NCBI GenBank assembly: GCA_964481205.1 | Contig: CAYZYE010000001.1 | Coordinates: forward strand, 16,552-80,551 | DNA: 64,000 bases | Direction of reading: 5' to 3' | Source of the DNA: an uncultured Anaerolineae bacterium | Lineage (GTDB): Bacteria > Chloroflexota > Anaerolineae > JAFGEY01 | In this document: positions 1-64,000 of the stretch, in pieces | Layout of the letters: every line of letters begins with the position of its first letter | How positions within the stretch are numbered: position 1 is the first letter of the stretch | Translations under genes and position numbers: made by a program | Notes under the pieces: model-generated | Seen by the model: only the letters and a program-made list of their open reading frames with translations | Told to the model about the DNA's origin: nothing | The model's database searches: none

Positions 1-1352
1 TCTGGTTCGACGACGCCGCCGAAAAAATGGGCGTTGACGTGATGCGCTGGATGTACTGCACACACAAACCAGAACAAGACCTGCGCTTTGGCTATCACGC
101 CGCCGACGAAACACGCCGCCGTTTTCTCATTCCGCTGTGGAACGTATACGCCTTTTTCGTCAACTATGCCCGCCTCGACCAATGGCAGCCCGACAAACTG
201 CCGCTGGCCGAACAATCGCTCTCGCTGCTCGACCGCTGGATGCTGGCCAAACTCAACCAGCTCATCGCCGACGTAACCGCCGAAATGGACGACTATGACG
301 TATTTGACGCCGCCAACCAGATCGAAGCCTTTATCGACCAAGTCAGCAACTGGTACGTGCGCCGCAGCCGGCGCCGCTTTTGGCGCAGCGCCGGCCAAGG
401 CGACGCCGACAAAAACGCCGCCTACAGCACACTGTACCAGGTATTGAACCAGTTGTGCGTGCTGATCGCGCCCTTTGCGCCCTTTGTCGTCGAAACAATG
501 TACCAAAACCTGGTCAAGAACGGCAATAGAAACCAGATTCCTGAATCACCAGAGAGCGTTCACCACCAGGCCTGGCCCGTCGCCGACCCGGCGCTGATCG
601 ACCAAGAACTGCTGGCCGATATGGACCTGGCAATCATGGTCGCCTCGCTGGGCCGTTCGGCGCGCAGTACGTCCAACATCAAACTGCGCCAACCGTTGGC
701 CCAAGCCATCGTCGTCGCCGACGCGCGCCAACAAGCGCGCCTGGAGCGCCTGTCCGACATTGTGCTCGACGAGTTGAACGTCAAAAAACTCGAATTTGCC
801 CGCCAGGCCGACGACCTGGTGCATTACGAGATCGGCCTCGATCCGCGCATCCTGGGCAAAAAGCATGGCCCGCTGTTCCCCAAACTGCGTCAGGCCGTCG
901 CCGCGCTCGACCCGCTGCCCCTGGCGCGCAAACTAGAGCGCGGCCAGGCGGTGACAATCATCGTCGGCGGCGAACCGGTCGAACTATTGCCCCAAGAAGC
1001 CCAGGTGCGTATGCGCGCCCAAGAGGGCCTGGCCGTTGCCGACGCCGGCGGCATAGTCGTCGGCATCGACACCGGATTGACGCCGCAACTGATTCGAGAA
1101 GGGCTGGCCCGCGACCTGGTACGCCGTATCCAGGACGCGCGCAAAAACGCCGGGTTCAAGATCGAAGACCGGATCGTCCTCACCTACCAAACTGGCGAAA
1201 CCCTGAGCGCCGTTTTCACGACACTGGGCGCGTACCTGGCCCAAGAAACACTGGCCGTGCAGATCATCGCCGGGCCGCCGGCAGAGCCGGGTTTCGTCGA
1301 TCAATTTGAACTGAACGGCGAACCGATCACGATAAGCATACATCAGGCGTAA
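1..1352 (+). CDS. ileS: isoleucine--tRNA ligase, C-terminal portion (5' end outside the window)
   Basis: Open frame runs from the window edge (frame of ORF 27..1352). Translation carries the class-I aaRS anticodon-binding/C-terminal region typical of IleRS (..NWYVRRSRRRFW..DADK.AAYSTLYQVL..). A strong intrinsic terminator follows. Confidence 0.8.
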   Translation, partial: WFDDAAEKMGVDVMRWMYCTHKPEQDLRFGYHAADETRRRFLIPLWNVYAFFVNYARLDQWQPDKLPLAEQSLSLLDRWMLAKLNQLIADVTAEMDDYDVFDAANQIEAFIDQVSNWYVRRSRRRFWRSAGQGDADKNAAYSTLYQVLNQLCVLIAPFAPFVVETMYQNLVKNGNRNQIPESPESVHHQAWPVADPALIDQELLADMDLAIMVASLGRSARSTSNIKLRQPLAQAIVVADARQQARLERLSDIVLDELNVKKLEFARQADDLVHYEIGLDPRILGKKHGPLFPKLRQAVAALDPLPLARKLERGQAVTIIVGGEPVELLPQEAQVRMRAQEGLAVADAGGIVVGIDTGLTPQLIREGLARDLVRRIQDARKNAGFKIEDRIVLTYQTGETLSAVFTTLGAYLAQETLAVQIIAGPPAEPGFVDQFELNGEPITISIHQA

Positions 1353-1399
1353 ATGGTTTGGGCATCCGTAGCATAGCCCCTTACGCGCTGAACAAACAG

Positions 1400-1436
1400 G
1401 AAACCCGAATTTTTGGAAAATTCGGGTTTCTTTGAT
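1400..1436 (+). terminator. Rho-independent terminator of ileS
   Basis: Perfect 13-bp inverted repeat aaacccgaatttt / aaaattcgggttt with a 3-nt loop, followed by ctttgat on the plus strand, 48 nt after the ileS stop. Confidence 0.85.
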
Positions 1437-1447
1437 AAAATATCACA

Positions 1448-2233
1448 ATGACCAACCCAGACCTGCTCCAACAAGCCATCCAAGCGATCGAGTCCGGCGA
1501 CGACGCCGCCGGACGGCAGTTGCTCACCCGACTCGTGCGCATCGAACCGCGCAACGCCCACGCCTGGCTGTGGTTGAGCCAGGTCGTGCCGCGCCAGGAA
1601 CACCAACTCGACTGCCTGCTCCGCGTCCTGTCGATCGAGCCGGAAAACGAGTTGGCGCTGACCAAACTGGCCCAACTGGGCCGCGCGCAAACCCCGGCAC
1701 AGTCAGAGCACGCCGCCCCCCCCAGGCCGCCTCCAATGACAACCCAACGGCGCCAAATTGTGCCCCAATCACCGGCGCGACGCCCGCGATCGCCGTACCG
1801 GCCGCACCAGGACATCGATCAAGAGATCGCCGAACAGAAAAAAAAGCGCGGCTATCGCAACATTATGCTTGCCGTGATGATGTTGCTAAGCGCGGCATGC
1901 GGCATTGTCCTGATCGTCATCACCATAACCGTGATCAAACCCAGGGCAGAAAAACGCCTGAAACCCACCCCCGAACCAGTCCTCTATACGGCGACACTAT
2001 GGTGCCTGCCATGCGATCAGGCCGGTAGCCAAATTGTCCTGTGGGAAAAAGTAGGCGATGGCATCTCACGCGGCGGCCAGGTCGGCGCACTGCCCCACGA
2101 CACAACCGTATCGGTACTGGCCGAGGTGTGGTCGGCGCCCGAAGAACGCACCTATTTCAAGGTGACAGCCGAGGGACAAACGGGCTGGGTACCGGAGACG
2201 TTTATCAAACAGCCCAGGCAACCCCCAGATTGA
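1448..2233 (+). CDS. TPR-like repeat protein with Pro-rich linker, one TM helix and a C-terminal globular domain (hypothetical)
   Basis: ATG start. The N-terminus has TPR-like helices (ESGDDAAGRQLLTRLVRIEPRNAHAWLWLS..). A Pro/Arg-rich linker follows, then a hydrophobic helix IMLAVMMLLSAACGIVLIVITITVI, then a C-terminal roughly 90-aa domain. Confidence 0.6.
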   Translation: MTNPDLLQQAIQAIESGDDAAGRQLLTRLVRIEPRNAHAWLWLSQVVPRQEHQLDCLLRVLSIEPENELALTKLAQLGRAQTPAQSEHAAPPRPPPMTTQRRQIVPQSPARRPRSPYRPHQDIDQEIAEQKKKRGYRNIMLAVMMLLSAACGIVLIVITITVIKPRAEKRLKPTPEPVLYTATLWCLPCDQAGSQIVLWEKVGDGISRGGQVGALPHDTTVSVLAEVWSAPEERTYFKVTAEGQTGWVPETFIKQPRQPPD

Positions 2234-2242
2234 ACCGCGCCG

Positions 2243-3184
2243 CTACTCCACCAGTTCGCGCCAGCGCCCCTCATCGAGCAGTTCCTTGAGGCTGACGGCC
2301 AGATCGCTCTCGCGGCGTCCCAGCATCACACTGGCCACAAGCAGCAAGCCCCCCAACCACTGCACCAGCATCAACCGCTCGCCAAGCCAGAAAAAAGCCA
2401 CCAGCAAAGCCACCAGCAACTCGGCCAGGCCAAGCAGCGAGGTCTGCGCGCCGCCCAGACTTTGCAACCCGGCGAACATTAGCAAACGCGCCAAAATCGT
2501 CGGAAAGAGCGTCAGGCCGAAGACGGCCAACCAGCCCTCGGCCGAAACCGGCGTCCAGGGCGCGCCGTTGAGCAAACGCGCGACGCTGACGACAACGGCC
2601 ATCGTCGTCAGTACATACAGCGTCACCGAGCGCGAGTCGACATCGGCCAGCGTCCACTGCCCCAGCACCAGGTGCCAGGCATACAGCGCGCCGGAGCTGA
2701 TCAACAACATCACCCCCAGCCAATCGACATCTTGGGCGCCGGTATAAGTCAGCGCCACCACGCCGACTAGCGCCAATCCCAGCCGGACAAGCGACATCGT
2801 CGAGATGTGATGTCCGGCGGCGATCAAAAAGATGAACACCCAGATGGGATAGAGCGTATACAACAACTGCGCCAGCGAAGCGTCGATGCGCCCCAGACCA
2901 GAATAATAGAGCAACGAGCCGAGGCCATTGGCGACCCCCATCCCGACACAACCCATCAAGTTTCGCCAGTCGATGGGAATCGCATCGCGCCAAAACAAGA
3001 GGTACACCAACCACAAAATGGTCGCCGCGCCCACCGTGCGCAACATCACCAGGGTAAAAGGCATCACCTGCGCCCGGTAGGCCAACTTGCCAAAAATAGG
3101 CGCCATCCCGAAAAAGATGGTCGAAGCCAGCGTGAGCAAAATACCCCGCACGCGCGTCTTTTTATCCAACACTTGGTCTTGCAT
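2243..3184 (-). CDS. EamA/DMT-family transporter (10 TM)
   Basis: Two EamA-like halves of 5 TM each. The start was moved from the ORF-track start to ATG at 3182-3184 (MQDQVLDKK..). It is convergent with the upstream plus-strand gene. Confidence 0.75.
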   Translation of the reverse strand: MQDQVLDKKTRVRGILLTLASTIFFGMAPIFGKLAYRAQVMPFTLVMLRTVGAATILWLVYLLFWRDAIPIDWRNLMGCVGMGVANGLGSLLYYSGLGRIDASLAQLLYTLYPIWVFIFLIAAGHHISTMSLVRLGLALVGVVALTYTGAQDVDWLGVMLLISSGALYAWHLVLGQWTLADVDSRSVTLYVLTTMAVVVSVARLLNGAPWTPVSAEGWLAVFGLTLFPTILARLLMFAGLQSLGGAQTSLLGLAELLVALLVAFFWLGERLMLVQWLGGLLLVASVMLGRRESDLAVSLKELLDEGRWRELVE

Positions 3185-3262
3185 CGTCAATACCCTCAAA
3201 TAAGAACGCCCACAAGAGGCTATGCCGCCAACCCCCCAACTCGTTTGAAACACACCCAAATA

Positions 3263-3290
3263 AAAACGGCCTCTGACAGGCCGCTTTTAT
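3263..3290 (-). terminator. Intrinsic terminator at the end of the sensor train (bidirectional-looking hairpin)
   Basis: cggcct-ctgac-aggccg hairpin flanked by T-runs on both strands (aaaaacggcctctgacaggccgcttttattt). It lies about 40 nt after the stop of the ThrC-REC gene on the minus strand. Confidence 0.6.
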
Positions 3291-3320
3291 TTGAGCAAAT
3301 GTCTTTCGATCCAATCCACA

Positions 3321-4988
3321 TTATCCCAAAATATCGTCGATCTCTTCCAAAATATCGGTGCTCAAAAACGTGCCCTTTTGCAACAGACGGCGCACGCGCC
3401 CATCCAACCGCTGCCGTTCCGTCGCCGTCAACTCTTGCGCCGTCACCACGATCACCGGAATATCGCGGAAACGCTCGTCGGCCTTGAGCGCGTCGATCAC
3501 GCCAAAGCCATCGACCTCCGGCATCATCAAATCCAACAAGATGAGATCGGGGCGATTTTGATGGATCATCTCTAGCCCTTCACGCCCATTGTGCGCCTCG
3601 TCGATCTGATACTCGCCCTGCGCCTGAAGCACGCGCCGCAGCAACCGCGCCGCGTCGAGATTATCCTCCAAAATCGCAATACGCCTCGTGCGCTGATCCA
3701 GGCGCTCCAACGAAGCCAGCAGTCCCTCCTCTTGCGCCAACGGCGCGCCGCCGCTCTCCTTGCCCGCCAACTCGAGATTGTGCTGCCAATCGTCGCCCAA
3801 CAAAAACTTTTCCACCGGAAAGGTATGCCCGGAACAATTGACGACGATCACATCATCGGGCTGAATCAATCCCTGCGCAGCCATCTTGAACAGACCGGCA
3901 AAAGCCATCGCCGCCGCCGGCTCCATCGAGATGCCATCCATCTTGGCCAAAACGTGCATCGCCCGGAAGGCCTCGCCGTCGGTGACTTTTTCAAACGCGC
4001 CGCCGTGCTCCATCACCACCTTGCGCAAGTATGAATACGCCGCCCCCGGCTTGCCGGTCGCCACCGTCGCGATCAACGTCTGCGGGTTGAGCACCGGCTC
4101 GGCTTCGGTCAACCCGGCGCGGAACGAATCGACGATCGGGGCGCACCCCGCCACCTGAATACTGGCCAACTTGGGACGCCTGTCGACCAACCCCATTTCC
4201 CTCATCTCGCCAAACGCTTTCCACACACCCACCGGGCCCATCGCGCCGCTGACGGCCTGAAAGTACCAATCGGGCGCGCGCCACGGCGTCTTGGCCGACG
4301 GCCCCAATATCCGGCCCAATTGTTCGGCCACCTCAAAACCCAGAGTCTTCATCGCCTCGCGCGCAGCGATGCTTTTCAAGCCGCGGTCATAAAACAAACC
4401 TTTGCTTTGCGCAAAATCGGCGGCCACAACCTTGGTCTGATCATAGGTGCCCGTCACCTTGATCACATCGGTGCCGTACAGCGCGATCTCGCGCATCTTT
4501 TCTGGGGGCACGCTGCTGGGCAAAAAAGCCCACAACTTGATCCCGGCATGCGTAGAATACGCCGAATACGAGATCGCGACATTGCCCGTCGAGGCCAAAA
4601 CGGCTTCTGTCACCCCATTTTCCCGCATCGCCGAAATAGCCAACGCCGCCTGTCGATCCTTGAACGACCCCGTAGGCCCCTGCCGTTCATCCTTGATATA
4701 CAAATGGCGCAGCCCCAACATCAACCCCACATTGGTCACCTGGTACAGCGGCGTCCCCCCCTCCCCCATCGTCACCCTTTTAGCAAGGTCGCGCAGCGGG
4801 AGCAACTCTTGGTAACGCCACATATCAAACGGACGCCTGGACAACTCGGCATCCCATGTCCAACGCACCCGGTCGTATGGATAACTCACCTCTAGCCAAT
4901 CATTCCCACAAGACGGGCATTTCTGACGCGCACGCAAATAAGGCGCTTTCCAATTACACTTGTTACATTGTAAGTATATCTCTTGCAC
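3321..4988 (-). CDS. Threonine-synthase-family PLP enzyme with N-terminal Zn-ribbon and C-terminal response-regulator receiver domain (ThrC-REC fusion)
   Basis: N-terminal CNKC..CPSC zinc ribbon. The core has GEGGTPL and GPTGSFKDRQAALAIS (PLP-lysine) threonine-synthase motifs. The C-terminal roughly 120 aa is a complete REC (ILEDN..LILLDLMMP..VIVVTA..LLQKG). Start chosen as GTG at 4986-4988, preceded by AGGGGGAAAT; the longer ORF-track start would overlap the upstream kinase by 124 nt. Confidence 0.8.
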   Translation of the reverse strand: MQEIYLQCNKCNWKAPYLRARQKCPSCGNDWLEVSYPYDRVRWTWDAELSRRPFDMWRYQELLPLRDLAKRVTMGEGGTPLYQVTNVGLMLGLRHLYIKDERQGPTGSFKDRQAALAISAMRENGVTEAVLASTGNVAISYSAYSTHAGIKLWAFLPSSVPPEKMREIALYGTDVIKVTGTYDQTKVVAADFAQSKGLFYDRGLKSIAAREAMKTLGFEVAEQLGRILGPSAKTPWRAPDWYFQAVSGAMGPVGVWKAFGEMREMGLVDRRPKLASIQVAGCAPIVDSFRAGLTEAEPVLNPQTLIATVATGKPGAAYSYLRKVVMEHGGAFEKVTDGEAFRAMHVLAKMDGISMEPAAAMAFAGLFKMAAQGLIQPDDVIVVNCSGHTFPVEKFLLGDDWQHNLELAGKESGGAPLAQEEGLLASLERLDQRTRRIAILEDNLDAARLLRRVLQAQGEYQIDEAHNGREGLEMIHQNRPDLILLDLMMPEVDGFGVIDALKADERFRDIPVIVVTAQELTATERQRLDGRVRRLLQKGTFLSTDILEEIDDILG

Positions 4989-4996
4989 ATTTCCCC

Positions 4997-7900
4997 CTAT
5001 AGAGCGCTTCGCGCCAGCCGATTCAATATCTCTAGCATTTGTTTTGCGACAACCGGCTTGGGCACAAAGGCCGCCGCGCCCATACTGATCGCTTTGCCCC
5101 CATCCATTCCCCGAGAACAAACGACAATTGGCGTCATCCGCGTATGCCGCGTCGATTTGAGCGTCTCCAACAACGCCCAGCCCTGCTCACCTCCCAACTG
5201 GGTATCCATCAAAATGACAAAGGGGTTCAGATAGCGCGACCAGCGCACCGCCTCCTGAGGATCGAACAAGGGCACCAGTTGATACCCCACACTGTCCAGG
5301 AAACGACGATACGCGGCCACATCCTCCGAACTGCGTTCGATCACCAGAATCATCTTTTTCGTCTTGTCAATGACCAGATCGGCCAGTTCGGGAATCTCGT
5401 CGGCCATTGGCCCGGCAATAGGCAAATAGAATGTGAATTTAGAGCCAACCCCCTCTTCACTCTCCGCCCAGATTCGACCGCCGTGCATCTCGACCAACGT
5501 GCGGCTGATCGGCATACCCAGACCAGTGCCCTCGGCCGCGCGCGTAGATGACGAGTCAAGCTGGCGGAATTTTTCAAACACCAGACCCATCTTTTCGGCC
5601 GGCATGCCAATCCCCGTATCCGCGATGCTCACGTAAACCAGGTCTTCTTCGCGCCACGTGCTGACCGTGATCGACCCTTCCTCGGTGAACTTGGCGGCGT
5701 TCGACATCAGGTTGCGAATCACCTGGCGAATACGGGTGCTGTCGGCGCGAATCAGCGGCATATCCGGCGCCACATTCAAAATCGGCTCGACCGGCTTTTC
5801 ACCAATCTGCACCGCCAGCGTACCGCGCACCTCCTTTTCGAGCAGCCTGGACATATCCACATCGCTTTCGAGCAACAGTTCCATCTTGCCGGCATCGATC
5901 TTGGATTGATCCAACACATCGTTGATCAAGCGCAACAAGTTTTGACCATTGTTGTAAATGGCCTCCAGGTCTGTTTTCTGCATCTCGTTCAACGGGCCGT
6001 CGATGCCCTTGAGCATCACCCGCGAAAAGCCAATGATCGAATTCAGCGGTGTGCGCAACTCGTGCGACATTGTGGCCAGAAACTCGGCGCGGAACTGGTC
6101 GATCTCGCGCAGCTGTTCGGCAACGCGCTCAATCTCGGCAGCGCGCTGTTGCAAAGACTCGAACAATTGCGCATTTTCGATCGCCGAAGACAGCTGCGAA
6201 GTCACCCCCTCAATGATCTCCAACTCTTCTTCGCTCCACTCGCGCTGCATCCCCAACTCTTGCACACCCAACATCCCAATGACCTGACCACGCCGGTCGA
6301 TGGGAGCGACAAACGCGGTTTCCGCGTCGCCGTCCCCTTCTTTGGCCCAGGCCAAAGGAGATTTTTCCGTGAGCACGCGCTCGGCCTCCGATGGAACAGC
6401 CTCCAGCGGCGGCACCCCCGGCTGCCGGAAAATGAAATCCCGCTCATCCTTGATCGCCAGATAATCTTCCCACGATTCTCGCAACAAATTTTGCTGCAAC
6501 GTAGTGATCTCGGCCAAACGCTCCTGCGCATCCTCGAACAAGCGTGCATTTTCGAGTGCCTGCCCCATTTGCTCGGCAATAGACTGCACGATCGCCACCG
6601 CGTCTTGCGACCATGTTTGCGCCACACCCGGATCGTGGACGCCCAATACCCCCAAAACATGACCGCCATAAGAAATAGGTACGGCGATCCTGTCCGGTTC
6701 CACCACCGGGCGGTCCGTCTCCAACACATTGGCAACCTGAGGAACAAGCCGGTGTCCCAGAGGTTGAATATCCCCGCCGCGCAGTTGATACCCCGCAGAA
6801 CGAAGCCTGGGGGCAAGCCGGTCCCATGACTCGCCCACATACCGCTTGCGCAGCTGCTCCAAATCCTCCAAAGCAAAACGCGCCTCGCTCATCGAGCGAA
6901 TGTTGGCAATACCGCTTGCCGTTTGATCGGCGATTGTGGTCAAAATAGCCACATCCTGATCGTCCAGCGTCACGCGGTCCGGGCTTTGCAAACTCAACAC
7001 ACCAACAAGCTCACCTCGCGCCGACAGCGGCACCGCGGCCTCAAAATACACATCGGCGATGTGATAGCTGGCCTGCGCCGCCTGCCCGGACACCTCCTGG
7101 ACAAAGCGCGATTGCGCATGGACGACGCACCAACCGGCCACCGTTCGATCGTTGACCGGCGCCCGCTCCCCCGATGGTATCTCGCTGCTGCTCGAAGCAG
7201 CAACCGTCATCCATGCGCTATCCTCGTCCACCAGAAACAGCAGGGTATACATGTGAAACCCTTGCCTGACCAGTTGGACAACCTGTTCTGCCAGCTCGGG
7301 AATACGTTCCGCCGATGTCACAACCTGGGAAACCTGGGACGAGACGCGCAACTGAACCGCCCGCTGCACCAACTCGGTGTTCACCTGCTCTAGCCTTTGA
7401 TTGAGCGTATCTTGCTGCTGAAGACTTTTCTGCAACTCGACACGGCTTTGCACCAGCTGCTCGGTTCGTTCTTGAGCGCGCTGGTAACTGCCAAGCGCCC
7501 ACTTGACCGTGTCAAAAAGAGGCCGAAAAGTGATCCAGGCCAAACCAACACCCAGCCCGGAAAAGAGCAGCGCGCCATAAGCCAAAGGCGGCGCGTTGCC
7601 AAGCAAAGCAGGGAACACAACCGTCGCCAGAAACTGGATACCAAACAAAACGACCGTACTCCATGGCGAGAGGAGCAACCCGGAGATCGAAATCAACAAC
7701 GTAAAGGCAAATGGCAGGCTTTGCCAGATCATCGCCTCCCCAGTTTTGTCGCCGAACCGCGGTGGAAACACAAGCGGCACACACAACGCCAGCGCATTGA
7801 CCAGGATAAACGCCCACGCCGCCCGGTCGAACGCATTTCGTTGTTGAAATTGTTGGGTCAAGATCGACGCGGCAACGAGAACAGCAAAGAACAGATACCA

Positions 7901-8041
7901 AATTGTGCCTGACTCTGGCGCGCCGAGCAAAACCATCAAGATAATAAAGGCAAAACCCAACCCTATTTTCCACAAAAGGCTCAACAGAGAATGCCGAAAG
8001 TCGAGCGGCCCCTCTTGTTCAACCCATTGAGATGCACCCAT
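4997..8041 (-). CDS. Hybrid sensor histidine kinase: polytopic membrane N-terminus, coiled coil, three GAF-type domains, HisKA, HATPase_c and C-terminal REC
   Basis: ATG with GGAGG at -6. H-box MSHELRTPLNSIIGFS, N-box NLMSNAAKFTEEG, G1 DTGIGM, G2 GTGLGM, then a REC (ILVIE..ILMDTQL..VVCS..FVPKP). It is the only intact kinase in the window and the last sensor of the train. Confidence 0.9.
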   Translation of the reverse strand: MGASQWVEQEGPLDFRHSLLSLLWKIGLGFAFIILMVLLGAPESGTIWYLFFAVLVAASILTQQFQQRNAFDRAAWAFILVNALALCVPLVFPPRFGDKTGEAMIWQSLPFAFTLLISISGLLLSPWSTVVLFGIQFLATVVFPALLGNAPPLAYGALLFSGLGVGLAWITFRPLFDTVKWALGSYQRAQERTEQLVQSRVELQKSLQQQDTLNQRLEQVNTELVQRAVQLRVSSQVSQVVTSAERIPELAEQVVQLVRQGFHMYTLLFLVDEDSAWMTVAASSSSEIPSGERAPVNDRTVAGWCVVHAQSRFVQEVSGQAAQASYHIADVYFEAAVPLSARGELVGVLSLQSPDRVTLDDQDVAILTTIADQTASGIANIRSMSEARFALEDLEQLRKRYVGESWDRLAPRLRSAGYQLRGGDIQPLGHRLVPQVANVLETDRPVVEPDRIAVPISYGGHVLGVLGVHDPGVAQTWSQDAVAIVQSIAEQMGQALENARLFEDAQERLAEITTLQQNLLRESWEDYLAIKDERDFIFRQPGVPPLEAVPSEAERVLTEKSPLAWAKEGDGDAETAFVAPIDRRGQVIGMLGVQELGMQREWSEEELEIIEGVTSQLSSAIENAQLFESLQQRAAEIERVAEQLREIDQFRAEFLATMSHELRTPLNSIIGFSRVMLKGIDGPLNEMQKTDLEAIYNNGQNLLRLINDVLDQSKIDAGKMELLLESDVDMSRLLEKEVRGTLAVQIGEKPVEPILNVAPDMPLIRADSTRIRQVIRNLMSNAAKFTEEGSITVSTWREEDLVYVSIADTGIGMPAEKMGLVFEKFRQLDSSSTRAAEGTGLGMPISRTLVEMHGGRIWAESEEGVGSKFTFYLPIAGPMADEIPELADLVIDKTKKMILVIERSSEDVAAYRRFLDSVGYQLVPLFDPQEAVRWSRYLNPFVILMDTQLGGEQGWALLETLKSTRHTRMTPIVVCSRGMDGGKAISMGAAAFVPKPVVAKQMLEILNRLARSAL

Positions 8042-8076
8042 TTTGTTCCTCCAACCGTGTTCGCCTCACCCCAAAC

Positions 8077-10278
8077 CTACTCTTGCGATGAAAGCCCCCT
8101 GGTATTCAACTGCACAAAAGCAGCGGGCACATTCAAAACCCGCGCCAGATCGGCGATCGTCGTCTGCATCAACGCATCCAAACTGACGCGAGCCTGCATA
8201 TTGGCGCCAATCTCGCGGATCTGGCGTTCTCTAATCTCGCGCGACTGTGTTTCCTGGTAAAAACGCGCCGCTTCCAAAGCATACGACAACTGTTCGGTCA
8301 CATCTTGCAGCCAGGCCACCTCTTGCGGCGTCCATTCGCCGTCTGCCGCTGGCTTGACCGTATCCAACACGCCAATGATCTCTTCACCAATGCGAATGGG
8401 GATCGCCAACGGCGCCCCTTGCGGATCACGATCTTGGGCCTCGGGGGCCAGGATCGTCTGCCCCTCCTGAATCGCCCGCGCCATCTCGGGGCGCGACACC
8501 GGAGGCAATTTGGTCACACCGCGCGCATCACTGCGAAAAGCCATCCCGCCGCCGCGCAACAACTCTAGCCAGGCCTGACGGCTCATCCCGCTATAGGCAC
8601 GCTCTGCGGAGGCCAACGCCTCTTGAACCTGGGCAAACAAGCGCGCATTATCCAACGCGCTTGCCACCTGATCGGCCATCGTCTGCAACGCAACCAGTGC
8701 GTTTTGGTCAAACGCATCCGGCTGGTCGCTCTGCACGGTGATCGCGCCCACAACATGCCCGTGGGCGCGCATCGGCAGCGCCGCCTCAGATTGCGTGTCC
8801 GGCAGTTCATCGGCGACCAGACGCACCTGGTCCTGGCTCACATCAGAGGCAACGCGAATCTGATCGTTGGCAATGCACCAACCCACCATCCCCTCGCCAA
8901 CCCGAATGCGATGCCCGCGAGCAACCATACGGCGTCCATATTCGCCGCTGCCGGCCCGCAACACCGCCCACTCGCCGCTCTCATCGACTTGAAACAAACC
9001 AACATAATACAAGCCAAACCGATCTTGAATGACCTGGGCCACCTGGCGAATGAGTTGATCGACATCCAAAATGGACGAAAGCGTTCGCCCCACGTCGGCC
9101 GTCGCTTGCAAGTACACCGTCTGCTGCTCCAGAGCGCGGGTCCGTTCGCCGACACGCCGTTCCAAACTGCCCACCAGCTCGCGCAACTGCGCGGTCATAC
9201 TATTGAACGCCCGCGCCAATGCGCCAATCTCGTCTTCCCGCTCGACCGTAGCCACCAGGTCGCGTTCGCCGGCAGCAATTCGACGCGCCACCTGGGCCAA
9301 ATTGACAATGGGCACCGAAATCTGCCGCGTCATGGCAAACGAAGCCCATACCGCACTCGTCGTCATCAGCAACGCCGTAACGCCGGTCGCCGCCAACATC
9401 ATGTACATCGCTTTGAAAGCAACAACTTGGGGAACTTCTACCAACAACACAAGCTGGATTTTCGGCAACCATTGATAAGCGCCAATGACCGGCACCCCCA
9501 CATGATTGGCATACAAGGCCGAACCGCTCGCCCCCTTCAACGCTTCGATCGCGCCGGGTGTACGGGCAATCATTTGCGGCCGATCGATGCCGGTACCGGC
9601 CACAATCACATAATCGGAATCAATGAGGTAATTCTTTGTATTCTCGTCTAAAAAAGTGCGCACGTCCATCATTGCCTGCAAAACGTCTATACTGACCCGG
9701 CCGCAAAAAATCCCCGACGTCTCTTGCTGCTCATTCTGGACAGGCTGCACCACAACAATATCGCCATCGCCCAACAGACGAACCGAGTTGGCCGACAACC
9801 CGCTACGGAAAAACTCGGCGTTCCGGTAAAGCCGTCCCCGATCAATGTCTCCGGTAGAAAAAACGACACGCCCCTCGTCGTCGATCAAAAAAAACTCGGC
9901 AAACGGTTGGCCGGGGCCAAGATACGGCCCCAGTTTGAACGCCAAATCCTCGATAACCCCTTGCGCAGCGCCCGTTTCCAAAGCAGAGTTGAAAATCAAC
10001 TGCGCATATATCGACACTTGTTTCTGGACAAATATCTCGTCCAGGCTACTTTGCAAGCCATCGACCCAGGCGTCAATCTGCATCGCCCTGACATTGCCCG
10101 CTGACTCTAGCGTATTGATCGCCCGGCTGCGCCCACTGCGAACACTGAACACGATGGCAATGATCGAAACAGCAACCATCGGCAGCACGCCAACCAACAC
10201 AAAAGCCACAAACAGACGCACGCGAATCGCACGAAACGGGCGAACCTTGAAACTGATATCCTGACTTGTCTCGGTCAT
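8077..10278 (-). CDS. Cache-HAMP-GAF-GAF sensor protein, no output domain
   Basis: Start moved to ATG at 10276-10278 (MTETSQD), which has GGGAG upstream. TM, roughly 280-aa periplasmic Cache-like domain, TM, HAMP (..ARAFNSMTAQLRELV..), tandem GAF (GLYYVGLFQVDESGEWAVLRAGSGEYG..), C-terminal cap ..LDALMQTTIADLARVL... Confidence 0.85.
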   Translation of the reverse strand: MTETSQDISFKVRPFRAIRVRLFVAFVLVGVLPMVAVSIIAIVFSVRSGRSRAINTLESAGNVRAMQIDAWVDGLQSSLDEIFVQKQVSIYAQLIFNSALETGAAQGVIEDLAFKLGPYLGPGQPFAEFFLIDDEGRVVFSTGDIDRGRLYRNAEFFRSGLSANSVRLLGDGDIVVVQPVQNEQQETSGIFCGRVSIDVLQAMMDVRTFLDENTKNYLIDSDYVIVAGTGIDRPQMIARTPGAIEALKGASGSALYANHVGVPVIGAYQWLPKIQLVLLVEVPQVVAFKAMYMMLAATGVTALLMTTSAVWASFAMTRQISVPIVNLAQVARRIAAGERDLVATVEREDEIGALARAFNSMTAQLRELVGSLERRVGERTRALEQQTVYLQATADVGRTLSSILDVDQLIRQVAQVIQDRFGLYYVGLFQVDESGEWAVLRAGSGEYGRRMVARGHRIRVGEGMVGWCIANDQIRVASDVSQDQVRLVADELPDTQSEAALPMRAHGHVVGAITVQSDQPDAFDQNALVALQTMADQVASALDNARLFAQVQEALASAERAYSGMSRQAWLELLRGGGMAFRSDARGVTKLPPVSRPEMARAIQEGQTILAPEAQDRDPQGAPLAIPIRIGEEIIGVLDTVKPAADGEWTPQEVAWLQDVTEQLSYALEAARFYQETQSREIRERQIREIGANMQARVSLDALMQTTIADLARVLNVPAAFVQLNTRGLSSQE

Positions 10279-10318
10279 ACTCACTCCCAACCGTGCCGGT
10301 ACCGCACCCAATCCAGCA

Positions 10319-12046
10319 TCACTCGGCGGCGTTCTCGGCCTGGATCTCGGCCGAATTTCGGAGTTGCACAACTACCTCCGGCAAGCCAAGCGTCTGGCGC
10401 ACCTGCTCCACCGCCGTCCGGAGCACGGTCTCGATGTCTAGCGTCTGGCGGATACGCGAAGTCACCTTACCCAACATCTGCTGGTGCGCGGCGCGAAGCT
10501 GCGTCTCCTGATACAACCGCGCGCTGTCCAGCGTCCCGCTCAACTGTGCGACCAGCGATTGCATAAACTCGACTTCGTCCTCGGTCCAATCCCCCATTGA
10601 TTCATCCTTGCACAGGCGAACGACCCCTTCCACATTGTCGCGAATGTCGATGGGAATCAACAGCGTTGTCCCGTCGGCCCGAACCAGTTGATTCTGTCGA
10701 TATGCGGCGACCATATCCGGCAGCCACCGGTGGTCAGGCTCGGTTACACCTTGCGCATCACACAAATAGCCAATGCCACCGGGCGTGCCAATGATCTGAC
10801 GCCAGGCATCGCGGCTGATCTCGCCATACGCGACACGCTGCGCCTCCAAAGTCTCCTGGATCTGGTCAAACAGAGCGACATTCTCGATTGCAATAGCCAA
10901 CTGATCGGCCAACACCTGCAAAATAGACACATCGTCCCGCGTAAAAGCGTTGCTTTGCACACTCTGCACATCGAGCACGCCCAAAACACGTTCACCGACC
11001 TCGAGCGGCAAGGCAACTTCCGAGCGTGTCTTTGGCAAGAGTGGATTGGCAAAGTGATGCGCGTCCTTGCCCACATCAAGTGCAACGCGCGACTGGCCCG
11101 TTTTGGCCACATCGCCGACAATGCCCTGCTCACCCACCCTCAAGCGGTGCCCTTGCGAAAGCATCAACTTACCGCCCTCGCTGTTACTCGCCCGCAGCAC
11201 CGCATATTGAACCGGCGTCTCCCGGCCAACCTCATCCAACATAAATATGCCCACGTGGTACACATCCAGATATTGACTGATCAAATCAGCGGCCTGCGCC
11301 AACAGCTGCTCCTGATCTCGAATCATGGCCGCGGCGCGCCCGACCTGGACAACGGCCTCCAATCGCTGCGCGCGGTTCGCCAACGACGCTCGCACGACCT
11401 CAAGCTCACGGTTGACCTGAGTCTGATCGTACTCGTTACGACGCGCCTTGGCCAGCGCCGCGTTCAGGTTGTGCAACGCAGAACGCAACAACAGATCGGC
11501 CAACAACACAAGAATGCCGATAAAGATCAAATCCGAGACGGTCACGGGTGTGCCCGGATACTGGACCAAACCAAACACCTGGATCACATATCCGATCCCC
11601 AGGCAAAGCAAAGTCAAAATCGTAGTCAAACGCATCGCCCGTCTGCCCAACAGCAAACCAGACAACACAACAATGATCAAATACTCGGCTGGACCCTGAT
11701 CGGCATTGACGCCGGCAAAAAACAAAACCCAAACCGTCATCACCAGCCATAACAACGAGACCAGAATACCGCCGGCAGCCGTCACGTGACCGCGTTGGGC
11801 AACCAGGATCAACCCCAAACTGATCAGGCATACCACCAGCCCAATCAAGATCACAAAAACCTCTTGCAAATTTCGCGGAAGACCATTCACAATGAGCAGC
11901 AAAACGACCATAGTCAGAGTTGCCGCAAACAGCGTGAGCAGCACCGTATACAACAAACGAACAGTCTGGCTTTTGTCCTCGTCCTGAAAAACCGGAGGCG
12001 TAACGAACCGCTTGATTCGATTCAATATCCTGGTCAATATCCTCAT
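10319..12046 (-). CDS. Polytopic membrane (about 6 TM) GAF-GAF sensor protein, no output domain
   Basis: ATG start. N-terminal hydrophobic helices, then a GAF (VYHVGIFMLDEVG..AVLRASNSEGG..GHRLRVGEQG..), then a second GAF-like C-terminal cap (..LDIETVLRTAVEQVRQTLGLPEVVVQL). Confidence 0.85.
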   Translation of the reverse strand: MRILTRILNRIKRFVTPPVFQDEDKSQTVRLLYTVLLTLFAATLTMVVLLLIVNGLPRNLQEVFVILIGLVVCLISLGLILVAQRGHVTAAGGILVSLLWLVMTVWVLFFAGVNADQGPAEYLIIVVLSGLLLGRRAMRLTTILTLLCLGIGYVIQVFGLVQYPGTPVTVSDLIFIGILVLLADLLLRSALHNLNAALAKARRNEYDQTQVNRELEVVRASLANRAQRLEAVVQVGRAAAMIRDQEQLLAQAADLISQYLDVYHVGIFMLDEVGRETPVQYAVLRASNSEGGKLMLSQGHRLRVGEQGIVGDVAKTGQSRVALDVGKDAHHFANPLLPKTRSEVALPLEVGERVLGVLDVQSVQSNAFTRDDVSILQVLADQLAIAIENVALFDQIQETLEAQRVAYGEISRDAWRQIIGTPGGIGYLCDAQGVTEPDHRWLPDMVAAYRQNQLVRADGTTLLIPIDIRDNVEGVVRLCKDESMGDWTEDEVEFMQSLVAQLSGTLDSARLYQETQLRAAHQQMLGKVTSRIRQTLDIETVLRTAVEQVRQTLGLPEVVVQLRNSAEIQAENAAE

Positions 12047-12052
12047 CGAATG

Positions 12053-15000
12053 CTATTCCTCATCACTCACCGGGGCGGAACCCATCCTGATCTCAACCTC
12101 TTTGAGTCCTAATGCCGCACGCATCTCGCGGACCGAATTTCTCAACACCGTATGTATATCGAGCGATTCACCCATACGCGCGGCAACCTGGCTCAACAAC
12201 CGGTCACGAACGGCGCGGCGCCGCGTGTCCTGGAGCAAACGCGCACTCTCCATCGACAAAGCCAGACGATTTGCCACCTGCTCGATCAGCGAAACGGTTT
12301 CCGCCGGCACAGCCCCCCCTTGAAACCGCAAATTGAGCACACCCACAACCTGATCCCGCAACTTGACCGGAACAGCCACCGCCCCCGACGCATCGGGCTG
12401 TTCTGTACCTGTACCGACCACCGGCTCACCCAACTCTAGTGCGCGGGCCGCCTCTGCCGAACGTTCAGGTGCAGGTTCGACGCCCAATCGACGATAACGA
12501 TAACCCAACGGCTGCGCGCCATGCGCCAATTTTTGCCACGCCTCTCGTGTATATTGCGCCGTCGAGGCCTGCAACTCTCGAACAGTCTGCTGCATCTGCT
12601 CGAACAAACGCACGTTTTGAATCGCCACGGCCAACTGATCGGCCACAATACTCAACGCCGCAACGTCCTCCTCGTCAAAACCGGCCACCCTGGCACTTTG
12701 CATATCCAACACACCGATCACCTGGCCGCCAACCTGAAGCGGCAGCACCACTTCGGATCTCGTATCGGGCAACAGCGGGTTGAGCACATAAGTGTCATCT
12801 CCGGCGACATCAAACACGGTGCGAAACTCGCCCGTCATCGCCACATGACCAATAATCCCCTCTTGCCCCACCCGGCGTCGATGTCCCTGCGCCAACAAAG
12901 CGCCGCCCACCTCACCGGTGGCCGCGGCAAGAACTGCGTACTCGCCTTGATCGTCGACCAGAAACACACCCACGTAATCGAACCCAAAACGATCATGCAC
13001 CAAATCAACCACACGATTCAACAGATCGCCCAACTCGCGGACCGAAGTCGTATCGCGCGCAACCTCAGACGCGGTTTGCAGCTGCACTGCCCGGCGGGCC
13101 ATCGCCTCGGCATACTGCTCCAAATCAGCTTCAACCTGCTTGATCTTGGTAACGTCACGGGTCAAACCCACAAGCCCGGTCACCCGTCCTGCCGCGTCGT
13201 GCAAAGGCACTTTGGTCGTAGAACCCCATTGATGCTCTCCGGTCGCTTGATCGATCACCTCTTCTTCATAATCGATCATTGACTCGTCGCGCGCCATCAA
13301 CGCCTGTTCAACCTCGTAATACTGGCTGGCAAACTCGCTGGGGAAAAAATCAAAATCGGTCTTGCCCAGCAACTCCTCCTGAGACCTGGCTCCCAACACA
13401 CGAATATGTGCCGCATTGTTGAGCACGAACCGGCTTTGGCGATCCTTGATATAAACATAATCGGGCAAGTTGTCAATCAATGTGCGCAGCAGCGCACGCT
13501 CTTGCACCAACTCGGTCTCGGCCTGACGACGCTGCTCGATCAAAAACGCGCCTTGCAGCGCATTTACGATCTCTTGCTGCACCGAACTATACAAGTTACC
13601 ATCTGCCGGGCCGATCTCGAAAACGGCAAAACCCAACGGCTGCTCTTGAGCATCCAGTGGAAAAACACCCACCTGATACGACCGCCCGTTGGGCCACACA
13701 TCGTGCGGAAGCAGCTGCCTGGTTGGATAATGCTGCTCTTGGGCAGAAAGCTCGATCCGCCTCGAATCGCGCCAGGCCAGCACAAGCCGAACCCCATCCA
13801 AAGGCCGCTCAGGATCGTCGTACAAAGCCAGATACCCGCTACGGATACCCATACCGGGCAGCTCCTGAGCAATGATCCGCGTCACATCCGCGACGCTTTG
13901 CCCAAGCATCATCCGCATCCCCAATGCACGCATCTGATCGCTCTGACGAACCCGCTCCAGCCGAAAAGCGATCTCGCTCCTTTGCACCTGATGCCCCACC
14001 AACGTCCGCGCCTGCTGCCACATCACCTCGGCCCAAGCAAGTTGATCGCTGTCCAACAGAGGACGCAAATACTCGCGCAGCGCCGACAATACCAGATGCC
14101 AGCGGCTGACCTGCCCGCGATCCAACGACACCTGGCGCATTACACTTTCAAATGTCGATAGAAAAACATCGCCCGGAGCCTCCAAACCGGCCCAAAAAGC
14201 CGACACCAATTGCTCGACGCTCCGCGCCAACAGATCAGGCGACATATGCGCGGCAATGCCTGCCAAAACGCGCGTCAGCGCCGGCGCAACCTGCGCGCGC
14301 GTGACCTCGACATCCCCCAAAAAACCGGCCGTCGAAATCTCATCGGGCCAACAGCCACATGAGCGGCGGATGACCATCTCGGCCTGTACATCCACTAAAT
14401 CCGGTGCCGGTTCGCCCCGAACCAAGGCCAACACCGTTTGCAATGCCCTGCGTCCAGATTCATAAAACGGCTTGCGCATCGTGGTCACCGCCGGCACAAC
14501 CGTCTCGGCACTGACCACATCGTTGAACCCAACCACCGACACCTCGCCCGGCACCGCCACGCCGCGCTCTTGCAGCACGACCAGCGCGCCAACCGCATAT
14601 TGCACCTCGGTGACAACCAGGGCATCAAAATCCACGCCCGGACGCAGATGACGCTCATCCAGCAACAACCGCATCGCCGCCGCGCCATCCTCGTCCCCCC
14701 ACCCCACCGGCGGGCTGGACAACCGCTCATCCACCACAAGGCCATGCGCTTCCAGCGTATCGCTCCAGGCGCGGACACGCTCTTGCGTCTCGAAATGCCC
14801 GTCCGGGCCGCGAATCAAGGCGATCCGACGCCGCTGGTGCGTCTCGATCACGTGATCGATCATCTGTCGCATTGCTACACGAGTATCCGTAAACACACAC
14901 GGAATTCCCGCCATAGGCGTTTCAACGTTCACGATCGGCAACCCGCGATAACGATCCAGAAACTCGCGCGTCTCGGCCTCATCCAGGTTCTCCAACACCC

Positions 15001-15262
15001 CAGCACCGTGACTACCCCATACGATCAACCCATCGAGCGTGTCTACGCTGGCCAGATCGAACACCACATTCGACGCAAACGCCCCTGTCCCCGGCCTGGC
15101 CTGAACGCCGCCGACAAAACAGACCAGATTGACCCCTTGCGCCCGCGCATAGTCCACCGCACCAAGCCACATCAACTGATAATGGGACAACCCACTGATC
15201 AACATCCCAATCGTCAGACGTTTTGTTCTATCCTTTGTCATTCCAGGATTATTCGTGTTCAT
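12053..15262 (-). CDS. Cytoplasmic PBP1 (LacI/sugar-binding-like) - PAS - GAF - GAF sensor protein, no output domain
   Basis: ATG start overlapping the upstream stop (ATGA). The N-terminal roughly 300 aa are a periplasmic-binding-protein type 1 fold (RLTIGMLISGL..VVGFNDV..) with no signal peptide. Then a PAS (LRTLIDNLPDYVYIKD..), tandem GAF, and cap ..LDIHTVLRNSVREMRAALGLKEVEIRMG. Confidence 0.85.
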   Translation of the reverse strand: MNTNNPGMTKDRTKRLTIGMLISGLSHYQLMWLGAVDYARAQGVNLVCFVGGVQARPGTGAFASNVVFDLASVDTLDGLIVWGSHGAGVLENLDEAETREFLDRYRGLPIVNVETPMAGIPCVFTDTRVAMRQMIDHVIETHQRRRIALIRGPDGHFETQERVRAWSDTLEAHGLVVDERLSSPPVGWGDEDGAAAMRLLLDERHLRPGVDFDALVVTEVQYAVGALVVLQERGVAVPGEVSVVGFNDVVSAETVVPAVTTMRKPFYESGRRALQTVLALVRGEPAPDLVDVQAEMVIRRSCGCWPDEISTAGFLGDVEVTRAQVAPALTRVLAGIAAHMSPDLLARSVEQLVSAFWAGLEAPGDVFLSTFESVMRQVSLDRGQVSRWHLVLSALREYLRPLLDSDQLAWAEVMWQQARTLVGHQVQRSEIAFRLERVRQSDQMRALGMRMMLGQSVADVTRIIAQELPGMGIRSGYLALYDDPERPLDGVRLVLAWRDSRRIELSAQEQHYPTRQLLPHDVWPNGRSYQVGVFPLDAQEQPLGFAVFEIGPADGNLYSSVQQEIVNALQGAFLIEQRRQAETELVQERALLRTLIDNLPDYVYIKDRQSRFVLNNAAHIRVLGARSQEELLGKTDFDFFPSEFASQYYEVEQALMARDESMIDYEEEVIDQATGEHQWGSTTKVPLHDAAGRVTGLVGLTRDVTKIKQVEADLEQYAEAMARRAVQLQTASEVARDTTSVRELGDLLNRVVDLVHDRFGFDYVGVFLVDDQGEYAVLAAATGEVGGALLAQGHRRRVGQEGIIGHVAMTGEFRTVFDVAGDDTYVLNPLLPDTRSEVVLPLQVGGQVIGVLDMQSARVAGFDEEDVAALSIVADQLAVAIQNVRLFEQMQQTVRELQASTAQYTREAWQKLAHGAQPLGYRYRRLGVEPAPERSAEAARALELGEPVVGTGTEQPDASGAVAVPVKLRDQVVGVLNLRFQGGAVPAETVSLIEQVANRLALSMESARLLQDTRRRAVRDRLLSQVAARMGESLDIHTVLRNSVREMRAALGLKEVEIRMGSAPVSDEE

Positions 15263-17547
15263 ATATTTTCTCTCGAGTCGGGCGATGCAATTTCAGGCAT
15301 ATCGATATGCACCGACACCTCGGTCACATTGGGCAACTGCCCAAGTTCGCGCACCGCGGTACGCAGCAACGTGTCCAGATCCAACGTGCGTGCAAACTCG
15401 GCCGAAATCTGGCCGACCGCCTGCTCGCGCGCAGCCTGCTGCTGGGTACTCTCGTACAATTGGGCGCTGTCCAACGCCTGCCCCAGGCGATCGATCAACA
15501 CCTCGAACAATTCAAGCTCGGCGGCCGACCAGCCCCCGGCACCCTCGCGCTTGCGGGCGTCGATCACACCGATCACCTGATCGCGGATGCGAATCGGCAC
15601 GGCTGCCGCCCCGCCGTCCGTCTCATCCTTGACCGTCTGATTCCGTCGCACGGCCAACGCCATCTCGGGACGCCACACCCCTTCGGCAGAGACAAAACGA
15701 CCGTTGCCATAACGATAGCCCCGCCCTAATTCGCGCTCCTGAGCGAGTTTGGCCCACACCTCGCGCCCGTACTCGCCAAAGGCCCGCTGCACGGCCTCCA
15801 ACCGATCCCGCGACTCTTGGAAAAGCCAGATATTGCTGATCGCCATCGCCATCTGGTTCGCCAAAGTCTGTAAAATGACAACCTCTTCTCGAGTAAACGC
15901 CTCCCTGCGCCGAGCGTGCAGGTCCAACACGCCGAGCACCTGACCGCGCGCACGCAGTGGCAAAGCCAACTCGGAACGCATATCGACCACATGTGGATGA
16001 CGAACATATGCCGGTTCGAGATCGGCATCGGCCACAACCAACGCATCCTGTCCAGAGGCAACCACCGACACCAGACCGGCGCCGTCCAATGGCAGGCGGT
16101 ACCCCTGCGCCAGCACACGCCGACTGCCACGGCCGGCCGCGGCCTGTAATTCAACCCACTCGCCCGACAAGTCGAGCATAAAGACGGCCGCATAATCGAC
16201 CTCAAACTGTTCACACATCCACCCGGCAACACGCGACAAAAGTTCCTGGGCATCCAAAATCGACGCCATCGCGCTGCCCACCTCGGTCGCAGCCTGCAAC
16301 ATCGCCGCATGCTGCCGCTCAGCCCGGACCTGGCTTTGCAAACTCGTAGAAGTCTGACGCAATGCCTGGCGCGTGCGGTCGAGCACATTTGCCAACGCGC
16401 CAATCTCGTCGGTAGACGAGACCGTGATCGCAGTATCGAGATCGCCCTGCCCCAAATTGTGCGCCAGCCGGCCGAGTTGCCGGATCGGGCGCACCAGCCC
16501 CAGGCTGCTCCACAGCCCCAGGCCGATCACGGCACTGATGCTCAACGCCAAAATCAACGCCGAAACCCACTCGTACTGCAAAAGCGGAGCCAACACCTCG
16601 TCTGCCGAACGAAACGAGACGATCGCCCACCGGTAACGATCCGTGCCCTTGGGCGCCAAAGAGGTAAAAGTGGCAAAATACGGCTCTAGACGCACCACAC
16701 CGTGCTCGTTCTTTTCATGCACCTTGGAAAACAGCATTGAGGCGACATCGGGATACTCTTGCCCAATAGTGATCCCCGTCTCCAGATCACGCCCCCACCG
16801 CTTTTCCGGTGACTGTGAATGGTACAAATAATACCCATCCTCGTCAATCATTACCACCAGCTCAGACAACTGGCTCTTGGCGCCCAGCGCGTCCAAAAAG
16901 TACGAGGCGAACACATTGACGATCACAATGCCGGACGGACGATTGTCGAACCACACCGGCGTCGCATACCGGATCACCGGTTTAAAAGGCCGCTCGATCT
17001 CGCCATGCTCCACGTTCAGGTCAAGCGGAGAAACCCAAACCTCGCCGCGCCGAGTCGCCATCGTCTCGGTAAAATAATACCGCCCCGCTTTGTCTTGCAG
17101 CTGGTCCTGGGGAACGGCAAACACTTGCTTGCCATCCGAATCGATGCGCACCACCTCCATCCCCGTCGCATCGAGATAACGCACCTGATAGTACACCCCC
17201 CGCACCTGCGACAGATTCAAAAATTCGTGCGCCACCGTGCGCAGCGCGTCAGCCTCGCCGGCCGCATCGCCGTCGGCCTGAGCCTGCAACAGCCGCGCCA
17301 ACCCATCCGCCCGGCTCAAAAACAGCACATCCTCGCGCACCCCAGACAAAAAGCGATCCACATCCGAAGCCAACGTATGGACATAATGCTCTTGCTCGCG
17401 CAGCACAAACCCGTAAACCATCTTTTTTGTTGTTTCAATACTATAGAGCATCGCCCCAAACAAGGGAAGCAATGAGACAGCCATGATCCCCAACAGCAAC
17501 TTGTTGCGAATACTAGAGGTAAAGAAGCGACGCACCTTTTGCCACAT
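15259..17547 (-). CDS. Cache-HAMP-GAF-GAF sensor protein, no output domain
   Basis: ATG with GGAGG upstream. TM, Cache-like ectodomain, TM, HAMP (..LANVLDRTRQALRQ..), tandem GAF, cap ..LDLDTLLRTAVRELGQLPNVTEVSVHI. Confidence 0.85.
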   Translation of the reverse strand: MWQKVRRFFTSSIRNKLLLGIMAVSLLPLFGAMLYSIETTKKMVYGFVLREQEHYVHTLASDVDRFLSGVREDVLFLSRADGLARLLQAQADGDAAGEADALRTVAHEFLNLSQVRGVYYQVRYLDATGMEVVRIDSDGKQVFAVPQDQLQDKAGRYYFTETMATRRGEVWVSPLDLNVEHGEIERPFKPVIRYATPVWFDNRPSGIVIVNVFASYFLDALGAKSQLSELVVMIDEDGYYLYHSQSPEKRWGRDLETGITIGQEYPDVASMLFSKVHEKNEHGVVRLEPYFATFTSLAPKGTDRYRWAIVSFRSADEVLAPLLQYEWVSALILALSISAVIGLGLWSSLGLVRPIRQLGRLAHNLGQGDLDTAITVSSTDEIGALANVLDRTRQALRQTSTSLQSQVRAERQHAAMLQAATEVGSAMASILDAQELLSRVAGWMCEQFEVDYAAVFMLDLSGEWVELQAAAGRGSRRVLAQGYRLPLDGAGLVSVVASGQDALVVADADLEPAYVRHPHVVDMRSELALPLRARGQVLGVLDLHARRREAFTREEVVILQTLANQMAMAISNIWLFQESRDRLEAVQRAFGEYGREVWAKLAQERELGRGYRYGNGRFVSAEGVWRPEMALAVRRNQTVKDETDGGAAAVPIRIRDQVIGVIDARKREGAGGWSAAELELFEVLIDRLGQALDSAQLYESTQQQAAREQAVGQISAEFARTLDLDTLLRTAVRELGQLPNVTEVSVHIDMPEIASPDSRENI

Positions 17548-17549
17548 GC

Positions 17550-19310
17550 CTACTCGCCTCCCCCCATACCCCCATCTTGGGCGATCAATGTCTGAGGCGG
17601 ACCAATGCGCACCACCAATTCGGACAAATCCAACATCTCGCCGATCTCGCGCATCGCCGTGCGCAGCACCGTGTCCACGTCCAACGTCGCGCGCATGCGC
17701 GCCGTCACCTCACCGATCAACCGCTGCTCCAACTCGCGGCGCTGCGTGTCCTGATACAACCGCGCGTTGTCCAAAGCGTCATTCAACTCTTGCGCCAACG
17801 TCGTCATCAACTCGATCTCTTGTTCCGACCAGGCGTCGCCGTCCGGCTTGCGCGCGCTGATCGCGCCGATCACCTGACCGCGTACCGTAATCGGCGTGCC
17901 CAAAGACGCATCCACCCTGGTTACCTGACCCGTTTGCAACACCTCTTGCATCGCCGGCCGCCACACACCGCCGGCCGGCCAGGTGCCGCGTTCATCCCTG
18001 ACCACCCCCAGGTCGGGTTGCTTGCGCAACATCTCTTGCCACGCCCCTTGCGTCAACTGACCATACGCCCGTCGCTCGGCCTCCAAACTGGCCTCGACCC
18101 GTTGAAAAAGACGCGCATTGCTGATCGCAACCGCAATCTGGTCGGCCAACGTTTGCAATACAATCGCCTCTTGCTCGCCAAACATCTCTGGTGTCGCACT
18201 TTGCACATCCAACACCCCAATAATATCTCCACGCGCCTTTAACGGCAACGCCACCTCAGACTGCGTGTCGGGCAAATCGGCGCTCTTGACAAATTCCGGG
18301 TCCACTTTGACATCCATGACAATCCGTGGCTCGCCCCGGTCGGCGACATTGCCCACGATCCCCTCTTGACCCACGCGCAAGCGATGTCCGCGAGACAACA
18401 TCCGCCGGCCGCCCTCGCTGGACACGGCAGCCAGCACCGCCCACTCGCCGCTCTGATCCAACACAAAAATACCGGCATGATAAAAGTCAAATTGTTCGCT
18501 GATCAACGCCACCACCCGGTCGAGCAAATCCTGTTCGTCCAACACCAAAGTCATCTCGGCCGCCACCGTAGCCGTCGCCTCCAGATAACGGGCGCGGTGC
18601 GCCAACTCGCGGGTACGCTCCTGCACCTGCCGCTCCAACGTGCGCTGCTGTTCCCCCAACTGCCCCGTTGTGCTGCGCAGCCGGTTCAGCGCCTGTTGCA
18701 GCGCCCGCACGTTCAAAAAAGTTAGCAACCCGGTCGACGAGAAAAGCATCAAGACGGCAAGATAGATCGAAGCAATATGCCGTCCCTCCAACCCCAGAGT
18801 AAACAAGGGACGATAAACACCCCAACGAGTCAAAAGCCCCAGCACGAACACGAACACCCCCACCCCGCCGGTCATCCCCAACGCATAATTGGGCGAAAGC
18901 AACGTGCCCGCAATCGACACCGTCCAAAAGTAAAGCATCACGCCGGGCGAAAGATGCCCATCGAACATCAAGACCGCAACACTAATGCCGGCAAAATTAC
19001 TCCACACATAAAATTGCAGCATCGCACGCACATAACCCCGTTTGACAAAGATCATACTCACGATCGACACCGGGATAAAACTGAGCGGAAGCGCAACCGC
19101 CAGCCACAGCGGAAAATCGCCCATCCCCAACCGGTGGACATACCAGAAAATCAACGCGATGCCGGTCACAACGCCAACTGTGATCACCAACACAATATTG
19201 AACACCCGACCCACACGGGCCTTCTCCTCGTCGGGCGTGTCCAGAGACACCAACCATTCCCACCATCCGACGATCCCCGCTCGCTGTTTTCCAGGTTGTT
19301 CACTCTTCAT
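17550..19310 (-). CDS. Polytopic membrane GAF-GAF sensor protein, no output domain
   Basis: Start moved to ATG at 19308-19310 (MKSEQPGKQ), which removes the overlap with the upstream gene. Seven predicted TM helices, then tandem GAF (FDFYHAGIFVLDQSGEWAVLAAVSSEGGRRML..), cap ..LDVDTVLRTAMREIGEMLDLSELVVRIG. Confidence 0.8.
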   Translation of the reverse strand: MKSEQPGKQRAGIVGWWEWLVSLDTPDEEKARVGRVFNIVLVITVGVVTGIALIFWYVHRLGMGDFPLWLAVALPLSFIPVSIVSMIFVKRGYVRAMLQFYVWSNFAGISVAVLMFDGHLSPGVMLYFWTVSIAGTLLSPNYALGMTGGVGVFVFVLGLLTRWGVYRPLFTLGLEGRHIASIYLAVLMLFSSTGLLTFLNVRALQQALNRLRSTTGQLGEQQRTLERQVQERTRELAHRARYLEATATVAAEMTLVLDEQDLLDRVVALISEQFDFYHAGIFVLDQSGEWAVLAAVSSEGGRRMLSRGHRLRVGQEGIVGNVADRGEPRIVMDVKVDPEFVKSADLPDTQSEVALPLKARGDIIGVLDVQSATPEMFGEQEAIVLQTLADQIAVAISNARLFQRVEASLEAERRAYGQLTQGAWQEMLRKQPDLGVVRDERGTWPAGGVWRPAMQEVLQTGQVTRVDASLGTPITVRGQVIGAISARKPDGDAWSEQEIELMTTLAQELNDALDNARLYQDTQRRELEQRLIGEVTARMRATLDVDTVLRTAMREIGEMLDLSELVVRIGPPQTLIAQDGGMGGGE

Positions 19311-19323
19311 CTTTGTACCCCGC

Positions 19324-19992
19324 TCAACCGCCAAACGCTTGAAAAGCCAGCGCGTAACAAACCCAAATCCAAAAGCCTTCAACCACGCCCAACGCCGCCG
19401 CCCATCCAAAACTCGACTTTTGCACCTTGCCGAGCAGCCAGGGCAAAGCGCCGACGATTAAAAACTCACCGGCAATGATATACCATGGCGTTGCGCCAAG
19501 CATCGGCGTGTTCCGATAATACCACCACTGCGCGCCCAACGCCCACTGCTCGTACAGCGGAATGTTGACTGCGCCGAGCAAGGCCGACAACAACATCGCC
19601 CAAACCAGCCCAAACCGCTGCCTAAACCGCCACCCGATATAAGCCAACTGGGTCAAAACCACACACCAGGCAAAGGGCATATATAGCGGCGAAGACAACC
19701 AAAACGGCCCACCGGGCACATAAACCAGCGTCTTTGTGGTTAAAACAAGATAGCGATCGGCCAACAACTCGACCAACCCCCCGACAATGCCAAAGAGAAG
19801 CAATTTGGGCAGCAAACTGTCACCTTTGAAATAAGCATAGCCCAGCATCAACAACGGGATCAAAAAAGAAATCACCGTCGCCGTAATCCATCCCCAGCCC
19901 AACAAAGAGCTGGTCGAATTCCAGATCAACGCCAGGGCCAACGTCCCCAACACAAACTTGTCTCGCAACGTCCAACCTTTACTTTTTACCAC
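19324..19992 (-). CDS. Integral membrane protein (6 TM), unknown function
   Basis: Continuous hydrophobic ORF between two sensor genes. The ORF-track start is TTG at 20076. GTG at 19990-19992 preceded by GAGGGGGAAA is preferred. No recognisable family. Confidence 0.5.
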   Translation of the reverse strand: MVKSKGWTLRDKFVLGTLALALIWNSTSSLLGWGWITATVISFLIPLLMLGYAYFKGDSLLPKLLLFGIVGGLVELLADRYLVLTTKTLVYVPGGPFWLSSPLYMPFAWCVVLTQLAYIGWRFRQRFGLVWAMLLSALLGAVNIPLYEQWALGAQWWYYRNTPMLGATPWYIIAGEFLIVGALPWLLGKVQKSSFGWAAALGVVEGFWIWVCYALAFQAFGG

Positions 19993-20076
19993 CAATTTCC
20001 CCCTCTTGAAGAACCAAATCTCTACGGCAACATTCCTCAATCCACCACCCGCCCCAGCAATCTGGGCCGCGCACAA

Positions 20077-22041
20077 TCACTCCGCCAGACCGTCTCTGGT
20101 CGCCGCTGCCCCGGCGTCTTGCGTCGCCAGCCGGATCACCACCTCATCCAACCCCAACGCCCGATACATCTCGTCGGCTGCCGTGCGCAGCACACTCTCG
20201 ACGTCAAGCGTTTCACGCATCCGCGCCGCTACGTCGCGCACCTTACGTTCTTGCCCGGCACGCAACCGCGCCTCTTCAAACAACCGTGCGTTATCCAAGA
20301 TCAGCTCCATCTGCTCCGAGACGGCGCGCACCAGACTGATCTGCCCCTCGGTCAGCGCCTGCTCCTCACCTTCGGCCTGCAAACCCAACAAACCAATCAC
20401 ATGACCGCGCTGCGCAATGGGCACCATTACATTCTGCCCCGACGACAAAGGCGCATCGACATCACCGGCAGCGAGACGGCCGGCCAAACCATCAATCTCG
20501 GGCGTTTCCAGTGCCGCAACGCCGGGCTGAGTGTATTGAAACACAGTTTGCTCCACCGTCGGCAAAAACTGCTCCCAACGCTCGCGCACATAATAACGCT
20601 GAAGCGCCTCCACCTCTTGCAAACGATCCTGCAACACAACCACAACACGGTCATAGGCAATCGCAACGGCAATTTGATCGGCAATGGTACGCAACGGCGT
20701 CACATCCTGCTCGTTAAAGGCATTTGCCTTTGCACTCTGCAAAGTCATCACCCCGGCGACATCTCCCTGAGTCACCAGAGGCAAAACCAGCATCGACTGC
20801 GTGTTTGCCAGAACAAACTCGACCCCCAAAAGCTCATCTTGCTGCACACATATACAGGCGCTCTTGGTATACATACATTGCCCCAAAGCCGATCCGCGAT
20901 CGACCCGCAAGCGCAGCGCGCGATCCAAAGTCTCGTCGTCTTTACCGGCCCAGGCCTGCAAAACCAAATGTTCGCGTTTTGGGTCGAGCAAAAACAAACT
21001 GACCTCGTACAAGTCCAACTGATCGCGCACCAACTTGACCGCCTGAGAGACAAAAGCATCGGGCGAAAGCGCCCGCGTCGCCAAATCTCCCACTCTGGCG
21101 CTCAACTCAAAATGTGAGGTCTGACGGCGCAAAGACTCGTTCACCTGGGCCAACTCGCGCTGCCGAACCTCACTCAACTCTCGCGCCTGTTGCAACGACT
21201 CGTTCTGCGCCTGAATGGTCCCCATCACCCGGATCTGCGTGCGGGCAAACATCCACTGCACCATCGCCACCATCAGCGAAATCAACACAAATGTCGCGCT
21301 CACCACCATAAACTGTGGAAAACTCTGCGCCAGATCGATATCGGTCTGAACCTCCAACCAACCCACATGATATGCCCAGGCTGCGCCAACAAACAACAAC
21401 ACATTGACCAATGCTGAAACGACCCCCGCCCTGGCGCCCACCAGAATGAAAAACAGCATCGAAGTGCCAAAAAGATACCAGGGAGCCGTGCTGACCATGC
21501 CATTCACACGGATCGACAACAAGGCAATGGTATAAGCCACCACAAACAAGGCGCTCGCCCGCCAGATATCGGCAACACGCCGCCAGAAAAACATGACCAC
21601 GATCAGCACATAGCCCGCAAAATAAGGCGCGTATGTCCTCAACTTGGTGAAATCGTCAACCGCGCCGGCAACCAACGCCAACATAGCCACCGTACCGCCC
21701 GCGGCAGCCGCGCCCAGCAACAAATTCAAAATGCGAGTCCGGCCTTGCGTCAGACTTTCGACCCCGGCCAATGACCGTTTCGCTTTCGGGGCGTCCTTCC
21801 GCTGACGGGCCGGCCGCGTAACCGGCTCGACAGGCCGTTCCTCAAGCGACAACATTGTGCTAACCGGCGGCACTTTATCAACAACCGGCGACTCGCCGGC
21901 CGCTGACTCGTCAGCCACCGGTGGCGGTTCTGTCACCGGCGTTTCCGCCGGCGCAACCGTTTCAGACGCAGGTGGTTTGTCCGGCTCGGGCACATCGCCG
22001 GGAAACAACTGATCAAGTTGATCTTCCAGACGATTCTTCAT
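20077..22041 (-). CDS. Pro-rich N-terminus - polytopic membrane - GAF-GAF sensor protein, no output domain
   Basis: ATG start. About 90 aa of acidic/Pro-rich N-terminus, then 6 TM helices, then tandem GAF (LDLYEVSLFLLDPKREHLVLQAWAG..), cap ..LDVESVLRTAADEMYRALGLDEVVIRLA. Confidence 0.8.
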   Translation of the reverse strand: MKNRLEDQLDQLFPGDVPEPDKPPASETVAPAETPVTEPPPVADESAAGESPVVDKVPPVSTMLSLEERPVEPVTRPARQRKDAPKAKRSLAGVESLTQGRTRILNLLLGAAAAGGTVAMLALVAGAVDDFTKLRTYAPYFAGYVLIVVMFFWRRVADIWRASALFVVAYTIALLSIRVNGMVSTAPWYLFGTSMLFFILVGARAGVVSALVNVLLFVGAAWAYHVGWLEVQTDIDLAQSFPQFMVVSATFVLISLMVAMVQWMFARTQIRVMGTIQAQNESLQQARELSEVRQRELAQVNESLRRQTSHFELSARVGDLATRALSPDAFVSQAVKLVRDQLDLYEVSLFLLDPKREHLVLQAWAGKDDETLDRALRLRVDRGSALGQCMYTKSACICVQQDELLGVEFVLANTQSMLVLPLVTQGDVAGVMTLQSAKANAFNEQDVTPLRTIADQIAVAIAYDRVVVVLQDRLQEVEALQRYYVRERWEQFLPTVEQTVFQYTQPGVAALETPEIDGLAGRLAAGDVDAPLSSGQNVMVPIAQRGHVIGLLGLQAEGEEQALTEGQISLVRAVSEQMELILDNARLFEEARLRAGQERKVRDVAARMRETLDVESVLRTAADEMYRALGLDEVVIRLATQDAGAAATRDGLAE

Positions 22042-22792
22042 ACGCTAACAACTCCTCGGCCAAAGCCCGATACTGCCGCGCACCGCGCGTATCGGGTTTA
22101 TAGATCGTGATCGGCTGGGCCACAATCGGGCTTTCACGCAACTTGGTATCCACCTCGATCACGGTCTCAAAAAGCGCTTGCGGAAATCGCGCGCGCATTC
22201 GTTCCAAAATTTTCACACAAATGCTGTTCCGACGATCATACATTGTCACCAACAACCGGTAACGCAAACCAGGGTTGCTCTTTTTGCGCGTCCGTTCGAT
22301 CAACTCGAACACATTGTCCAACGAGCGCACGGCAAAATACTCGGCCTGGATGGGCACAATGAGAAATTGGCAAGCCGCCAGCGCGTTGAGCGTCAACGGC
22401 CCAAACGCAGGAGCACAGTCGATCAGGACGTAATCATACAATGCCTCATCTACCCCGGCCAACGCCTCCCGGAGATACATCTCGTACCCCTCGCCCCGAT
22501 AAAGAACCTGGTCGATTGTCGCCAACTGGGGACTGGCCGGAACAATCTCTAAACCGGCCAACCCGGTCTCGCGGCTGACGCTGACCAGCGTCGCATTGTG
22601 CAGCATCGAATCGGCCACCGTCCGTCGCAAAGTGTGCGGTTCAATCCCCAACGACAAGGTCAAACTCGACTGCGGATCGAGATCGATCAACAACACCGTC
22701 TTGCCCATCTCGACCAGGCATGCGCCCAAAGACAAACAAGTCGTCGTCTTGGCCACGCCCCCTTTTTGATTCGCAATTGCCACCGTACGCAT
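22013..22792 (-). CDS. ParA/MinD-family P-loop ATPase
   Basis: Start at ATG 22790-22792 (MRTVAIANQKGGVAKTT, deviant Walker A). Typical ParA length of about 260 aa. Overlaps the next gene by 29 nt. Confidence 0.85.
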   Translation of the reverse strand: MRTVAIANQKGGVAKTTTCLSLGACLVEMGKTVLLIDLDPQSSLTLSLGIEPHTLRRTVADSMLHNATLVSVSRETGLAGLEIVPASPQLATIDQVLYRGEGYEMYLREALAGVDEALYDYVLIDCAPAFGPLTLNALAACQFLIVPIQAEYFAVRSLDNVFELIERTRKKSNPGLRYRLLVTMYDRRNSICVKILERMRARFPQALFETVIEVDTKLRESPIVAQPITIYKPDTRGARQYRALAEELLAYEESSGRST

Positions 22793-22819
22793 TGATCTAC
22801 CACCCACCGCCGGCCCAAA

Positions 22820-25800
22820 CTAGGCCGCCGGCTCACCCTCGACTCTAGGTTCCGAAGTCAGGCGAATGAATGCCCGCGACACCCCCAACGCCTGCCCCAA
22901 CTCTCGCACCGCCGTACTCAAGATCGAATCCATATCTGCGTGCGCACGCATCTTGCTCGTGATCTCGCGGATCAGCTGCTCACGACGCGCGCGGCTCTCG
23001 GCATCCTGGTACAGACGCAAACTGCGCAAAACGACGGCCGCCTGATCGCTGACCGATTGGTAAACGCGCAATTCTTCGGGCGTAAACACGTGCGGTGTCT
23101 TGGACGTGACCATCACATACCCCTGCCACTCGTCGCCGACGGCCAACGGCATCAAAGCCAACGCGCGGATCTGCATTTGCTCTACCGCCGCACGCAACAC
23201 ACCCGATATGCGCTCATCGGCGTCCACATCCGAACTGACCAACACTTTTGTCGGCGACAAAATACCAATAAACGGATCCTGCGCTGCGGGTCGAACCGTA
23301 CCCACCGGGATCGAACCTGGGACGTCGGCGCGATCCCAAAACGCGGCCACCATTTGCTTGCCCAACTCGGGCTGCGACGACGGCTTGTCCAAAATAAAGA
23401 TCGTCGCCTGGTCCACCGGCGTGCTCTTGACCACGTCCAGAACAACCTGGTAAACATCCTCGGCCGACCCGGCGGCGCTGATCCGGCGGCTGGCCTCATA
23501 CAACTGTTCAGCCTGAATGCGCGTGATCTCGGAGGACTCGAAAAGCCGTTCCGACTCGATAATATCACCCACACTTTCCACGATCGATTGAATGAGCGCC
23601 AACTCGTGCTCGCTCCACGTTTCTCCCTCACGCGCAATGTCGATCACCCCGATCGTCTGCCCACGGTGTTGAAGGGGCAACGCCACCGTCTTGGCCGCCC
23701 CCCCCTCTTGCTCACCGCGCACAGCCGTGACCATCTGATCGTGAGCGATCGCCTGGGCCATTTCCGGCGTCCAAAAATCGCTGGTTGGCGTCAACCCGTC
23801 CGGCCCGGCGACATAACCTTCGATTCCGGCCCCATAACCGGCCAAAAATTCATCCCACGTTTGGCGTAGATAACGACGGTGCGTCGCCTCGGCCTCGGCC
23901 AACGCAGCGCGGGTCCGAGTCAGCAATTGGTTGCGCTCGATACTGTCGCTCAACAACGAGCCAATTTGGCGCATCAGCGTCTCATCACGCCCGGTATACG
24001 GCTCATCTCGAGAACGCCCCACGTTCAACGTACCAATGACCTCTCCACCCACAACAAGCGGCGCGCTCAATATCCACCGCAAGCCCTGTTCCGACAAAGC
24101 GCGCAAATCCGCAAACTCGCTGTCCGGCCTGACCGGGGTGAGGAGCATGCGGTTCTCTCGCACCACCTGTCCGATCGCCATGCCCTTGACCGGCAGTTGA
24201 GCGCCAACCGGCATTGCGCCGGCCTCGCCGTCGAGCGCCAACACCTCCAAATGGTCACCAGACTCGGTGAGCAATGATACACTGCTCCGATCGGCATCGA
24301 TGATCTGACCGACATTGGCAGCGACAATGGACAAAATCTCTTCGCGGCGAGTCGCCTCGCTCAATTGCGCACTCATTTCGTTCAACATTGCCAACCGCTG
24401 CGCCTGGTCTTTGGACTCGGCCAATGCCCGCTGATTCATCTCGGTCAACCGTGCGCTCTCTAGCGCCTCGGCAGCCTGATCGAGAATCGCCTGCACCAGT
24501 TCTTGCTCCTCAGGAGCAAACGGCGACTGGGAATCGTGCTCAAAGCCAACGACGCCAATTGGCTCACCTCGCACCATCAACGGCATAGATACGACACGCG
24601 CCTGCGCATCGGCAGAAACAGAATCAACCGGCGCGCCCAACGCCGCTGCCGGGTCTTGCTCATCCACATCCTGCACCGCAAACTCGGCCGGATCGAACAG
24701 GTAGCCAGCCGGCAAAGCGGACTGTTCCTGAAATGCCTGCCATCCTTCGCGGCTCACCATCCGGTACAGGGTATTCAACTCGCGCAGCCGCTCATCCATT
24801 TCCGCTTCAGCCTGCCGGCGCTCGGTCATATCGGTCAACACATCGGCAAGATAACGAGGATTGCCCTCCTGGTCACGAATCACAAAATAGTTTTCCAGCG
24901 TTGGCGTCACCCGGCCGTCGAGCGAGATGACAACCAGTTCTCCCGTCCATTGTTCTCCACGAATCAATGTTGGCAGCACCTCATTTTGCAATTTCTGCTG
25001 CATCTCAGGCGCATAATACGTGTCGATTGGCTTGCCGACTGCGTGGGCCGGGCTTTCCTCGCCCAACATCCGGCACAACGTCGAGTTCACATAGACGATT
25101 CGCCCTTCCATATCGGCAATGCCAAAACCCTGCCCAGAGGCCTCGGCAAAACGACGGAACATACGCGCTTCTTCGAGCAACTGGCTGGCCTCCATCGCCA
25201 CCGCAATCGGGCCGGAAATCGACTCTAGCAGCAAACGGTCGTCATCGGTCAACGCGCCGGCGCGGTCGCTCTGCACATCCAACACACCCAACACCTCGCC
25301 GCGCAACATAACCGGCACCGCCAACTCGGCCTGCGTATCCGGCAGATCAGAGTTCGGTTGCCAATCGGGGTTCTCGCGGACATTGGCCGCCAACACCGAC
25401 TCACCCGTCGCCGCCGCCGTGCCCACCACCCCGCTGCCCATCGCCAGGCCGTGTTTGGCAGCGACCATCTTGGCCCCGGCCTCGCCATAGCCAGACACAA
25501 CCACCATTCGCTCTTGCTTGACATCATAACGGAATATCTGGGCGTGGTAATAACCCAACTGCTCTTTGACCAGCGTCACCACGCGGCGGAACAACTCGTC
25601 GAGCTGCGGCACACCGGCCAACGCCTGCGACACTTGCGCGCTCACCCTCGCTTGCTGCGCCCGACGCTCGATCAGCCGCTCGCGCTCTTGTTCGGCGCGG
25701 ATCCGCTCGCTGATGTCGCGACCAGCCGACAAAAGATACCGCTTGCCCCCAATAGAAATACCGGACAATGAAACCTCCACATCAAACAACTCGCCGGTAT

Positions 25801-26812
25801 CATGACGCATATGTTTCCAGTAAAACCTTTGCGGCTCTCCCGCCACCGCCCGCTCGATGTATTTGATTGCCTTTTTGCTCGACAACTGGCCATCCGGCTG
25901 TCTTTCGGGACTGACGTCCAAAGGCGTCGCACCCAACATCTCTGCCTCATCTCGATAACCATACATCTCGATCGCCCTGGCATTGTTCGCAACAAATTTA
26001 CCATCCTCGATCAAATGCAACGCATCAGAGGCCAAATCAAAGATACCCTTGAACTTGGCTTCACTCTCCTGTACCGCCTCTTCCGCCCGCTTGCGCTCGC
26101 TGATGTCGCGGGCAATCGTCGCCAAAGACACCACCTGCCCTCGCTCGTCCCGCATCGCCGTGAGCACCTGCGACACCGGAATCACACGGCCGTCTTTGGA
26201 CACCAGCATAGTCTCTCCGGCCCACACCCCGTCGCGCACCACAATATCCAGGACATCTGACGGCAAATCGGGCTGAAAACTGGACATGTTCATCCCGGCG
26301 TAAAACTCGTCTGCCGTATAGCCCACCATTTGCAGGCCGGCGGGGTTGACATAAATACCGGCGCCGTCGGGCATAGCGATGCCAATAAAATCGGTACTGG
26401 TTTCCAGCACCTGGCGGTAGCGCGCCCGCTCGATCTCACGCTCGCGCTCGTGCGTAATGTCTGCAAGCGCAACCCGAAGCAGCGTCTGCGACCCCACATC
26501 CACCCGGCGCAGCGACATCCGGGCATAAAACTCGCTGCCATCGAGACGGTGTTGCATCCACTCGAAACGCTGCGGCTCACCAGCCAGAGCTGTGTCGAAC
26601 CGTTCCCGCACGACCTCGGTCGAACGACGACCATCTGGCTGCACCGCCGGCGCCAAGTCAGACGGCACTTTGCCGATCAGATCACCGCGCGCGCAGCCAA
26701 ACAACTCTAACGCGCTGGCATTGCACTCGACAAAGCGCCCGCCCTCAATCAAGAGAATCGCGTCATCGGCAGACTCAAACAACACCCGATACAGATCGTT
26801 CTCTGCACTCAT
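22820..26812 (-). CDS. Soluble PAS(x4)-GAF multi-sensor protein, no output domain (1330 aa)
   Basis: Start moved to ATG 26810-26812 (MSAENDLYRVLFESADDAIL, PAS S-box), 1 nt after the upstream stop, with GGAGGA at -9. At least four PAS domains interleaved with GAF domains and a C-terminal cap ..MDSILSTAVRELGQALGVSRAFIRL. Contains repeat copy 1 (see repeat feature). Confidence 0.85.
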   Translation of the reverse strand: MSAENDLYRVLFESADDAILLIEGGRFVECNASALELFGCARGDLIGKVPSDLAPAVQPDGRRSTEVVRERFDTALAGEPQRFEWMQHRLDGSEFYARMSLRRVDVGSQTLLRVALADITHEREREIERARYRQVLETSTDFIGIAMPDGAGIYVNPAGLQMVGYTADEFYAGMNMSSFQPDLPSDVLDIVVRDGVWAGETMLVSKDGRVIPVSQVLTAMRDERGQVVSLATIARDISERKRAEEAVQESEAKFKGIFDLASDALHLIEDGKFVANNARAIEMYGYRDEAEMLGATPLDVSPERQPDGQLSSKKAIKYIERAVAGEPQRFYWKHMRHDTGELFDVEVSLSGISIGGKRYLLSAGRDISERIRAEQERERLIERRAQQARVSAQVSQALAGVPQLDELFRRVVTLVKEQLGYYHAQIFRYDVKQERMVVVSGYGEAGAKMVAAKHGLAMGSGVVGTAAATGESVLAANVRENPDWQPNSDLPDTQAELAVPVMLRGEVLGVLDVQSDRAGALTDDDRLLLESISGPIAVAMEASQLLEEARMFRRFAEASGQGFGIADMEGRIVYVNSTLCRMLGEESPAHAVGKPIDTYYAPEMQQKLQNEVLPTLIRGEQWTGELVVISLDGRVTPTLENYFVIRDQEGNPRYLADVLTDMTERRQAEAEMDERLRELNTLYRMVSREGWQAFQEQSALPAGYLFDPAEFAVQDVDEQDPAAALGAPVDSVSADAQARVVSMPLMVRGEPIGVVGFEHDSQSPFAPEEQELVQAILDQAAEALESARLTEMNQRALAESKDQAQRLAMLNEMSAQLSEATRREEILSIVAANVGQIIDADRSSVSLLTESGDHLEVLALDGEAGAMPVGAQLPVKGMAIGQVVRENRMLLTPVRPDSEFADLRALSEQGLRWILSAPLVVGGEVIGTLNVGRSRDEPYTGRDETLMRQIGSLLSDSIERNQLLTRTRAALAEAEATHRRYLRQTWDEFLAGYGAGIEGYVAGPDGLTPTSDFWTPEMAQAIAHDQMVTAVRGEQEGGAAKTVALPLQHRGQTIGVIDIAREGETWSEHELALIQSIVESVGDIIESERLFESSEITRIQAEQLYEASRRISAAGSAEDVYQVVLDVVKSTPVDQATIFILDKPSSQPELGKQMVAAFWDRADVPGSIPVGTVRPAAQDPFIGILSPTKVLVSSDVDADERISGVLRAAVEQMQIRALALMPLAVGDEWQGYVMVTSKTPHVFTPEELRVYQSVSDQAAVVLRSLRLYQDAESRARREQLIREITSKMRAHADMDSILSTAVRELGQALGVSRAFIRLTSEPRVEGEPAA
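24640..25690. repeat. Segmental duplicate copy 1 (about 1.05 kb, roughly 90% identical to 27776..28826)
   Basis: Six-frame ORFs in both regions give near-identical peptides in all frames (e.g. PSPPQSGRKSTLAANGR at 25192 and 28328, offset 3136 nt). At protein level the block is LIERRAQQARVSAQVSQ.LAGVPQLDELFRRVVTL.KEQLGYYHAQIFRYDV.QERMVV..GYGEAGA.MVAA.HGLAMGSGVVG.AAATGESVL..NVRE.PDW.PN.DLPDTQ.ELAVP..LRGEVLGVLDVQSDRAGALTDDDRLLLESISGPIAVAMEA..LLEEA..FR... Confidence 0.8.
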
Positions 26813-26813
26813 G

Positions 26814-29800
26814 CTATGCTTCCTCCGCGTCTTTGGCTTCTGCCGCCTGAACACGCGACCGTGCCTCGATGGACTGTGTCAACTGGCTCACATCACCCAC
26901 GCTCACAAAAGTGCGCCGTCCCAAGACCTGCCCCAACTCTCGCGCCAACGCGCGCAAGACGCCATCCACATCGGGCGGCGTGCGCAGCCGGCCTGCCATC
27001 TGCCGGAGCTGCTGCTCACGTTGGGCGTTGGCGCGCGCCTGAACCAACAACCGCCGGCTCTCCACGGCCGTCGAAGCCAGACCGATCAAGGCGTCGTAAA
27101 TTTCTTTCTCTCGCCGGCCAAATTGGCGAGGAACCGTCCAGGTAAAGCGCACGAGACCCACCCAGCGCCCGCCCCGCGCCAGAGGGACAATAACCATCGC
27201 CCGGCAGTTCATTCTAGCCAGCACTTTTTGGACATTTTTCCCAATCCGCTCATCCGCCGCCGTATCGGCAATAAACATAGCCTGCTCAGGAGAAGCAACC
27301 CACAAACGCGAGAGGGCAAAATCGGGCAAATGGTAGCGTGTTCCCGCCGGGAAAACACTGTCGCCGTCACGCTGCCAGGTAGCGACGATCTCGGCCCATT
27401 CTGGGCGACCTTGAGCGTCCAAATCGACATACATCAAATCAACCCGCGCAACCCCCGTGTCGGCGACCGGCCGCACCACAGCCTGCAACAATTCATTCTC
27501 ATCTCGCGCAACACCCAAAGCACGGCTTACGTCGTAAAGCATCTGTATTTGACTCAACATATCTCTGGTTTCTTGCGACAACCGCGCGCCCTCTAGCGCC
27601 TGCGCCACCTGATCGGCCAACTGCTCCACCAGCGCCAGCTCTTCGGCAGACAACGGATACTCGGGATCGTCATAAAGACCCAGCGCGCCCACCACCTCAC
27701 CGCCAGGCACCGACAACGGCGCGACGACAACAGGCTGTTCCTGCGTCGTGACCACCAAACTACCCGTCGAAGCCGCTTCACCGATCTCGGGCAGCCATAG
27801 ATCGTCCTTGCGTTTGGCCTCGACACCATCATAAAAATACCCGCCGGGCAACGCAGCCAGGTCACGAAAAGCCCCCCATCCTTCCGCGCTGATCGTGCGA
27901 TACAGGCTGTTCAATTCTTGCAAACGTTCCTGTATTTCAGCCTGCGTGCGCCGGCTCTCGGTAATATCGGTCACAATATTGACGATATAGCGCGGCTGAT
28001 CCGCCTGATCTTGGAGCAAGAAAAGGTTGTGCAAAGTTGGCGTCACCCGCCCGGTTCGCGCTCGCAGCATCACCTCGCCCTGCCACCGCCCTTCCGCCAT
28101 CACCGCGGGCAAAATTTCACTTTGCAACCGCTGCTGCTCGTGCCTGGGATAATACTTGACGAACGGGTTTCCAACAAATGAATTGATGTTTGGCTCACCC
28201 AGCATCTCCAACAACGCCGGGTTGCCGTAAAAAGCCTGACCATCCAACGTGCCCATACCGATGCCCTGCCCGGCGTTCTCCACCAACAAACGGAACGTCT
28301 GCGCCTCTTCGAGCAAACGTCCGGCTTCCATCGCCACCGCAATCGGGCCGGAAATCGACTCTAGCAGCAAACGGTCGTCGTCAGTCAGCGCGCCGGCGCG
28401 GTCACTCTGCACATCCAACACACCCAACACCTCGCCGCGCAGCACGATAGGCACCGCCAACTCGCCTTGCGTATCCGGCAGATCGGGGTTCGGCCGCCAG
28501 TCGGGATGCTCACGCACATTAGACACCAACACCGACTCACCCGTCGCCGCCGCCGCGCCCACCACCCCGCTGCCCATCGCCAAGCCGTGCCCGGCAGCGA
28601 CCATCCTGGCCCCGGCCTCGCCATAGCCGGTCGCCACCACCATCCGCTCTTGCGCTACATCATAACGGAATATCTGGGCGTGATAATAACCCAGCTGCTC
28701 TTTGGCCAGCGTCACCACGCGGCGGAACAACTCGTCGAGCTGCGGCACACCGGCCAATTCCTGCGACACCTGCGCGCTCACCCGCGCCTGTTGCGCACGG
28801 CGTTCGATCAACTGCTCACGTTCCTCGGTAAAGCGTATCCGCTCGGTAATATCGCGCGAGAACCCCAACACGCCAACAATCTCTCCCTGCGCGTTACGCA
28901 GCGGCGATTTGACCGTCTCGAGAATCACCGTTTCATCTTTGCTCATCTGCACCGGAACATAAGGATTACGCAGCGTCTCGCCGGCCAACACCTTGAGGTC
29001 ATCATTGCGATAACCGCTGATCCCCTTTTCGGGATTGCCTTCGATCTGCTCAACGGGAAATCCCATCTCGTAATCGTCTTTACCCACAAAATCGTCCGGC
29101 GTCAACCCCATATACTTGGCAATGATCCCATTGTTCACCAAAATGTACCGCAAGTCGCGGTCCTTGGCAAAGATCCAATCGTTCGTAGAATCAATCACCA
29201 TCCGCAGCAAAATCTGCGACTCTTGAACCTGTGCCAAAAGCCGCTTTTGCTCCTCCTCCACTCGCTTGAATTCGGTCACATCGGTCGAAATACCCGCAAT
29301 GGCATAGATTTGGCCGGATGAATCAACGAGCGGAAACTTGTTGGACAAATATGTATGCAATCCATCCTCATGCGGCGCGACTTCTTCCATTGCCACAGGC
29401 ACACCCGCGTCGAGTACCTGCAAATCGGTCTTTCGGAAAACGGCCGCCAATTCTGGCGGGAAAACATCGTAATCAGTCTTGCCAATGATGCCCTCTTTGG
29501 TGACATGAAACAATATCTCGTACTGACGATTGACCAATATATATCGCCCCTCGGCATCCTTGACATAAGCCACCGCGTTGGCATTATCAATAAAACCTTG
29601 TAACAACTGTTCGCTCTCCCGCACCGCCTCTTCCGCCTGCTTGCGCTCGCTAATGTCACGCACGATGCCCAACACACCGGTCACATCACCTTCATCGTCA
29701 AAGAGCGGCACCCGCGTTGTATCCATCCAGGCTTGCGTGCCATCCTCACGCCGCCGAGACTGAACGACGTGAAACTGGGGGGTTGCCGTCTCGATCACCT

Positions 29801-31175
29801 GGCGATCGGTAGCACGAAAAACATCTGCCGCCGACCTGTCCCAACCCAAATCGTAATCGGTCTTGCCAACCACACTCTCCGGCGCGTCCAAACCAGACGC
29901 CTGGGCAAAGCGCGTGTTGCAGCCCAAATAGACCAGATCGCGATCCTTCCAAAACATCATATCAGGAATCGTATCGATCACCAGGCGCAGCATCCGCTGA
30001 GACGCCTGCCACGCCTGCTCGGTCTGTTTCTGCTCACTCACATCGCGTTGAATGGCGATAAATTGCTCGATATGGCCGGCATCATCCAAAACGGGCGAAA
30101 TGCTCAATTGAGCATGATACAACGTCCCATCTTTGCGGCGATTGACCACCTCACCTTCCCACGTCTGACCGGCCGTGATCGTCCGCCACATTCTGGCATA
30201 GTCGGCCTCATCCTGCACGCCGCTTTTGAGAAGGCGCGGATTTTCACCCACCGCCTCTTGCACCGAATAACCCGTCACCTGCTCAAACGCCGGGTTGACA
30301 AACAACACATCGCCGTTCACAGCAGTGATCATGATCGCGTCGCGCGTTGCATCCACTGCGCGGGCCAGACGCTGCAATTCGATCTCAAACTCTTTGCGTG
30401 CAGTAATATCTTCGTACATTGCCAAAATGGCCACCACTTGATCGTCCGCGTTCTTGAGCGGAATCTTGCTGGTACGCAGCCAGCGCCGCTTACCATCGGG
30501 CATAAGCAGCTGCTCCTCGTAATCCAGTTTGGGCTGCCCCGATTCGAGCACCTGGCGGTCATCGGCGCGAAAACGTTCTGCTTGGGCCTTGGGCGAGAGA
30601 TCATAATCGGTCTTGCCGACAACTTCCTCCGGCGTCAGCCCTTTGCCCTGCGCAAAGACCCGGTTGCACCCCAAATAATTCAGCTCCTTGTCCTTCCAGA
30701 ACACCGACTGTGGGATATGGTCCATAATCAAGCGCAGCATTTGCCGCGACCCTTGCAAACCGGACAGCATTGACACATTATCGAGCAAACTGCTTTCCGA
30801 CCGGACGACGCTGCGCGGCGCCTCGGTAACAACCATCTTGGCCCGCGACACCAGACGCCACACAAACTTGGTCGTTTCGAGATCGTCGATCAGCGGAATC
30901 AATACCTCTTCCAGGGCAAACAAAGCATGTGCAAAAGACTCGACATCCAGATCATGATCGAGACGCCCCTGCACGCGCGCTTGGGCAAACTCGACAAACA
31001 GCCGCTCATCGCCTTGTTCCAGACTATCGACCACCGCCCGGAACGCCGCGCGCGCAAGCTCTAACCGCTCTGCCTCGGCAAGCGCCGTATAGTCCGAAAT
31101 ACTCGACAGACGCTGCGCATAACCGCGTGCCAACTCGTCAAGTTGCTTCTTGATGGCTGATGCGAGTTTGTGCAT
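26814..31175 (-). CDS. Soluble PAS(x6)-GAF multi-sensor protein, no output domain (1453 aa)
   Basis: ATG start immediately after the upstream stop (TAGATG). Six PAS/PAC units (e.g. IPQSVFWKDKELNYLGCN.., ATRDAIMITAVNGDVLFVNPAFEQVTGY..), then GAF domains and cap ..VDGVLRALARELGQVLGRRTFVSVG. Contains repeat copy 2. Confidence 0.85.
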   Translation of the reverse strand: MHKLASAIKKQLDELARGYAQRLSSISDYTALAEAERLELARAAFRAVVDSLEQGDERLFVEFAQARVQGRLDHDLDVESFAHALFALEEVLIPLIDDLETTKFVWRLVSRAKMVVTEAPRSVVRSESSLLDNVSMLSGLQGSRQMLRLIMDHIPQSVFWKDKELNYLGCNRVFAQGKGLTPEEVVGKTDYDLSPKAQAERFRADDRQVLESGQPKLDYEEQLLMPDGKRRWLRTSKIPLKNADDQVVAILAMYEDITARKEFEIELQRLARAVDATRDAIMITAVNGDVLFVNPAFEQVTGYSVQEAVGENPRLLKSGVQDEADYARMWRTITAGQTWEGEVVNRRKDGTLYHAQLSISPVLDDAGHIEQFIAIQRDVSEQKQTEQAWQASQRMLRLVIDTIPDMMFWKDRDLVYLGCNTRFAQASGLDAPESVVGKTDYDLGWDRSAADVFRATDRQVIETATPQFHVVQSRRREDGTQAWMDTTRVPLFDDEGDVTGVLGIVRDISERKQAEEAVRESEQLLQGFIDNANAVAYVKDAEGRYILVNRQYEILFHVTKEGIIGKTDYDVFPPELAAVFRKTDLQVLDAGVPVAMEEVAPHEDGLHTYLSNKFPLVDSSGQIYAIAGISTDVTEFKRVEEEQKRLLAQVQESQILLRMVIDSTNDWIFAKDRDLRYILVNNGIIAKYMGLTPDDFVGKDDYEMGFPVEQIEGNPEKGISGYRNDDLKVLAGETLRNPYVPVQMSKDETVILETVKSPLRNAQGEIVGVLGFSRDITERIRFTEEREQLIERRAQQARVSAQVSQELAGVPQLDELFRRVVTLAKEQLGYYHAQIFRYDVAQERMVVATGYGEAGARMVAAGHGLAMGSGVVGAAAATGESVLVSNVREHPDWRPNPDLPDTQGELAVPIVLRGEVLGVLDVQSDRAGALTDDDRLLLESISGPIAVAMEAGRLLEEAQTFRLLVENAGQGIGMGTLDGQAFYGNPALLEMLGEPNINSFVGNPFVKYYPRHEQQRLQSEILPAVMAEGRWQGEVMLRARTGRVTPTLHNLFLLQDQADQPRYIVNIVTDITESRRTQAEIQERLQELNSLYRTISAEGWGAFRDLAALPGGYFYDGVEAKRKDDLWLPEIGEAASTGSLVVTTQEQPVVVAPLSVPGGEVVGALGLYDDPEYPLSAEELALVEQLADQVAQALEGARLSQETRDMLSQIQMLYDVSRALGVARDENELLQAVVRPVADTGVARVDLMYVDLDAQGRPEWAEIVATWQRDGDSVFPAGTRYHLPDFALSRLWVASPEQAMFIADTAADERIGKNVQKVLARMNCRAMVIVPLARGGRWVGLVRFTWTVPRQFGRREKEIYDALIGLASTAVESRRLLVQARANAQREQQLRQMAGRLRTPPDVDGVLRALARELGQVLGRRTFVSVGDVSQLTQSIEARSRVQAAEAKDAEEA
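27776..28826. repeat. Segmental duplicate copy 2 (partner of 24640..25690)
   Basis: See copy 1. Lies inside the adjacent gene 26814..31175 in the same orientation. Confidence 0.8.
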
Positions 31176-33938
31176 CTACTCGCCTCCTTCCTGTGTCGCC
31201 GGGGCCTGGGCCAACTGTTCGGCGCTGCCCAATCGCACAAACGCGCGCCGTCCCAACACGGTACCCAATTCTCGCACCGCCGCACGTACAATGACATCTG
31301 GGTCGGTTGAACCACGCAAACGCATCGTGATTTCCCGCAAAATTTGCTCTCGACGAGCACGCGCTTGCGCGCTTGCAAGCAAACGCGCATTCTGGATCGC
31401 AATAGACGCCTGACTGGCAATCGAGAGCAGCAAAGCCTGATCGTGTTCATCGTAGCGGCGCGGCATATCGCTTTGCACGGCAATCACACCGATCGCCTCT
31501 TCTTCGATCACCATCGGCACCCCCAGCCACGACGTTGTCTCCTGGCCGATCGAGGCAACACCCGCCGCCTCTAACCATCGAGCGAGATTCTCCCTGACCA
31601 ACAACGGCTCGCGGCTTTGAAGCACATACTCGGTCATTCCCTGACCAAAATCGCGCGGCCGCCACGCGACACGCTTGCCCTTTTCGCGGGCCAGTGGAAA
31701 TCTAATCTGCCCGGTCGACGAGTCGTACATAGCAACGTAGAAATTGGTCGTATCGAGCAAGCGGGAAGCATATTGGTGAATATTCTCAATCACCGCATCC
31801 GCATCCAACCTGGTGGTCAAAGCGCGTCCCATTTCGGCGAGCACGGCCTGCTCGTTAGCATGTGTTCGGGCTTGCTCAAAAAGCCGGGCATTCTGAATTG
31901 CTGCCGCCACCTGACTGGCAATAGTGGTCAGCAGTTCCAAATCATGTTGATCGTACATCCGAGACGCATCATAACTTTGCACCGCCATGACGCCCTGCAC
32001 CTGATCGCCCAGACGCAATGGCACGCCCAAGTAGCACTGCGCGTTTTCGCCTATCACCGAAATGTCGCGCTCGGCCAGCCACTCGTGGACATCCTGACTG
32101 ATCAACACGCTCTCCCCGCTGCGAATGATATAACCGGTAATGCCATCATCGGCAGAAATGACTGTAATGTTTTTATCAACCACCGACTCGGTCACATCCA
32201 GCGGAAAAGTCACCTGGTTGCTGACCGCGTCGTACAAACCGATGTAAAAGTTGTCTGCCTGGACCAACCGGGCAACACTGCGATACACCGCGTCGAGCAC
32301 CTGATCGATATCGAGCCGGGCAGAAAGCAGCCGCCCCATCTCGTACAACACCCGCGATTCTTCCGCGCGAGACCGCGCCTGCTCGAGCAACCGGGCATTC
32401 TGAATGGCAATCGCCGTCGAGGCCGCAATCGTCGTCAACAATTCCCGTTCGTGTTCCCCATACAACCGGGGCGTCGTATGACTCTGTACGCCAATCACGC
32501 CCAGCACACGGTCGCCGAGCATCATCGGCACACCCAACCACGACGCCGCCTCTTGACCAACCCGGTCGATCCCCAACTCTTTTTGTCGCTCCCGGACATT
32601 GTCTGGCAAAAGCACGCTGGTGCGATTGCGCACAATGTACCCGCCAATCCCCTCTTGGACCGAAACAGACGTAATCGCTTTATCGATCTCGGAATCGCTG
32701 ACCTCAAAACGAATATCGATCATTTCGCGTTCGGGATCGTAAAGGCCAATATGAAAATTCTCGGCGTACATCAACCTGGAAACCTGCCGATAGGCCTCTT
32801 GCAGCACATCGTCCAAATCCAAACGCGCCGTCAACGCCTGACCCAACTCGTTGAGCACCACCAGTTCTTCAGAACGCACCTGCATTTGCTCCAACAGCCG
32901 TCGAATCTCAATGTACCCGCTGACCCGGCGGGACACGTTGCCCAACAAGGCGCTTTCCTCGTCCATAAAATCATAGTCTTGAGTATAGGCCACATAAACC
33001 TGACCGACCAACTCGCCCCCCACCCGCAGCCCTTGAACCATTTGCCGGGGCAAATCGACCGCTTGGGACGCGCCATAAACCTGCTCACCAAGCCGGACGG
33101 CCGCCACACACACATCTGGATGCAACATTGCCGCAGGAATGCGTTCTGCCACCCACTGCAAAAATTCGCCCAACGGCGGCGACTCGTCAATCCGGCGTCC
33201 AATGTCGCTCAAAAAATCCAACTCTTTGACGCGCTTGGACATCAAATAACTAACCCGCTGCTGCTCGTCCAGCAAACGCTGGTTTTCGAGCGCCTGCGCA
33301 ACCTGATCGACCACCGAGCGCACGATCTCTAACTCGGTCTCGCTCCAACCCTGGCCGTTCCGGCTAAACCCCAATACACCCAGCACCTCGTCATAAAATG
33401 TGATCGGAACGGCCAACTCGGAACCATCTCGATCATCTTGCACCGTCACCGTATCCACCTGATGGATGGCATCCGCCATCGCCGGCAGCCACGCGCTCTT
33501 GGGCGCAACCTCCTGGCCTTCATCGAGCACATATCCAAGGTGCATTTGAGACTCGACCGTATAGGTCTCCCAACTCTCGCGCACATAGCGACGTTGCACG
33601 GCCAATACTTGCTGCAAAGCGGCGTCCAATTCCTGGCGCGCCCGCTCGGCATCTGCCCTGGCCCGCATCTGCTCAACGCTCCGCTCGCGCAAATCAACGA
33701 CCATCGCCTGCAAACCGGCCGCCAATTCCGAGAGCGCCGCCAGCCCCTCCCGCGCCTCGACCTCAACATCCAGATTGCCTGCCGCCACGGTACGAACCAC
33801 ATCGAGCAAAGCATACCCTTGCTCTTCGGCCTGCTCATAAGCCTCATCTACCGCCTGCACAAACGCCTGCCATTCTGGAGGCGCAGATGCGATCTCACCG
33901 ACATAACGCCCCAGTTGACGCTCCAATAACCTGTGCAT
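31176..33938 (-). CDS. Soluble penta-GAF protein, no output domain
   Basis: ATG start with GGAGGA inside the upstream gene's last codons. Five successive GAF-like units (..FHIGLYDPEREMIDIRF.., ..FYIGLYDAVSNQVTFPL.., ..FYVAMYDSSTGQIRFPL..), cap ..PDVIVRAAVRELGTVLGRRAFVRLG. Confidence 0.8.
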   Translation of the reverse strand: MHRLLERQLGRYVGEIASAPPEWQAFVQAVDEAYEQAEEQGYALLDVVRTVAAGNLDVEVEAREGLAALSELAAGLQAMVVDLRERSVEQMRARADAERARQELDAALQQVLAVQRRYVRESWETYTVESQMHLGYVLDEGQEVAPKSAWLPAMADAIHQVDTVTVQDDRDGSELAVPITFYDEVLGVLGFSRNGQGWSETELEIVRSVVDQVAQALENQRLLDEQQRVSYLMSKRVKELDFLSDIGRRIDESPPLGEFLQWVAERIPAAMLHPDVCVAAVRLGEQVYGASQAVDLPRQMVQGLRVGGELVGQVYVAYTQDYDFMDEESALLGNVSRRVSGYIEIRRLLEQMQVRSEELVVLNELGQALTARLDLDDVLQEAYRQVSRLMYAENFHIGLYDPEREMIDIRFEVSDSEIDKAITSVSVQEGIGGYIVRNRTSVLLPDNVRERQKELGIDRVGQEAASWLGVPMMLGDRVLGVIGVQSHTTPRLYGEHERELLTTIAASTAIAIQNARLLEQARSRAEESRVLYEMGRLLSARLDIDQVLDAVYRSVARLVQADNFYIGLYDAVSNQVTFPLDVTESVVDKNITVISADDGITGYIIRSGESVLISQDVHEWLAERDISVIGENAQCYLGVPLRLGDQVQGVMAVQSYDASRMYDQHDLELLTTIASQVAAAIQNARLFEQARTHANEQAVLAEMGRALTTRLDADAVIENIHQYASRLLDTTNFYVAMYDSSTGQIRFPLAREKGKRVAWRPRDFGQGMTEYVLQSREPLLVRENLARWLEAAGVASIGQETTSWLGVPMVIEEEAIGVIAVQSDMPRRYDEHDQALLLSIASQASIAIQNARLLASAQARARREQILREITMRLRGSTDPDVIVRAAVRELGTVLGRRAFVRLGSAEQLAQAPATQEGGE

Positions 33939-33941
33939 TCC

Positions 33942-36311
33942 CTATTCCTCCGTCAGCGCCGTCATCGTTTGACCGTGCAACCCGCGCTGTGAGTCCAGAG
34001 ACGCTGCCGTTTCAGTCTCGACGGCCAGCTGCTCTCGCGTGCCCAGACGCGCCACCGATCTGGAAGCGCCCAGCAGTTGCCCCAACTCTTGCAAAGCGAT
34101 GCGTATGATCTCGTCGCGATCGGTGGCGCGATAAATGCGCCCGGCAATCGTGCGCACCAGGCGCTCTCGCTCTGCCCGAACCTGCGCCTGTTCGAACATT
34201 TGCGCCGTTTGAATGGCAACCGCCAATTGATCGGCCATAATCTGCAAGACGGTCATATCTTGCTCGTCAAAAGCCGCTTCCCGCTCACTTTGAATGGTCA
34301 CTGCGCCGATCACCCGTCCACGCGACAGCAAAGGCAGCGCCATCTCGGAGCGCGTCTTGGGCAGCAGGGGATCGTCAAACCGTCGCGCCTCTTGGCCAAC
34401 ATCCAACGCGATCTGCGCCTGCCCCAGGGCCACGCACTGCCCCACCATCGAACTGCCGCCGATCTCTAATTTATGACCGTGTTCCACCATCACCTGCCCC
34501 GGATCTCCCGTCCCCGATCGCAGCACTGCCCAACGTCCCGGCTCATTTGTCCACTCACCCAGGCGATCGATCAGGAACAAACCAACGTAATAATAGTCAA
34601 AGCGGTCTCGAATCAGCTCCACCGAACGGCGAATCAGCTCCTCCGAGTCCAAAATACTGCCCGCCACGCGCGAAACCTCGGCCGCCGCCTGGAGCTGCCG
34701 GGTGCGCTGCTCCAGATCGGCCAACAACTGCTCTCGTTCGGTCACATCGCGGCTCCAAGTCAACACACCCCACACATTCCCATCCGCGTCCCAAAGCGGC
34801 GCCTTGATCGTGTGAAAAATATGTACCTCGCCATCAATAGTCGCCGGGTCGTAGGGATTGACCAGCGCCTCGCCGCTTTCCATCACCTGACGGTCATCGC
34901 TCCCAAACCCGCGAGTCCCCTTTTCCGGCGCGCCTTGGACCAATTCTTTGGCAAAGCCCAACTCGATATCATCCTTGCCGATCACATCTTTTGGCGCAGT
35001 ATGAAGCGCATCCGCATACCCCTGGTTGATCAAACGATAACAATGTTCCCGGTCCTTGATAAAAATCCAATCCGGCGTGGCGTCAATCACCGAGCGCAGC
35101 AACCGTTCCGAGCGCTGCAAAGCATCCGTCATCTGGCGCTGCATCGTAATATCTCGCGCCGTAGCCACAAAGCCGATCGAACGCCCGCGCTCATCCCGTA
35201 AAAGAGCAACCGTCATCAGCGTGAGAAATACCGTGCCCTCCTTGCGCACATGCCCCACTTCACCCCGGCACACACCATCTGCGAGCACACGCTCGTTAAA
35301 CGGCGTCACCTCCTGGCGCATTTGCTCCGGGGTGTGAAAGACACTCAACGGCACGCCGGCCAACTCGTCGACGCCATAACCATGCATTTTGGCCCACGAA
35401 TCGTTGACAAAACGCACCGTCCCGTCCACATCAGCAACGGCCACACCATCCGCCAACTGCTCGATTGCCATCTGCGAGACCCGCAACTGCGCTTCATACC
35501 GAGTATGTTCAATATACCAGCTCACCCGTTCGGCAACGGTGCGAATATACGTCGATTCTTGGGCCACAAAAGGGCGCTGCTCAATATAAGCAATATGAAC
35601 ACGCCCCACCTCGCGTCCAGAAACGACAAGCCCATACGCAATCCGGCATACGGCGTCCACCGCTTCCTCCTGCCCGTACAAATGCCCCTCGAACTCGATC
35701 GCCGCCACCGCCACTTGTGGAAACTGCACCGAAACAGTCACCAAATCGGCCACGCGAGTCAAAAAATCGTCGATCGGCAAATTCAACTCGACCAACCGGC
35801 CAATCGACTGGATGCAACTCAGCTGCTTGTTTTGCAACTGCAACATCTGCTGGGCCACATGCTCCTCTGTCACATCCCACTGCACGCCATAAAAACCGCC
35901 AATCCCGGTCCCCCGGAGAATCAATTTGGTGATCGTGCGCACATATTGCTCCTGCCCGTCGGCGTTCCGCCTCTGGCTCACATAGTCCAACGCCCCCTCG
36001 CCGATGGAAAATATCTTGGTTATGGCCCGCATAAACACCTTGCCGTTAGAAAACATTTTCGAGAACATAAACTCGTCACGCAACAACGCCTCGCGGTCCG
36101 CATAACCGTGCTCTTGGGCAAAAACATCATTGGCGTCCGTGGCTTTCAAGTGAAGACTGATCTCTTGCACAACCGCGTCACGGTCCTGATCCGGCCAATC
36201 GACGAAACGCCCATCGTCAAACTCGAACCGGTAGACACTGCCCCCCATCACCTCAACGAACAAGCCCATCACCGGGTCAGCCCCGCTCTCGTAATGCGAC
36301 AGATCACCCAT
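33942..36311 (-). CDS. Soluble PAS(x3)-GAF sensor protein, no output domain
   Basis: ATG with AAGGAGG at -5. PAS units (..IEQLADGVAVADVDGTVRFVNDSWAKMHGY.., ..LRSVIDATPDWIFIKDREHCYRLINQGY..), then a GAF (FDYYYVGLFLIDRLGEWTNEPGRWAVLRSGTGDPG..), cap ..RDEIIRIALQELGQLLGASRSVARLG. Confidence 0.85.
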   Translation of the reverse strand: MGDLSHYESGADPVMGLFVEVMGGSVYRFEFDDGRFVDWPDQDRDAVVQEISLHLKATDANDVFAQEHGYADREALLRDEFMFSKMFSNGKVFMRAITKIFSIGEGALDYVSQRRNADGQEQYVRTITKLILRGTGIGGFYGVQWDVTEEHVAQQMLQLQNKQLSCIQSIGRLVELNLPIDDFLTRVADLVTVSVQFPQVAVAAIEFEGHLYGQEEAVDAVCRIAYGLVVSGREVGRVHIAYIEQRPFVAQESTYIRTVAERVSWYIEHTRYEAQLRVSQMAIEQLADGVAVADVDGTVRFVNDSWAKMHGYGVDELAGVPLSVFHTPEQMRQEVTPFNERVLADGVCRGEVGHVRKEGTVFLTLMTVALLRDERGRSIGFVATARDITMQRQMTDALQRSERLLRSVIDATPDWIFIKDREHCYRLINQGYADALHTAPKDVIGKDDIELGFAKELVQGAPEKGTRGFGSDDRQVMESGEALVNPYDPATIDGEVHIFHTIKAPLWDADGNVWGVLTWSRDVTEREQLLADLEQRTRQLQAAAEVSRVAGSILDSEELIRRSVELIRDRFDYYYVGLFLIDRLGEWTNEPGRWAVLRSGTGDPGQVMVEHGHKLEIGGSSMVGQCVALGQAQIALDVGQEARRFDDPLLPKTRSEMALPLLSRGRVIGAVTIQSEREAAFDEQDMTVLQIMADQLAVAIQTAQMFEQAQVRAERERLVRTIAGRIYRATDRDEIIRIALQELGQLLGASRSVARLGTREQLAVETETAASLDSQRGLHGQTMTALTEE

Positions 36312-38070
36312 CCTGACCTCCTTTGCCCGCTAACGGACGATCCGGCGCAACCGGTTTGAACGTATCCTCTGTGCCCAGACGAATGGCAACATGCGTCGCG
36401 CCGACAGCGCGCTGTATCTCTTGGGCCGCAACTTGCAGCAAAGCATCCAAATTGGCCTGAGAACGTACCTTGTCCGTCGTCTGGCGCAAAACAGCCTCAT
36501 GGCGCGCGCTGCGCTGTGTCTCTTCAAACAAACGGCGCGTTTCCACCGCCTGCGCCACCTGCAAACTGACATCGCGCACCAAATCGATCTCTTCCTGGCT
36601 CCACGCCAGATCAGAGCCACGCCGCAGACCAATCGCCCCAATCACCTGGTCGCCAAAAAACAAAGGCACGGCCAACTCGGTGCCGCCCGCCGCACTCTCT
36701 TGCCCGGTCACCAGATCGCGGCGACGCAACGCATCGCCCATCAACGGCAGCCAGGCGCGGCTGTTGGGGCCGGCCTGCCCCGGCGCATACAGATAACCAC
36801 TCACCGAATCGGCGCTGACATAACTTTCCCACGACTCGCGCACATAGCGACGAACAATCTCTTCGGAACGAGCCAACGCATCCTGCGCTGCGGCAAACAA
36901 GCGCGCATTCGAGACTGCACCGGCAATCTGGTCGGCCATCGTCTGCATCGTCGCGATCTCGGTCTCGCTAAACGCCGCGATGCGCTCGCTTTGAATAGTC
37001 ATCGCCCCCAACACCTGGCCGCGAGAAACGAGCGGCAGCGCCATTTCGGAATGTGTGTCCGGCAGCAACGGGTTGTCAAAACGCTGCGCCTCCTGGCCCA
37101 CATCCAGCGCAACGATCGCCCGTTTCTCGCCGATACAACGCCCGATCATCGAGTTGGAATCGCCAAGGACAAAGCGGTGTCCCTGCGCGATCATCTTTTG
37201 CCCGGCCTCCCCGGTGCCCGCGCGCAGCACGATCCAACGATTCGGCTCTCCGCTCCACGCCCCCGTCTCGTCGATCAAAAAAAGACCGGCGTAATACAGA
37301 TCAAAAGACTCGCGCACCAGATCGACAATCCGGCGCTCCAACTCGTCAGGATCGAGCACCGTAGTGATCGTCTGCGCCACCTGCGCCACCGCCTCCAGAT
37401 TGCGCGTGCGTCTGGCGACACGCTGTTCCAACGAGGCGCGAATCTCGCGCAATTCGCGGTTCCGGGCCGACAACTCTTGCTCATCATGGCGCGCACGCGC
37501 GAACATCCTGGCCGTATTCTGCACGGCAAAATGCAGCAGCAACGCCATCAACCCCAGGATCATCAGCAAGGTGATCAAATCGGTGGCATGGGCCAAAGCA
37601 GACAGCGAGACCGGTATCCACCCACTCGTCTCGGCATAGAATATGACGCCGGTGGACAAAGCGCTCAACGCGGTAAAAATAGTAACCGCCCGCGCGCCCA
37701 ACAGCAGCCCGGCCACGGCGATACACAAAAAATAACCGGCGCCAACGGTAGCGCGCAAACCGCCACCACCGGTACACATTAGTGACGTAACCGCGCCCCA
37801 CAACATCAATGACAGCAACACACCGGTCAGTTTCACATAACCGCTGCGCATCACAAACCACAACGCCAACGACAGCGCCGCCACAAGACCGCCCACACTC
37901 GAAAAAAACAGCATTCTCGCCGGGTTCAACGCAGCGATAAACAGCCCGCCCCCGATCCCGGCTGCAAAAACAGCCACCAAAATGGTATTCAACAAAGCCG
38001 CGTTGCGCGTCTTGCCCTCATCGTCCGCAAAACGCGGTGCCGCCAAAAAGCGTCTGATTTGTTCAAGCAT
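36304..38070 (-). CDS. Polytopic membrane GAF-GAF sensor protein, no output domain
   Basis: The ORF-track start is TTG. ATG at 38068-38070 (MLEQIRRF) is preferred. Six TM helices, then tandem GAF (FDLYYAGLFLIDETGAWSGEPNRWIVLRAGTGEAG..), cap ..LDALLQVAAQEIQRAVGATHVAIRLG. Confidence 0.8.
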   Translation of the reverse strand: MLEQIRRFLAAPRFADDEGKTRNAALLNTILVAVFAAGIGGGLFIAALNPARMLFFSSVGGLVAALSLALWFVMRSGYVKLTGVLLSLMLWGAVTSLMCTGGGGLRATVGAGYFLCIAVAGLLLGARAVTIFTALSALSTGVIFYAETSGWIPVSLSALAHATDLITLLMILGLMALLLHFAVQNTARMFARARHDEQELSARNRELREIRASLEQRVARRTRNLEAVAQVAQTITTVLDPDELERRIVDLVRESFDLYYAGLFLIDETGAWSGEPNRWIVLRAGTGEAGQKMIAQGHRFVLGDSNSMIGRCIGEKRAIVALDVGQEAQRFDNPLLPDTHSEMALPLVSRGQVLGAMTIQSERIAAFSETEIATMQTMADQIAGAVSNARLFAAAQDALARSEEIVRRYVRESWESYVSADSVSGYLYAPGQAGPNSRAWLPLMGDALRRRDLVTGQESAAGGTELAVPLFFGDQVIGAIGLRRGSDLAWSQEEIDLVRDVSLQVAQAVETRRLFEETQRSARHEAVLRQTTDKVRSQANLDALLQVAAQEIQRAVGATHVAIRLGTEDTFKPVAPDRPLAGKGGQDG

Positions 38071-38106
38071 TGCCGTTCCCTTTTTAGACAACCCTGGAAA
38101 AACGAG

Positions 38107-41100
38107 CTATTCTACAGTTTTATCCACCCGAGTCTGTTCCGAAATCAGCGTGGTCTCTGTCCCCAGGCGAATGACCGCTTCGGCGACGTCCAATTCTCGA
38201 CTCAAAGCCCGGGTAGCGGCCTGCAATATCTCTTCGATGCTGTCGGCGCTACGCACCTGATCGATGATCTGCCGGGTCATCTGCTCACGCGCAGCGCGAC
38301 GCTGCGACGCCCGATACATCTGCGCGCTGTCGAGAATGGGAGCCAATCGATCGAGCATCGCCTCAATCAAAGCCACCTCGTCGTCGCTCCAATCGGCCGC
38401 GTCCTCGAGTTTGTGCGCCGTGATCGCGCCGATCGTATTGCCGCGCACCTGAACCGGCAACGCCAACTCGCGCTGTGCCTCATCTTCCAAAGACTCGCTG
38501 ACAGCGCCCTCGGACTGCGCCTGAGACAAAGGTACCGTACCGCTGCCATCATAACGATACCCCAGATGTGGCCGGGCGCGAATGAGTTCGGCCCACGCCT
38601 CGCGGCTGATCTCGCCATACGCGCGTCGTTCTGCAACCAACGCATCCTGCGCCTGACGAACCAGCTGCACGTTTCTCAACGCCACGGCCACCTGATCGGC
38701 CAGAGTCTGCATCACCTCGACATCTTGATCACTGAATGCGCCGGCTTGGGTGCTTTGCACATCCAGCGCGCCAATGACCTCGGCGCCAACCCGCAGCGGC
38801 GCCACCATCTCGGCCCGCGTCTCGGCCAGATCAGGGTTGACCCAATGCACCTGATCGGCCTCCACATCCGACGCCACGCGCACGACCCCCTGCCCCGTGA
38901 CATACCCCACCATACCCTGCACCCCAACCCGCAGCCGGTGTCCCCGCGCCAACATCCGCCGCCCCCCCTCGCTAGACGCCGCGCGCAGCACCGCCCACTC
39001 GCCGGACTCGTCGATCAGAAATATACCGGCATGATAAAAGCCAAAACGGATACTGACCAACGAAACAACCCGGTCCAGCAACCGCTGCGGGTCCTGAACG
39101 CGCGCCACGTCGCGCGCCACCTCTGAAGCCGTACTCAGATATTCTGCACGCCGCTCCAAAATACGAGTACTCTCTTCCAACGCCCCCACCGATTCGCCCA
39201 ACTGTCTGGTCATCTGGTTAAAAGCGTCCCCCAACAAACCAATCTCGTCGTTCGACTCGACCGTGGCCTGAATGTCCAAATTCCCATCAGCGACAACGCG
39301 CGCCACCTCGGTCAGGTGAACGACCGGATTCGAGATCGAAAAAGCAATCCGCGACGCCACAAAAACAACAATGAGCATCGTCAACCCGGCCACCGCCGCC
39401 GACACATTTCTCAACACAATCACCGCCGCAAAAGCCTCCGCTTCATCTTGTTCGACGAGCAAGGCCCAGGTTTCACCAAACACATCTATCGGCGTCCAGG
39501 CCGACAAGACGCGCTGATCGCGATAGTCCAAAATCAAATCCGTGCCCGTCTCGCCGGCCAACGCCTTGCGCGTCGCCTTCGTATCGACTCCATTTTCCTC
39601 CACCGTGCCCATAAACGAAGCCGCCACCGAGCGGTGTTCGGGATCAAGCCTCGAATTGGAACGCATCCGATTATCGGGGCCAACAAGATACGTTTCGCCC
39701 GTTTGCCCCAAACCGGTACGTTCCTGAATAATTGCATTGATCTCGTCGCTCACCAACTCGACAACGACCACCACCTCGACCCGATCACGAAAGACAAGCG
39801 GCGCCGCCAAAAAAGCAACCGGCGCGCCGCCAAGCGGCTCATACGGCTCGAAATCGGCAAAACCAGACCTTCGAGTCTCGATCACCTGCCGGAACAACCT
39901 GGCGATATTTGAACCCCGGTACGGCCCATCGACCAGATTGGTCTGATAATCCGCTTCGTGCGCCGTGGTGTAATAAACATAACCGTTGCGATTGATCAAA
40001 TACAAGTTCCCGTAACCATACTCGGTGGTGTATTGCGTATAAAAATCTTGCGCCTCACCTGCCAACGCCGGCACCGTCGCCTCTTCCAAATTCATCGTGG
40101 TAACAATGATCCAATTCAGTCCCGGAATATCAAGCGGCCCATAATCGACAATCTCGACCACCCCGTCGTTGCTCATCTCGATATCCGTGCCTGTTACCCC
40201 CGAAAACGCACGCTCGAGATAAGCACCGGCCTGCGGGTCGCCGATCTTGCCCTCCTTGATCACCAGATCGCTGCGCAAACTGGGCAACCCGCTGCCTTTA
40301 CCCACCAGACAAGTCTCGCCCGTTTCACCCAAACCCGCTCGAAGCTGTACCACCTGGTTGATCGACGCAAAAGGAACCTGGTACACCAACGTGCTCAACA
40401 ATTCACCCGACCCATCAAAAATGGGCATTCCCACAAACATCGCCATCGGCGCATCGACATCGGTAGGGTCGGTGTCACTGAACGCTGCAATATCCACAAA
40501 AGACGCCTGCTGCGCCGCCGACGACTTGATCTGCCAAAACAGGGCCGCCAGATTGCTGTTGCGGTACGGGCCGGAATCCAGGTCGGTGCCCAACACGGCT
40601 CCGCGACGCATCGCATAGACCACCAGACCGGTAGGATCGATCAAAAAGACCTGCTCGTACCCATGAATACGGCCATAATTTGAGAAAAAGTCGTCCAGCG
40701 ACTGATAGCTTGACAAAAAAGCGCCTTCGTCGCCGCTGTACGTCTGGCTGAAATCCAACTCGCGAACGCGCAGCGCCCCCAATTCCTGAAACAAGTCCGT
40801 CAGGTCTTGAACGTTGTTGATCATGTTCGAATCAGAAGACACGGACAAAATATCATTTGTCCAGTCCTGAAACATTCTGAGCAAAGCCGCCGTCTTTTCC
40901 TCTCGCCCCCTGGCCAACTTGGCAAACGCATCCTGCCGCAACACCTGCGCCACATCGGCAACACGAACCGTATCAACCCCTTTTCCAACCAAATAGCGCC
41001 CAATCTCGGTCGCTTTGATGCCGCGCACCGCCTCTAATTTCTCATAAGCAGCGTCACGCAGCGACGACTGCGCCTGCAAATAAGCCAGCACGCCGACCAA

Positions 41101-41217
41101 CGCCAGCGGAATCACGGCAAGCAGCAAAAACCAGAACAACAACCTGGCCCGCATCGAGCGGAGAAAAGGCAATTGGGCCGTGGCCCGTTCGACACCGATC
41201 TCGTTACGCATCTGCAT
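38107..41217 (-). CDS. Double-Cache-HAMP-GAF-GAF sensor protein, no output domain
   Basis: Start at ATG 41215-41217 (MQMRNEIG) after GAGGUG. TM, roughly 560-aa ectodomain with two Cache-like halves, TM, HAMP (..GDAFNQMTRQLGESV..), tandem GAF (FGFYHAGIFLIDESGEWAVLRAASSEGGRRMLARGHRLRVG..), cap ..IEEILQAATRALSRELDVAEAVIRLG. Confidence 0.8.
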   Translation of the reverse strand: MQMRNEIGVERATAQLPFLRSMRARLLFWFLLLAVIPLALVGVLAYLQAQSSLRDAAYEKLEAVRGIKATEIGRYLVGKGVDTVRVADVAQVLRQDAFAKLARGREEKTAALLRMFQDWTNDILSVSSDSNMINNVQDLTDLFQELGALRVRELDFSQTYSGDEGAFLSSYQSLDDFFSNYGRIHGYEQVFLIDPTGLVVYAMRRGAVLGTDLDSGPYRNSNLAALFWQIKSSAAQQASFVDIAAFSDTDPTDVDAPMAMFVGMPIFDGSGELLSTLVYQVPFASINQVVQLRAGLGETGETCLVGKGSGLPSLRSDLVIKEGKIGDPQAGAYLERAFSGVTGTDIEMSNDGVVEIVDYGPLDIPGLNWIIVTTMNLEEATVPALAGEAQDFYTQYTTEYGYGNLYLINRNGYVYYTTAHEADYQTNLVDGPYRGSNIARLFRQVIETRRSGFADFEPYEPLGGAPVAFLAAPLVFRDRVEVVVVVELVSDEINAIIQERTGLGQTGETYLVGPDNRMRSNSRLDPEHRSVAASFMGTVEENGVDTKATRKALAGETGTDLILDYRDQRVLSAWTPIDVFGETWALLVEQDEAEAFAAVIVLRNVSAAVAGLTMLIVVFVASRIAFSISNPVVHLTEVARVVADGNLDIQATVESNDEIGLLGDAFNQMTRQLGESVGALEESTRILERRAEYLSTASEVARDVARVQDPQRLLDRVVSLVSIRFGFYHAGIFLIDESGEWAVLRAASSEGGRRMLARGHRLRVGVQGMVGYVTGQGVVRVASDVEADQVHWVNPDLAETRAEMVAPLRVGAEVIGALDVQSTQAGAFSDQDVEVMQTLADQVAVALRNVQLVRQAQDALVAERRAYGEISREAWAELIRARPHLGYRYDGSGTVPLSQAQSEGAVSESLEDEAQRELALPVQVRGNTIGAITAHKLEDAADWSDDEVALIEAMLDRLAPILDSAQMYRASQRRAAREQMTRQIIDQVRSADSIEEILQAATRALSRELDVAEAVIRLGTETTLISEQTRVDKTVE

Positions 41218-43939
41218 CTTGCACCTCACCTGCCGCCATCTCTAGCCGAATAGCGACGTCGCGCAGCCCCATTCGCTGCCCAATCTCGCGCACCGCCGTC
41301 TGCAAAACAATGTCCAAATCCGGCGTCGCGCCCACACTCGCCGCCACCTCGCCGATGATCTGCTCACGAACCGCGCGACGCTGGGTTTCATCGATCAAAC
41401 GCTGGTTTTCGGCAGCCTGGACCAGCTGTTCAGCCAGCGATTCGAGCAAAGCCACCTGCTCCTCGCTCCAAACCGGACGACCCTCCGGCGCCCCAAAACC
41501 AAGCGCGCCCAACACCCGCCCACCCTGAACCAGCGGCACGAGTATCGTGCCATCCTCTCGGTACAACACCCGGCCTGTCTCTTGCTGCCCCGATACAACC
41601 TCTTGCATCTCTGGCAACAGCTCATATCCCAACGGCGCCACCTGCGCTGCCACACGCTCGTATCCGCTGATCGATCGCCCACGCAAATATTTGCTCCAGG
41701 CCTGCCCCTGATAGCGACGCTGCGCCTCTTGGGCGCGATCCAAAGCCTCCTGCGCATCGGCAAAAAAGCGCGCATTCTGCACCGCCACAGCCACCTGATC
41801 GGCCATATTTTGCAAAACCACAATCGTCGTATCATCAAACGCCGCTTCCTGGACACTCTGCACGCTCATCGCGCCGATCACGCGCTGACCATGACGCAGC
41901 GGCAAAGCCAACTCGGAGCGCGTATCGGGCAGCAGCGGATTGTCGAAACGAACCGCGCGATCACCCTCGCTCTGCCGGATGCTATACACACCCGTCGCCA
42001 CACACTGCCCAATCATCGACTCGCCGCCGACGGACAACCGCCACCCCTGGGCCAACATCGTCTGCCCGGCCCGGCCACTTCCGGCGCGGAGGACGGCATA
42101 TTCTTGGGAACCATCGACGAGAAACAGACCCACATAATACAACCCAAACCGTTCGCGCACCAACTCGACCACGCGAGGCAGCAACCTGGTCATATCCAAC
42201 TCGGACGTTGTCGCGCGCGTCACTTCGGCCACAGTTTCCAGACCGCGCGTGCGCTCGGCCACACGCTGCTCCAAAGAACCAATCAACTCGCGCAACTGAA
42301 TAGTCATATTGTTGAACGCCCGCGCCAGGTCGCCGATCTCGTCTTCGCGCTCCACTCTGGCCTCGAGGTTGTATTCTCCGGCCGCAATTCGCGTTGCCGT
42401 GTCAGACAAATTGACCAATGGGGCAGAAATGCTGCCCGCAAAGAGCACAGACACCACAACTGCAAACAATGCTGAAACCAGCGCCAACCCTATATTGATC
42501 GCCACCATCTGCCGCGACGCTTGCGCGACCTCGCGTTGACCTATTTCGGCCAGCAGCGCCACCTCGAGTTTGGGCAGCCAGCGATAAACGCCGAGAACCG
42601 GAACCCCACGATAGTCCTTGTATAAATCAGCGCCGCTTGCCCGACTTTTGATAACGTTGTCAATACTCGGACTATGTACATAGGTATATTCTTGCCCAAA
42701 CCGAGAGCCGGTCAACAGCACGTGATTCTCGCCGACCAAATAGGTCTCGCCGCTTTTCCCCAGACCGGCTCGCACCGACATAATATCATTCAACTGCTCC
42801 AGGTTGGCGCGGCCAACCAGGACACCAACCAGGTCGCCATATCTGTCGAGAATCGGACGCGCAACCATCACCGAGGGTTGGGCCAAAGAAGGAAAAGAAA
42901 TCGGCGGGTGAACATAAGACTCCTCCTGCCCACGCAGAAACCAGGTCTCCCGGCTATAGGTCTTGCCTTCCTGGGTCAAATCGGTCGACAAAACCACCTC
43001 TCCTTGCAAATTGAGCATAGAAATTTCTTCAAACCGCCGCGCGCGATCAACCATCCCTTGCAAACGCACGCGCAATGTCCGCTGCGCGTCTTTGGGATTC
43101 GCCAGTTCGAGCCACAGCAGCACAGTACGAGCACGAGTCACCTCGTATTCTTCGTTCAACATCGCATCCAGGTCCAACTGCAAATTGTGTACCCAGGTAT
43201 CGATCTCGGACTCTTTGAGTGCAGCCACCGACTCGAGCTGCCGGAACGCCTGCTGTCGCGTACCGTTCAGCCCAACAAGAATCGCTCCCGCCCCCACCGC
43301 AGCCGCAACCAACAAAACCACCGCCACAAAAGTGGCCACCAGACGAACGCGAATGGTGGTGATCCGTTGGTAAAAAAGCGCGATCTGCCACAAAATGATC
43401 AATATAGTCAGGCCGGCACCACCGTAAACAAACAATTTGTAAAACGCACCCTCGGTAACATCAAAACGAGGCCATAGAACCAGCCGATCGAACAACAAAG
43501 ACAATCCGGCAGCCAGCACACCGCCGCCTGCAGCCCACACGATCCGTTGGCGCGGCCACACCAAAGCAGCCACCAGAACCGACAATACCAAAGCGGCAGG
43601 CGCGATCACCAGCGCAGCATTGCTCTGAAACAAGACAGACAAAGGCAGCAAAGTCAAGACAACGCCAATCACCAGATTGGACACATCGTCCACACGTCCC
43701 TTGCGCGCCATCCTATTTGCTATAAAAAATGTCACACACACACACAAAACCAACGCCGCCACGACCAACGTCTGCCAGGCTGCGGTTTGCAAAAAAACAA
43801 TGACGTACCACCCGCTCACCAGCCCGGCAATACTGGCAACAGGCCAGGTCAAACGCTGTAAACTTGACACGCGGCGTTCCTGGTCAGATACCTGCTCAAC
43901 TGGCCGCTCTGGCGGCGCAGCTTTTCGATCTTTGGTCAT
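41204..43939 (-). CDS. Polytopic membrane - Cache - HAMP - GAF-GAF sensor protein, no output domain
   Basis: ATG with GGGAG at -8. About 7 N-terminal TM helices, Cache-like ectodomain, TM, HAMP (..ARAFNNMTIQLRELIGSLE..), tandem GAF, cap ..LDIVLQTAVREIGQRMGLRDVAIRLE. Confidence 0.85.
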   Translation of the reverse strand: MTKDRKAAPPERPVEQVSDQERRVSSLQRLTWPVASIAGLVSGWYVIVFLQTAAWQTLVVAALVLCVCVTFFIANRMARKGRVDDVSNLVIGVVLTLLPLSVLFQSNAALVIAPAALVLSVLVAALVWPRQRIVWAAGGGVLAAGLSLLFDRLVLWPRFDVTEGAFYKLFVYGGAGLTILIILWQIALFYQRITTIRVRLVATFVAVVLLVAAAVGAGAILVGLNGTRQQAFRQLESVAALKESEIDTWVHNLQLDLDAMLNEEYEVTRARTVLLWLELANPKDAQRTLRVRLQGMVDRARRFEEISMLNLQGEVVLSTDLTQEGKTYSRETWFLRGQEESYVHPPISFPSLAQPSVMVARPILDRYGDLVGVLVGRANLEQLNDIMSVRAGLGKSGETYLVGENHVLLTGSRFGQEYTYVHSPSIDNVIKSRASGADLYKDYRGVPVLGVYRWLPKLEVALLAEIGQREVAQASRQMVAINIGLALVSALFAVVVSVLFAGSISAPLVNLSDTATRIAAGEYNLEARVEREDEIGDLARAFNNMTIQLRELIGSLEQRVAERTRGLETVAEVTRATTSELDMTRLLPRVVELVRERFGLYYVGLFLVDGSQEYAVLRAGSGRAGQTMLAQGWRLSVGGESMIGQCVATGVYSIRQSEGDRAVRFDNPLLPDTRSELALPLRHGQRVIGAMSVQSVQEAAFDDTTIVVLQNMADQVAVAVQNARFFADAQEALDRAQEAQRRYQGQAWSKYLRGRSISGYERVAAQVAPLGYELLPEMQEVVSGQQETGRVLYREDGTILVPLVQGGRVLGALGFGAPEGRPVWSEEQVALLESLAEQLVQAAENQRLIDETQRRAVREQIIGEVAASVGATPDLDIVLQTAVREIGQRMGLRDVAIRLEMAAGEVQDADA

Positions 43940-44119
43940 TGATCCAGCTCCCTGGTTTCTCCGTTAGCCCTGCAACTTTAATCCTCTTGCAGCCTGGTGG
44001 AGAAAACATGTAGCCGCGATTTTCATATCGCGCTCTAGTTTGTAACTATCCACTCTACAGCTTTATCTTTGCAAAATAAATACCAACTCGCCGGCGGGGA
44101 TTTGTCAATCCCCTTTTCC
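43940..44119 (-). promoter_or_regulatory. Structured 180-nt intergenic spacer inside the sensor train (possible attenuator/internal promoter)
   Basis: One of only two gaps over 100 nt in the train. Minus-strand RNA would form GGGGAUUGACAAAUCCCC (44097-44114, directly after the upstream stop), CGCGAU-AUGAAA-AUCGCG (about 44003-44020) and CUGCAA-N11-UUGCAG hairpins. There is an AT-rich stretch with a TTGCAA-N18-GATAGT promoter-like spacing. Confidence 0.3.
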
Positions 44120-45874
44120 TCAAGCATCTCGTGTCCTTTTTTCCACAGCCTGTTCCGCCGGCGTCACCCACTGCACAAAAGCGCGCGACGACCCCAAAGC
44201 AGCCGCCATCTCTTCCAACGCCGTCTGCATCAACTCGTCCCAGTTCAGCGAAGCGCGCATCCGGTCCGAGATTTCTCGTGTAAGCTGCTCACGCGCGGCG
44301 CGGCGCTGCGTAGCCTCGTACAAACGCGCACTCTCGAGCGCCGTGCTGAGCTGATCGGACAACGCTTGCAGCAACTCGATCTCATCTGCCGACCACATCG
44401 TACCGTCCGGCTTGCGCCCATCGAGCACACCGACCACTTGCTCGCGCACCCGAATTGGAACCGCCAAAATATTTGCCGCATCACCATCGCCGCCGGCCAC
44501 CTGTCCGGTCTGTGCCGCCCTGACCATCTGCGGCTCCCATACCTCGAACGGAGCAACACCACTTCCGTCACTGGCAAAAGCCAAATCAGGACGCACCTTG
44601 AGCAGTTCTTGCCACGCCTCACGGCTCAACTCGCCATAAGCAAACCGCGTCGATGCCAGAGCCGTTCGAGCCTCGGTGAGCAGACGAACATTATCCACTG
44701 CAACTGCAACCTGGTCCGCCAATGCCTGCAACACAGCCACATCCTTCTGGGTAAACGCTCCTGGTTCGATGCTCTGTACATCCAATGCGCCGATGACCTC
44801 CCCCCGCACTTGCAGCGGCAACGCCATCTCTGAGCGCGTCTCGGACAAATCAGGATCATCGGCAAAAGTCGAATCTGCCCTCACATCGAGCGCCACACGG
44901 GGCTTGCCCTGTTCGATAACATAGCCCACCAGATTACTTTCACCCACTCGCAACCGATGTCCACGCGCCAGCATACGTTGCCCCCCCTCCGAAGAAGCGG
45001 CACGCAACATCGCATACCCGGCACCCTTGTCGATCAAAAAAACACCGGTGTGATAAAAACCAAAACGGTCCGCGACAAAACGCACAATATTGTTCAGCAA
45101 CTGATCCACATCCTGGCTCATCGCCGCGTCACGCGCAATTCGAGTCGAGACCTCCAACTGGGCGCTTTGGCGCGCCAAATCCCTGGTTCGCTCCCCAATG
45201 AGCTGTTCCAGACTACCTCGTTGATCGGCCAACTCTTGAGCCATCTTTTGACTCCGAATCAACGCCGTCGACATACGAGGAACAAGATAATTCAACGGCA
45301 CCACGATCAGCAAACTCAACATCAAATTCGCCGCCGTCGCAGCAAACCACCCCACCACATTGCCGGCGTCGGAATTGCCCGGCACGACCAAAACCTCCGT
45401 GGCGAACAAAACACCAAACAGAACCATCGTCCCCACACTCAACAACACGGTCCACACACTCTCCCGCCGTCCCAAAAAGAGACTGGCTATCACCGGGACC
45501 GTGAGCATAAAAACCCGTCCCGCGCCACTTCGCCCCACCTGGATCAAAGTCACCACGCCCATCATCCAAAGCAAACCAATCAACCCCCACACTTGAAGCG
45601 TGTACGGCGCTTTGGGCCAAAGCCAAAACACAAGCAGCGCTGCATAGGTACCCCAATAGATAAACAGCACCCACGGGTTTTCCCGTTCCAGGGCATCAAA
45701 CGACCCCGCGACCACCGCCAAAAACCCGACGACGGCCGCGACTCGCAACATACCAGACACCAACTGCGCTTGCCAGGTACGAAGATTTTCATCCGCAATC
45801 TCGGCGCCTAATCCTGGCCTCATCAGACCATCATCCACTTGAACTTGTTTTCGCTCTCGTTCCACTTTGCTCAT
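44120..45874 (-). CDS. Polytopic membrane GAF-GAF sensor protein, no output domain
   Basis: The ORF-track start is GTG at 45910. ATG at 45872-45874 (MSKVERERK) is the alternative used here. TM helices, tandem GAF (FGFYHTGVFLIDKGAGYAMLRAASSEGGQRMLARGHRLRVG..), cap ..WDELMQTALEEMAAALGSSRAFVQW. Confidence 0.75.
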   Translation of the reverse strand: MSKVERERKQVQVDDGLMRPGLGAEIADENLRTWQAQLVSGMLRVAAVVGFLAVVAGSFDALERENPWVLFIYWGTYAALLVFWLWPKAPYTLQVWGLIGLLWMMGVVTLIQVGRSGAGRVFMLTVPVIASLFLGRRESVWTVLLSVGTMVLFGVLFATEVLVVPGNSDAGNVVGWFAATAANLMLSLLIVVPLNYLVPRMSTALIRSQKMAQELADQRGSLEQLIGERTRDLARQSAQLEVSTRIARDAAMSQDVDQLLNNIVRFVADRFGFYHTGVFLIDKGAGYAMLRAASSEGGQRMLARGHRLRVGESNLVGYVIEQGKPRVALDVRADSTFADDPDLSETRSEMALPLQVRGEVIGALDVQSIEPGAFTQKDVAVLQALADQVAVAVDNVRLLTEARTALASTRFAYGELSREAWQELLKVRPDLAFASDGSGVAPFEVWEPQMVRAAQTGQVAGGDGDAANILAVPIRVREQVVGVLDGRKPDGTMWSADEIELLQALSDQLSTALESARLYEATQRRAAREQLTREISDRMRASLNWDELMQTALEEMAAALGSSRAFVQWVTPAEQAVEKRTRDA

Positions 45875-45962
45875 ACCTCGCCACCCATCCCTGGCTCTAC
45901 GCCCGGTCACACATCGAGCATACTGACAACCTCACCATACCGCGACAAAAATCCGCTTGATC

Positions 45963-47336
45963 CTAACCCCCATGCTCGCTTTCCTGCCCGCCGCCAGCCT
46001 CGACCTGTTCTGGCATACCCAGGCGCACCACCAGACGCTCCAGTCCCAACGCTTTCTGCATCTCGACCGCCGCTGCTTGCAACACACTCTCCAATTCCAG
46101 GCTCTCGCGGATGCGCCCCGATACCTGTTCGATCATCTGCTCGCGGGCCGCCAGACGCCGGGTTTCCTCAAGCAAACGCAATCCTTCGATTGTTTGCGAC
46201 AACTGTTCCGCCACGCTTTGAACCAGAGTCACATCATCCTGATTCCATTCGCCGCCGGCGCGCTGCATCCCCAGCGCGCCAATGACCTCCTGGTGAACGA
46301 CCAGCGGCAAAGCCATTGACTGTACATCAAACACCGGCACTTTGTCTTGCACTGCCTGTCCCATCTCTGGCAGCCAATCGGCATCCCCATCATGATACTG
46401 AAAGCGCGACGCCATCTGACCCGCCCGCGTAAAATCTACCCAAGACTGTTGCACATATCGACGCTGCACCTCCTGCATCTCGCGCAGCGTCTCTACCCAG
46501 GCCCCTACCGTGGCATTGATCCGATCGCCCAAAATATGCAGTTCCCGATCGCCTCGAACATCCTCATCCGGCTCACCGGTCTCCAACCGCACCCCGTACT
46601 CGCCTGAAGCAACGCGCTCCAAAAAAGCGGCGTATTGGGACACCGTTTGCCGCAAATGCTCGGCCGCGTGTACTTCGCGCTCGCTGATCACTTGCTCGGC
46701 CAGCACCGCCTGCTCGGCGCGGCGACGTGCCTCGACCAATTCTTTTTGTCGCTGCCAGGCGGCATCCAGAGCCTGTTGCGTCTGTCTCACCAGCATCAAT
46801 GTGATCGCCGCCCCATACCCCATCACGATCACCCCAAGCCCGCCGGCAGTCCACCACAAAATATCCGACGTCACCTGAATCGGATGTATAATGCCCCCAA
46901 TCTCCAGGAACGCCATCAGCAAATAAAACGTCACCGTAATCATCACCGTCCACAACATCACCGAACGACCCAGCAAAGCAGCGGTGACCACAATGACCAC
47001 CAGCGCCGGCGTGGCCGGCCCGCGCACGCCGGCGATAATATAGATACCAGCAAACGTGCCGCCGATGAACACCGCCAAATAAAGCGCCGTGGCCCACCGA
47101 TGCCATCCGCGCCGCAGCAACCACAGACTTGTTCCTCCCCCAACGGTGACGCTGACCGCGATCCAAACGGCATATCTGGCCACATCCAGAGCACTCGACA
47201 GCCAGATCGCACCAAAAAGAAGAGCCACGGTGGCAGCGCTGATCGTCGTAAACAACACCAACGTATGCAACATTTGCGCCTGCCGTTCGGCTTGTTCCCG
47301 CGCCTCCCTCACATCCGACTCGGTCCGTTCACTCAT
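45963..47336 (-). CDS. Membrane protein with coiled coil and only the C-terminal (degenerate) GAF-like cap module
   Basis: Start ATG (MSERTESD) with AAGGAAG at -7, 8 nt upstream of the upstream gene's stop. 5-6 TM helices, coiled coil, then only the second-GAF/cap type module (..ALPLVVHQEVIGALGMQRAGGEWNQDDVTLVQSVAEQLS...LESVLQAAAVEMQKALGLERLVVRLG). It lacks the canonical first GAF. Confidence 0.7.
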   Translation of the reverse strand: MSERTESDVREAREQAERQAQMLHTLVLFTTISAATVALLFGAIWLSSALDVARYAVWIAVSVTVGGGTSLWLLRRGWHRWATALYLAVFIGGTFAGIYIIAGVRGPATPALVVIVVTAALLGRSVMLWTVMITVTFYLLMAFLEIGGIIHPIQVTSDILWWTAGGLGVIVMGYGAAITLMLVRQTQQALDAAWQRQKELVEARRRAEQAVLAEQVISEREVHAAEHLRQTVSQYAAFLERVASGEYGVRLETGEPDEDVRGDRELHILGDRINATVGAWVETLREMQEVQRRYVQQSWVDFTRAGQMASRFQYHDGDADWLPEMGQAVQDKVPVFDVQSMALPLVVHQEVIGALGMQRAGGEWNQDDVTLVQSVAEQLSQTIEGLRLLEETRRLAAREQMIEQVSGRIRESLELESVLQAAAVEMQKALGLERLVVRLGMPEQVEAGGGQESEHGG

Positions 47337-50214
47337 CGCCGCTTCCTTCCCCTGATGACCCACCCAACACGCTTTGCTCTATACCCACACGCGCCACCAC
47401 CTGAGCGTCAAACACGCCCTTCAAACTCTGCACCGCCCGCTCGATCGCATCATCCACGCTGGTCGCCGCGCGAACATGGTCGGCAATCTCGCGCCGCAGC
47501 CGCTCCCGTGCCTCTCGGCGCTGGGTATCCTCGTAAAGACGCGCGCTTTCCAGCGCCACATCCAGGTTATCGATCAACGTTTCGACCAATTCCCTTTCCT
47601 CCACCGTCCAACCGCCGTCCTCGTCAGACTTGTGAGCTATCACCGTGCCAATCACGTTTCCGCGCACACGAACCGGCAAGACCAGCTCAGGCAGCCCGCT
47701 CCCAACGCGCTTGTCATCGAGTCCCCTCACACCACGCTCATCGGCGCGATAACCAATACCCGACCGGGTGCTGCCAAGTTTCTCCAACCACGCCTCGCGG
47801 CTGATCTCGCCATAGGCGCGGCGCTCGGCTTCCAACGCCGCCTGACTGCGAGCGAACAGTTTGGCATTGTCCAACGCGACCGCCACCTGGTCGGCCATGA
47901 CCTGCAATACGCGAACCGTATCCTGATCAAAAGCCGCCGCCTCGCTGCTTTGCACCGTCAGCGCACCCAACACCCGCCCGCGTGAGCGCAGCGGCAGCGC
48001 ACCCTCTGAGCGCGTTTCGGGCAACAGCGGGTTATTGAAACGCACCGCGTCCGTGCCCACATCCAGGGCAATACGCGCCTGCTGATGAGCGATACACCAA
48101 CCAATCATTCCCTCTCCGACCTTGAGCCGGTGTCCACGGGCCAGCATCTCACGCCCGGCCTCGCCGGTGCCCACCCGCAGCACCGCCCATTCCTCCGCTT
48201 CGTCGAGCAAAAACAAACCAACATAATACAAATTAAAACGCGATTGAATGAGCTGCACCACCTGCCGCTCCAGTTCCTCCGCCTCGAGAATCGACGTTGC
48301 CGCCTGCCCCACCGCAGCAGAAGCCTCCAAATAAGCAGCGCGCTGCTCCAAATCCTGAGCGCGCTGCGCCAACTCGGCCATCGAATCGCGCAAGCGGTCC
48401 GTCATCTGATTGAAAGCGCCGACCAACTTTTCGATCTCGTCGCCGGTTTCGAGTTCCAGACGATACGACAAATCCCCACGGCCAACCCGGTCCGCTCCCT
48501 GCTGCACCTCAGACATTGGGCGCACCACCAACCTGAAAAAGTAAAACCACGTCCACAACGACAACGCCAAAGCCACCACCGCGCCCAAAAGCAGACTTGT
48601 GTTCCGGTTGCGGGCGATACTGCGCAGCAAAGCATCTCTGGACACAACAAACTCGATAATGGCAATGGGATGTCCCGCATAATCCACCAACGCCGACAGC
48701 ATCACCGTATAGCGATGTTCTCGATCAAACACAGTGGTCACAACACGTTCTTGCCCCTCCAGCGCCTGTCGGTAAAAACTCGCGTCAATCGGCAGACGAG
48801 TTTGGGTGGTCGAGGCATACACCAGGAACCCCTCCGGTGCATCTGTCCCCAGGCCAGACTCATCCATCCGGACAGCGACGTCGGTAGAGACGTAAATCGT
48901 CAAATCGTTATCGATCCGCTCCTTGACATGTTTTAGAAAATCATCATCCAACATGACCGTCGACTCGACCAGGCCAATGTATCGGTCTTGATCAAAAACC
49001 GGCGCCGTGCCCCTGATCGGCAACCCCAACTTGCCCGGATCCAGCCCCGCCAACGGTTTCTGTCCGGCGTTCGCCTCGACCAGCATCGGGCGAATCCTGG
49101 AAACATCCCGGCCCTCGATTTCCGGTTTGATCAAATGGAAAAATGGGATCGCCGGCGGCAGGTGAAGCGCAATCAATGAAACAACCCCCTCGGTTCGCAA
49201 CGCCTGGAAACTCGGCGACAGCAAACGCGCCAACTCGTCTCGATCCTGCCCGGCAAACGCGCGTTGAACGTCGGGCAAATTGGCGATACTCGCCGACAAG
49301 GCGACCATCCTTTCCGCGTGTTCGCCCAACATGGTCATAAACAAAGTATAGTGATCGTGCAATTCGGCGTCATTCTGAGCCTCGAGCAAAGCACCCTGCG
49401 CATTCACACTCAACCCCACCAAAACCCCAACCACCACCACAGCGCCAACGATCAACGGAATCAGAACCTTCCACACCAGCCGCAAGCGCAAACGCTGTTC
49501 GGGAAACACCTGACGTGAAGCAGCATAGCCATAAGCAAAAACAAAAACCGTGCTGGAAAGAAGCGAGGATACCCCGCCGGGGAGCAACTTGCGCAGCCCG
49601 ACCTCGATACCCACCACAACAACTTGCACGCCCAACAGCAGCCACGCCAGCCAGCGGGTCAATCGCATTGCCTTCTTGTCCACCAAAGTGACATACAACA
49701 GCGGCACAAACCCCGCCAACGGCACGATACTGAGCGTCAACGCCTTGAGCGGTACCGCCCAGCGTCCGGCGACATAATGGGACATGGACACAAAACCGCC
49801 GCGATAGGTCTCGATATCAAGACCGGTGTACCACAACCGCGTGCCAAATATCAGATCGATCAAGGTCAACACACCGGGCAGGAAAATCAAGGCATATACC
49901 AACCACCAGCCCCACCGCCAACGACCTTGCAGCCAACTGGGTTTTAGCAAAACCACGGTGGTCAACAAGAGCATCACGCTCAACGCCGGCGACACCACGG
50001 ACAACAACAAAGTGGGAAAAACACCCTGAGTGACATCCCGCGCGCTCAACAGCAACCCCAGACCCACGTTGCTGTTGGCGATAAGCCAGAGCATTCCGCT
50101 TACATGGCGATTGGCGGGATGTCGAAAACTCAACAGCAAAACATAGACGGCCATAAAAAACTCGGCCAGCGCCAAAAACCAGGCAACGAGTTGCCAAGTC
50201 GGAGACACACTCAT
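47329..50214 (-). CDS. Polytopic membrane (7-8 TM) - Cache-like - HAMP - GAF-GAF sensor protein, no output domain
   Basis: ATG in an ATGA overlap with the upstream stop; GAGGAGG at -7. Long membrane N-terminus, ectodomain, HAMP (..VGAFNQMTDRLRDSMAEL..), tandem GAF (FNLYYVGLFLLDEAEEWAVLRVGTGEAG..), cap ..VDDAIERAVQSLKGVFDAQVVARVG. Confidence 0.85.
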   Translation of the reverse strand: MSVSPTWQLVAWFLALAEFFMAVYVLLLSFRHPANRHVSGMLWLIANSNVGLGLLLSARDVTQGVFPTLLLSVVSPALSVMLLLTTVVLLKPSWLQGRWRWGWWLVYALIFLPGVLTLIDLIFGTRLWYTGLDIETYRGGFVSMSHYVAGRWAVPLKALTLSIVPLAGFVPLLYVTLVDKKAMRLTRWLAWLLLGVQVVVVGIEVGLRKLLPGGVSSLLSSTVFVFAYGYAASRQVFPEQRLRLRLVWKVLIPLIVGAVVVVGVLVGLSVNAQGALLEAQNDAELHDHYTLFMTMLGEHAERMVALSASIANLPDVQRAFAGQDRDELARLLSPSFQALRTEGVVSLIALHLPPAIPFFHLIKPEIEGRDVSRIRPMLVEANAGQKPLAGLDPGKLGLPIRGTAPVFDQDRYIGLVESTVMLDDDFLKHVKERIDNDLTIYVSTDVAVRMDESGLGTDAPEGFLVYASTTQTRLPIDASFYRQALEGQERVVTTVFDREHRYTVMLSALVDYAGHPIAIIEFVVSRDALLRSIARNRNTSLLLGAVVALALSLWTWFYFFRLVVRPMSEVQQGADRVGRGDLSYRLELETGDEIEKLVGAFNQMTDRLRDSMAELAQRAQDLEQRAAYLEASAAVGQAATSILEAEELERQVVQLIQSRFNLYYVGLFLLDEAEEWAVLRVGTGEAGREMLARGHRLKVGEGMIGWCIAHQQARIALDVGTDAVRFNNPLLPETRSEGALPLRSRGRVLGALTVQSSEAAAFDQDTVRVLQVMADQVAVALDNAKLFARSQAALEAERRAYGEISREAWLEKLGSTRSGIGYRADERGVRGLDDKRVGSGLPELVLPVRVRGNVIGTVIAHKSDEDGGWTVEERELVETLIDNLDVALESARLYEDTQRREARERLRREIADHVRAATSVDDAIERAVQSLKGVFDAQVVARVGIEQSVLGGSSGEGSGDE

Positions 50215-57951: not shown

Positions 57952-60912
57952 TCAGGCGTCGTCGGAGATCATATCGGCGCCCACCCGCACATACACCCGC
58001 GACGTCCCCAGCGCCTTGTTCAACCCTTCCGCCGTCACCCGCAGCAGCGACTCGATGTCGGTTGCCTGCTGCATCTGCGCCGAAATGTCGGCAATAATCC
58101 CCTGCTGGGTCGCATACGCTTGAGTCTCTTGAAACAAACGCGCGTTTTCAACCGCCACCGCCAGACGGTCGGCGATGCCGCGCAGCAAACGCACCTCATC
58201 CTCCGTCATCTTGAGCCGTTCTTGCCGCCGGTAGCCCACCTCCAAAACGCCAATCGCCGCTCCACGCGCCAACAAAGGCACATACGCCCGCACCAAATCC
58301 ACGTGCCCTTCGCGCTCCCACAACTCGCGATCAAAGCGATCATCCCACCCATCGATCACCTCGATCTGTCCTTTGCGCGCAATATCGATCAAAATATCAT
58401 CCTGAACGTCGTCGAGCGCACGCACCATACCCGCCAACCCGGCGGCCAGCCCCACGCCGCGCGACGTTCGCAACTCACGCGCTTGCTCGTCGATCAAATT
58501 GATTGCCATATACGTAAAGCGCAGATCATCGGTCAGCACCCGCACCGCCACATCCAGCACATAATCCAGATCAAACGTCCCTGACACGGCCCGGCTGACC
58601 TGTTCCAAAACCTCCATTTCACGCACGCGCACCTGCATCGCCTCCACCAACCGGGCATTAATGATCGCATTAGACACCTGGTTCGCCATCGACTGGAAAA
58701 CCGAAATGTCTTCGGGCGTAAACGCTGCTTCTTGGGCGCTCTGGATCGTCAACGCGCCAATCACCTCACCGCGCGCGATCAGCGGCAAGGCCATCTCTGA
58801 ACGTGTATCGGGCAGCCAGGGGTTGGCAAAACGAACGGCGGTCTGACCGACATCCAACTGAATGTCTGCCTCGCCGCCGTCCACACAACGACCGATCATC
58901 GAATCGCCGCCGATTTCCAACTTGTGCCCGTTCTCGATCATCTTTTGACCGGCCGCTCCGGTGCCGGAGCGAAGCACCGCCCACCGTCCCGGCTCCCCCG
59001 TCCACGCGCCATCCAGATCGACAAGAAATAACCCGGCATAATACAAGTCAAACCGCTCCCGCGCCAGATCAACCACGCGCTGCACCAACACATCGGGGTC
59101 CAAAACGCTACTCGCCGCAGCCGAAACATCGGCGGAAATACGCAGCCGCTCCGCTTGCCGTTTAGCCCGCTGCACCAACGACACACTGTGCAACGCCGTA
59201 CTCAGTTGAAGTCGCAAAGCGCCATAGACCACCGTCTGGCGCGGTCCAACCTCAAGCACAATCACCCCCTGGCGCGTTTGCTGAAAATAAAGCGGCATTG
59301 TGACCAGGATATGAGGACGATCGGGAGAAAACAAGCCCTGCGGCGCCAACTGCCGTGTCGGAAAGCGCCGCGCCTCATCTGGCAGGATCAGCACTCCCTG
59401 TTCGTTAAAGGCCACCACCAGCTGCACCCACCCGGTCGACATCTCGGGACGTTCGTACAACGATACACAACCGCCCTCGATGCCCAGCTCGGGCACATAC
59501 TGCGTCACCACCGAAGTCAATTCAGCCACGCTAGAACTCAGCATCAACCGCTGGCTGATCCGCCGAAGCGTCCCCGTCAACTGTACCTCTTGCGCCCGCT
59601 GACGAACCTGCGCTCGCCACAGCACATCACCCACCACCACCCGCCCCTGTTCGCACAATGCTTCGCCCCGCGCCCGCATCTCGACATCACCAAGCAACGG
59701 CACAACGCGCGCGTGCAGCGCCGAGATCACGTCTTGCCATACCAGCGTGCCAGGCGTCGCCGTGATCGCATCCAACACCCTGCTCAACGCATTGACAAAC
59801 CGGCGCGACTGCCCCGTTGTGTCGCCCAGGTCGGCTATAAACCCATCCAACAACGCCTCGGCCCACCGCCCATCTGTGTGTTGAGGCACAGCAACAGCCG
59901 ACACCATCGCCGCGAGAATATCCGCCCGTTGCGCGGCGATCGCCTGCTCTCCCGCAAGAACCGACCCCGTCGCCGCGATGCTCTGACCGGCTCGCACCAC
60001 CGACGAAAGCATACACCCGCACGACTGGCGCAAAACCATCTGCGTGGGCAAAACCACCCGCTGTTGCACCGGCCTGCCCGCAATCAGGTCCAACAACATC
60101 TCGGCCGCCCGGCGTCCCTTCTCATAGATCGGCTGTCGCACCGTCGTCAGTGGCAACGCGCCCACCCGCGCGATCTCCATATCGTCAAACCCCACCACCG
60201 CCACATCGTCCGGCGTCTGCACCCCCCGCTCGCGCAGCGCGTCCAAGGCGCCCAAAGCCGTGTTGTCATTGACCGCCACGATCGCCTCGAAAGCCACCCG
60301 GCGACGATCCAACAACTCGTACACGGCCTCGCCCCCAGACTCGCGCAAGAACGTGCTCTCGACAACCAAACGATCGTCCAGGTCAATGCCATACGCGGCC
60401 AAAGCCTCCACATAAGCTCGATAGCGCACCTCGGCCTCTTGCTGCCCCACCATGCCCCGAATACAAGCAATGCGCCGAAAGCCATGCGCCTCAATCAGAT
60501 GCTCAACCACACTGCGCATACCCACATAATCATCGGTCTCGACGCTAAAAGTATCTTGCCAGGGCACACTGATACTGACGATGGGCAACGGACGATAACG
60601 ATCGACCAACCGCTGAAACTGCTCCTCGTCCATCCGGTGCCGAAACATCCCGGCCATGATCATCAAACCGTCGATGTTGCTCTCGCCGATCTCGGAATAA
60701 AGATTGCCGGCCCCACCGTCCGTCCCGCTCAGATCGCTGCTGAAATAGATCAGGTTGACGCCCCGCTCCCGCGCCACGTCTGCAACCCCCCACCACACCT
60801 CGGCGCTATAAACATCATCCAACCCCACACCCAACATACCAATCGTCGGACGACCATCCTGGAGGTATATCGATCGCGAGATTTCTTTTCCCGGCCCGGC
60901 GCCATCATCCAT
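57952..60912 (-). CDS. Cytoplasmic PBP1 (LacI/sugar-binding-like) - GAF x3 sensor protein, no output domain
   Basis: The ORF-track start is GTG at 60942. ATG at 60910-60912 (MDDGAGPGKE) with GAGGAG at -9 is preferred. The N-terminal PBP1 domain is paralogous to the gene at 12053..15262 (RPTIGMLGVGL.., ..VVGFDDM.., RQSCGC). Then three GAF units (FDLYYAGLFLVDLDGAWTGEPGRWAVLRSGTGAAG..) and cap ..IESLLRVTAEGLNKALGTSRVYVRVG. Confidence 0.8.
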   Translation of the reverse strand: MDDGAGPGKEISRSIYLQDGRPTIGMLGVGLDDVYSAEVWWGVADVARERGVNLIYFSSDLSGTDGGAGNLYSEIGESNIDGLMIMAGMFRHRMDEEQFQRLVDRYRPLPIVSISVPWQDTFSVETDDYVGMRSVVEHLIEAHGFRRIACIRGMVGQQEAEVRYRAYVEALAAYGIDLDDRLVVESTFLRESGGEAVYELLDRRRVAFEAIVAVNDNTALGALDALRERGVQTPDDVAVVGFDDMEIARVGALPLTTVRQPIYEKGRRAAEMLLDLIAGRPVQQRVVLPTQMVLRQSCGCMLSSVVRAGQSIAATGSVLAGEQAIAAQRADILAAMVSAVAVPQHTDGRWAEALLDGFIADLGDTTGQSRRFVNALSRVLDAITATPGTLVWQDVISALHARVVPLLGDVEMRARGEALCEQGRVVVGDVLWRAQVRQRAQEVQLTGTLRRISQRLMLSSSVAELTSVVTQYVPELGIEGGCVSLYERPEMSTGWVQLVVAFNEQGVLILPDEARRFPTRQLAPQGLFSPDRPHILVTMPLYFQQTRQGVIVLEVGPRQTVVYGALRLQLSTALHSVSLVQRAKRQAERLRISADVSAAASSVLDPDVLVQRVVDLARERFDLYYAGLFLVDLDGAWTGEPGRWAVLRSGTGAAGQKMIENGHKLEIGGDSMIGRCVDGGEADIQLDVGQTAVRFANPWLPDTRSEMALPLIARGEVIGALTIQSAQEAAFTPEDISVFQSMANQVSNAIINARLVEAMQVRVREMEVLEQVSRAVSGTFDLDYVLDVAVRVLTDDLRFTYMAINLIDEQARELRTSRGVGLAAGLAGMVRALDDVQDDILIDIARKGQIEVIDGWDDRFDRELWEREGHVDLVRAYVPLLARGAAIGVLEVGYRRQERLKMTEDEVRLLRGIADRLAVAVENARLFQETQAYATQQGIIADISAQMQQATDIESLLRVTAEGLNKALGTSRVYVRVGADMISDDA

Positions 60913-61028
60913 CACCGTCATCTCCTCATCCTCACTTTGCACTGCGCACCACTCGATCCCAGCCCGCTACTGCCTTTAACATAACACACCCCACCGGCAA
61001 GTAACATTACAAAACCATTGCACTTGCT

Positions 61029-63353
61029 TCAACATACTCCCGAATACGACGGCAACACCGCCACCCCGCGCCACCCGCGCACGGGATGAAACTCGCTCCA
61101 CATCGTCCCTTGATGTAAAGCTATAACCTCTTTACCCAACAACAGCCCCACATTATCCTCGCCCAAATGCTCGCTCGGCGTATCCACCGCCAATGCACCT
61201 TTCACCTCGACGTCCCGTGCAGACCATCCAATACTCCCCACGCCAACCACCCAAGCCCCCTGTTCGCAGGCAAACACCTCCACGGCAATCGCGCCCACCG
61301 AAACCTGCTCCGCCGCAGCCGTCGCCAACCCCAAAAAAGCCTGCTGCAACAAACCGGCATCCCCACACACCAACGCCTCGGCTTCCGGCTTGCGCTGCCA
61401 CTCAAAAGTCACATCGATGAACCGCTGCTGCGCCATCACCAAGACCTGCTCGATCAACTCGACAATATCGACCGGCTGTAAATCGGGCTGCACCCCATCA
61501 CTCTCCAACTCGGACAGCGTGATCACGTTATCGATCAAACCCAAAAGCTGGTAGCCGCTTTTGTGAATCGCCACCAGATCCGTGCGCTGCAAATCGGTCA
61601 GCGGCCCATCGACGCCCTTGAGCATCAAACCAGAAAAGCCAATGATATTGTTCAAAAAAGTAGCCAACTCGCGCGACCCCGCGCTCAACGAAGCCAGACG
61701 CACATGATCCAACCGGCTCAACCGCTCCACCGCCTCGTGCTCGGCCGCATACACCCGCGCGTTCTCGATAGCCACGCTAAGCTGATCGCTCAAGCTCTCC
61801 AACGCACCAACGTCCTGTTGAACGACGTTTTCACCACAGCGCCCGCGCAACTCCAACACACCGATCGTGCGCGCGCCGATGCGCAACGGGATGACCACTT
61901 GCGAGGGACACCTGCCGTCCGCCCGTTCGACACAGGTCTGCCCATCGCGCGCCACCTGCCCCACCAAACTGTCGCCGCCAACGGCCACACGCCGAGGTCC
62001 GGGGTAAGGAGTGTTCCCCTGACTGGTGTGCAGATCGAGCCACTCGCCAAACTCGTCCTGCAAAAAAACGGCCACGTGACTCGCGTCGTACACATAGGCA
62101 TAACTGTCCAAAATTAAGTGGGTAACTTGGGCCAAAAGTTCGTCCAGATCGAGAATCGAGGTCGCCACACGGCCAATCTCGGCGCTCAACGCCAACTGCA
62201 TCGCCTGATAACGCAACTGGCGATTGGCCTCGGTCAGTTGCAGCGTGCGCTCGACCACCTTTTGCTCAAGCCCTTCATACAACGAGCGCAATTCGGCAGT
62301 CATCACATTGAACGCGCGCCCCAAGATGCCAATCTCGTCCCGGCGGCGCACCTCGACAACTTGACTCAAATCACCGCCGGCGATCTTGACCGCGCTCACC
62401 GCCAAATCGACAATCGGGCTGGTCAATTGACGAGTGATCACCGCGGCCAACAATGTCGTCAACAAAGCAACGGCCAACGTACTGGCGATCAAGATCGTCG
62501 CCAACTCTTCTTGCCGTGTAAACACCGTCTCTTGAGGCTGCTCCACCCAAAAAGCCAGCGGCCAATTCTCCAACCCCCGGTACGCGCCCACCATCGGTCG
62601 CCCCAGCGCATCCTGATAAGTTTGTACGCCCTGCATCGATCCCATATCTACACCGGGCAAATCTATTGCCTGGTTTGTTACATGGCTGCATTGCGCCGAC
62701 AAGCACCACACCACCCGCGCATCTTGATCGAGCAAAAAACCCTGTTTGCCATCCTGAACAAGCAGAGGAACAAGCAACCGCTCCAACGCCTGCAGATCGG
62801 GATACCCCACCAACACTGCATCCGCGCCGTCGAGCGGCGCCGAGATCAAGAGCGATTGCGGCCACTCGGACCACCTCTCGGACAAGTGAGGAAATGCCCC
62901 TGGCCGGGTCAGAGAACAAACTGCCGCCGGCTGGTTGCGAACGATCACGGCAATAAACGCGAACCGGACACCGCCGCCCACGTCCGCTATCCCCGGCGCC
63001 ACCGCCTTGTCCCCCAACCCCGCGAATTTAGAAGCATAAATGTGCGAAAAAGAAGAACAAATATCCGACCACTCATCCCCCTGAACCGCCTGCTGCACCA
63101 CAGACGAATTCGCCAAAAGCAGCAAATTCGAGTGCAACCCATCCAACCAGGCCAGAATTTGCAACGCGCTTGAATCGGCAACCAAATTCAATTGACTGCG
63201 CGCCGTTTGGCGGGCAACCTGCTGCACCTGGCGAATCGCCAAATAGCTCACCACACTAAGCGGCACAATCGCCAATAACATAAAGGCTGTGAGCAAGATG
63301 CGCCCCAGCCCCCCGCGAGTTCCCGCAACCATCCTGGTCACTTGCGTTTTCAC
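61029..63353 (-). CDS. Cache-HAMP-GAF sensor with degenerate (pseudo) histidine-kinase module: H-box His replaced by Arg, HATPase_c degenerate
   Basis: GTG start (GAGG at -9). TM, Cache-like ectodomain, TM, HAMP (..GRAFNVMTAELRSLYEGLE..), one divergent GAF, then a HisKA-like dimerisation region. That region aligns with the true kinase at 4997..8041 but reads SRELATFLNNIIGFSGLMLKGVDGPL where SHELRTPLNSIIGFSRVMLKGIDGPL is expected; the Arg codon is at 61671-61673. The C-terminal roughly 150 aa are HATPase-like but lack the N and G1 boxes. Confidence 0.75.
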   Translation of the reverse strand: MKTQVTRMVAGTRGGLGRILLTAFMLLAIVPLSVVSYLAIRQVQQVARQTARSQLNLVADSSALQILAWLDGLHSNLLLLANSSVVQQAVQGDEWSDICSSFSHIYASKFAGLGDKAVAPGIADVGGGVRFAFIAVIVRNQPAAVCSLTRPGAFPHLSERWSEWPQSLLISAPLDGADAVLVGYPDLQALERLLVPLLVQDGKQGFLLDQDARVVWCLSAQCSHVTNQAIDLPGVDMGSMQGVQTYQDALGRPMVGAYRGLENWPLAFWVEQPQETVFTRQEELATILIASTLAVALLTTLLAAVITRQLTSPIVDLAVSAVKIAGGDLSQVVEVRRRDEIGILGRAFNVMTAELRSLYEGLEQKVVERTLQLTEANRQLRYQAMQLALSAEIGRVATSILDLDELLAQVTHLILDSYAYVYDASHVAVFLQDEFGEWLDLHTSQGNTPYPGPRRVAVGGDSLVGQVARDGQTCVERADGRCPSQVVIPLRIGARTIGVLELRGRCGENVVQQDVGALESLSDQLSVAIENARVYAAEHEAVERLSRLDHVRLASLSAGSRELATFLNNIIGFSGLMLKGVDGPLTDLQRTDLVAIHKSGYQLLGLIDNVITLSELESDGVQPDLQPVDIVELIEQVLVMAQQRFIDVTFEWQRKPEAEALVCGDAGLLQQAFLGLATAAAEQVSVGAIAVEVFACEQGAWVVGVGSIGWSARDVEVKGALAVDTPSEHLGEDNVGLLLGKEVIALHQGTMWSEFHPVRGWRGVAVLPSYSGVC

Positions 63354-63418
63354 GTCAGTTGCCTCATATCAAGAGTTACGTCAAATAACGTCCCCCGGTC
63401 AAACTGAGCAAAACCCGA

Positions 63419-63844
63419 TCATCCCCCGGCAAGCGTTCTCCCCAAATCCCACACCTGCTCCCCCCGCAGCGCCATCATCACCTGGTCGGGAAAACGATCC
63501 GGATCGATCGGCTTGGCAATAAAACCATCAAAACCGGCCTCGCGCGCGCGCCGCATATTGTCCTCGGTCGCTTCAGCCGTCACCGCCAGCACACACGTCT
63601 TTTCAAAGCGCGGATTCGAGCGCAGCCGTTCCAAAGTCGTATATCCATCCTCATAAGGCAAATGGATGTCCAACAAGATCAAATCTACCCTGGGCAACGA
63701 ACTCCCCAACCCCTGTATCTGGCGTCCGGTTCGACTCCAATCCAGCGACTTGACCCCCATAAACTTGAGCAGTCGAGCGATCAAGGTATAGTTGTAGATA
63801 TTGTCCTCAATAACCAGAATATGCGCATTTGCTGGTTCTACCAT
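63419..63844 (-). CDS. Stand-alone response-regulator receiver (CheY-like)
   Basis: Start ATG (MVEPANAHILVIEDN) with AGGGAG at -8. Phospho-acceptor LILLDIHLP, VLAVTA, IAKP. No output domain. It lies at the head of the train. Confidence 0.8.
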   Translation of the reverse strand: MVEPANAHILVIEDNIYNYTLIARLLKFMGVKSLDWSRTGRQIQGLGSSLPRVDLILLDIHLPYEDGYTTLERLRSNPRFEKTCVLAVTAEATEDNMRRAREAGFDGFIAKPIDPDRFPDQVMMALRGEQVWDLGRTLAGG

Positions 63845-63921
63845 AACACAACTCCCTATTACAGAACGACAAAAGCCCCAGTAAGGCAACTCGGGAGAAA
63901 TAATTGTCCCAGATTAGCAAA

Positions 63922-63941
63922 GGTTTTTCAGCACGCTCCTA
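63922..63941. repeat. Post-stop intergenic repeat element, partial copy C
   Basis: GGTTTTTCAGCACGCTCCTAG ends on the stop codon of the truncated gene at the window edge. Only the stop-proximal about 20 nt are conserved. Confidence 0.45.
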
Positions 63942-64000
63942 GCGCGCATGCTCCAAAAATGTCGCCACCTGTTCCGGCAACATATCCACATCCACCGGTT
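63939..64000 (-). CDS. 3' end of a further minus-strand gene (truncated by the window edge)
   Basis: Open frame to the window end, ending ..PVDVDMLPEQVATFLEHAR-TAG. The same post-stop sequence motif follows as behind two other genes of the train. Confidence 0.35.
   Translation of the reverse strand, partial: PVDVDMLPEQVATFLEHAR

Follow-up and report, generated by a model that had tools for sequence, protein, structure and literature searches.

A threonine-synthase-like PLP enzyme fused to a receiver domain is a candidate response-regulator output in Anaerolineae

A gene from an uncultured Anaerolineae bacterium joins a pyridoxal-phosphate (PLP) enzyme resembling threonine synthase (ThrC) to a receiver domain (REC), and it lies beside a histidine kinase at the end of a long run of sensory genes. 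This arrangement raises the question of whether a metabolic enzyme, rather than a regulator of transcription or of second-messenger levels, could be the output of a two-component system, and whether the reaction would still be that of threonine synthase. We examined the fused protein, here called PLP-REC, its relatives and its surroundings in a 64-kb window, which is the whole stretch of DNA that was analysed.

The gene is one uninterrupted open reading frame of 556 codons including the stop (GTG start, TAA stop; 555 amino acids). Its start position is common to the protein and its homologues, and an identical protein (P0001) is contained in a public protein collection. Translation and a domain scan (PF00291 and PF00072) recovered, in a single continuous frame, all the parts that the preliminary description had read from the letters, namely a zinc ribbon, a PLP domain and a C-terminal REC with an intact Asp pocket (E441/D442/D486/T516/K538). 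Both scores were far above the Pfam cut-offs, with 202.6 bits against 35 for PALP (E = 1.1e-59) and 68 bits against 30.2 for Response_reg at residues 437-538 (E = 9.8e-19). The motifs GEGGTPL and GPTGSFKDRQAALAIS are both found in the translation. In the AF2 model, the zinc ribbon forms short strands at residues 5-8, 14-16 and 32-35 (pLDDT 85-92), and its four cysteines are kept in 79 of 80 related genomes. The positions of all features are collected in Table 1.

Table 1. Features of the PLP-REC locus, in coordinates of the 64-kb window.
Feature	Position	Strand	Basis
EamA/DMT-family transporter (carboxylate/amino acid/amine type)	2243..3184	-	Pfam EamA 3e-26
Intrinsic-terminator-like hairpin, 19-bp stem, A-tract/U-tract, potentially bidirectional	~3254..3296	-	Folding
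Gene for zinc ribbon + ThrC-like PLP domain + linker + C-terminal REC	3321..4988	-	ORF read + Pfam
C-terminal receiver domain, residues 434-555; phospho-acceptor Asp486 codon GAT 3531-3533	3324..3689	-	Pfam Response_reg
Interdomain linker, residues 398-433, disordered, ~35 aa	3690..3797	-	AF2 pLDDT <50
Fold-type II PLP domain, residues 72-387; Schiff-base Lys110 codon AAG 4659-4661	3828..4775	-	Pfam PALP
N-terminal zinc ribbon, residues ~5-35 (C8, C11, C24, C27)	4884..4976	-	CxxC...CxxC cysteines
8-nt spacer GGGGAAAT with Shine-Dalgarno-like AGGGGGAA, from kinase stop (4999-4997) to GTG (4988)	4989..4996	-	Sequence read
Hybrid histidine kinase, GAFx3-HisKA-HATPase_c-REC, presumed phosphodonor	4997..8041	-	Pfam
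15 co-directional genes in a tightly packed train (gaps <=35 nt or overlaps)	8077..43939	-	Pfam
Degenerate kinase homologue	61029..63353	-	Kinase-core HMM, 82 bits

A search for further fusions of this kind, proposed at the outset, was productive. Each of the 120 best protein clusters (64-100% identity) contains both PF00291 and PF00072, and the length and architecture are common to more than 120 clusters. Species-representative genomes gave up to 584 matching stretches, and the best 80 of these, all from Chloroflexota MAGs, each encode the fused protein. The complete chromosome CP070811.1 (Anaerolineales bin12) is among the genomes that carry the fusion. The PALP-REC architecture was also present in six 50%-identity representatives, two of these with a second REC; two RECs are found in each of P0121 and P0122. 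These counts confirm that the fusion extends far beyond what chance or sequencing error would produce. A frameshift separating the REC from the PLP domain, named beforehand as one result that would overturn the reading, is absent from all of the 80 best loci. The explanation of the gene as an assembly or frameshift artefact, or as a decaying pseudogene, has a negligible probability, being ruled out by the continuous frame, the more than 120 clusters and the 80 independent assemblies with conserved residues. The PLP lysine, K110, is kept in 80 of 80 genomes, and the fusion family shows no variation in this lysine, in the STGN loop, in the Gly-rich loop for the PLP phosphate or at S386. Median identity was 67% in the PLP domain, 59% in the REC and 45% in the linker, so that conservation is highest in the PLP domain, as expected of a working enzyme.

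The identity of the PLP domain bears on a first alternative, in which the protein is a genuine threonine synthase that converts O-phosphohomoserine to threonine, as a housekeeping or conditional isozyme, under two-component control. Its best PDB matches by sequence and by fold are all threonine synthases (2zsj, 1uim, 2d1f and 6cgq; Foldseek E = 1e-24, TM to target 0.80-0.84), the S-F-K-D-R signature of the Schiff-base lysine is present, with K110 aligned to K61 of Thermus thermophilus ThrC, and the PLP-binding elements, the STGN loop and an E-x-x-K-T motif are shared with ThrC. The best NCBIfam match is NF006050, a zinc-ribbon "threonine synthase" model, JGI labels the fusion members as threonine synthase, and housekeeping genes surround the closest unfused relative (P0127). 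Against this, the protein falls below both equivalog cut-offs, with 145.6 against 167.1 for TIGR00260 and 267 against 303 for NF006050, whereas two controls with canonical signatures (P0213 and P0254) pass both, at 336-337 with the first model and 305-320 with the second. Identity to the Thermus, Aquifex and Bacillus ThrCs is 31-34%, which is below ortholog level, compared to 56-61% among these three and 48-53% between them and canonical zinc-ribbon ThrCs, that is, 48-61% among ThrCs across phyla. The surroundings of P0136, P0254 and P0213 were uninformative, as these are located on contigs of 1.5-2.7 kb.

The differences are concentrated in the motifs that surround the substrate phosphate. 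We take the surroundings of the O-phosphohomoserine phosphate in T. thermophilus ThrC to be T88, N154, S155, R160 and N188, a list of ligands reportedly given by Omi and colleagues in 2003. In PLP-REC these positions align with V137, R202, G203, A209 (with R/K at 210) and G248, and in the fusion family T88, N154, S155, N157, P158, N188 and N191 (T. thermophilus numbering) are all replaced. The replacements are fixed, with STGNT changed to STGNV, NSxNPxRxEGQKT to DRGx[RK]SxxA[RK]ExMKT, and VGNAGN to VSGGxGP. The basic residues R202, R/K205 and R/K210 are conserved in the remodelled loop, suggesting an anionic ligand; they could also provide an alternative site for a phosphate ester, and thereby allow ThrC-like chemistry on O-phosphohomoserine. 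Since the canonical phosphate-site motifs are missing, the phospho-homoserine-type chemistry that was first proposed becomes only one possibility, and the domain that had been called a complete ThrC-type domain matches that term in its PLP fold, lysine and STGN loop but not in its family scores or phosphate-site motifs.

The gene content around the fusion adds to this comparison. Neither hom nor thrB was found in the window or as a conserved neighbour across the 80 loci, the distribution does not extend beyond one phylum, and the gene forms part of signalling operons, all of which argue against a genuine threonine synthase. A tblastn search with three canonical ThrCs detected no canonical thrC in the window and about 1.3 Mb of related loci, where the fusion genes alone were matched, at less than 38% identity. 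The cysteate synthase model TIGR03844 scored 110.1 bits against a cut-off of 324.9. Weighing these points, we consider a true threonine synthase unlikely. On the evidence of its motifs and family scores, the PLP domain is, in our reading, not a canonical threonine synthase but a distinct branch of the zinc-ribbon threonine-synthase superfamily.

The receiver domain has the features of a response regulator, with a Response_reg score above the Pfam gathering score, an intact phospho-acceptor pocket and an adjoining histidine kinase gene. Among the 80 genomes, position 441 is E in 76 and D in 3, D442 is kept in 79, D486 in 78 and K538 in 78, and position 516 is T in 72 and S in 6; residues 435-554 of the AF2 model follow a (beta-alpha)5 pattern. 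The last part of the linker is a conserved amphipathic helix, EEGLLASLExLD (420-431), in which conservation is complete or at least 90% at E420, E421, G422, L424, S426, L427, E428, L430 and D431, and a helix is predicted at residues 423-433 within the region of pLDDT below 50 (398-433). The AF2 model of the 555-aa protein gave no confident PLP-REC interdomain geometry, which precludes reading an allosteric mechanism from it. These features suggest that the REC is a response-regulator module that would receive phosphate and alter the PLP output.

The nearest candidate for a phosphodonor is the hybrid kinase, in which the kinase core spans residues ~640-880 and the H box (SHELRTPL) and the N, G1 and G2 boxes are all intact. 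The spacer between its stop codon and the GTG start is 8 nt (GGGGAAAT) and not the 5 nt given in the preliminary description. A same-strand kinase directly adjoins the fusion gene in 59 of 61 related loci (upstream in 50, downstream in 37 and on both sides in 28), and the link persists at 49% identity, where the P0121 gene overlaps the end of a gene for a 2753-aa GAF/PAS kinase. From this adjacency, the kinase at 4997..8041 would be the putative cognate partner of PLP-REC, with phosphotransfer and regulation as the predicted consequences. An HMM of the kinase core, made from 118 related kinases, matched only this gene and the degenerate homologue, leaving no hidden kinases among the train proteins. 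The homologue has Arg in place of the phospho-acceptor His (SRELATFL) and no HATPase_c by Pfam; the earlier count of a single histidine kinase is thus correct for competent kinases, but it had passed over a full kinase-core homologue that lacks the phospho-acceptor His.

The REC of the hybrid kinase has E-R in place of the acidic pair, and this loss of the second acidic residue favours PLP-REC as the phosphate acceptor in this window. In the relatives, the upstream kinases are hybrids with an intact REC of their own in 51 of 55 cases, a second REC-HisKA-HATPase gene lies directly 3' of the fusion in 37 of 61, a stand-alone REC follows the fusion in one locus (L089), and inspection of the 64-kb window and of four related contexts revealed no Hpt domain. 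The window also encodes a stand-alone REC, at 63419..63889. Because the hybrid kinases carry their own REC and no Hpt was seen, direct transfer from His to Asp486 is not the sole route to be considered, and the path of the phosphate may be more complex than a direct transfer from kinase to PLP-REC.

Kinases on both sides (28 of 61 loci), additional RECs (P0121, P0122 and L089) and the lack of an Hpt domain in the contexts inspected are typical of branched or sink networks, and components of phosphorelays typically have C-terminal RECs, as PLP-REC does. These features would fit a second alternative, in which the PLP domain serves mainly to sense a ligand by binding it and the whole protein acts as a metabolite-gated phosphate sink or connector tuning the flanking kinases. 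P0219, in which a ThrC-like domain with Leu in place of the PLP lysine is fused to a PadR DNA-binding domain, indicates that recruitment of the ThrC fold for sensing is possible. In PLP-REC, however, none of the 80 genomes departs from the Schiff-base lysine or from any PLP-contact motif, and no other part of the protein is as well conserved as the PLP domain; this pattern points to catalysis. In addition, the window encodes no alternative effector response regulator. We therefore regard a predominantly sensory role as quite improbable.

The organisation of the locus is consistent with an output gene at the end of a sensory cluster. The kinase and PLP-REC form the last cistron pair before the terminator in the source genome, as had been proposed, and the terminator after the fusion gene was recovered as a 19-bp hairpin with a U-tract (dG -30.3 kcal/mol, z = -5.6, none of 200 shuffles equally stable). 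The hairpin core is also listed on the + strand. All but two of the proteins of the upstream train combine sensor domains and GAF domains, with neither a transmitter nor an output domain. The sensor types are Cache/PAS/MASE11/PBP-GAF, and a ParA-like ATPase is embedded in the train. Of 37 related loci whose upstream sequence extends for 9 kb or more, 29 also have GAF-only reading frames upstream of the fusion. Neither a DNA-binding nor a c-di-GMP output is encoded within the 64-kb window, in agreement with the initial view that the output is of another kind.

The transporter gene beyond the terminator scored 81.7 bits with TIGR00950, under the cut-off of that model. An EamA gene lies within 3.5 kb downstream of the fusion in 35 of 56 related loci (about 60%), mostly on the opposite strand, and clustering of open reading frames over the 80 loci gave the kinases and EamA as the sole conserved neighbours, with no conserved metabolic neighbour. 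As the association is found in only ~62% and is mostly convergent, it might be residual synteny.

Together, these results suggest that PLP-REC is a response regulator with, as its output, a neofunctionalised ThrC-like PLP enzyme that acts on a probably anionic substrate, an interpretation that we hold with slightly better than even confidence. The adjacent GAF-rich histidine kinase would autophosphorylate on signals gathered by the upstream sensor-GAF proteins, possibly joined by the second REC-kinase that many relatives encode just downstream, and the phosphoryl group would pass to Asp486. On its flexible linker of ~35 residues with the conserved helical end, the phosphorylated REC could then dock or dimerise differently with respect to the presumably dimeric PLP domain, and so switch the turnover of an amino-acid substrate by beta/gamma-elimination or replacement. 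The distal group of this substrate, probably anionic, would be held differently from O-phosphohomoserine in ThrC, and the EamA-type transporter may carry the product or the substrate. A bolder extension, which we think improbable, is that PLP-REC is a phosphorylation-gated synthase of a non-proteinogenic amino-acid-type molecule, which EamA exports and which filamentous Anaerolineae use as a signal between cells or as an effector, and that the output-less train of 40-60 kb is a multi-input sensory assembly, possibly positioned by the ParA-like ATPase, whose many signals converge through one kinase on this one chemical output. If true, this synthase function would represent a signalling architecture with a metabolic endpoint instead of a transcriptional or second-messenger one.

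If PLP-REC is the phosphorylation-controlled enzyme that we favour, two-component phosphorylation would directly switch a PLP enzyme in an abundant and almost uncultured bacterial class, and amino-acid chemistry would join DNA binding, c-di-GMP turnover, methylesterase activity and a few others among the outputs of response regulators. A large sensory gene cluster would then appear to switch an amino-acid reaction instead of a gene. Full-text literature searches returned no description of a ThrC/PALP-REC fusion or of the GAF trains in Anaerolineae. Standard metabolic enzymes with an attached REC already form a recognised class (PMC5847659), so the output first described as unusual is new in its fold-type II PLP domain and not in the class to which it belongs. 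The fusion family is large and sharply defined by its motifs, and treating it as a separate subfamily, in place of the current database label, would keep threonine biosynthesis from being wrongly annotated in metabolic models of Chloroflexota that are built from MAGs. As a predicted soluble and assayable enzyme, PLP-REC would also offer an experimental handle on the very unusual output-less GAF sensor trains.

The closest known systems resemble PLP-REC in one part each. The class-I ThrCs (2ZSJ from Aquifex, 1UIM/1V7C from Thermus, 2D1F from M. tuberculosis and 6CGQ/6NMX from B. subtilis) have in common with it the fold-type II PLP fold, the SFKDR lysine, STGN and E-x-x-K-T, and those of the NF006050 branch also the N-terminal zinc ribbon; PLP-REC differs from them by its C-terminal REC and by its location in a signalling operon and not in an operon for amino-acid biosynthesis. 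Cysteate synthase (TIGR03844; PDB 9K3C, CapA2), which acts on O-phosphoserine, is a ThrC-derived member of the same superfamily and a precedent for neofunctionalisation of the ThrC scaffold, although it is only ~21% identical to PLP-REC and has no REC. The structure 9K3C matches the AF2 model well (rmsd of 3.2 A over 425 columns). The plant threonine synthase (PDB 2C2B) is activated by S-adenosylmethionine and illustrates that the ThrC fold is allosterically switchable through an appended region, but in this case a small molecule is bound by an N-terminal extension in place of a phosphorylated REC, and the canonical ThrC motifs are kept. P0188 and P0207, in which a ThrC-like protein is fused to an allosteric LeuA domain, likewise show that the fold can be switched.

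On the signalling side, the CheB, PleD/WspR and RpfG types share with PLP-REC a REC with an intact pocket fused to an enzyme beside a histidine kinase, with catalysis controlled post-translationally. The REC of CheB and PleD is N-terminal, whereas PLP-REC combines a fold-type II PLP output with a C-terminal REC behind a long disordered linker. CqsA/LqsA are PLP-dependent signal synthases whose genes lie inside two-component clusters (PMC3376566), and FilI represents a fusion involving a kinase and an AHL synthase (PMC3991700). Both cases couple a small-molecule synthase to signalling by kinases and response regulators, as would be the case for PLP-REC, but the resemblance is without homology, since their fold and chemistry differ from those of PLP-REC and neither is a REC fusion.

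The PLP-REC gene, which joins a Zn ribbon, a threonine synthase (ThrC)-like PLP domain, a linker and a receiver (REC) in one protein, reads without interruption from a GTG start codon, which agrees with the N-termini of homologues, to a TAA stop codon. The Pfam scan found both PF00291 (PALP) and PF00072 (Response_reg), each well over its curated cut-off, and the receiver holds a complete phospho-acceptor pocket (E441, D442, D486, T516, K538). An AlphaFold2 model based on the family alignment (n = 56 sequences; mean pLDDT = 81.6) predicts a small N-terminal ribbon of three strands, a confidently modelled PLP domain, a linker that is disordered (398-433; pLDDT <50) and a (beta-alpha)5 receiver; in the same alignment a conserved amphipathic helix, EEGLLASLExLD, closes the linker. 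Between the TAG stop of the upstream hybrid kinase gene (4999-4997) and the GTG lie 8 nt (GGGGAAAT), slightly more than the 5 nt of the preliminary description, and this spacer is a portion of a Shine-Dalgarno-like run, AGGGGGAA. A 19-bp hairpin with A and U tracts on its flanks (dG -30.3 kcal/mol, z -5.6) lies 30 nt beyond the TAA. Given the continuous frame, the domains, the pocket, the kinase upstream and the hairpin, the earlier observation of a Zn ribbon-PLP-REC protein with an intact Asp pocket and a terminator behind its gene is confirmed.

Features of the PLP-REC locus (window positions unless residues are given)
Feature	Position	Strand	Basis or remark
3' part of isoleucyl-tRNA synthetase gene	27..1352	+	Anticodon_1 + DUF5915
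EamA/DMT transporter	2243..3184	-	same strand as PLP-REC, beyond terminator
PLP-REC gene	3321..4988	-	one unbroken ORF, 555 codons + stop
CxxC...CxxC of PLP-REC	C8, C11, C24, C27		N-terminal 35 residues
PALP of PLP-REC	residues 72-387		Pfam, E 1.1e-59
Response_reg of PLP-REC	residues 437-538		Pfam, E 9.8e-19
Hybrid kinase, GAFx3-HisKA-HATPase_c-REC	4997..8041	-	Pfam
REC of hybrid kinase	4997..5320	-	Glu-Arg at acidic-pair position
Sensor-GAF train	8077..43939	-	looser members on to 63889, near window end
DUF6989 protein	19324..20076	-	inside train
ParA/MinD-like ATPase	22013..22807	-	inside train; AAA_31, 1e-45
510-aa protein, squalene-hopene-cyclase/prenyltransferase-like alpha-alpha toroid segment	51881..53413	-	SQHop_cyclase_C, 2.9e-15
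HAMP-GAF protein, degenerate kinase core	61029..63353	-	kinase-core HMM
Stand-alone REC	63419..63889	-	directly upstream of HAMP-GAF protein

We searched for other ThrC-REC fusions and found them in number. Among 5.8 billion proteins, the best 120 clusters (64-100% identity, all ~555 aa) all carry both PF00291 and PF00072; members with an assigned organism trace to MAGs of Anaerolineae or Chloroflexota, and their sole annotation is either 'pyridoxal-phosphate dependent enzyme' or 'threonine synthase'. Searched exhaustively with HMMER, a set of 1.84 billion 50%-identity representatives yielded six full-length fused proteins at 43-54% identity (P0121 to P0126), two of them with a second REC. Across genomes scanned at one per GTDB species, at least 584 stretches encode a relative; the best 80 of these all hold the full-length fusion, all belong to Chloroflexota MAGs (labelled Anaerolineae, Anaerolineales, Thermoflexia or Caldilineae) and keep the Zn-ribbon cysteines, the PLP lysine and the REC pocket essentially invariant, with a median identity to the query that is higher in the PLP domain (67%) than in the REC (59%) and the linker (45%). 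That the fusion is an artefact is practically negligible as an explanation, with the frame unbroken and the same fusion recurring in these clusters and loci. The fusion is a conserved family, and the gene represents a solid, testable and uncharacterised one.

The top sequence and fold matches of PLP-REC are class-I threonine synthases (2ZSJ, 1UIM/1V7C, 2D1F, 6CGQ/6NMX), with cysteate synthase (9K3C) next, which would suit a genuine threonine synthase placed under regulation. Its scores nevertheless fall under the cut-offs of TIGR00260 (145.6 against 167.1) and of the Zn-ribbon model NF006050 (267 against 303). P0213 and P0254, two Zn-ribbon proteins that carry the canonical signature, pass both models (336-337 and 305-320), the nearest unfused relatives that were scored (P0134, P0136, P0139, P0153) fail both, and the unfused P0133 passes TIGR00260 and not NF006050. 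Motifs were compared across 68 PLP domains aligned with MAFFT, with residue numbers carried over from T. thermophilus ThrC via HMMER alignments. PLP-REC keeps the Schiff-base lysine (K61, its own K110), the S84-T85-G86-N87 loop and the E162/K165/T166 motif, and lacks the STGNT, N154...R160 and VGNAGN motifs common to all canonical ThrCs compared. In its family STGNT has become STGNV, N154-S155-x-N157-P158-x-R160 has become D-R-G-x-[RK]-S-x-x-A-[RK], and V-G-N188-A-G-N191 has become V-S-G-G-x-G-P, three replacements fixed in 70-80 of 80 genomes. In ThrC, residues T88, N154, S155, R160 and N188 reportedly bind the substrate phosphate. The family shares 31-34% identity with the Thermus, Aquifex and Bacillus ThrCs, which are 56-61% identical among themselves and 48-53% to canonical Zn-ribbon ThrCs; a separate group, with 35-56% mutual identity, comprises the fused proteins together with a few unfused relatives, and the surroundings of PLP-REC are signalling genes, not threonine biosynthesis.

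These scores, motif changes, low identities and signalling context argue against a place for PLP-REC within the ThrC equivalog, and a regulated threonine synthase seems unlikely. Three basic residues of the remodelled loop (R202, R/K205, R/K210) are conserved in the best 80 loci, which suggests that an anionic group would still be bound; a phosphate ester is one possible such group, and its binding would also be compatible with a threonine synthase. Of the 'complete ThrC-type' domain described earlier, the Schiff-base lysine, the STGN loop and the best matches hold, and the completeness does not extend to the model cut-offs and the phosphate-region motifs.

P0156 and P0164 were contrasted with P0213 and P0254 in the comparison of motifs and cut-offs, and P0156 passes the NF006050 'equivalog' (360 bits) though several canonical ThrC motif residues are missing. 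Among other ThrC-like proteins, P0188 and P0207 are fused to a LeuA allosteric domain, and P0219 (491 aa) combines a ThrC-like domain, in which the PLP lysine is replaced by leucine, with a PadR DNA-binding domain; judging from these sequences, the Zn-ribbon ThrC-like scaffold seems to have been recruited repeatedly into regulatory fusions. The architecture of Zn-ribbon ThrC-like and LeuA allosteric/dimerisation domains (~620 aa) was seen in P0188, P0207, P0210, P0226 and P0262. The full canonical ThrC signature is present in only 2 of the ~65 nearest 50%-identity Zn-ribbon representatives, and numerous database entries of this type named 'threonine synthase' may be something other than ThrC.

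We examined the genomic context of the other fusions by calling ORFs in the best 80 loci and classing them by phmmer and all-against-all clustering. In 59 of the 61 loci that extend 1.5 kb or more to each side of the fusion, a histidine-kinase gene directly adjoins it on the same strand; 50 loci have the kinase upstream and 37 downstream, and 28 have one on each side. PLP-REC might act as a metabolite-gated phosphate sink or connector between flanking kinases, a reading we consider doubtful. The downstream kinase (L014-L020 and 37 of 61 related loci) is a ~430-aa REC-HisKA-HATPase protein whose gene adjoins the 3' end of the fusion or overlaps it; in the window and its closest relatives it is absent and EamA comes next. 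The kinase link is kept even in the divergent P0121, the start of which overlaps the 3' end of a 2753-aa GAF/PAS kinase gene. In 35 of 56 loci an EamA/DMT transporter gene, usually convergent, is found no more than 3.5 kb downstream. Clustering of the ORFs in the best 80 loci gave no further conserved neighbour, and no hom, thrB or other metabolic enzyme conserved near the fusion. This leaves [GAF kinase]-[PLP-REC]-([REC-kinase])-[EamA] as the conserved module. The ileS neighbour of the window is also found in L005, a relative 83% identical.

The preliminary description had regarded the hybrid kinase as the only histidine kinase. Among the large minus-strand ORFs of the window, all of which were scanned, HisKA and HATPase_c indeed occur together only there, with the H, N, G1 and G2 boxes intact; a kinase-core HMM built from 118 related kinases, however, also matched the HAMP-GAF protein over its full length (82 bits). 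The latter is a likely pseudokinase, since arginine replaces the phospho-acceptor histidine (SRELATFLNNIIGF, SRELATFL, against SHELRTPLNSIIGF in the hybrid kinase) and the protein has no HATPase_c by Pfam. The acidic pair (D/E-D) is intact in the own REC of 51 of 55 related upstream hybrid kinases, and the altered pair here may mean that the internal receiver is crippled. No Hpt domain was found in the window, nor in four related contexts with precomputed Pfam matches.

The genomic setting is more surprising than the PLP-REC gene itself. Counting the hybrid kinase and PLP-REC genes, 17 co-directional genes run from 43939 down to 3321 (~40 kb) with gaps of at most 35 nt or overlaps. Nearly all encode a dCache, PAS, MASE11 or periplasmic-binding-protein module with GAF, often with HAMP, and by Pfam and the kinase-core HMM the sensor-GAF proteins contain no transmitter, kinase, cyclase, DNA-binding or other output domain. 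The hybrid kinase is the single competent kinase alongside this train in the window. Relatives L001, L003, L005, L008 and L010 show the same layout ahead of the fusion, and we found no literature on such a train. By analogy with the ParA-like positioners of chemotaxis arrays, its ParA-like ATPase could, speculatively, hint at a positioned signalling assembly. The gene for the toroid-segment protein shares 4 nt with the GAF gene that follows it and heads the tightly packed part of the train.

The scan of large minus-strand ORFs revealed no transcriptional or second-messenger output in the cluster. Together with the invariant catalytic and phospho-acceptor residues and the almost constant kinase adjacency, this points to a response regulator with a PLP enzyme as its output, the simplest account and one that we hold somewhat probable. 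We infer that a phosphoryl group on D486 would, via the flexible linker and the conserved helix, change how the REC docks or how two RECs dimerise; the active site of the ThrC-like domain, presumably a dimer, would be opened or closed as a result, and a beta/gamma-elimination or replacement reaction would thereby be switched on or off. The neighbouring EamA gene suggests that the substrate or product crosses the membrane. It is a tentative and rather improbable extension that the whole train forms a multi-input sensory assembly whose sole output is an amino-acid-type molecule, its synthesis regulated and its export mediated by EamA.

Plant ThrC, which is activated by S-adenosylmethionine, is among the fold matches of PLP-REC (PDB 2C2B) and offers a precedent for allosteric switching of the same fold. 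A C-terminal REC behind a long linker, as in PLP-REC, is atypical among enzymatic response regulators. Neither the literature searched nor the archaeal census yielded a description of a fold-type II PLP or ThrC-like output on a REC. Receivers joined to ordinary metabolic enzymes have been recognised as a class (Galperin et al. 2018, PMC5847659), so the general kind is already known. Conceptually nearest to PLP-REC, though not homologous, are CqsA/LqsA, PLP-dependent signal synthases embedded in two-component clusters (PMC3376566), and FilI, a kinase/AHL-synthase fusion that places a signal synthase within a two-component cluster (PMC3991700).

Follow-up and report, generated by a model that had tools for sequence, protein, structure and literature searches.

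A long array of output-less GAF receptors and a single histidine kinase in an uncultured Anaerolineae bacterium

RetS and DivL act on the histidine kinases GacS and CckA, respectively, by titrating or switching the kinase. ParC and PpfA position chemoreceptor arrays, and this role of ParA/MinD ATPases is established (PMC11407121). Our literature searches found no published description of a GAF array or system of the kind described here, and the first-pass annotation had likewise called it undescribed for GAF proteins. The window (the whole 64,000-nucleotide stretch of DNA that was analysed) is best explained, from its gene content and that of related loci, as an enlarged version of a signalling locus that recurs in Chloroflexota (Anaerolineae-type).

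Gene content of the array

A block of about 60 kb, in which co-directional genes all lie on the minus strand as the first-pass annotation had claimed for 4997-63353, spans at least positions 2243 to 63889. Its features are listed from 5' to 3' of the minus strand; sensor domains rest on Pfam matches and tails on a tail HMM, with further evidence in parentheses.

63419-63889, minus: single-domain receiver (REC), 5'-most gene of the system, start probably at 63844 (Pfam Response_reg E=3.6e-18)
61029-63353, minus: pseudo-histidine kinase, TM-sensor-HAMP-GAF-degenerate DHp/CA (HAMP E=1.1e-13)
57952-60942, minus: soluble sensor, PBP(LacI-type)-GAF1-GAF-tail, tail 57979-58134 (Peripla_BP_3 E=1.2e-34; tail E=2.4e-19)
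56891-57910, minus: NMT1/THI5-like substrate-binding protein, interspersed, non-GAF (Pfam NMT1 E=1.1e-19)
54757-56598, minus: membrane sensor, TM-HAMP-GAF1-cap-tail, tail 54799-54957
53557-54528, minus: 323-residue protein without a family match, interspersed
51881-53413, minus: squalene-hopene-cyclase-like gene, interspersed (family profile match)
50211-51884, minus: membrane sensor, multi-TM-GAF1-cap-tail, tail 50262-50417 (modelled with AlphaFold2)
47329-50214, minus: membrane sensor, multi-TM-dCache_3-HAMP-GAF1-cap-tail, tail 47383-47535
45963-47363, minus: minimal member, multi-TM-cap-tail, without GAF1, tail 46014-46172 (partial GAF matches only; cap HMM E=4.5e-18; tail E=3.9e-21)
44120-45910, minus: membrane sensor, MASE11-GAF1-cap-tail, tail 44162-44320 (MASE11 E=1.3e-23; tail E=4.1e-24)
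41204-43939, minus: membrane sensor, multi-TM-dCache-HAMP-GAF1-cap-tail, tail 41237-41392
38107-41229, minus: membrane sensor, double dCache-HAMP-GAF1-cap-tail, tail 38158-38316
36304-38091, minus: membrane sensor, multi-TM-GAF1-cap-tail, tail 36370-36528
33942-36311, minus: soluble sensor, PAS x2-GAF1-tail, without cap, tail 34038-34196
31176-33938, minus: soluble sensor, cap-GAF x3-tail, tail 31224-31376 (four GAF stretches; cap E=1.3e-28)
26814-31175, minus: soluble sensor, PAS array-GAF1-PAS-cap-GAF-tail, tail 26895-27044 (cap HMM)
22820-26854, minus: soluble sensor, PAS/GAF array with five GAF stretches and tail, tail 22856-23011 (cap HMM)
22013-22807, minus: ParA/MinD-family ATPase inside the array (AAA_31 E=1.1e-45; deviant Walker A KGGVAKTT)
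20077-22041, minus: membrane sensor, MASE11-GAF1-cap-tail, tail 20122-20280
19324-20076, minus: DUF6989 membrane protein, interspersed (Pfam E=1.6e-35)
17550-19409, minus: membrane sensor, multi-TM-GAF1-cap-tail, tail 17601-17756
15259-17547, minus: membrane sensor, dCache-HAMP-GAF1-cap-tail, tail 15298-15456
12053-15262, minus: soluble sensor, PBP-PAS-GAF1-cap-tail, tail 12077-12235
10319-12046, minus: membrane sensor, multi-TM-GAF1-cap-tail, tail 10358-10513
8077-10371, minus: membrane sensor, dCache-HAMP-GAF1-cap-tail, likely start 10278, tail 8101-8259
4997-8041, minus: hybrid histidine kinase, 6 TM-GAF-cap-cap-HisKA-HATPase_c-REC (Pfam, cap HMM)
3321-4988, minus: threonine-synthase-like PLP enzyme with a C-terminal receiver domain (PALP E=1.4e-59; Response_reg E=1.1e-18)
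2243-3259, minus: EamA-family (DMT) transporter, closing the conserved block (EamA E=3e-26)

The block holds 21 GAF genes: 19 sensors without an output domain, one real hybrid kinase and one dead kinase. Output-domain absence is defined by Pfam at E<=0.01, at which none of the 19 sensors matched HisKA, HATPase, GGDEF, EAL, HD-GYP, MCPsignal or a DNA-binding domain, and an NCBIfam scan run on three of them gave no specific family. The earlier count of 19 genes without output is thus borne out, with no cryptic output domain revealed, as are the diversity of inputs (dCache/HAMP, PBP, PAS arrays, MASE11 or multi-TM anchors) and the tight gene junctions, which were real when their coordinates were re-checked. 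The same annotation had assigned one two-part module to 21 genes; 21 minus-strand GAF genes are indeed present, but only 13 have the canonical order GAF1-cap-tail. Gene 33942-36311 is GAF1-tail without a cap and 45963-47363 is cap-tail without GAF1, other GAF or PAS insertions occur in 57952-60942, 31176-33938, 22820-26854 and 26814-31175, and both the kinase and the pseudokinase lack the tail. A crude hydropathy scan placed 13 of the 19 sensors in the membrane and left six soluble. Five unrelated genes are interspersed, encoding the DUF6989 protein, the ParA-like ATPase, the squalene-hopene-cyclase-like protein, the protein without a family match and the NMT1 binding protein. Because there are four intergenic gaps of 143-292 nt (180 nt at 43939/44120, 143 nt at 53413/53557, 228 nt at 54528/54757 and 292 nt at 56598/56891), a single transcript for the whole 58 kb is unlikely.

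In line with the earlier distinction between one intact and one dead kinase, 4997-8041 encodes an intact HisKA-HATPase_c-REC protein and 61029-63353 a degenerate one. The latter has lost the phospho-acceptor histidine to arginine (SRELATFL versus SHELRTPL), the N-box Asn and the G1 Asp; its HisKA scores 23.7 bits, under the cutoff of 26.9, and no HATPase_c match was found with Pfam. Directly before its DHp, the intact kinase carries the complete cap module twice (residues 384-502 and 499-627, E about 9e-26 each), with HisKA at residue 651. It is membrane-bound and has a GAF of its own, and so may sense by itself.

The constant module and its 53-residue tail

A tail of 53 residues forms the C-terminal end of all 19 output-less sensors. 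The alignment is gap-free for 16 of them, the other three each having one gap of a single residue, and tail HMM E-values range from 1e-16 to 1e-24. The conserved "cap ending" proposed earlier had merged two elements, the cap being a small GAF-like domain and the invariant part being this tail, since 33942-36311 keeps the tail without a cap. Nor is the tail an ending peculiar to these proteins. It aligns with the N-terminal region of GAF1 (hhalign E=2.3e-4), and its residues 11-53 match the SyB-Cph1 GAF (8w26, E=4e-13), with further PDB matches to 6oap, 2lb5, 6oza and 3oov. Judged by these profile comparisons, the tail represents the opening of a phytochrome-type GAF unit (linker helix, helix alpha-1 and strand beta-1) and stops there. 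Giant poly-GAF proteins contain 6-11 internal copies, and there the element opens each repeat. Among the 120 listed database matches of the 50211-51884 product, the tail is present in all 120, at a distance of 1-124 residues (median, 12.5) from the C-terminus.

The AlphaFold2 model of the same product (mean pLDDT, 84.9) places a GAF, a long helix, the small GAF-like cap, a 46-residue helix and a terminal helix in that order, and in this monomer the last strand of the tail is left unstructured. The best Foldseek matches of the model are the tandem GAFs of PDE5A and CyaB2 and phytochrome GAF-PHY; its further structural neighbours include the PtsP GAF and free Met-R-sulfoxide reductase.

Paralog age and recurrence of the gene set

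The array paralogs are old. Their pairwise identities are 23-58%, and relatives of array proteins in other metagenomes are 39-76% identical; the 50211-51884 product alone has one relative at 76% and more than 100 at 50-58% in other Anaerolineae metagenomes. In L012 (loci compared with the window carry L numbers), positional counterparts flank the ParA-like gene in an unchanged order, and the best-matching proteins of the 12053-15262 product are in L010 and L012. The gene pair 51881-53413 and 53557-54528 also lies inside the L007 array (58% and 66% identity), and an identical copy of 15259-17547 on ENA contig L001 means that part of the array has been recovered independently. The age of the paralogs, their many outside relatives and the order kept in L012 refute the "extreme tandem paralog expansion" offered earlier, if a recent one was meant.

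The recurring set comprises, in order, REC, tail sensors, ParA-like ATPase, cap-containing kinase, ThrC-like-REC and EamA exporter. The block of kinase, ThrC-REC and EamA follows tail sensors in the window and comes back in five further long loci, completely in L004, L008, L009 and L010 and with the kinase only in L002, and a REC also lies at the 5' end of the array in L004 and L014. Relatives of the kinase (38-54% identity) occupy the same position in L002, L008, L009 and L010, as do EamA relatives (39-80%) in L004, L008, L009, L010, L016 and L023. The kinases of L011, L016, L021 and L023 (about 530 residues) and the 3'-truncated one of L014 are PAS-reduced cap-HisKA-HATPase proteins, in which Pfam found no membrane-sensor domain. 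ThrC-like-REC, whose probable GTG start at 4988 overlaps the kinase stop, invariably adjoins the kinase in the loci examined. It scores 266.8 bits against NCBIfam threonine synthase NF006050 (cutoff, 303), and its best 120 matches are 64-100% identical; with identity this high, the protein may be a housekeeping threonine synthase that just happens to lie beside the kinase.

Relatives of the ParA-like ATPase were found in L003, L004 and 14 metagenome loci, in 13 of these 14 at 43-81% identity. The gene adjoins tail sensors and/or a kinase in L003, L004 and 12 of the 14; of the remaining two, L017 (50%) does not extend far enough to reveal neighbours, and around L022 (34%) none of the system's genes occurs. 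A tail sensor lies directly upstream in all eight of the 13 loci that include upstream flank, and a kinase directly downstream in six of 13 (L011, L014, L016, L019, L021 and L023). The other alternative offered earlier, a hetero-oligomeric sensor array funnelling into one kinase, gains real though indirect support from this linkage of the sensors to the kinase, ParA-like, ThrC-like-REC and EamA genes and from the two cap modules before the DHp of the kinase. Overall, the first-pass account is partly supported; it did not notice the ParA-like ATPase, the output block of ThrC-REC and EamA, or what the tail is.

How the receptors may act

We favour, at a probability of roughly 45%, a reading in which the kinase-less receptors feed the one kinase of the locus, perhaps within a positioned assembly. 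In every one of the 19, a different input (periplasmic dCache, MASE11 or multi-TM anchor, cytoplasmic PAS array or LacI-type binding domain) is joined to a constant cytoplasmic transmitter made up of an S-helix, GAF1, usually the cap and always the tail, and through this module the receptors would act on the kinase by protein-protein contact. The kinase would then phosphorylate the receivers of the locus, namely its own REC, the single-domain REC and the ThrC-like PLP enzyme, whose product would be exported by the EamA transporter. Positioning or partitioning of the assembly of receptors and kinase would fall to the ParA-like ATPase, in a manner resembling ParC/PpfA. Because caps are shared, co-localisation of receptors and kinase could partly reflect common descent. 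Other points against this reading are the arrays of L006 and L007 with no kinase in view, the possible sensing by the kinase itself, the strong conservation of GAF1, the unstructured last strand of the tail in the model and the chance that ThrC-like-REC is a housekeeping enzyme.

A less probable reading is that the receptors are independent signalling proteins, with the conserved GAF1(-cap-tail) itself the effector and clustering with the kinase a product of shared ancestry and co-regulation. GAF1, the most conserved part (mean identity of 45% versus 34% for the tail), would also fit a common small-molecule ligand, and its polar loop NPLLPDTRSE is almost invariant in a 95-sequence alignment; the module might thus bind or sequester a nucleotide messenger, a metabolite or a partner encoded elsewhere. 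Stand-alone GAF effectors and enzymes exist, as the PtsP and sulfoxide reductase neighbours illustrate, and two long arrays have no kinase in view: L006, which ends beside a 120-residue ORF and a SpoIIAA-like gene, and L007, seen over 21 kb. However, the sensors lack the NKFDE cNMP-binding motif, our searches found no close solved homologue from which a ligand for GAF1 could be inferred, and two members (45963-47363 and 31176-33938) lack GAF1 yet keep the tail. The cap is common specifically to receptors and kinase, and the place of the sensors is kept beside the ParA-like gene (8/8) and beside the kinase (6/13 independent loci).

More doubtful still is a scheme in which the receptors are decoys, likened to RetS and DivL, that heterodimerise with histidine kinases of the poly-GAF or cap-containing kind along a spine of coiled-coil, cap and tail and so titrate or switch the kinase, with no large assembly. 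Both tail and cap share homology with the junctions between repeats in poly-GAF kinases, giant examples of which adjoin the arrays in L002, L008 and L009, and the locus holds a pseudokinase paralog of its real kinase. Against this, the caps and GAFs of receptors and kinase are only 24-30% identical, low for specific heterodimers among 19 partners, and a 1:1 model leaves the conserved ParA-like ATPase unexplained. A recent amplification, a collection of kinase genes in decay or an artefact of assembly, any of them without system-level function, is very improbable despite the adjacent co-directional genes and the one dead kinase, being contradicted by the age of the paralogs, their closer relatives elsewhere, the order in L012, intact ORFs throughout, the universal tail among the listed homologues and the independent recovery on L001.

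Returning to the favoured reading, in which many receptors feed one kinase, the recurrence of the gene set in many related genomes makes the array look like an undescribed many-sensors-to-one-kinase signalling system.

The GAF gene train and its kinase

The long genes of the minus strand form an unbroken train from 2243 to 63889, and every plus-strand ORF of at least 150 residues in this interval lies inside a minus-strand gene. The GC content of the window is 52 to 61%, and the plus-strand GC skew is strongly negative throughout (-0.12 to -0.33 per 2 kb across 1-64000), so that the coding minus strand is rich in G over C. Pfam scans of 29 window proteins (E ≤ 0.01) placed GAF-family profiles (PF01590, PF13185 or PF13492) in 21 proteins, all encoded on the minus strand, and in 19 of the 21 genes at least one GAF model reached its gathering score. 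For 45963-47363, PF01590 alone did so (34.5 versus 22.4 bits), PF13185 falling just below its cutoff, and the GAF matches span only part of the profile. Nineteen of the 21 GAF proteins, which we call the tail sensors, have no match at this threshold to HisKA, HATPase_c, GGDEF, EAL, HD-GYP, MCPsignal or a DNA-binding domain. MCPsignal (PF00015) matched none of the 29 proteins at E ≤ 0.01, and no STAS/SpoIIAA match was found within the window with Pfam. The inputs of the receptors are varied: dCache or dCache_3 with HAMP, MASE11, multi-TM anchors, PAS arrays and LacI-type Peripla_BP domains. Three of the receptors were also compared with NCBIfam, which gave no specific family for them. The other genes of the train, together with the kinase and its degenerate paralog, are as follows; the five interspersed genes are unrelated to the GAF genes.

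2243-3259 (-), EamA transporter, flanking
3321-4988 (-), threonine-synthase-like PLP enzyme with a C-terminal REC domain (PALP-REC), flanking
4997-8041 (-), complete hybrid kinase with six TM segments, GAF, HisKA, HATPase_c and REC (Pfam)
19324-20076 (-), DUF6989 membrane protein, interspersed
22013-22807 (-), ParA/MinD-type ATPase, interspersed
51881-53413 (-), squalene-hopene-cyclase-like gene, interspersed
53557-54528 (-), 323-residue protein without a Pfam or NCBIfam match, interspersed
56891-57910 (-), NMT1/THI5-like substrate-binding protein, interspersed
61029-63353 (-), pseudokinase with HAMP, GAF and a sub-threshold HisKA, no HATPase_c match (Pfam)
63419-63889 (-), single-domain REC, flanking

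Among the GAF proteins of the window, only 4997-8041 combines a phospho-acceptor histidine with HATPase_c. Aligned with this kinase, 61029-63353 has an arginine in place of the phospho-acceptor histidine (SRELATFL versus SHELRTPL), and both the Asn of the N box and the Asp of G1 are gone; it is a pseudokinase paralog. The first-pass annotation had listed 21 GAF genes, 19 of them without an output domain, one intact and one dead kinase, and no MCP, GGDEF, EAL, HD-GYP or DNA-binding domain in the sensors, and the domain scans and alignment bear out each of these points. The pseudokinase gene lies directly downstream of the REC gene 63419-63889, an arrangement that recalls DivK-DivL, and in L004 and L014, two of the contigs and loci compared with the window (L001 to L023), the array likewise has a REC gene at its 5' end.

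From 43939 down to 2243, every junction between genes is an overlap or a gap of at most 61 nt. Upstream of 43939 there are gaps of 180, 143, 228 and 292 nt, which make a single 58-kb transcript unlikely and several operons plausible. A scan of 43000-62000 was uninformative: it returned 11 promoter-like sites where 7.7 were expected, of which one is in the 292-nt gap (56598/56891), and none of the gaps contained a convincing terminator for the minus strand.

The constant body and the C-terminal tail

The C-terminal 95 residues of the 19 tail sensors can be aligned from the end of the GAF alpha-5 helix to an ..IRLG motif, without gaps in 16 proteins and with a single one-residue gap in the other 3. 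The 53-residue tail within this alignment has the consensus [ET]Q.RA.REQ.i..i...mR...D.D.vL.TAv.Ei...LG...v.iRL and is followed by 7 to 31 variable, often acidic residues up to the end of the protein. A 53-column HMM of the tail recovers all 19 sensors (E 1e-16 to 1e-24) and matches neither the kinase nor the pseudokinase. The small GAF-like cap that follows the canonical first GAF domain (GAF1) is a module separate from the tail: in 33942-36311, GAF1 runs straight into the tail with no cap, 45963-47363 has cap and tail without GAF1, and four larger receptors contain inserted PAS or GAF domains, leaving the canonical GAF1-cap-tail order in only 13 proteins.

Mean pairwise identity by region in the 13 canonical GAF1-cap-tail proteins
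GAF1: 45%
Tail: 34%
Cap core: 28%
Extreme C-terminal end: 10%

The earlier description of a shared module of GAF plus cap therefore holds for the 13 canonical proteins, but the cap is not universal, and the invariant element of the receptors is the tail. The same ending is found well outside the window: in all 120 listed database matches of 50211-51884 (the window protein, as its own match, heads the list) the tail lies 1 to 124 residues from the end (median, 12.5), so that the truncated ending is a conserved feature of the family.

An AlphaFold2 model of residues 188-557 of 50211-51884 (95-sequence alignment; mean pLDDT, 84.9) consists of a complete GAF domain, a helix of about 50 residues and a small five-stranded GAF-like cap, followed by a 46-residue helix (model residues 280-325), a turn, a 16-residue helix (model residues 329-344; pLDDT about 75) and an unstructured end. 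Target-normalised TM-scores against solved GAF domains reach 0.86, and the Foldseek neighbours of the body, which are also the best structural matches to its GAF1-helix-cap arrangement, are the tandem GAFs of the PDE2/5/6 and CyaB2 type (PDE5A and CyaB2) and the GAF-PHY spine of phytochromes. Unlike these proteins, the window receptors have no NKFDE motif and no downstream catalytic domain, and their chain stops after beta-1. A cNMP-binding GAF of the PDE/CyaB type was rejected on the first of these grounds, a regular-expression scan having found NK-x(5-24)-F-x(3)-DE in no window protein. For ligand inference, GAF1 has no close solved homologue, only weak local matches.

Profile-profile alignment placed the tail on the helix that leads into GAF1 and on helix 1 and strand 1 of GAF1 itself (hhalign, E = 2.3e-4), and weak internal matches of the tail HMM coincide exactly with the points where complete GAF domains begin in 22820-26854 and 31176-33938. 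Against the PDB, the tail profile matched the N-terminal ~45 residues of phytochrome/cyanobacteriochrome-type GAF constructs, that is, their N-terminal helix and strand. The match to 8w26_A covers residues 11-53 (E = 4.2e-13) and recurs at the start of the PHY domain (201-240); further matches were to 6oap, 2lb5, 6oza/6ozb, 3oov and 6bhn. Among 1.84 billion representative proteins (clusters at 50% identity) the profile had 11,181 matches at E ≤ 1e-3 and 3,510 at E ≤ 1e-10. The best-scoring are giant poly-GAF proteins of 1,500 to 2,900 residues with 6 to 11 internal copies, in which the tail motif is the junction that opens each GAF repeat, and P0241 is a poly-GAF histidine kinase. In P0261, P0263 and P0326, [tail+cap] units are repeated and a tail still stands at the C-terminal end. 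Because the hhalign result, the internal HMM matches, the PDB matches and the poly-GAF junctions agree, the tail is the start of a GAF-type repeat unit (linker/signalling helix, alpha-1 and beta-1), kept and cut at the C-terminus, and no novel fold. With only the first ~45 residues present and the protein ending 7 to 31 residues later, it is a fragment, not a domain, and it does not qualify as a phytochrome/cyanobacteriochrome GAF, which has a complete GAF fold, a bilin pocket and a chromophore cysteine.

Two other identities for the tail were considered. Completion of the cap by circular permutation was rejected, since the cap is already five-stranded in the AlphaFold2 model, where the tail strand of the monomer stays unstructured, and since in 33942-36311 a tail occurs without any cap; a degenerate DHp was rejected, since similarity to the kinase, judged by eye, ends with the cap helix and the profiles place the tail at GAF starts. 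As a separate observation, P0241-P0260 and similar proteins have 6 to 11 nearly identical GAF repeat junctions, and several are histidine kinases; two kinases that adjoin tail-protein arrays (4085-12379 in L002 and 3049-9885 in L009) are of this giant poly-GAF type, with 2,765 and about 2,230 residues.

Age and conservation of the locus

The window paralogs are 23 to 58% identical to each other. The receptor 50211-51884 has one relative at 76% identity, more than 100 at 50 to 58% elsewhere and more than 3,000 matches at E ≤ 1e-10 (8,000 candidates scored; clusters at 90% identity), and those of its relatives that are named come from Anaerolineae MAGs and carry no label other than "GAF domain-containing protein" or something very similar. 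In L012, where the ParA-like gene is 81% identical to that of the window, the best window matches are, in order, 31176, 26814, 22820, ParA, 20077, 17550, 41204 and 12053. The L012 array thus keeps the window order at 39 to 58% identity, and the relative of 41204 (39%) occupies the slot held by 15259 in the window. The first-pass annotation had proposed synteny in relatives as a check, which L012 answers positively. It had also offered an extreme tandem expansion as one of two explanations; in the form of a recent amplification this is refuted by the divergence of the paralogs, the closer relatives elsewhere and the shared order, and the paralogs are old and individually conserved. Neither of its explanations had, to its author's knowledge, been described for GAF proteins, and our search of the literature on GAF domains, Anaerolineae/Chloroflexi, output-less sensors, MASE11 and sensor arrays likewise found no description of the family or locus. 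By exact-protein look-up, 15259-17547 is on record on a short ENA contig (L001); three other window proteins gave no exact database record, two of these queries having a GTG start read as V.

Tail-protein arrays are also present in L002, L004, L008, L009 and L010. L003 has six tail proteins in a row followed by a ParA-like gene, L006 has at least 10 in its array, and L007 has eight, with the same cyclase-like/unknown gene pair as the window. Within the L007 array (17072-21430) the relatives of the cyclase-like and 323-residue proteins are 58% and 66% identical to those of the window, and their genes are separated by about 1.9 kb in which NUDIX and SIS genes lie. The loci retrieved before the ParA-seeded scan contained no relatives of the DUF6989 or NMT1-like gene, the identical L001 excepted.

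The ParA-like protein has a deviant Walker A motif, QKGGVAKTT, that fits xKGGxxK[ST], and it matches AAA_31 (E = 1.1e-45) and, under the equivalog cutoff, ParA_partition NF041546 (E = 9.5e-26); we accordingly class it as a ParA/MinD ATPase. A metagenome scan seeded with it returned 14 loci, 13 of them at 43 to 81% identity. A tail sensor lies directly upstream of the ParA-like gene in all eight loci that have upstream sequence, a kinase lies directly downstream in L011, L014, L016, L019, L021 and L023, and PALP-REC and/or EamA follow the kinase where the contig continues. L012 resembles the window in having another tail sensor directly downstream of the ParA-like gene. L004 comes from a Chloroflexia MAG, and its sensors share only ~33% identity with the query, yet it mirrors the window in gene order: REC, REC, four GAF sensors, ParA-like, GAF-HisKA/HATPase-REC, PALP-REC (56%) and EamA (43%), with a clear tail in three of the four sensors and a weak match in the fourth. 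The L004 ParA-like gene (11081-11849) and kinase (11815-14237) are each split into two overlapping ORFs, which could be due to frameshift errors in the sequencing or to genuine pseudogenisation.

PALP-REC lies beside the kinase in every locus examined. The best 120 matches of the window protein are at least 64% identical to it, and on all three long contigs examined from a search seeded with it, tail sensors are followed by a (poly-GAF) hybrid kinase, 38 to 54% identical to 4997-8041, and then by PALP-REC; EamA adjoins PALP-REC on these contigs, in L009 one gene further along and on the other strand. The protein 3321-4988 has an SFKDR lysine motif and a Zn-ribbon N-terminus and scores below the NCBIfam cutoffs for NF006050 (266.8 bits; cutoff, 303) and TIGR00260 (145; cutoff, 167). 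A literature search on threonine synthase-receiver fusions found nothing relevant. The pairing of PALP-REC with EamA suggests an amino-acid-type metabolite output controlled by phosphorylation.

The window kinase contains two full-length caps (residues 384-502 and 499-627; E ~9e-26 each with a cap HMM derived from the sensors), which directly precede HisKA at residue 651, and the kinases of L002, L008, L009 and L010 also contain full caps. Those of L011, L016, L021 and L023 (about 530 residues) and L014 (3'-truncated) are PAS-reduced cap-HisKA-HATPase proteins in which Pfam found no membrane-sensor domain; in L011 the PAS match stays below threshold, and L016 has none.

Many receptors and one kinase

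The reading that fits best, and that goes beyond gene content and synteny, is that the tail sensors are kinase-less receptors that would act by contact on the one kinase of the locus, in an assembly that the ParA-like ATPase would organise as ParC/PpfA organise chemoreceptor arrays (PMC11407121). It draws on the variable inputs, the constant transmitter-like module, the lack of output, the recurrent ParA-like gene, the neighbouring REC domains and a kinase that shares its cap with the sensors and that lacks, in many loci, a membrane sensor of its own. The downstream targets would likely be the REC domains of the locus, including that of the PLP enzyme next to the DMT exporter. Several observations weigh against control by contact. 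The L006 array ends without a kinase in view, 21 kb of the L007 array contain none, and the window kinase has membrane and GAF parts of its own; the conservation of GAF1 would also fit a common ligand, and adjacency may be partly due to common origin. In L006 (21279-21713) the array is followed by an ORF of 120 residues and a SpoIIAA-like gene of STAS type, not by a ParA-like gene or kinase. It is the only array beside which a SpoIIAA-like gene was seen, and the arrangement may point to partner-switching components close to some arrays.

The constituent parts are known domain types, and MCP arrays and the stressosome are precedents for a many-to-one logic. As in chemoreceptor arrays, soluble and transmembrane receptors with varied inputs (dCache, HAMP, PAS) share one conserved membrane-distal module, and the locus encodes a single kinase and a ParA-like ATPase (PMC11407121). 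Unlike those arrays, the window has no MCPsignal, CheW, CheA, CheR or CheB (Pfam), its constant module is GAF-cap-tail, its kinase is of the HisKA type and its likely output is a PLP enzyme rather than the flagellar motor. In the stressosome (RsbR paralogs, RsbS and RsbT), paralogous sensors with variable N-terminal and constant C-terminal domains co-assemble and control one kinase; there, however, the constant domain is STAS, which Pfam did not find in the window, RsbT is a serine kinase, and the sensors are few and soluble. NarX/NarQ have the same order of sensor, TM, HAMP, S-helix (ERT) and GAF, with a GAF-like domain thought to be a pure transmitter, not a ligand sensor, ahead of the DHp (PMC8199190), whereas the window receptors have cap and tail in place of DHp/CA, with no phospho-acceptor His and no ATPase domain. 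DivL-DivK-CckA and RetS-GacS resemble the window in pairing a His-less kinase paralog (here 61029-63353, beside a single-domain REC) with an active kinase, here in the same locus; they differ in that there is no sequence orthology and that the window has 19 further putative partners without any DHp.

In its full form, this reading has the tail-GAF proteins in a ParA-positioned, mixed supramolecular receptor assembly whose membrane-distal helix-hairpin tail docks on and controls one HisKA kinase, as a third many-receptors-to-one-kinase architecture, non-homologous to chemoreceptor arrays and stressosomes, with a phosphorylation-controlled PLP enzyme and export of an amino-acid-like product as its output; we put its probability at roughly one in four. 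That the locus is a distinct supramolecular receptor system is a real possibility.

The tail proteins form a large unnamed family, and since they have no recognised output, signal-transduction censuses would misclassify them or leave them unexplained. They raise the structural question of what a GAF unit cut after beta-1 does at the tip of a receptor, and the locus supplies a set of candidate partners open to testing, in bacteria that are known chiefly through metagenomes. The recurring link of a ParA-like ATPase, one kinase, a PLP-REC protein and an exporter points to integration through GAF modules, a possible third route to many-to-one signal integration, for which chemotaxis arrays and stressosomes use different modules.

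Follow-up and report, generated by a model that had tools for sequence, protein, structure and literature searches.

Two adjacent giant sensor genes in the stretch of DNA analysed here (64,000 nucleotides, referred to below as the window) contain a long internal repeat, and this raises the question of whether a sensor module has passed from one gene to its neighbour and, if so, how much DNA was moved, in which direction and how long ago. An earlier note had read the repeat as a recent in-frame segment exchange of about 1.05 kb, and the coordinates that it gave for the two genes are borne out by the ORF list:

22820..26812, minus strand: gene A, 1330 amino acids counted from the ATG at 26812
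26814..31175, minus strand: gene B, 1453 amino acids

Both genes encode PAS and GAF domains only. The Pfam matches in A comprise five GAF and three to four PAS stretches, with no output domain, and those in B comprise six PAS_4 and three GAF stretches. The ATG of A lies 1 nt past the stop codon of B and is preceded by a GGAGGA Shine-Dalgarno sequence; A and B are tandem, same-strand, translationally coupled PAS/GAF genes, with A downstream of B. A single syntenic ortholog pair is available for comparison, in the metagenome locus L033, and it is distant (~50% amino acid identity). There, A is orthologous to L33_8000 (48-55% amino acid identity) and B to L33_2535 (49% across 1324 amino acids), referred to below as A_L33 and B_L33, and the gene order g31176-B-A-ParA-g20077-g17550 is common to the window and L033. 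The answer that very probably applies is that the neighbouring gene A supplied the copy that overwrote the GAF domain of B, through non-reciprocal ectopic gene conversion of about 480 nt.

A self-BLASTN of the whole window identified the repeat as its strongest internal match (24711-25720 with 27847-28856, 75.8% over 1021 nt, 712 bits); the second-best internal match reaches only 164 bits, and local amino acid identity stays at or below 58% for all other paralog pairs in the window. As had been reported, the two copies form a direct repeat with a start-to-start spacing of 3136 nt, Pfam places a GAF and then a PAS domain in both segments, and the quoted run ALTDDDRLLLESISGPIAVAMEA is identical in the two proteins. 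The identity of about 90% claimed over about 347 residues was not recovered, since the ungapped comparison of 24640-25690 with 27776-28826 gives 73% at the nucleotide and 65% at the amino acid level, and splits into 88.6% for the first 175 residues (the GAF) and 42% for the other 175 (the PAS). The repeat has two tiers, a young GAF segment and a diverged following PAS. The remainder of the proteins had been described as no more similar than any other paralogs, which holds only in part: in the PAS and in the small GAF-like domain after it, A and B share 39-46% of their amino acids, at about the 90th-95th percentile of the paralog HSPs in the window. This raised similarity reflects an older shared duplication, which took place before the L033 lineage split and from which the homologous GAF-PAS-small-GAF modules of A and B derive.

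The limits of the two tiers were set by codon alignment:

25166..25645, minus strand: young tract of probable conversion, A copy, codons 390-549
28302..28781, minus strand: young tract of probable conversion, B copy, codons 799-958, an A-type GAF in a B context
24713..25165, minus strand: PAS after the GAF in A, codons 550-700, not converted
27849..28301, minus strand: PAS after the GAF in B, codons 959-1109, not converted, orthologous to the PAS of B_L33

Within the tract, A and B are identical at 89.8% of the nucleotides, with 49 differences over 480 nt spread along its length, and at 89% of the amino acids (dS 0.28, dN 0.061, dN/dS ~0.2). Synonymous divergence falls sharply inside the tract relative to both flanks, where pS is 0.62-0.78 (saturated) and nucleotide identity drops to 52-71% in 25-codon windows. 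Fourfold-degenerate sites are identical between the genes at 71 of 78 positions in the tract versus 16 of 37 in the flanks (p = 8e-8). Among codons for identical amino acids, silent changes were counted in 19/137 within codons 390-549, in 12/21 on the 5′ side and in 31/65 on the 3′ side, and the two-breakpoint maximum chi-square of 40.5 was reached in none of 1000 permutations. The earlier note had proposed a check for similarity spread uniformly over the two genes; on re-alignment the silent differences proved uneven, with a sharp step from dS 0.28 to saturation.

These silent sites bear directly on a reading in which no DNA was moved and the GAF of two old paralogs is simply under stronger purifying selection than the PAS. 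Such a reading could point to the generally better conservation of the GAF (in L033, the A′-B′ pair shares 62% in the GAF and 41% in the PAS) and to codons 375-389, where high protein identity coexists with saturated silent sites. It does not account for fourfold sites that are nearly identical in the tract and not in the flanks, for a GAF of B that is nearer to the ortholog of A than to that of B, or for an identity of 89% when the unconverted baseline is 62% of amino acids and 69% of nucleotides. Refuted by the silent-site step and by the conflict between the domain trees, it retains scarcely any probability.

The differences between the copies also bear on the quality of the assembly. Exact runs of 52-53 nt are shared by A and B, and an assembler crossing between similar repeats or between two strains might have produced a chimeric tract. 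A collapse or cross-join would, however, yield identity rather than 49 differences in 480 nt; on either side of the tract, the two intact genes remain collinear with their orthologs, and the dN/dS of ~0.2 between the copies denotes real, selected divergence, so that an artefact is very improbable. The hazard of misassembly or collapse raised earlier is small: at ~90% overall identity, no identical run is longer than 53 nt. Both copies have gained the 49 substitutions since the conversion, under purifying selection, and because so many have accumulated the event is not very recent, contrary to what had been claimed.

Comparison with the orthologs gave the direction of the transfer. In the GAF tract, B is 0.89 identical to A, 0.72 to A_L33 and 0.59 to B_L33, while the remaining pairs stand at 0.68 (A-A_L33), 0.59 (A-B_L33) and 0.62 (A_L33-B_L33). 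In the PAS, the values are 0.60 for B-B_L33, 0.42 for B-A_L33 and 0.45 for A-B. Accordingly, neighbour-joining trees unite A and B in the GAF (bootstrap 99.5%), whereas in the PAS they unite B with B_L33 (100%) and A with the relatives P0001 and P0002 (100%); the downstream regions of B likewise group with its own ortholog (bootstrap 100%). The bounded segment is the one in which A and B are each other's closest relatives, and the flanks of B are orthologous. Sites at which B shares the state of A_L33 or of B_L33 are divided 30:11 in the tract and 14:41 and 3:34 downstream; over codons 361-549 the ratio is 37:13 and over codons 550-800 it is 17:75 (p = 1.2e-10). By the same counts, A is A-type in every segment. 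With the A type kept, the gene order as in L033 and both ORFs intact, the transfer ran from A to B without reciprocity. The earlier view was right about a bounded, younger, in-frame block and about gene conversion as the class of process, and wrong in calling it an exchange.

The orthologs also decide how much was moved. A single recent exchange or duplication of ~1.05 kb carrying the GAF and the following PAS together would fit the BLASTN alignment of the whole 1021 nt at 75.8% and the GAF-PAS-small-GAF order that Pfam finds in both genes. Yet divergence is not uniformly low across such a unit (dS 0.28 in the GAF versus 1.32 in the PAS): between A and B the PAS half shows 42-46% amino acid and 61% nucleotide identity with saturated silent sites, the PAS of B is orthologous to that of B_L33 (60%, bootstrap 100%) and not to that of A, and a silent-site breakpoint lies at the GAF/PAS junction. 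The high PAS dS between A and B and the PAS tree refute this larger transfer, to which next to no credence can be given, and the young block comprises the GAF only, at ~480 nt instead of ~1.05 kb. The self-comparison, the nucleotide alignment with dS/dN and the comparison with orthologous loci, all proposed beforehand, speak for conversion and against the larger extent.

An independent outgroup with DNA, P0002 from locus L032, has a tract dS of 1.1-1.4 to A or B, which places the A-B coalescence in the tract long after that lineage split. In three-taxon counts against P0001, A and B agree with each other and differ from P0001 at 17/29 informative sites in the GAF and at 11/61 in the PAS (p = 2e-4). 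Judged from these sequence comparisons, the conversion postdates the splits from both the L033 lineage and the P0001/P0002 lineage. The timing is coarse because a single distant (~50% amino acid identity) syntenic ortholog pair is available and no relative closer than L033 was found in the public collections searched.

The edges of the tract were located with respect to the protein:

25160..25174, minus strand: 3′ crossover zone, A, codons 547-551, inside the C-terminal GAF helix
28296..28310, minus strand: 3′ crossover zone, B, codons 956-960, on the same evidence as for the A copy
25646..25732, minus strand: 5′ extension, A, codons 361-389, in the PAS-to-GAF connecting helix
28782..28868, minus strand: 5′ extension, B, codons 770-798, with an A-like protein sequence

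At the 3′ side, the site pattern of B is A-type up to ...AMEA.RLLEEA and B-type from QTFRLLVENAGQGIG on, and the silent-site breakpoint falls in codons 549-561, at the GAF/PAS junction. In A, the tract takes in the entire GAF fold, together with the last part of the N-terminal connecting helix and roughly two-thirds of the C-terminal helix; its ends sit in the long helices that link the GAF to the PAS on either side. In the 5′ extension, the protein is conserved between A and B and the silent sites are saturated (12/21 versus 19/137 in the tract, p = 3.9e-5). Here B shows states of the A lineage: it reads LIERR, for instance, whereas the second residue is Y in B_L33 and other relatives, and the state of A_L33 outnumbers that of B_L33 by 7:2 sites. 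These features hint at an earlier and slightly longer conversion beneath the young one, of which the 5′ extension in B would be the remnant. The characters on which the older nested event rests are few, namely the 7:2 sites and the silent changes just given.

The converted domain is a GAF (Pfam PF13185 / PF01590) by both sequence and fold. GAF_2 matches residues 404-541 of A and 813-950 of B, and the whole proteins score 178 and 135 bits, where the curated cut-off is 28.6. An AF2 model of the tract region of A (pLDDT 90.4) has helices at 358-398 and 523-559, and the best PDB fold matches of the tract are all GAF domains. GAFs of the fRMsr / PtsP / Lcd1 type (PDB 3mmh, 4mn7, 3ci6, 3trc, 5w10) resemble it in fold (TM 0.75-0.86 normalised to the target), with weak sequence similarity (E = 2e-8 to 3e-7). 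Unlike them, the GAF of the tract is set between the signalling helices of a multidomain sensor. In fRMsr, the catalytic and resolving cysteines lie in the GAF pocket. There is no cysteine in the 160-residue tract of A or B, the ‘GLC’ position of fRMsr aligns with ‘GVV’ and the ‘GDGLCSLA’ motif of Ta0848 aligns with ‘GSGVVGTA’; a function as a cysteine-based sulfoxide reductase was for this reason rejected.

Mechanistically, the GAF of A would have been copied non-reciprocally into B by homologous recombination. With both ends in the connecting helices, B received an entire GAF fold in frame, and neither the order and number of the genes nor their architecture was altered. The mechanism may have been strand invasion of the RecA type, or else template switching, where conserved GAF motifs offer short identical stretches, and the outcome would be a B protein in which an A-type GAF and signalling helix drive B-type downstream domains. 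The young event probably lies on top of an older conversion reaching ~30 codons further 5′, which would make the homogenisation recurrent. Against a ready initiation of the first event, the unconverted GAF pair of L033 shares 69% of its nucleotides with a longest exact run of 11-13 nt, and a pair in that state is a poor substrate for classical homologous recombination.

This poor homology leaves other routes, among them one in which B, or B and A alike, were overwritten by an A-type GAF that belonged to a paralog at another place in the genome or arrived by recombination with a related organism. The visible part of the genome amounts to only 64 kb, and GAFs of the A/B subfamily are widespread in Anaerolineae proteins at 55-80% identity. 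Against such a donor, the window holds no further copy (its other GAFs are 27-38% identical to that of A), the closest external GAFs are merely 78-80% identical, and the GAF of A looks native (0.68 to A_L33 against 0.59 to B_L33, with consistent flanks). With the adjacent gene, 3.1 kb away, as the most economical donor, a third source is distinctly unlikely, and conversion of B by A is the preferred reading. A further proposal is that the homogenisation is maintained by selection, A and B needing matching GAF-plus-signalling-helix modules to heterodimerise or to sense the same ligand while both feed a single hybrid histidine kinase. It is unlikely; if true, the nested tracts would record, in the genome, selection on partner sensors that co-evolve, and would reveal a multi-sensor signalling assembly of a new kind in Anaerolineae.

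Duplicate bacterial genes that undergo gene conversion include tufA/tufB in Salmonella (PMC5485169) and the RF1/RF2 genes (PMC4530459). As in A/B, the transfer is non-reciprocal, between paralogs of one genome, over a tract that is bounded within the homology and in which paralogs are closer than orthologs. The tuf copies are near-identical whole genes that are continuously homogenised. In contrast, A and B are multidomain partners with ~25-45% amino acid identity elsewhere, a single internal domain was affected, and the event was rare, the copies having since drifted to 90% nucleotide identity. Multigene families that evolve in concert, rRNA operons among them (PMC6002687), follow the same principle, repeated conversion keeping copies alike, and the possible nested events hint at such recurrence; in A/B it concerns two copies and one domain, at 90% rather than ~100% identity. 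Domain-level conversion is also known from assembly-line polyketide synthase modules, including GRINS (PMC8256042). There too, segments of 0.3-1.4 kb, often entire domains of giant modular proteins, are homogenised and paralogous modules cluster together against orthologs, whereas A and B are sensors rather than biosynthetic enzymes and one pair is affected. GRINS are duplicated regions of >500 bp with >80% DNA identity within a cluster, whose mean absolute GC and TA skews both exceed 0.15, lie above the surroundings and are mutually correlated. The tract, 89.8% identical but ~480 nt long, has a GC skew of 0.24-0.26 and a TA skew of 0.10-0.15, no stronger than the window-wide coding-strand means (0.215 and 0.134), and inside it the two skews do not correlate (r = 0.07-0.13).

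The process is well known and the conversion of the A/B GAF is a new instance of it, clean but ordinary. It had been taken as a sign of continuing domain swapping in the evolution of the array. However, at the converted position the B ortholog in L033 already bears a GAF of this subtype, so that no new architecture arose, and no second conversion event was detected in the 64-kb window (self-BLASTN and paralog identities) or within any of 39 related loci. The case neither demonstrates active domain shuffling in the array nor poses a serious assembly problem. Its value is that of a natural and well-resolved case of gene conversion, precise to one domain, in giant modular sensor proteins; the donor and the recipient have been identified, as have the two edges, the relative age and a possible preceding event. 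It offers a route for joining a sensory module and its signalling helix to new, foreign domains downstream while frame and architecture are undisturbed, and whole-protein orthology calls and domain trees of these PAS/GAF families are misled at the converted GAF. The array around A and B consists of ~19 output-less Cache/HAMP/PAS/GAF sensors in an operon-like arrangement, with a single hybrid histidine kinase at its end, and is probably a more interesting object for follow-up than the conversion itself.

Genes A and B, two adjacent giant sensor genes, carry a genuine gene conversion of moderate age, in which about 0.5 kb encoding only a GAF domain was copied from A to B. Nearly all coding in the window, these genes included, is on the minus strand:

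22820..26812, minus strand: gene A, 1330 aa from its ATG; the frame is also open from a GTG 14 codons upstream
26814..31175, minus strand: gene B, 1453 aa
25166-25645, minus strand: converted tract in A, codons 390-549
28302-28781, minus strand: converted tract in B, codons 799-958

The ATG of A lies one base past the TAG stop of B, with GGAGGA immediately upstream, and B is coupled just as tightly to its preceding gene. The domains recognised by Pfam in both proteins are PAS and GAF only, and an output domain is absent in both. Codon numbers below are those of gene A.

The similarity between the two genes was detected by a repeat finder as a direct repeat with a spacing of 3136 nt, and self-BLASTN of the window ranked 24711-25720/27847-28856 as the strongest pair (75.8% identity over 1021 nt, 712 bits; runner-up, 164 bits). 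An earlier note had described it as a recent exchange of about 1.05 kb, comprising the GAF and the following PAS at about 90% identity. The repeat is real and lies where it was placed, but when the segment claimed is aligned without gaps, identity is 73% in nucleotides and 65% in amino acids, the latter made up of 88.6% for the first half (175 residues) and 42% for the second (also 175). In sliding windows, protein identity is about 20-35% before residue ~355 of A, reaches 80-100% from ~370 to ~548, drops abruptly to 35-50% across the PAS and then falls lower still. Synonymous divergence follows the same pattern.

Divergence between A and B by segment (codon alignment, Nei-Gojobori)
Codons 357-389 (5′ flank): pS 0.78; dS saturated; dN 0.347
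Codons 390-549 (tract): pS 0.23; dS 0.28; dN 0.061
Codons 550-700 (PAS): pS 0.62; dS 1.32; dN 0.43

Fourfold-degenerate sites agree at 71/78 positions in the tract versus 16/37 in the flanks (p = 8e-8), and among codons for the same amino acid silent changes were found in 12 of 21 in the 5′ flank, 19 of 137 in the tract and 31 of 65 on the PAS side. The best two-breakpoint partition corresponds to codons 390-561 (chi-square 40.5) and was matched by none of 1000 permutations. Self-comparison thus reveals a sharply bounded block, as had been proposed, but one of only about 480 nt: the GAF was transferred, and the PAS belongs to an older tier of similarity. The 480 nt of the tract contain 49 differences (89.8% identity), with longest exact runs of 53, 52 and 37 nt; together with the dS of 0.28, this indicates a moderate age rather than a recent event. 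The differences within the tract are mildly clustered (variance/mean 1.63, p = 0.025); several sub-tracts are not claimed, since variable loops explain the clustering equally well.

The direction of the transfer was addressed with related sequences. Exact look-ups of A, B and g31176 in public assemblies gave no match, and sequence hits assign the window to the class Anaerolineae of the Chloroflexota. The closest protein fragments, P0001 and P0002, share 78-80% of GAF residues with A as well as with B; their PAS is nearer to that of A (59-61% identity) than to that of B (50-52%), and the PAS domains of A and B are 45% identical to each other. P0001 was entered as protein, and P0002, through the DNA of its locus L032, served as the DNA outgroup. 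In three-taxon counts with P0001, A and B agree against the fragment at 17 of the 29 sites that are informative in the GAF and at 11 of the 61 that are so in the PAS (p = 2e-4). In the tract, dS between P0002 and either gene is 1.1-1.4, and that between A and B is 0.31 across the same codons. The most informative relative is L033, a 29-kb metagenome contig on which g31176, B, A, the ParA-like gene, g20077 and g17550 all have orthologs, arranged as in the window; its versions of A and B are referred to as A_L33 and B_L33.

Amino acid identity among A, B and their L033 orthologs
GAF tract: A-B 0.89; B-A_L33 0.72; B-B_L33 0.59; A-A_L33 0.68; A_L33-B_L33 0.62
PAS: A-B 0.45; B-A_L33 0.42; B-B_L33 0.60; A-A_L33 0.54; A_L33-B_L33 0.41
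Next 100 residues: A-B 0.39; B-A_L33 0.29; B-B_L33 0.64; A-A_L33 0.55; A_L33-B_L33 0.36

Neighbour-joining trees conflict accordingly: the GAF tree groups A with B (bootstrap 99.5%), and the PAS tree groups B with B_L33 (100%) and A with P0001 and P0002 (100%). Sites at which B has the A_L33 versus the B_L33 state number 7:2 in codons 361-389, 30:11 in 390-549, 14:41 in 550-700 and 3:34 in 701-800 (361-549 against 550-800, p = 1.2e-10), and A is A-type in all segments. These observations indicate that a GAF-PAS-small-GAF module had been duplicated in A and B before their split from L033, and that the GAF of B was overwritten later by that of A. The transfer was non-reciprocal, from A to B, and not an exchange. 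Loci L001 and L002, which scored best in a scan of the genome collection (50-53% identical), were discarded as orthologs because they encode PAS-GAF histidine kinases, and they are of no use for dating. All matches of the first protein search were at most 676 aa long, and a protein search with the PAS and downstream segment of B yielded no closer B ortholog at E <= 1e-20, although giant orthologs were possibly out of its reach.

The earlier note had attributed the pattern to gene conversion or unequal recombination. A patch with both flanks kept and copy number unchanged is gene conversion and not unequal crossing-over. The conversion created no new architecture, since B_L33 also carries a GAF in this position, and it lends no support to ongoing domain swapping in the array. 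Domain counts do vary between the orthologs: at the N-terminus, A_L33 and B_L33 are longer by about 290-370 residues, which hold additional PAS domains, and A contains roughly one GAF more, around residues 806-915. Gain or loss of domains, and not conversion, therefore seems from these comparisons to be the commoner and more visible mode of change in this family. An assembly chimera at the tract is unlikely, and each gene runs collinear with its ortholog through it. The misassembly or collapse hazard that had been anticipated is low, given that the copies differ by 10% and share no identical run longer than 53 bases.

The unconverted GAF pair of L033 shows only 69% nucleotide identity with exact runs of 11-13 nt, which offers classical RecA-dependent recombination little to work on. 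Conversion may have begun with a rare homeologous recombination or template switch, after which further conversion would have become easier; A-to-B conversion of the GAF is possibly recurrent. An older layer may be present in codons 361-389, which encode most of the PAS-to-GAF helix. Here B matches A at 24 of 29 residues and has A-lineage states, for example LIERR, a motif with Y in second position in B_L33 and other relatives; silent sites are nevertheless saturated (12/21 changed vs 19/137 in the tract, p = 3.9e-5). An earlier conversion that reached some 30 codons further 5′ and was later partly refreshed by the younger event is the simplest account; from these few characters, its chances are about even. 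A second short likeness between the genes, in another register (26060-26110 vs 29610-29660; 45 of 51 nt identical, spacing 3550), was rejected as a micro-conversion: what the two stretches share is the usual PAS-PAS linker motif RDISERKxAEEAVxESE, and its length is insufficient to tell conversion from constraint plus codon bias.

GRINS elements, which promote conversion in polyketide synthase genes (PMC8256042), were considered as a cause and rejected, as the tract is only ~480 nt long, its TA skew is 0.10-0.15 and its skews equal the window background. The coding (minus) strand of the whole window is uniformly skewed (mean GC skew +0.215 and TA skew +0.134 in 150-nt windows), far more strongly than by usual replication skew; fourfold sites of gene A are 45% G, 29% C, 18% T and 8% A. 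The GC3 of the tract (0.79 at 25166-25645 and 0.78 at 28302-28781) is the highest among comparable GAFs of the window (others, 0.54-0.76) and exceeds that of the remaining parts of the two genes (0.66-0.69) by about 0.10-0.12. Since the unconverted GAF of A_L33 is also raised (+0.08), this is at best a weak hint of GC-biased gene conversion. Rfam, promoter and terminator scans gave nothing above chance. Local amino acid identity stays at or below 58% in every other paralog pair of the window, no other nucleotide repeat found there by self-BLASTN comes near this one, and when each of 39 related loci was compared with itself, none of the Anaerolineae loci showed a repeat reaching 75% identity over 150 nt. 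A literature search found nothing specific on gene conversion in GAF proteins; the case is a new instance of a well-known process, comparable with tuf genes (PMC5485169), polyketide synthase modules (PMC8256042) and RF1/RF2 (PMC4530459).

The domain encoded by the tract was identified by Pfam as GAF_2 (A 404-541, B 813-950). In an AlphaFold model of A 355-565 (42 aligned sequences, pLDDT 90.4), a compact alpha/beta core sits between two long helices, one N-terminal (358-398) and one C-terminal (523-559). Both tract ends fall inside these connecting helices, so that one entire GAF fold was transferred in frame. The top PDB fold matches are all GAF domains (PtsP 3ci6/3trc, fRMsr 3mmh and Lcd1 5w10; target-normalised TM 0.75-0.86), and GAFs of the fRMsr type rank first in a PDB sequence search. 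An fRMsr enzyme was rejected: the tract has no cysteine and carries ‘GVV’ at the position of the fRMsr ‘GLC’ motif, which argues for a binding or signalling GAF.

Genes A and B belong to a same-strand, tightly packed, operon-like run at ~8-64 kb of the window (8077-63889, minus strand). It includes about 19 sensors that combine HAMP and GAF with dCache, dCache_3, periplasmic-binding-protein, MASE11 or PAS domains; a recognisable output domain is missing from all of them. Other genes within or bordering the run are:

63419-63889, minus strand: REC (receiver) protein, upstream end
61029-63353, minus strand: HAMP-GAF-HisKA protein, upstream end
53557-54528, minus strand: 323-aa protein without a Pfam match, non-sensor gene within the array
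51881-53413, minus strand: squalene-hopene-cyclase/prenyltransferase-like alpha-alpha toroid protein, non-sensor gene within the array
22013-22807, minus strand: ParA/MinD-like ATPase (AAA_31, CbiA, BcsQ families), mid-array, immediately downstream of A
19324-20076, minus strand: DUF6989 protein, non-sensor gene within the array
4997-8041, minus strand: GAF-HisKA-HATPase-REC hybrid kinase, downstream end
3321-5120, minus strand: PLP-dependent enzyme (PALP family) fused to a C-terminal REC, downstream end

No other gene of the locus comes close to the conservation of the ParA-like ATPase (81% identical to its L033 ortholog vs ~50% for flanking sensors). A conserved C-terminal tail, the last ~45-85 residues, is common to 19 window genes (e.g. 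22820-23050, 26814-27070 and 31176-31400) and to the protein fragments P0001, P0002, P0004, P0006 and P0011. It is an apparent GAF-GAF junction cut after the first helix and strand of the next GAF (R.EQ.I..I..R.R...D.D.VL.TAV.ELG..LG.....VRLG, then an acidic tip). AlphaFold gives the C-terminal module of a typical sensor as a tandem-GAF rod with a terminal helical stub (pLDDT 88.5, tail ~80), a model that resembles the tandem GAFs of PDE and CyaB2 and GAF-PHY. For A, a circularly permuted last GAF was discarded, as its last GAF is complete ahead of the tail. Runs of tail-bearing sensors recur in Anaerolineae loci L003, L005, L006, L010, L011, L013 and L033 and are absent from all non-Chloroflexota loci compared. 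A literature search found nothing on such output-less sensor/GAF arrays in Chloroflexi, and the array may merit a study separate from that of the conversion. In two other Chloroflexota MAGs, giant PAS-GAF histidine kinases are followed by homologs of the PALP-REC protein (48% identity; L001 12605-14248 and L002 4679-6322), and from this arrangement the kinase and PALP-REC pair looks like a conserved output end.
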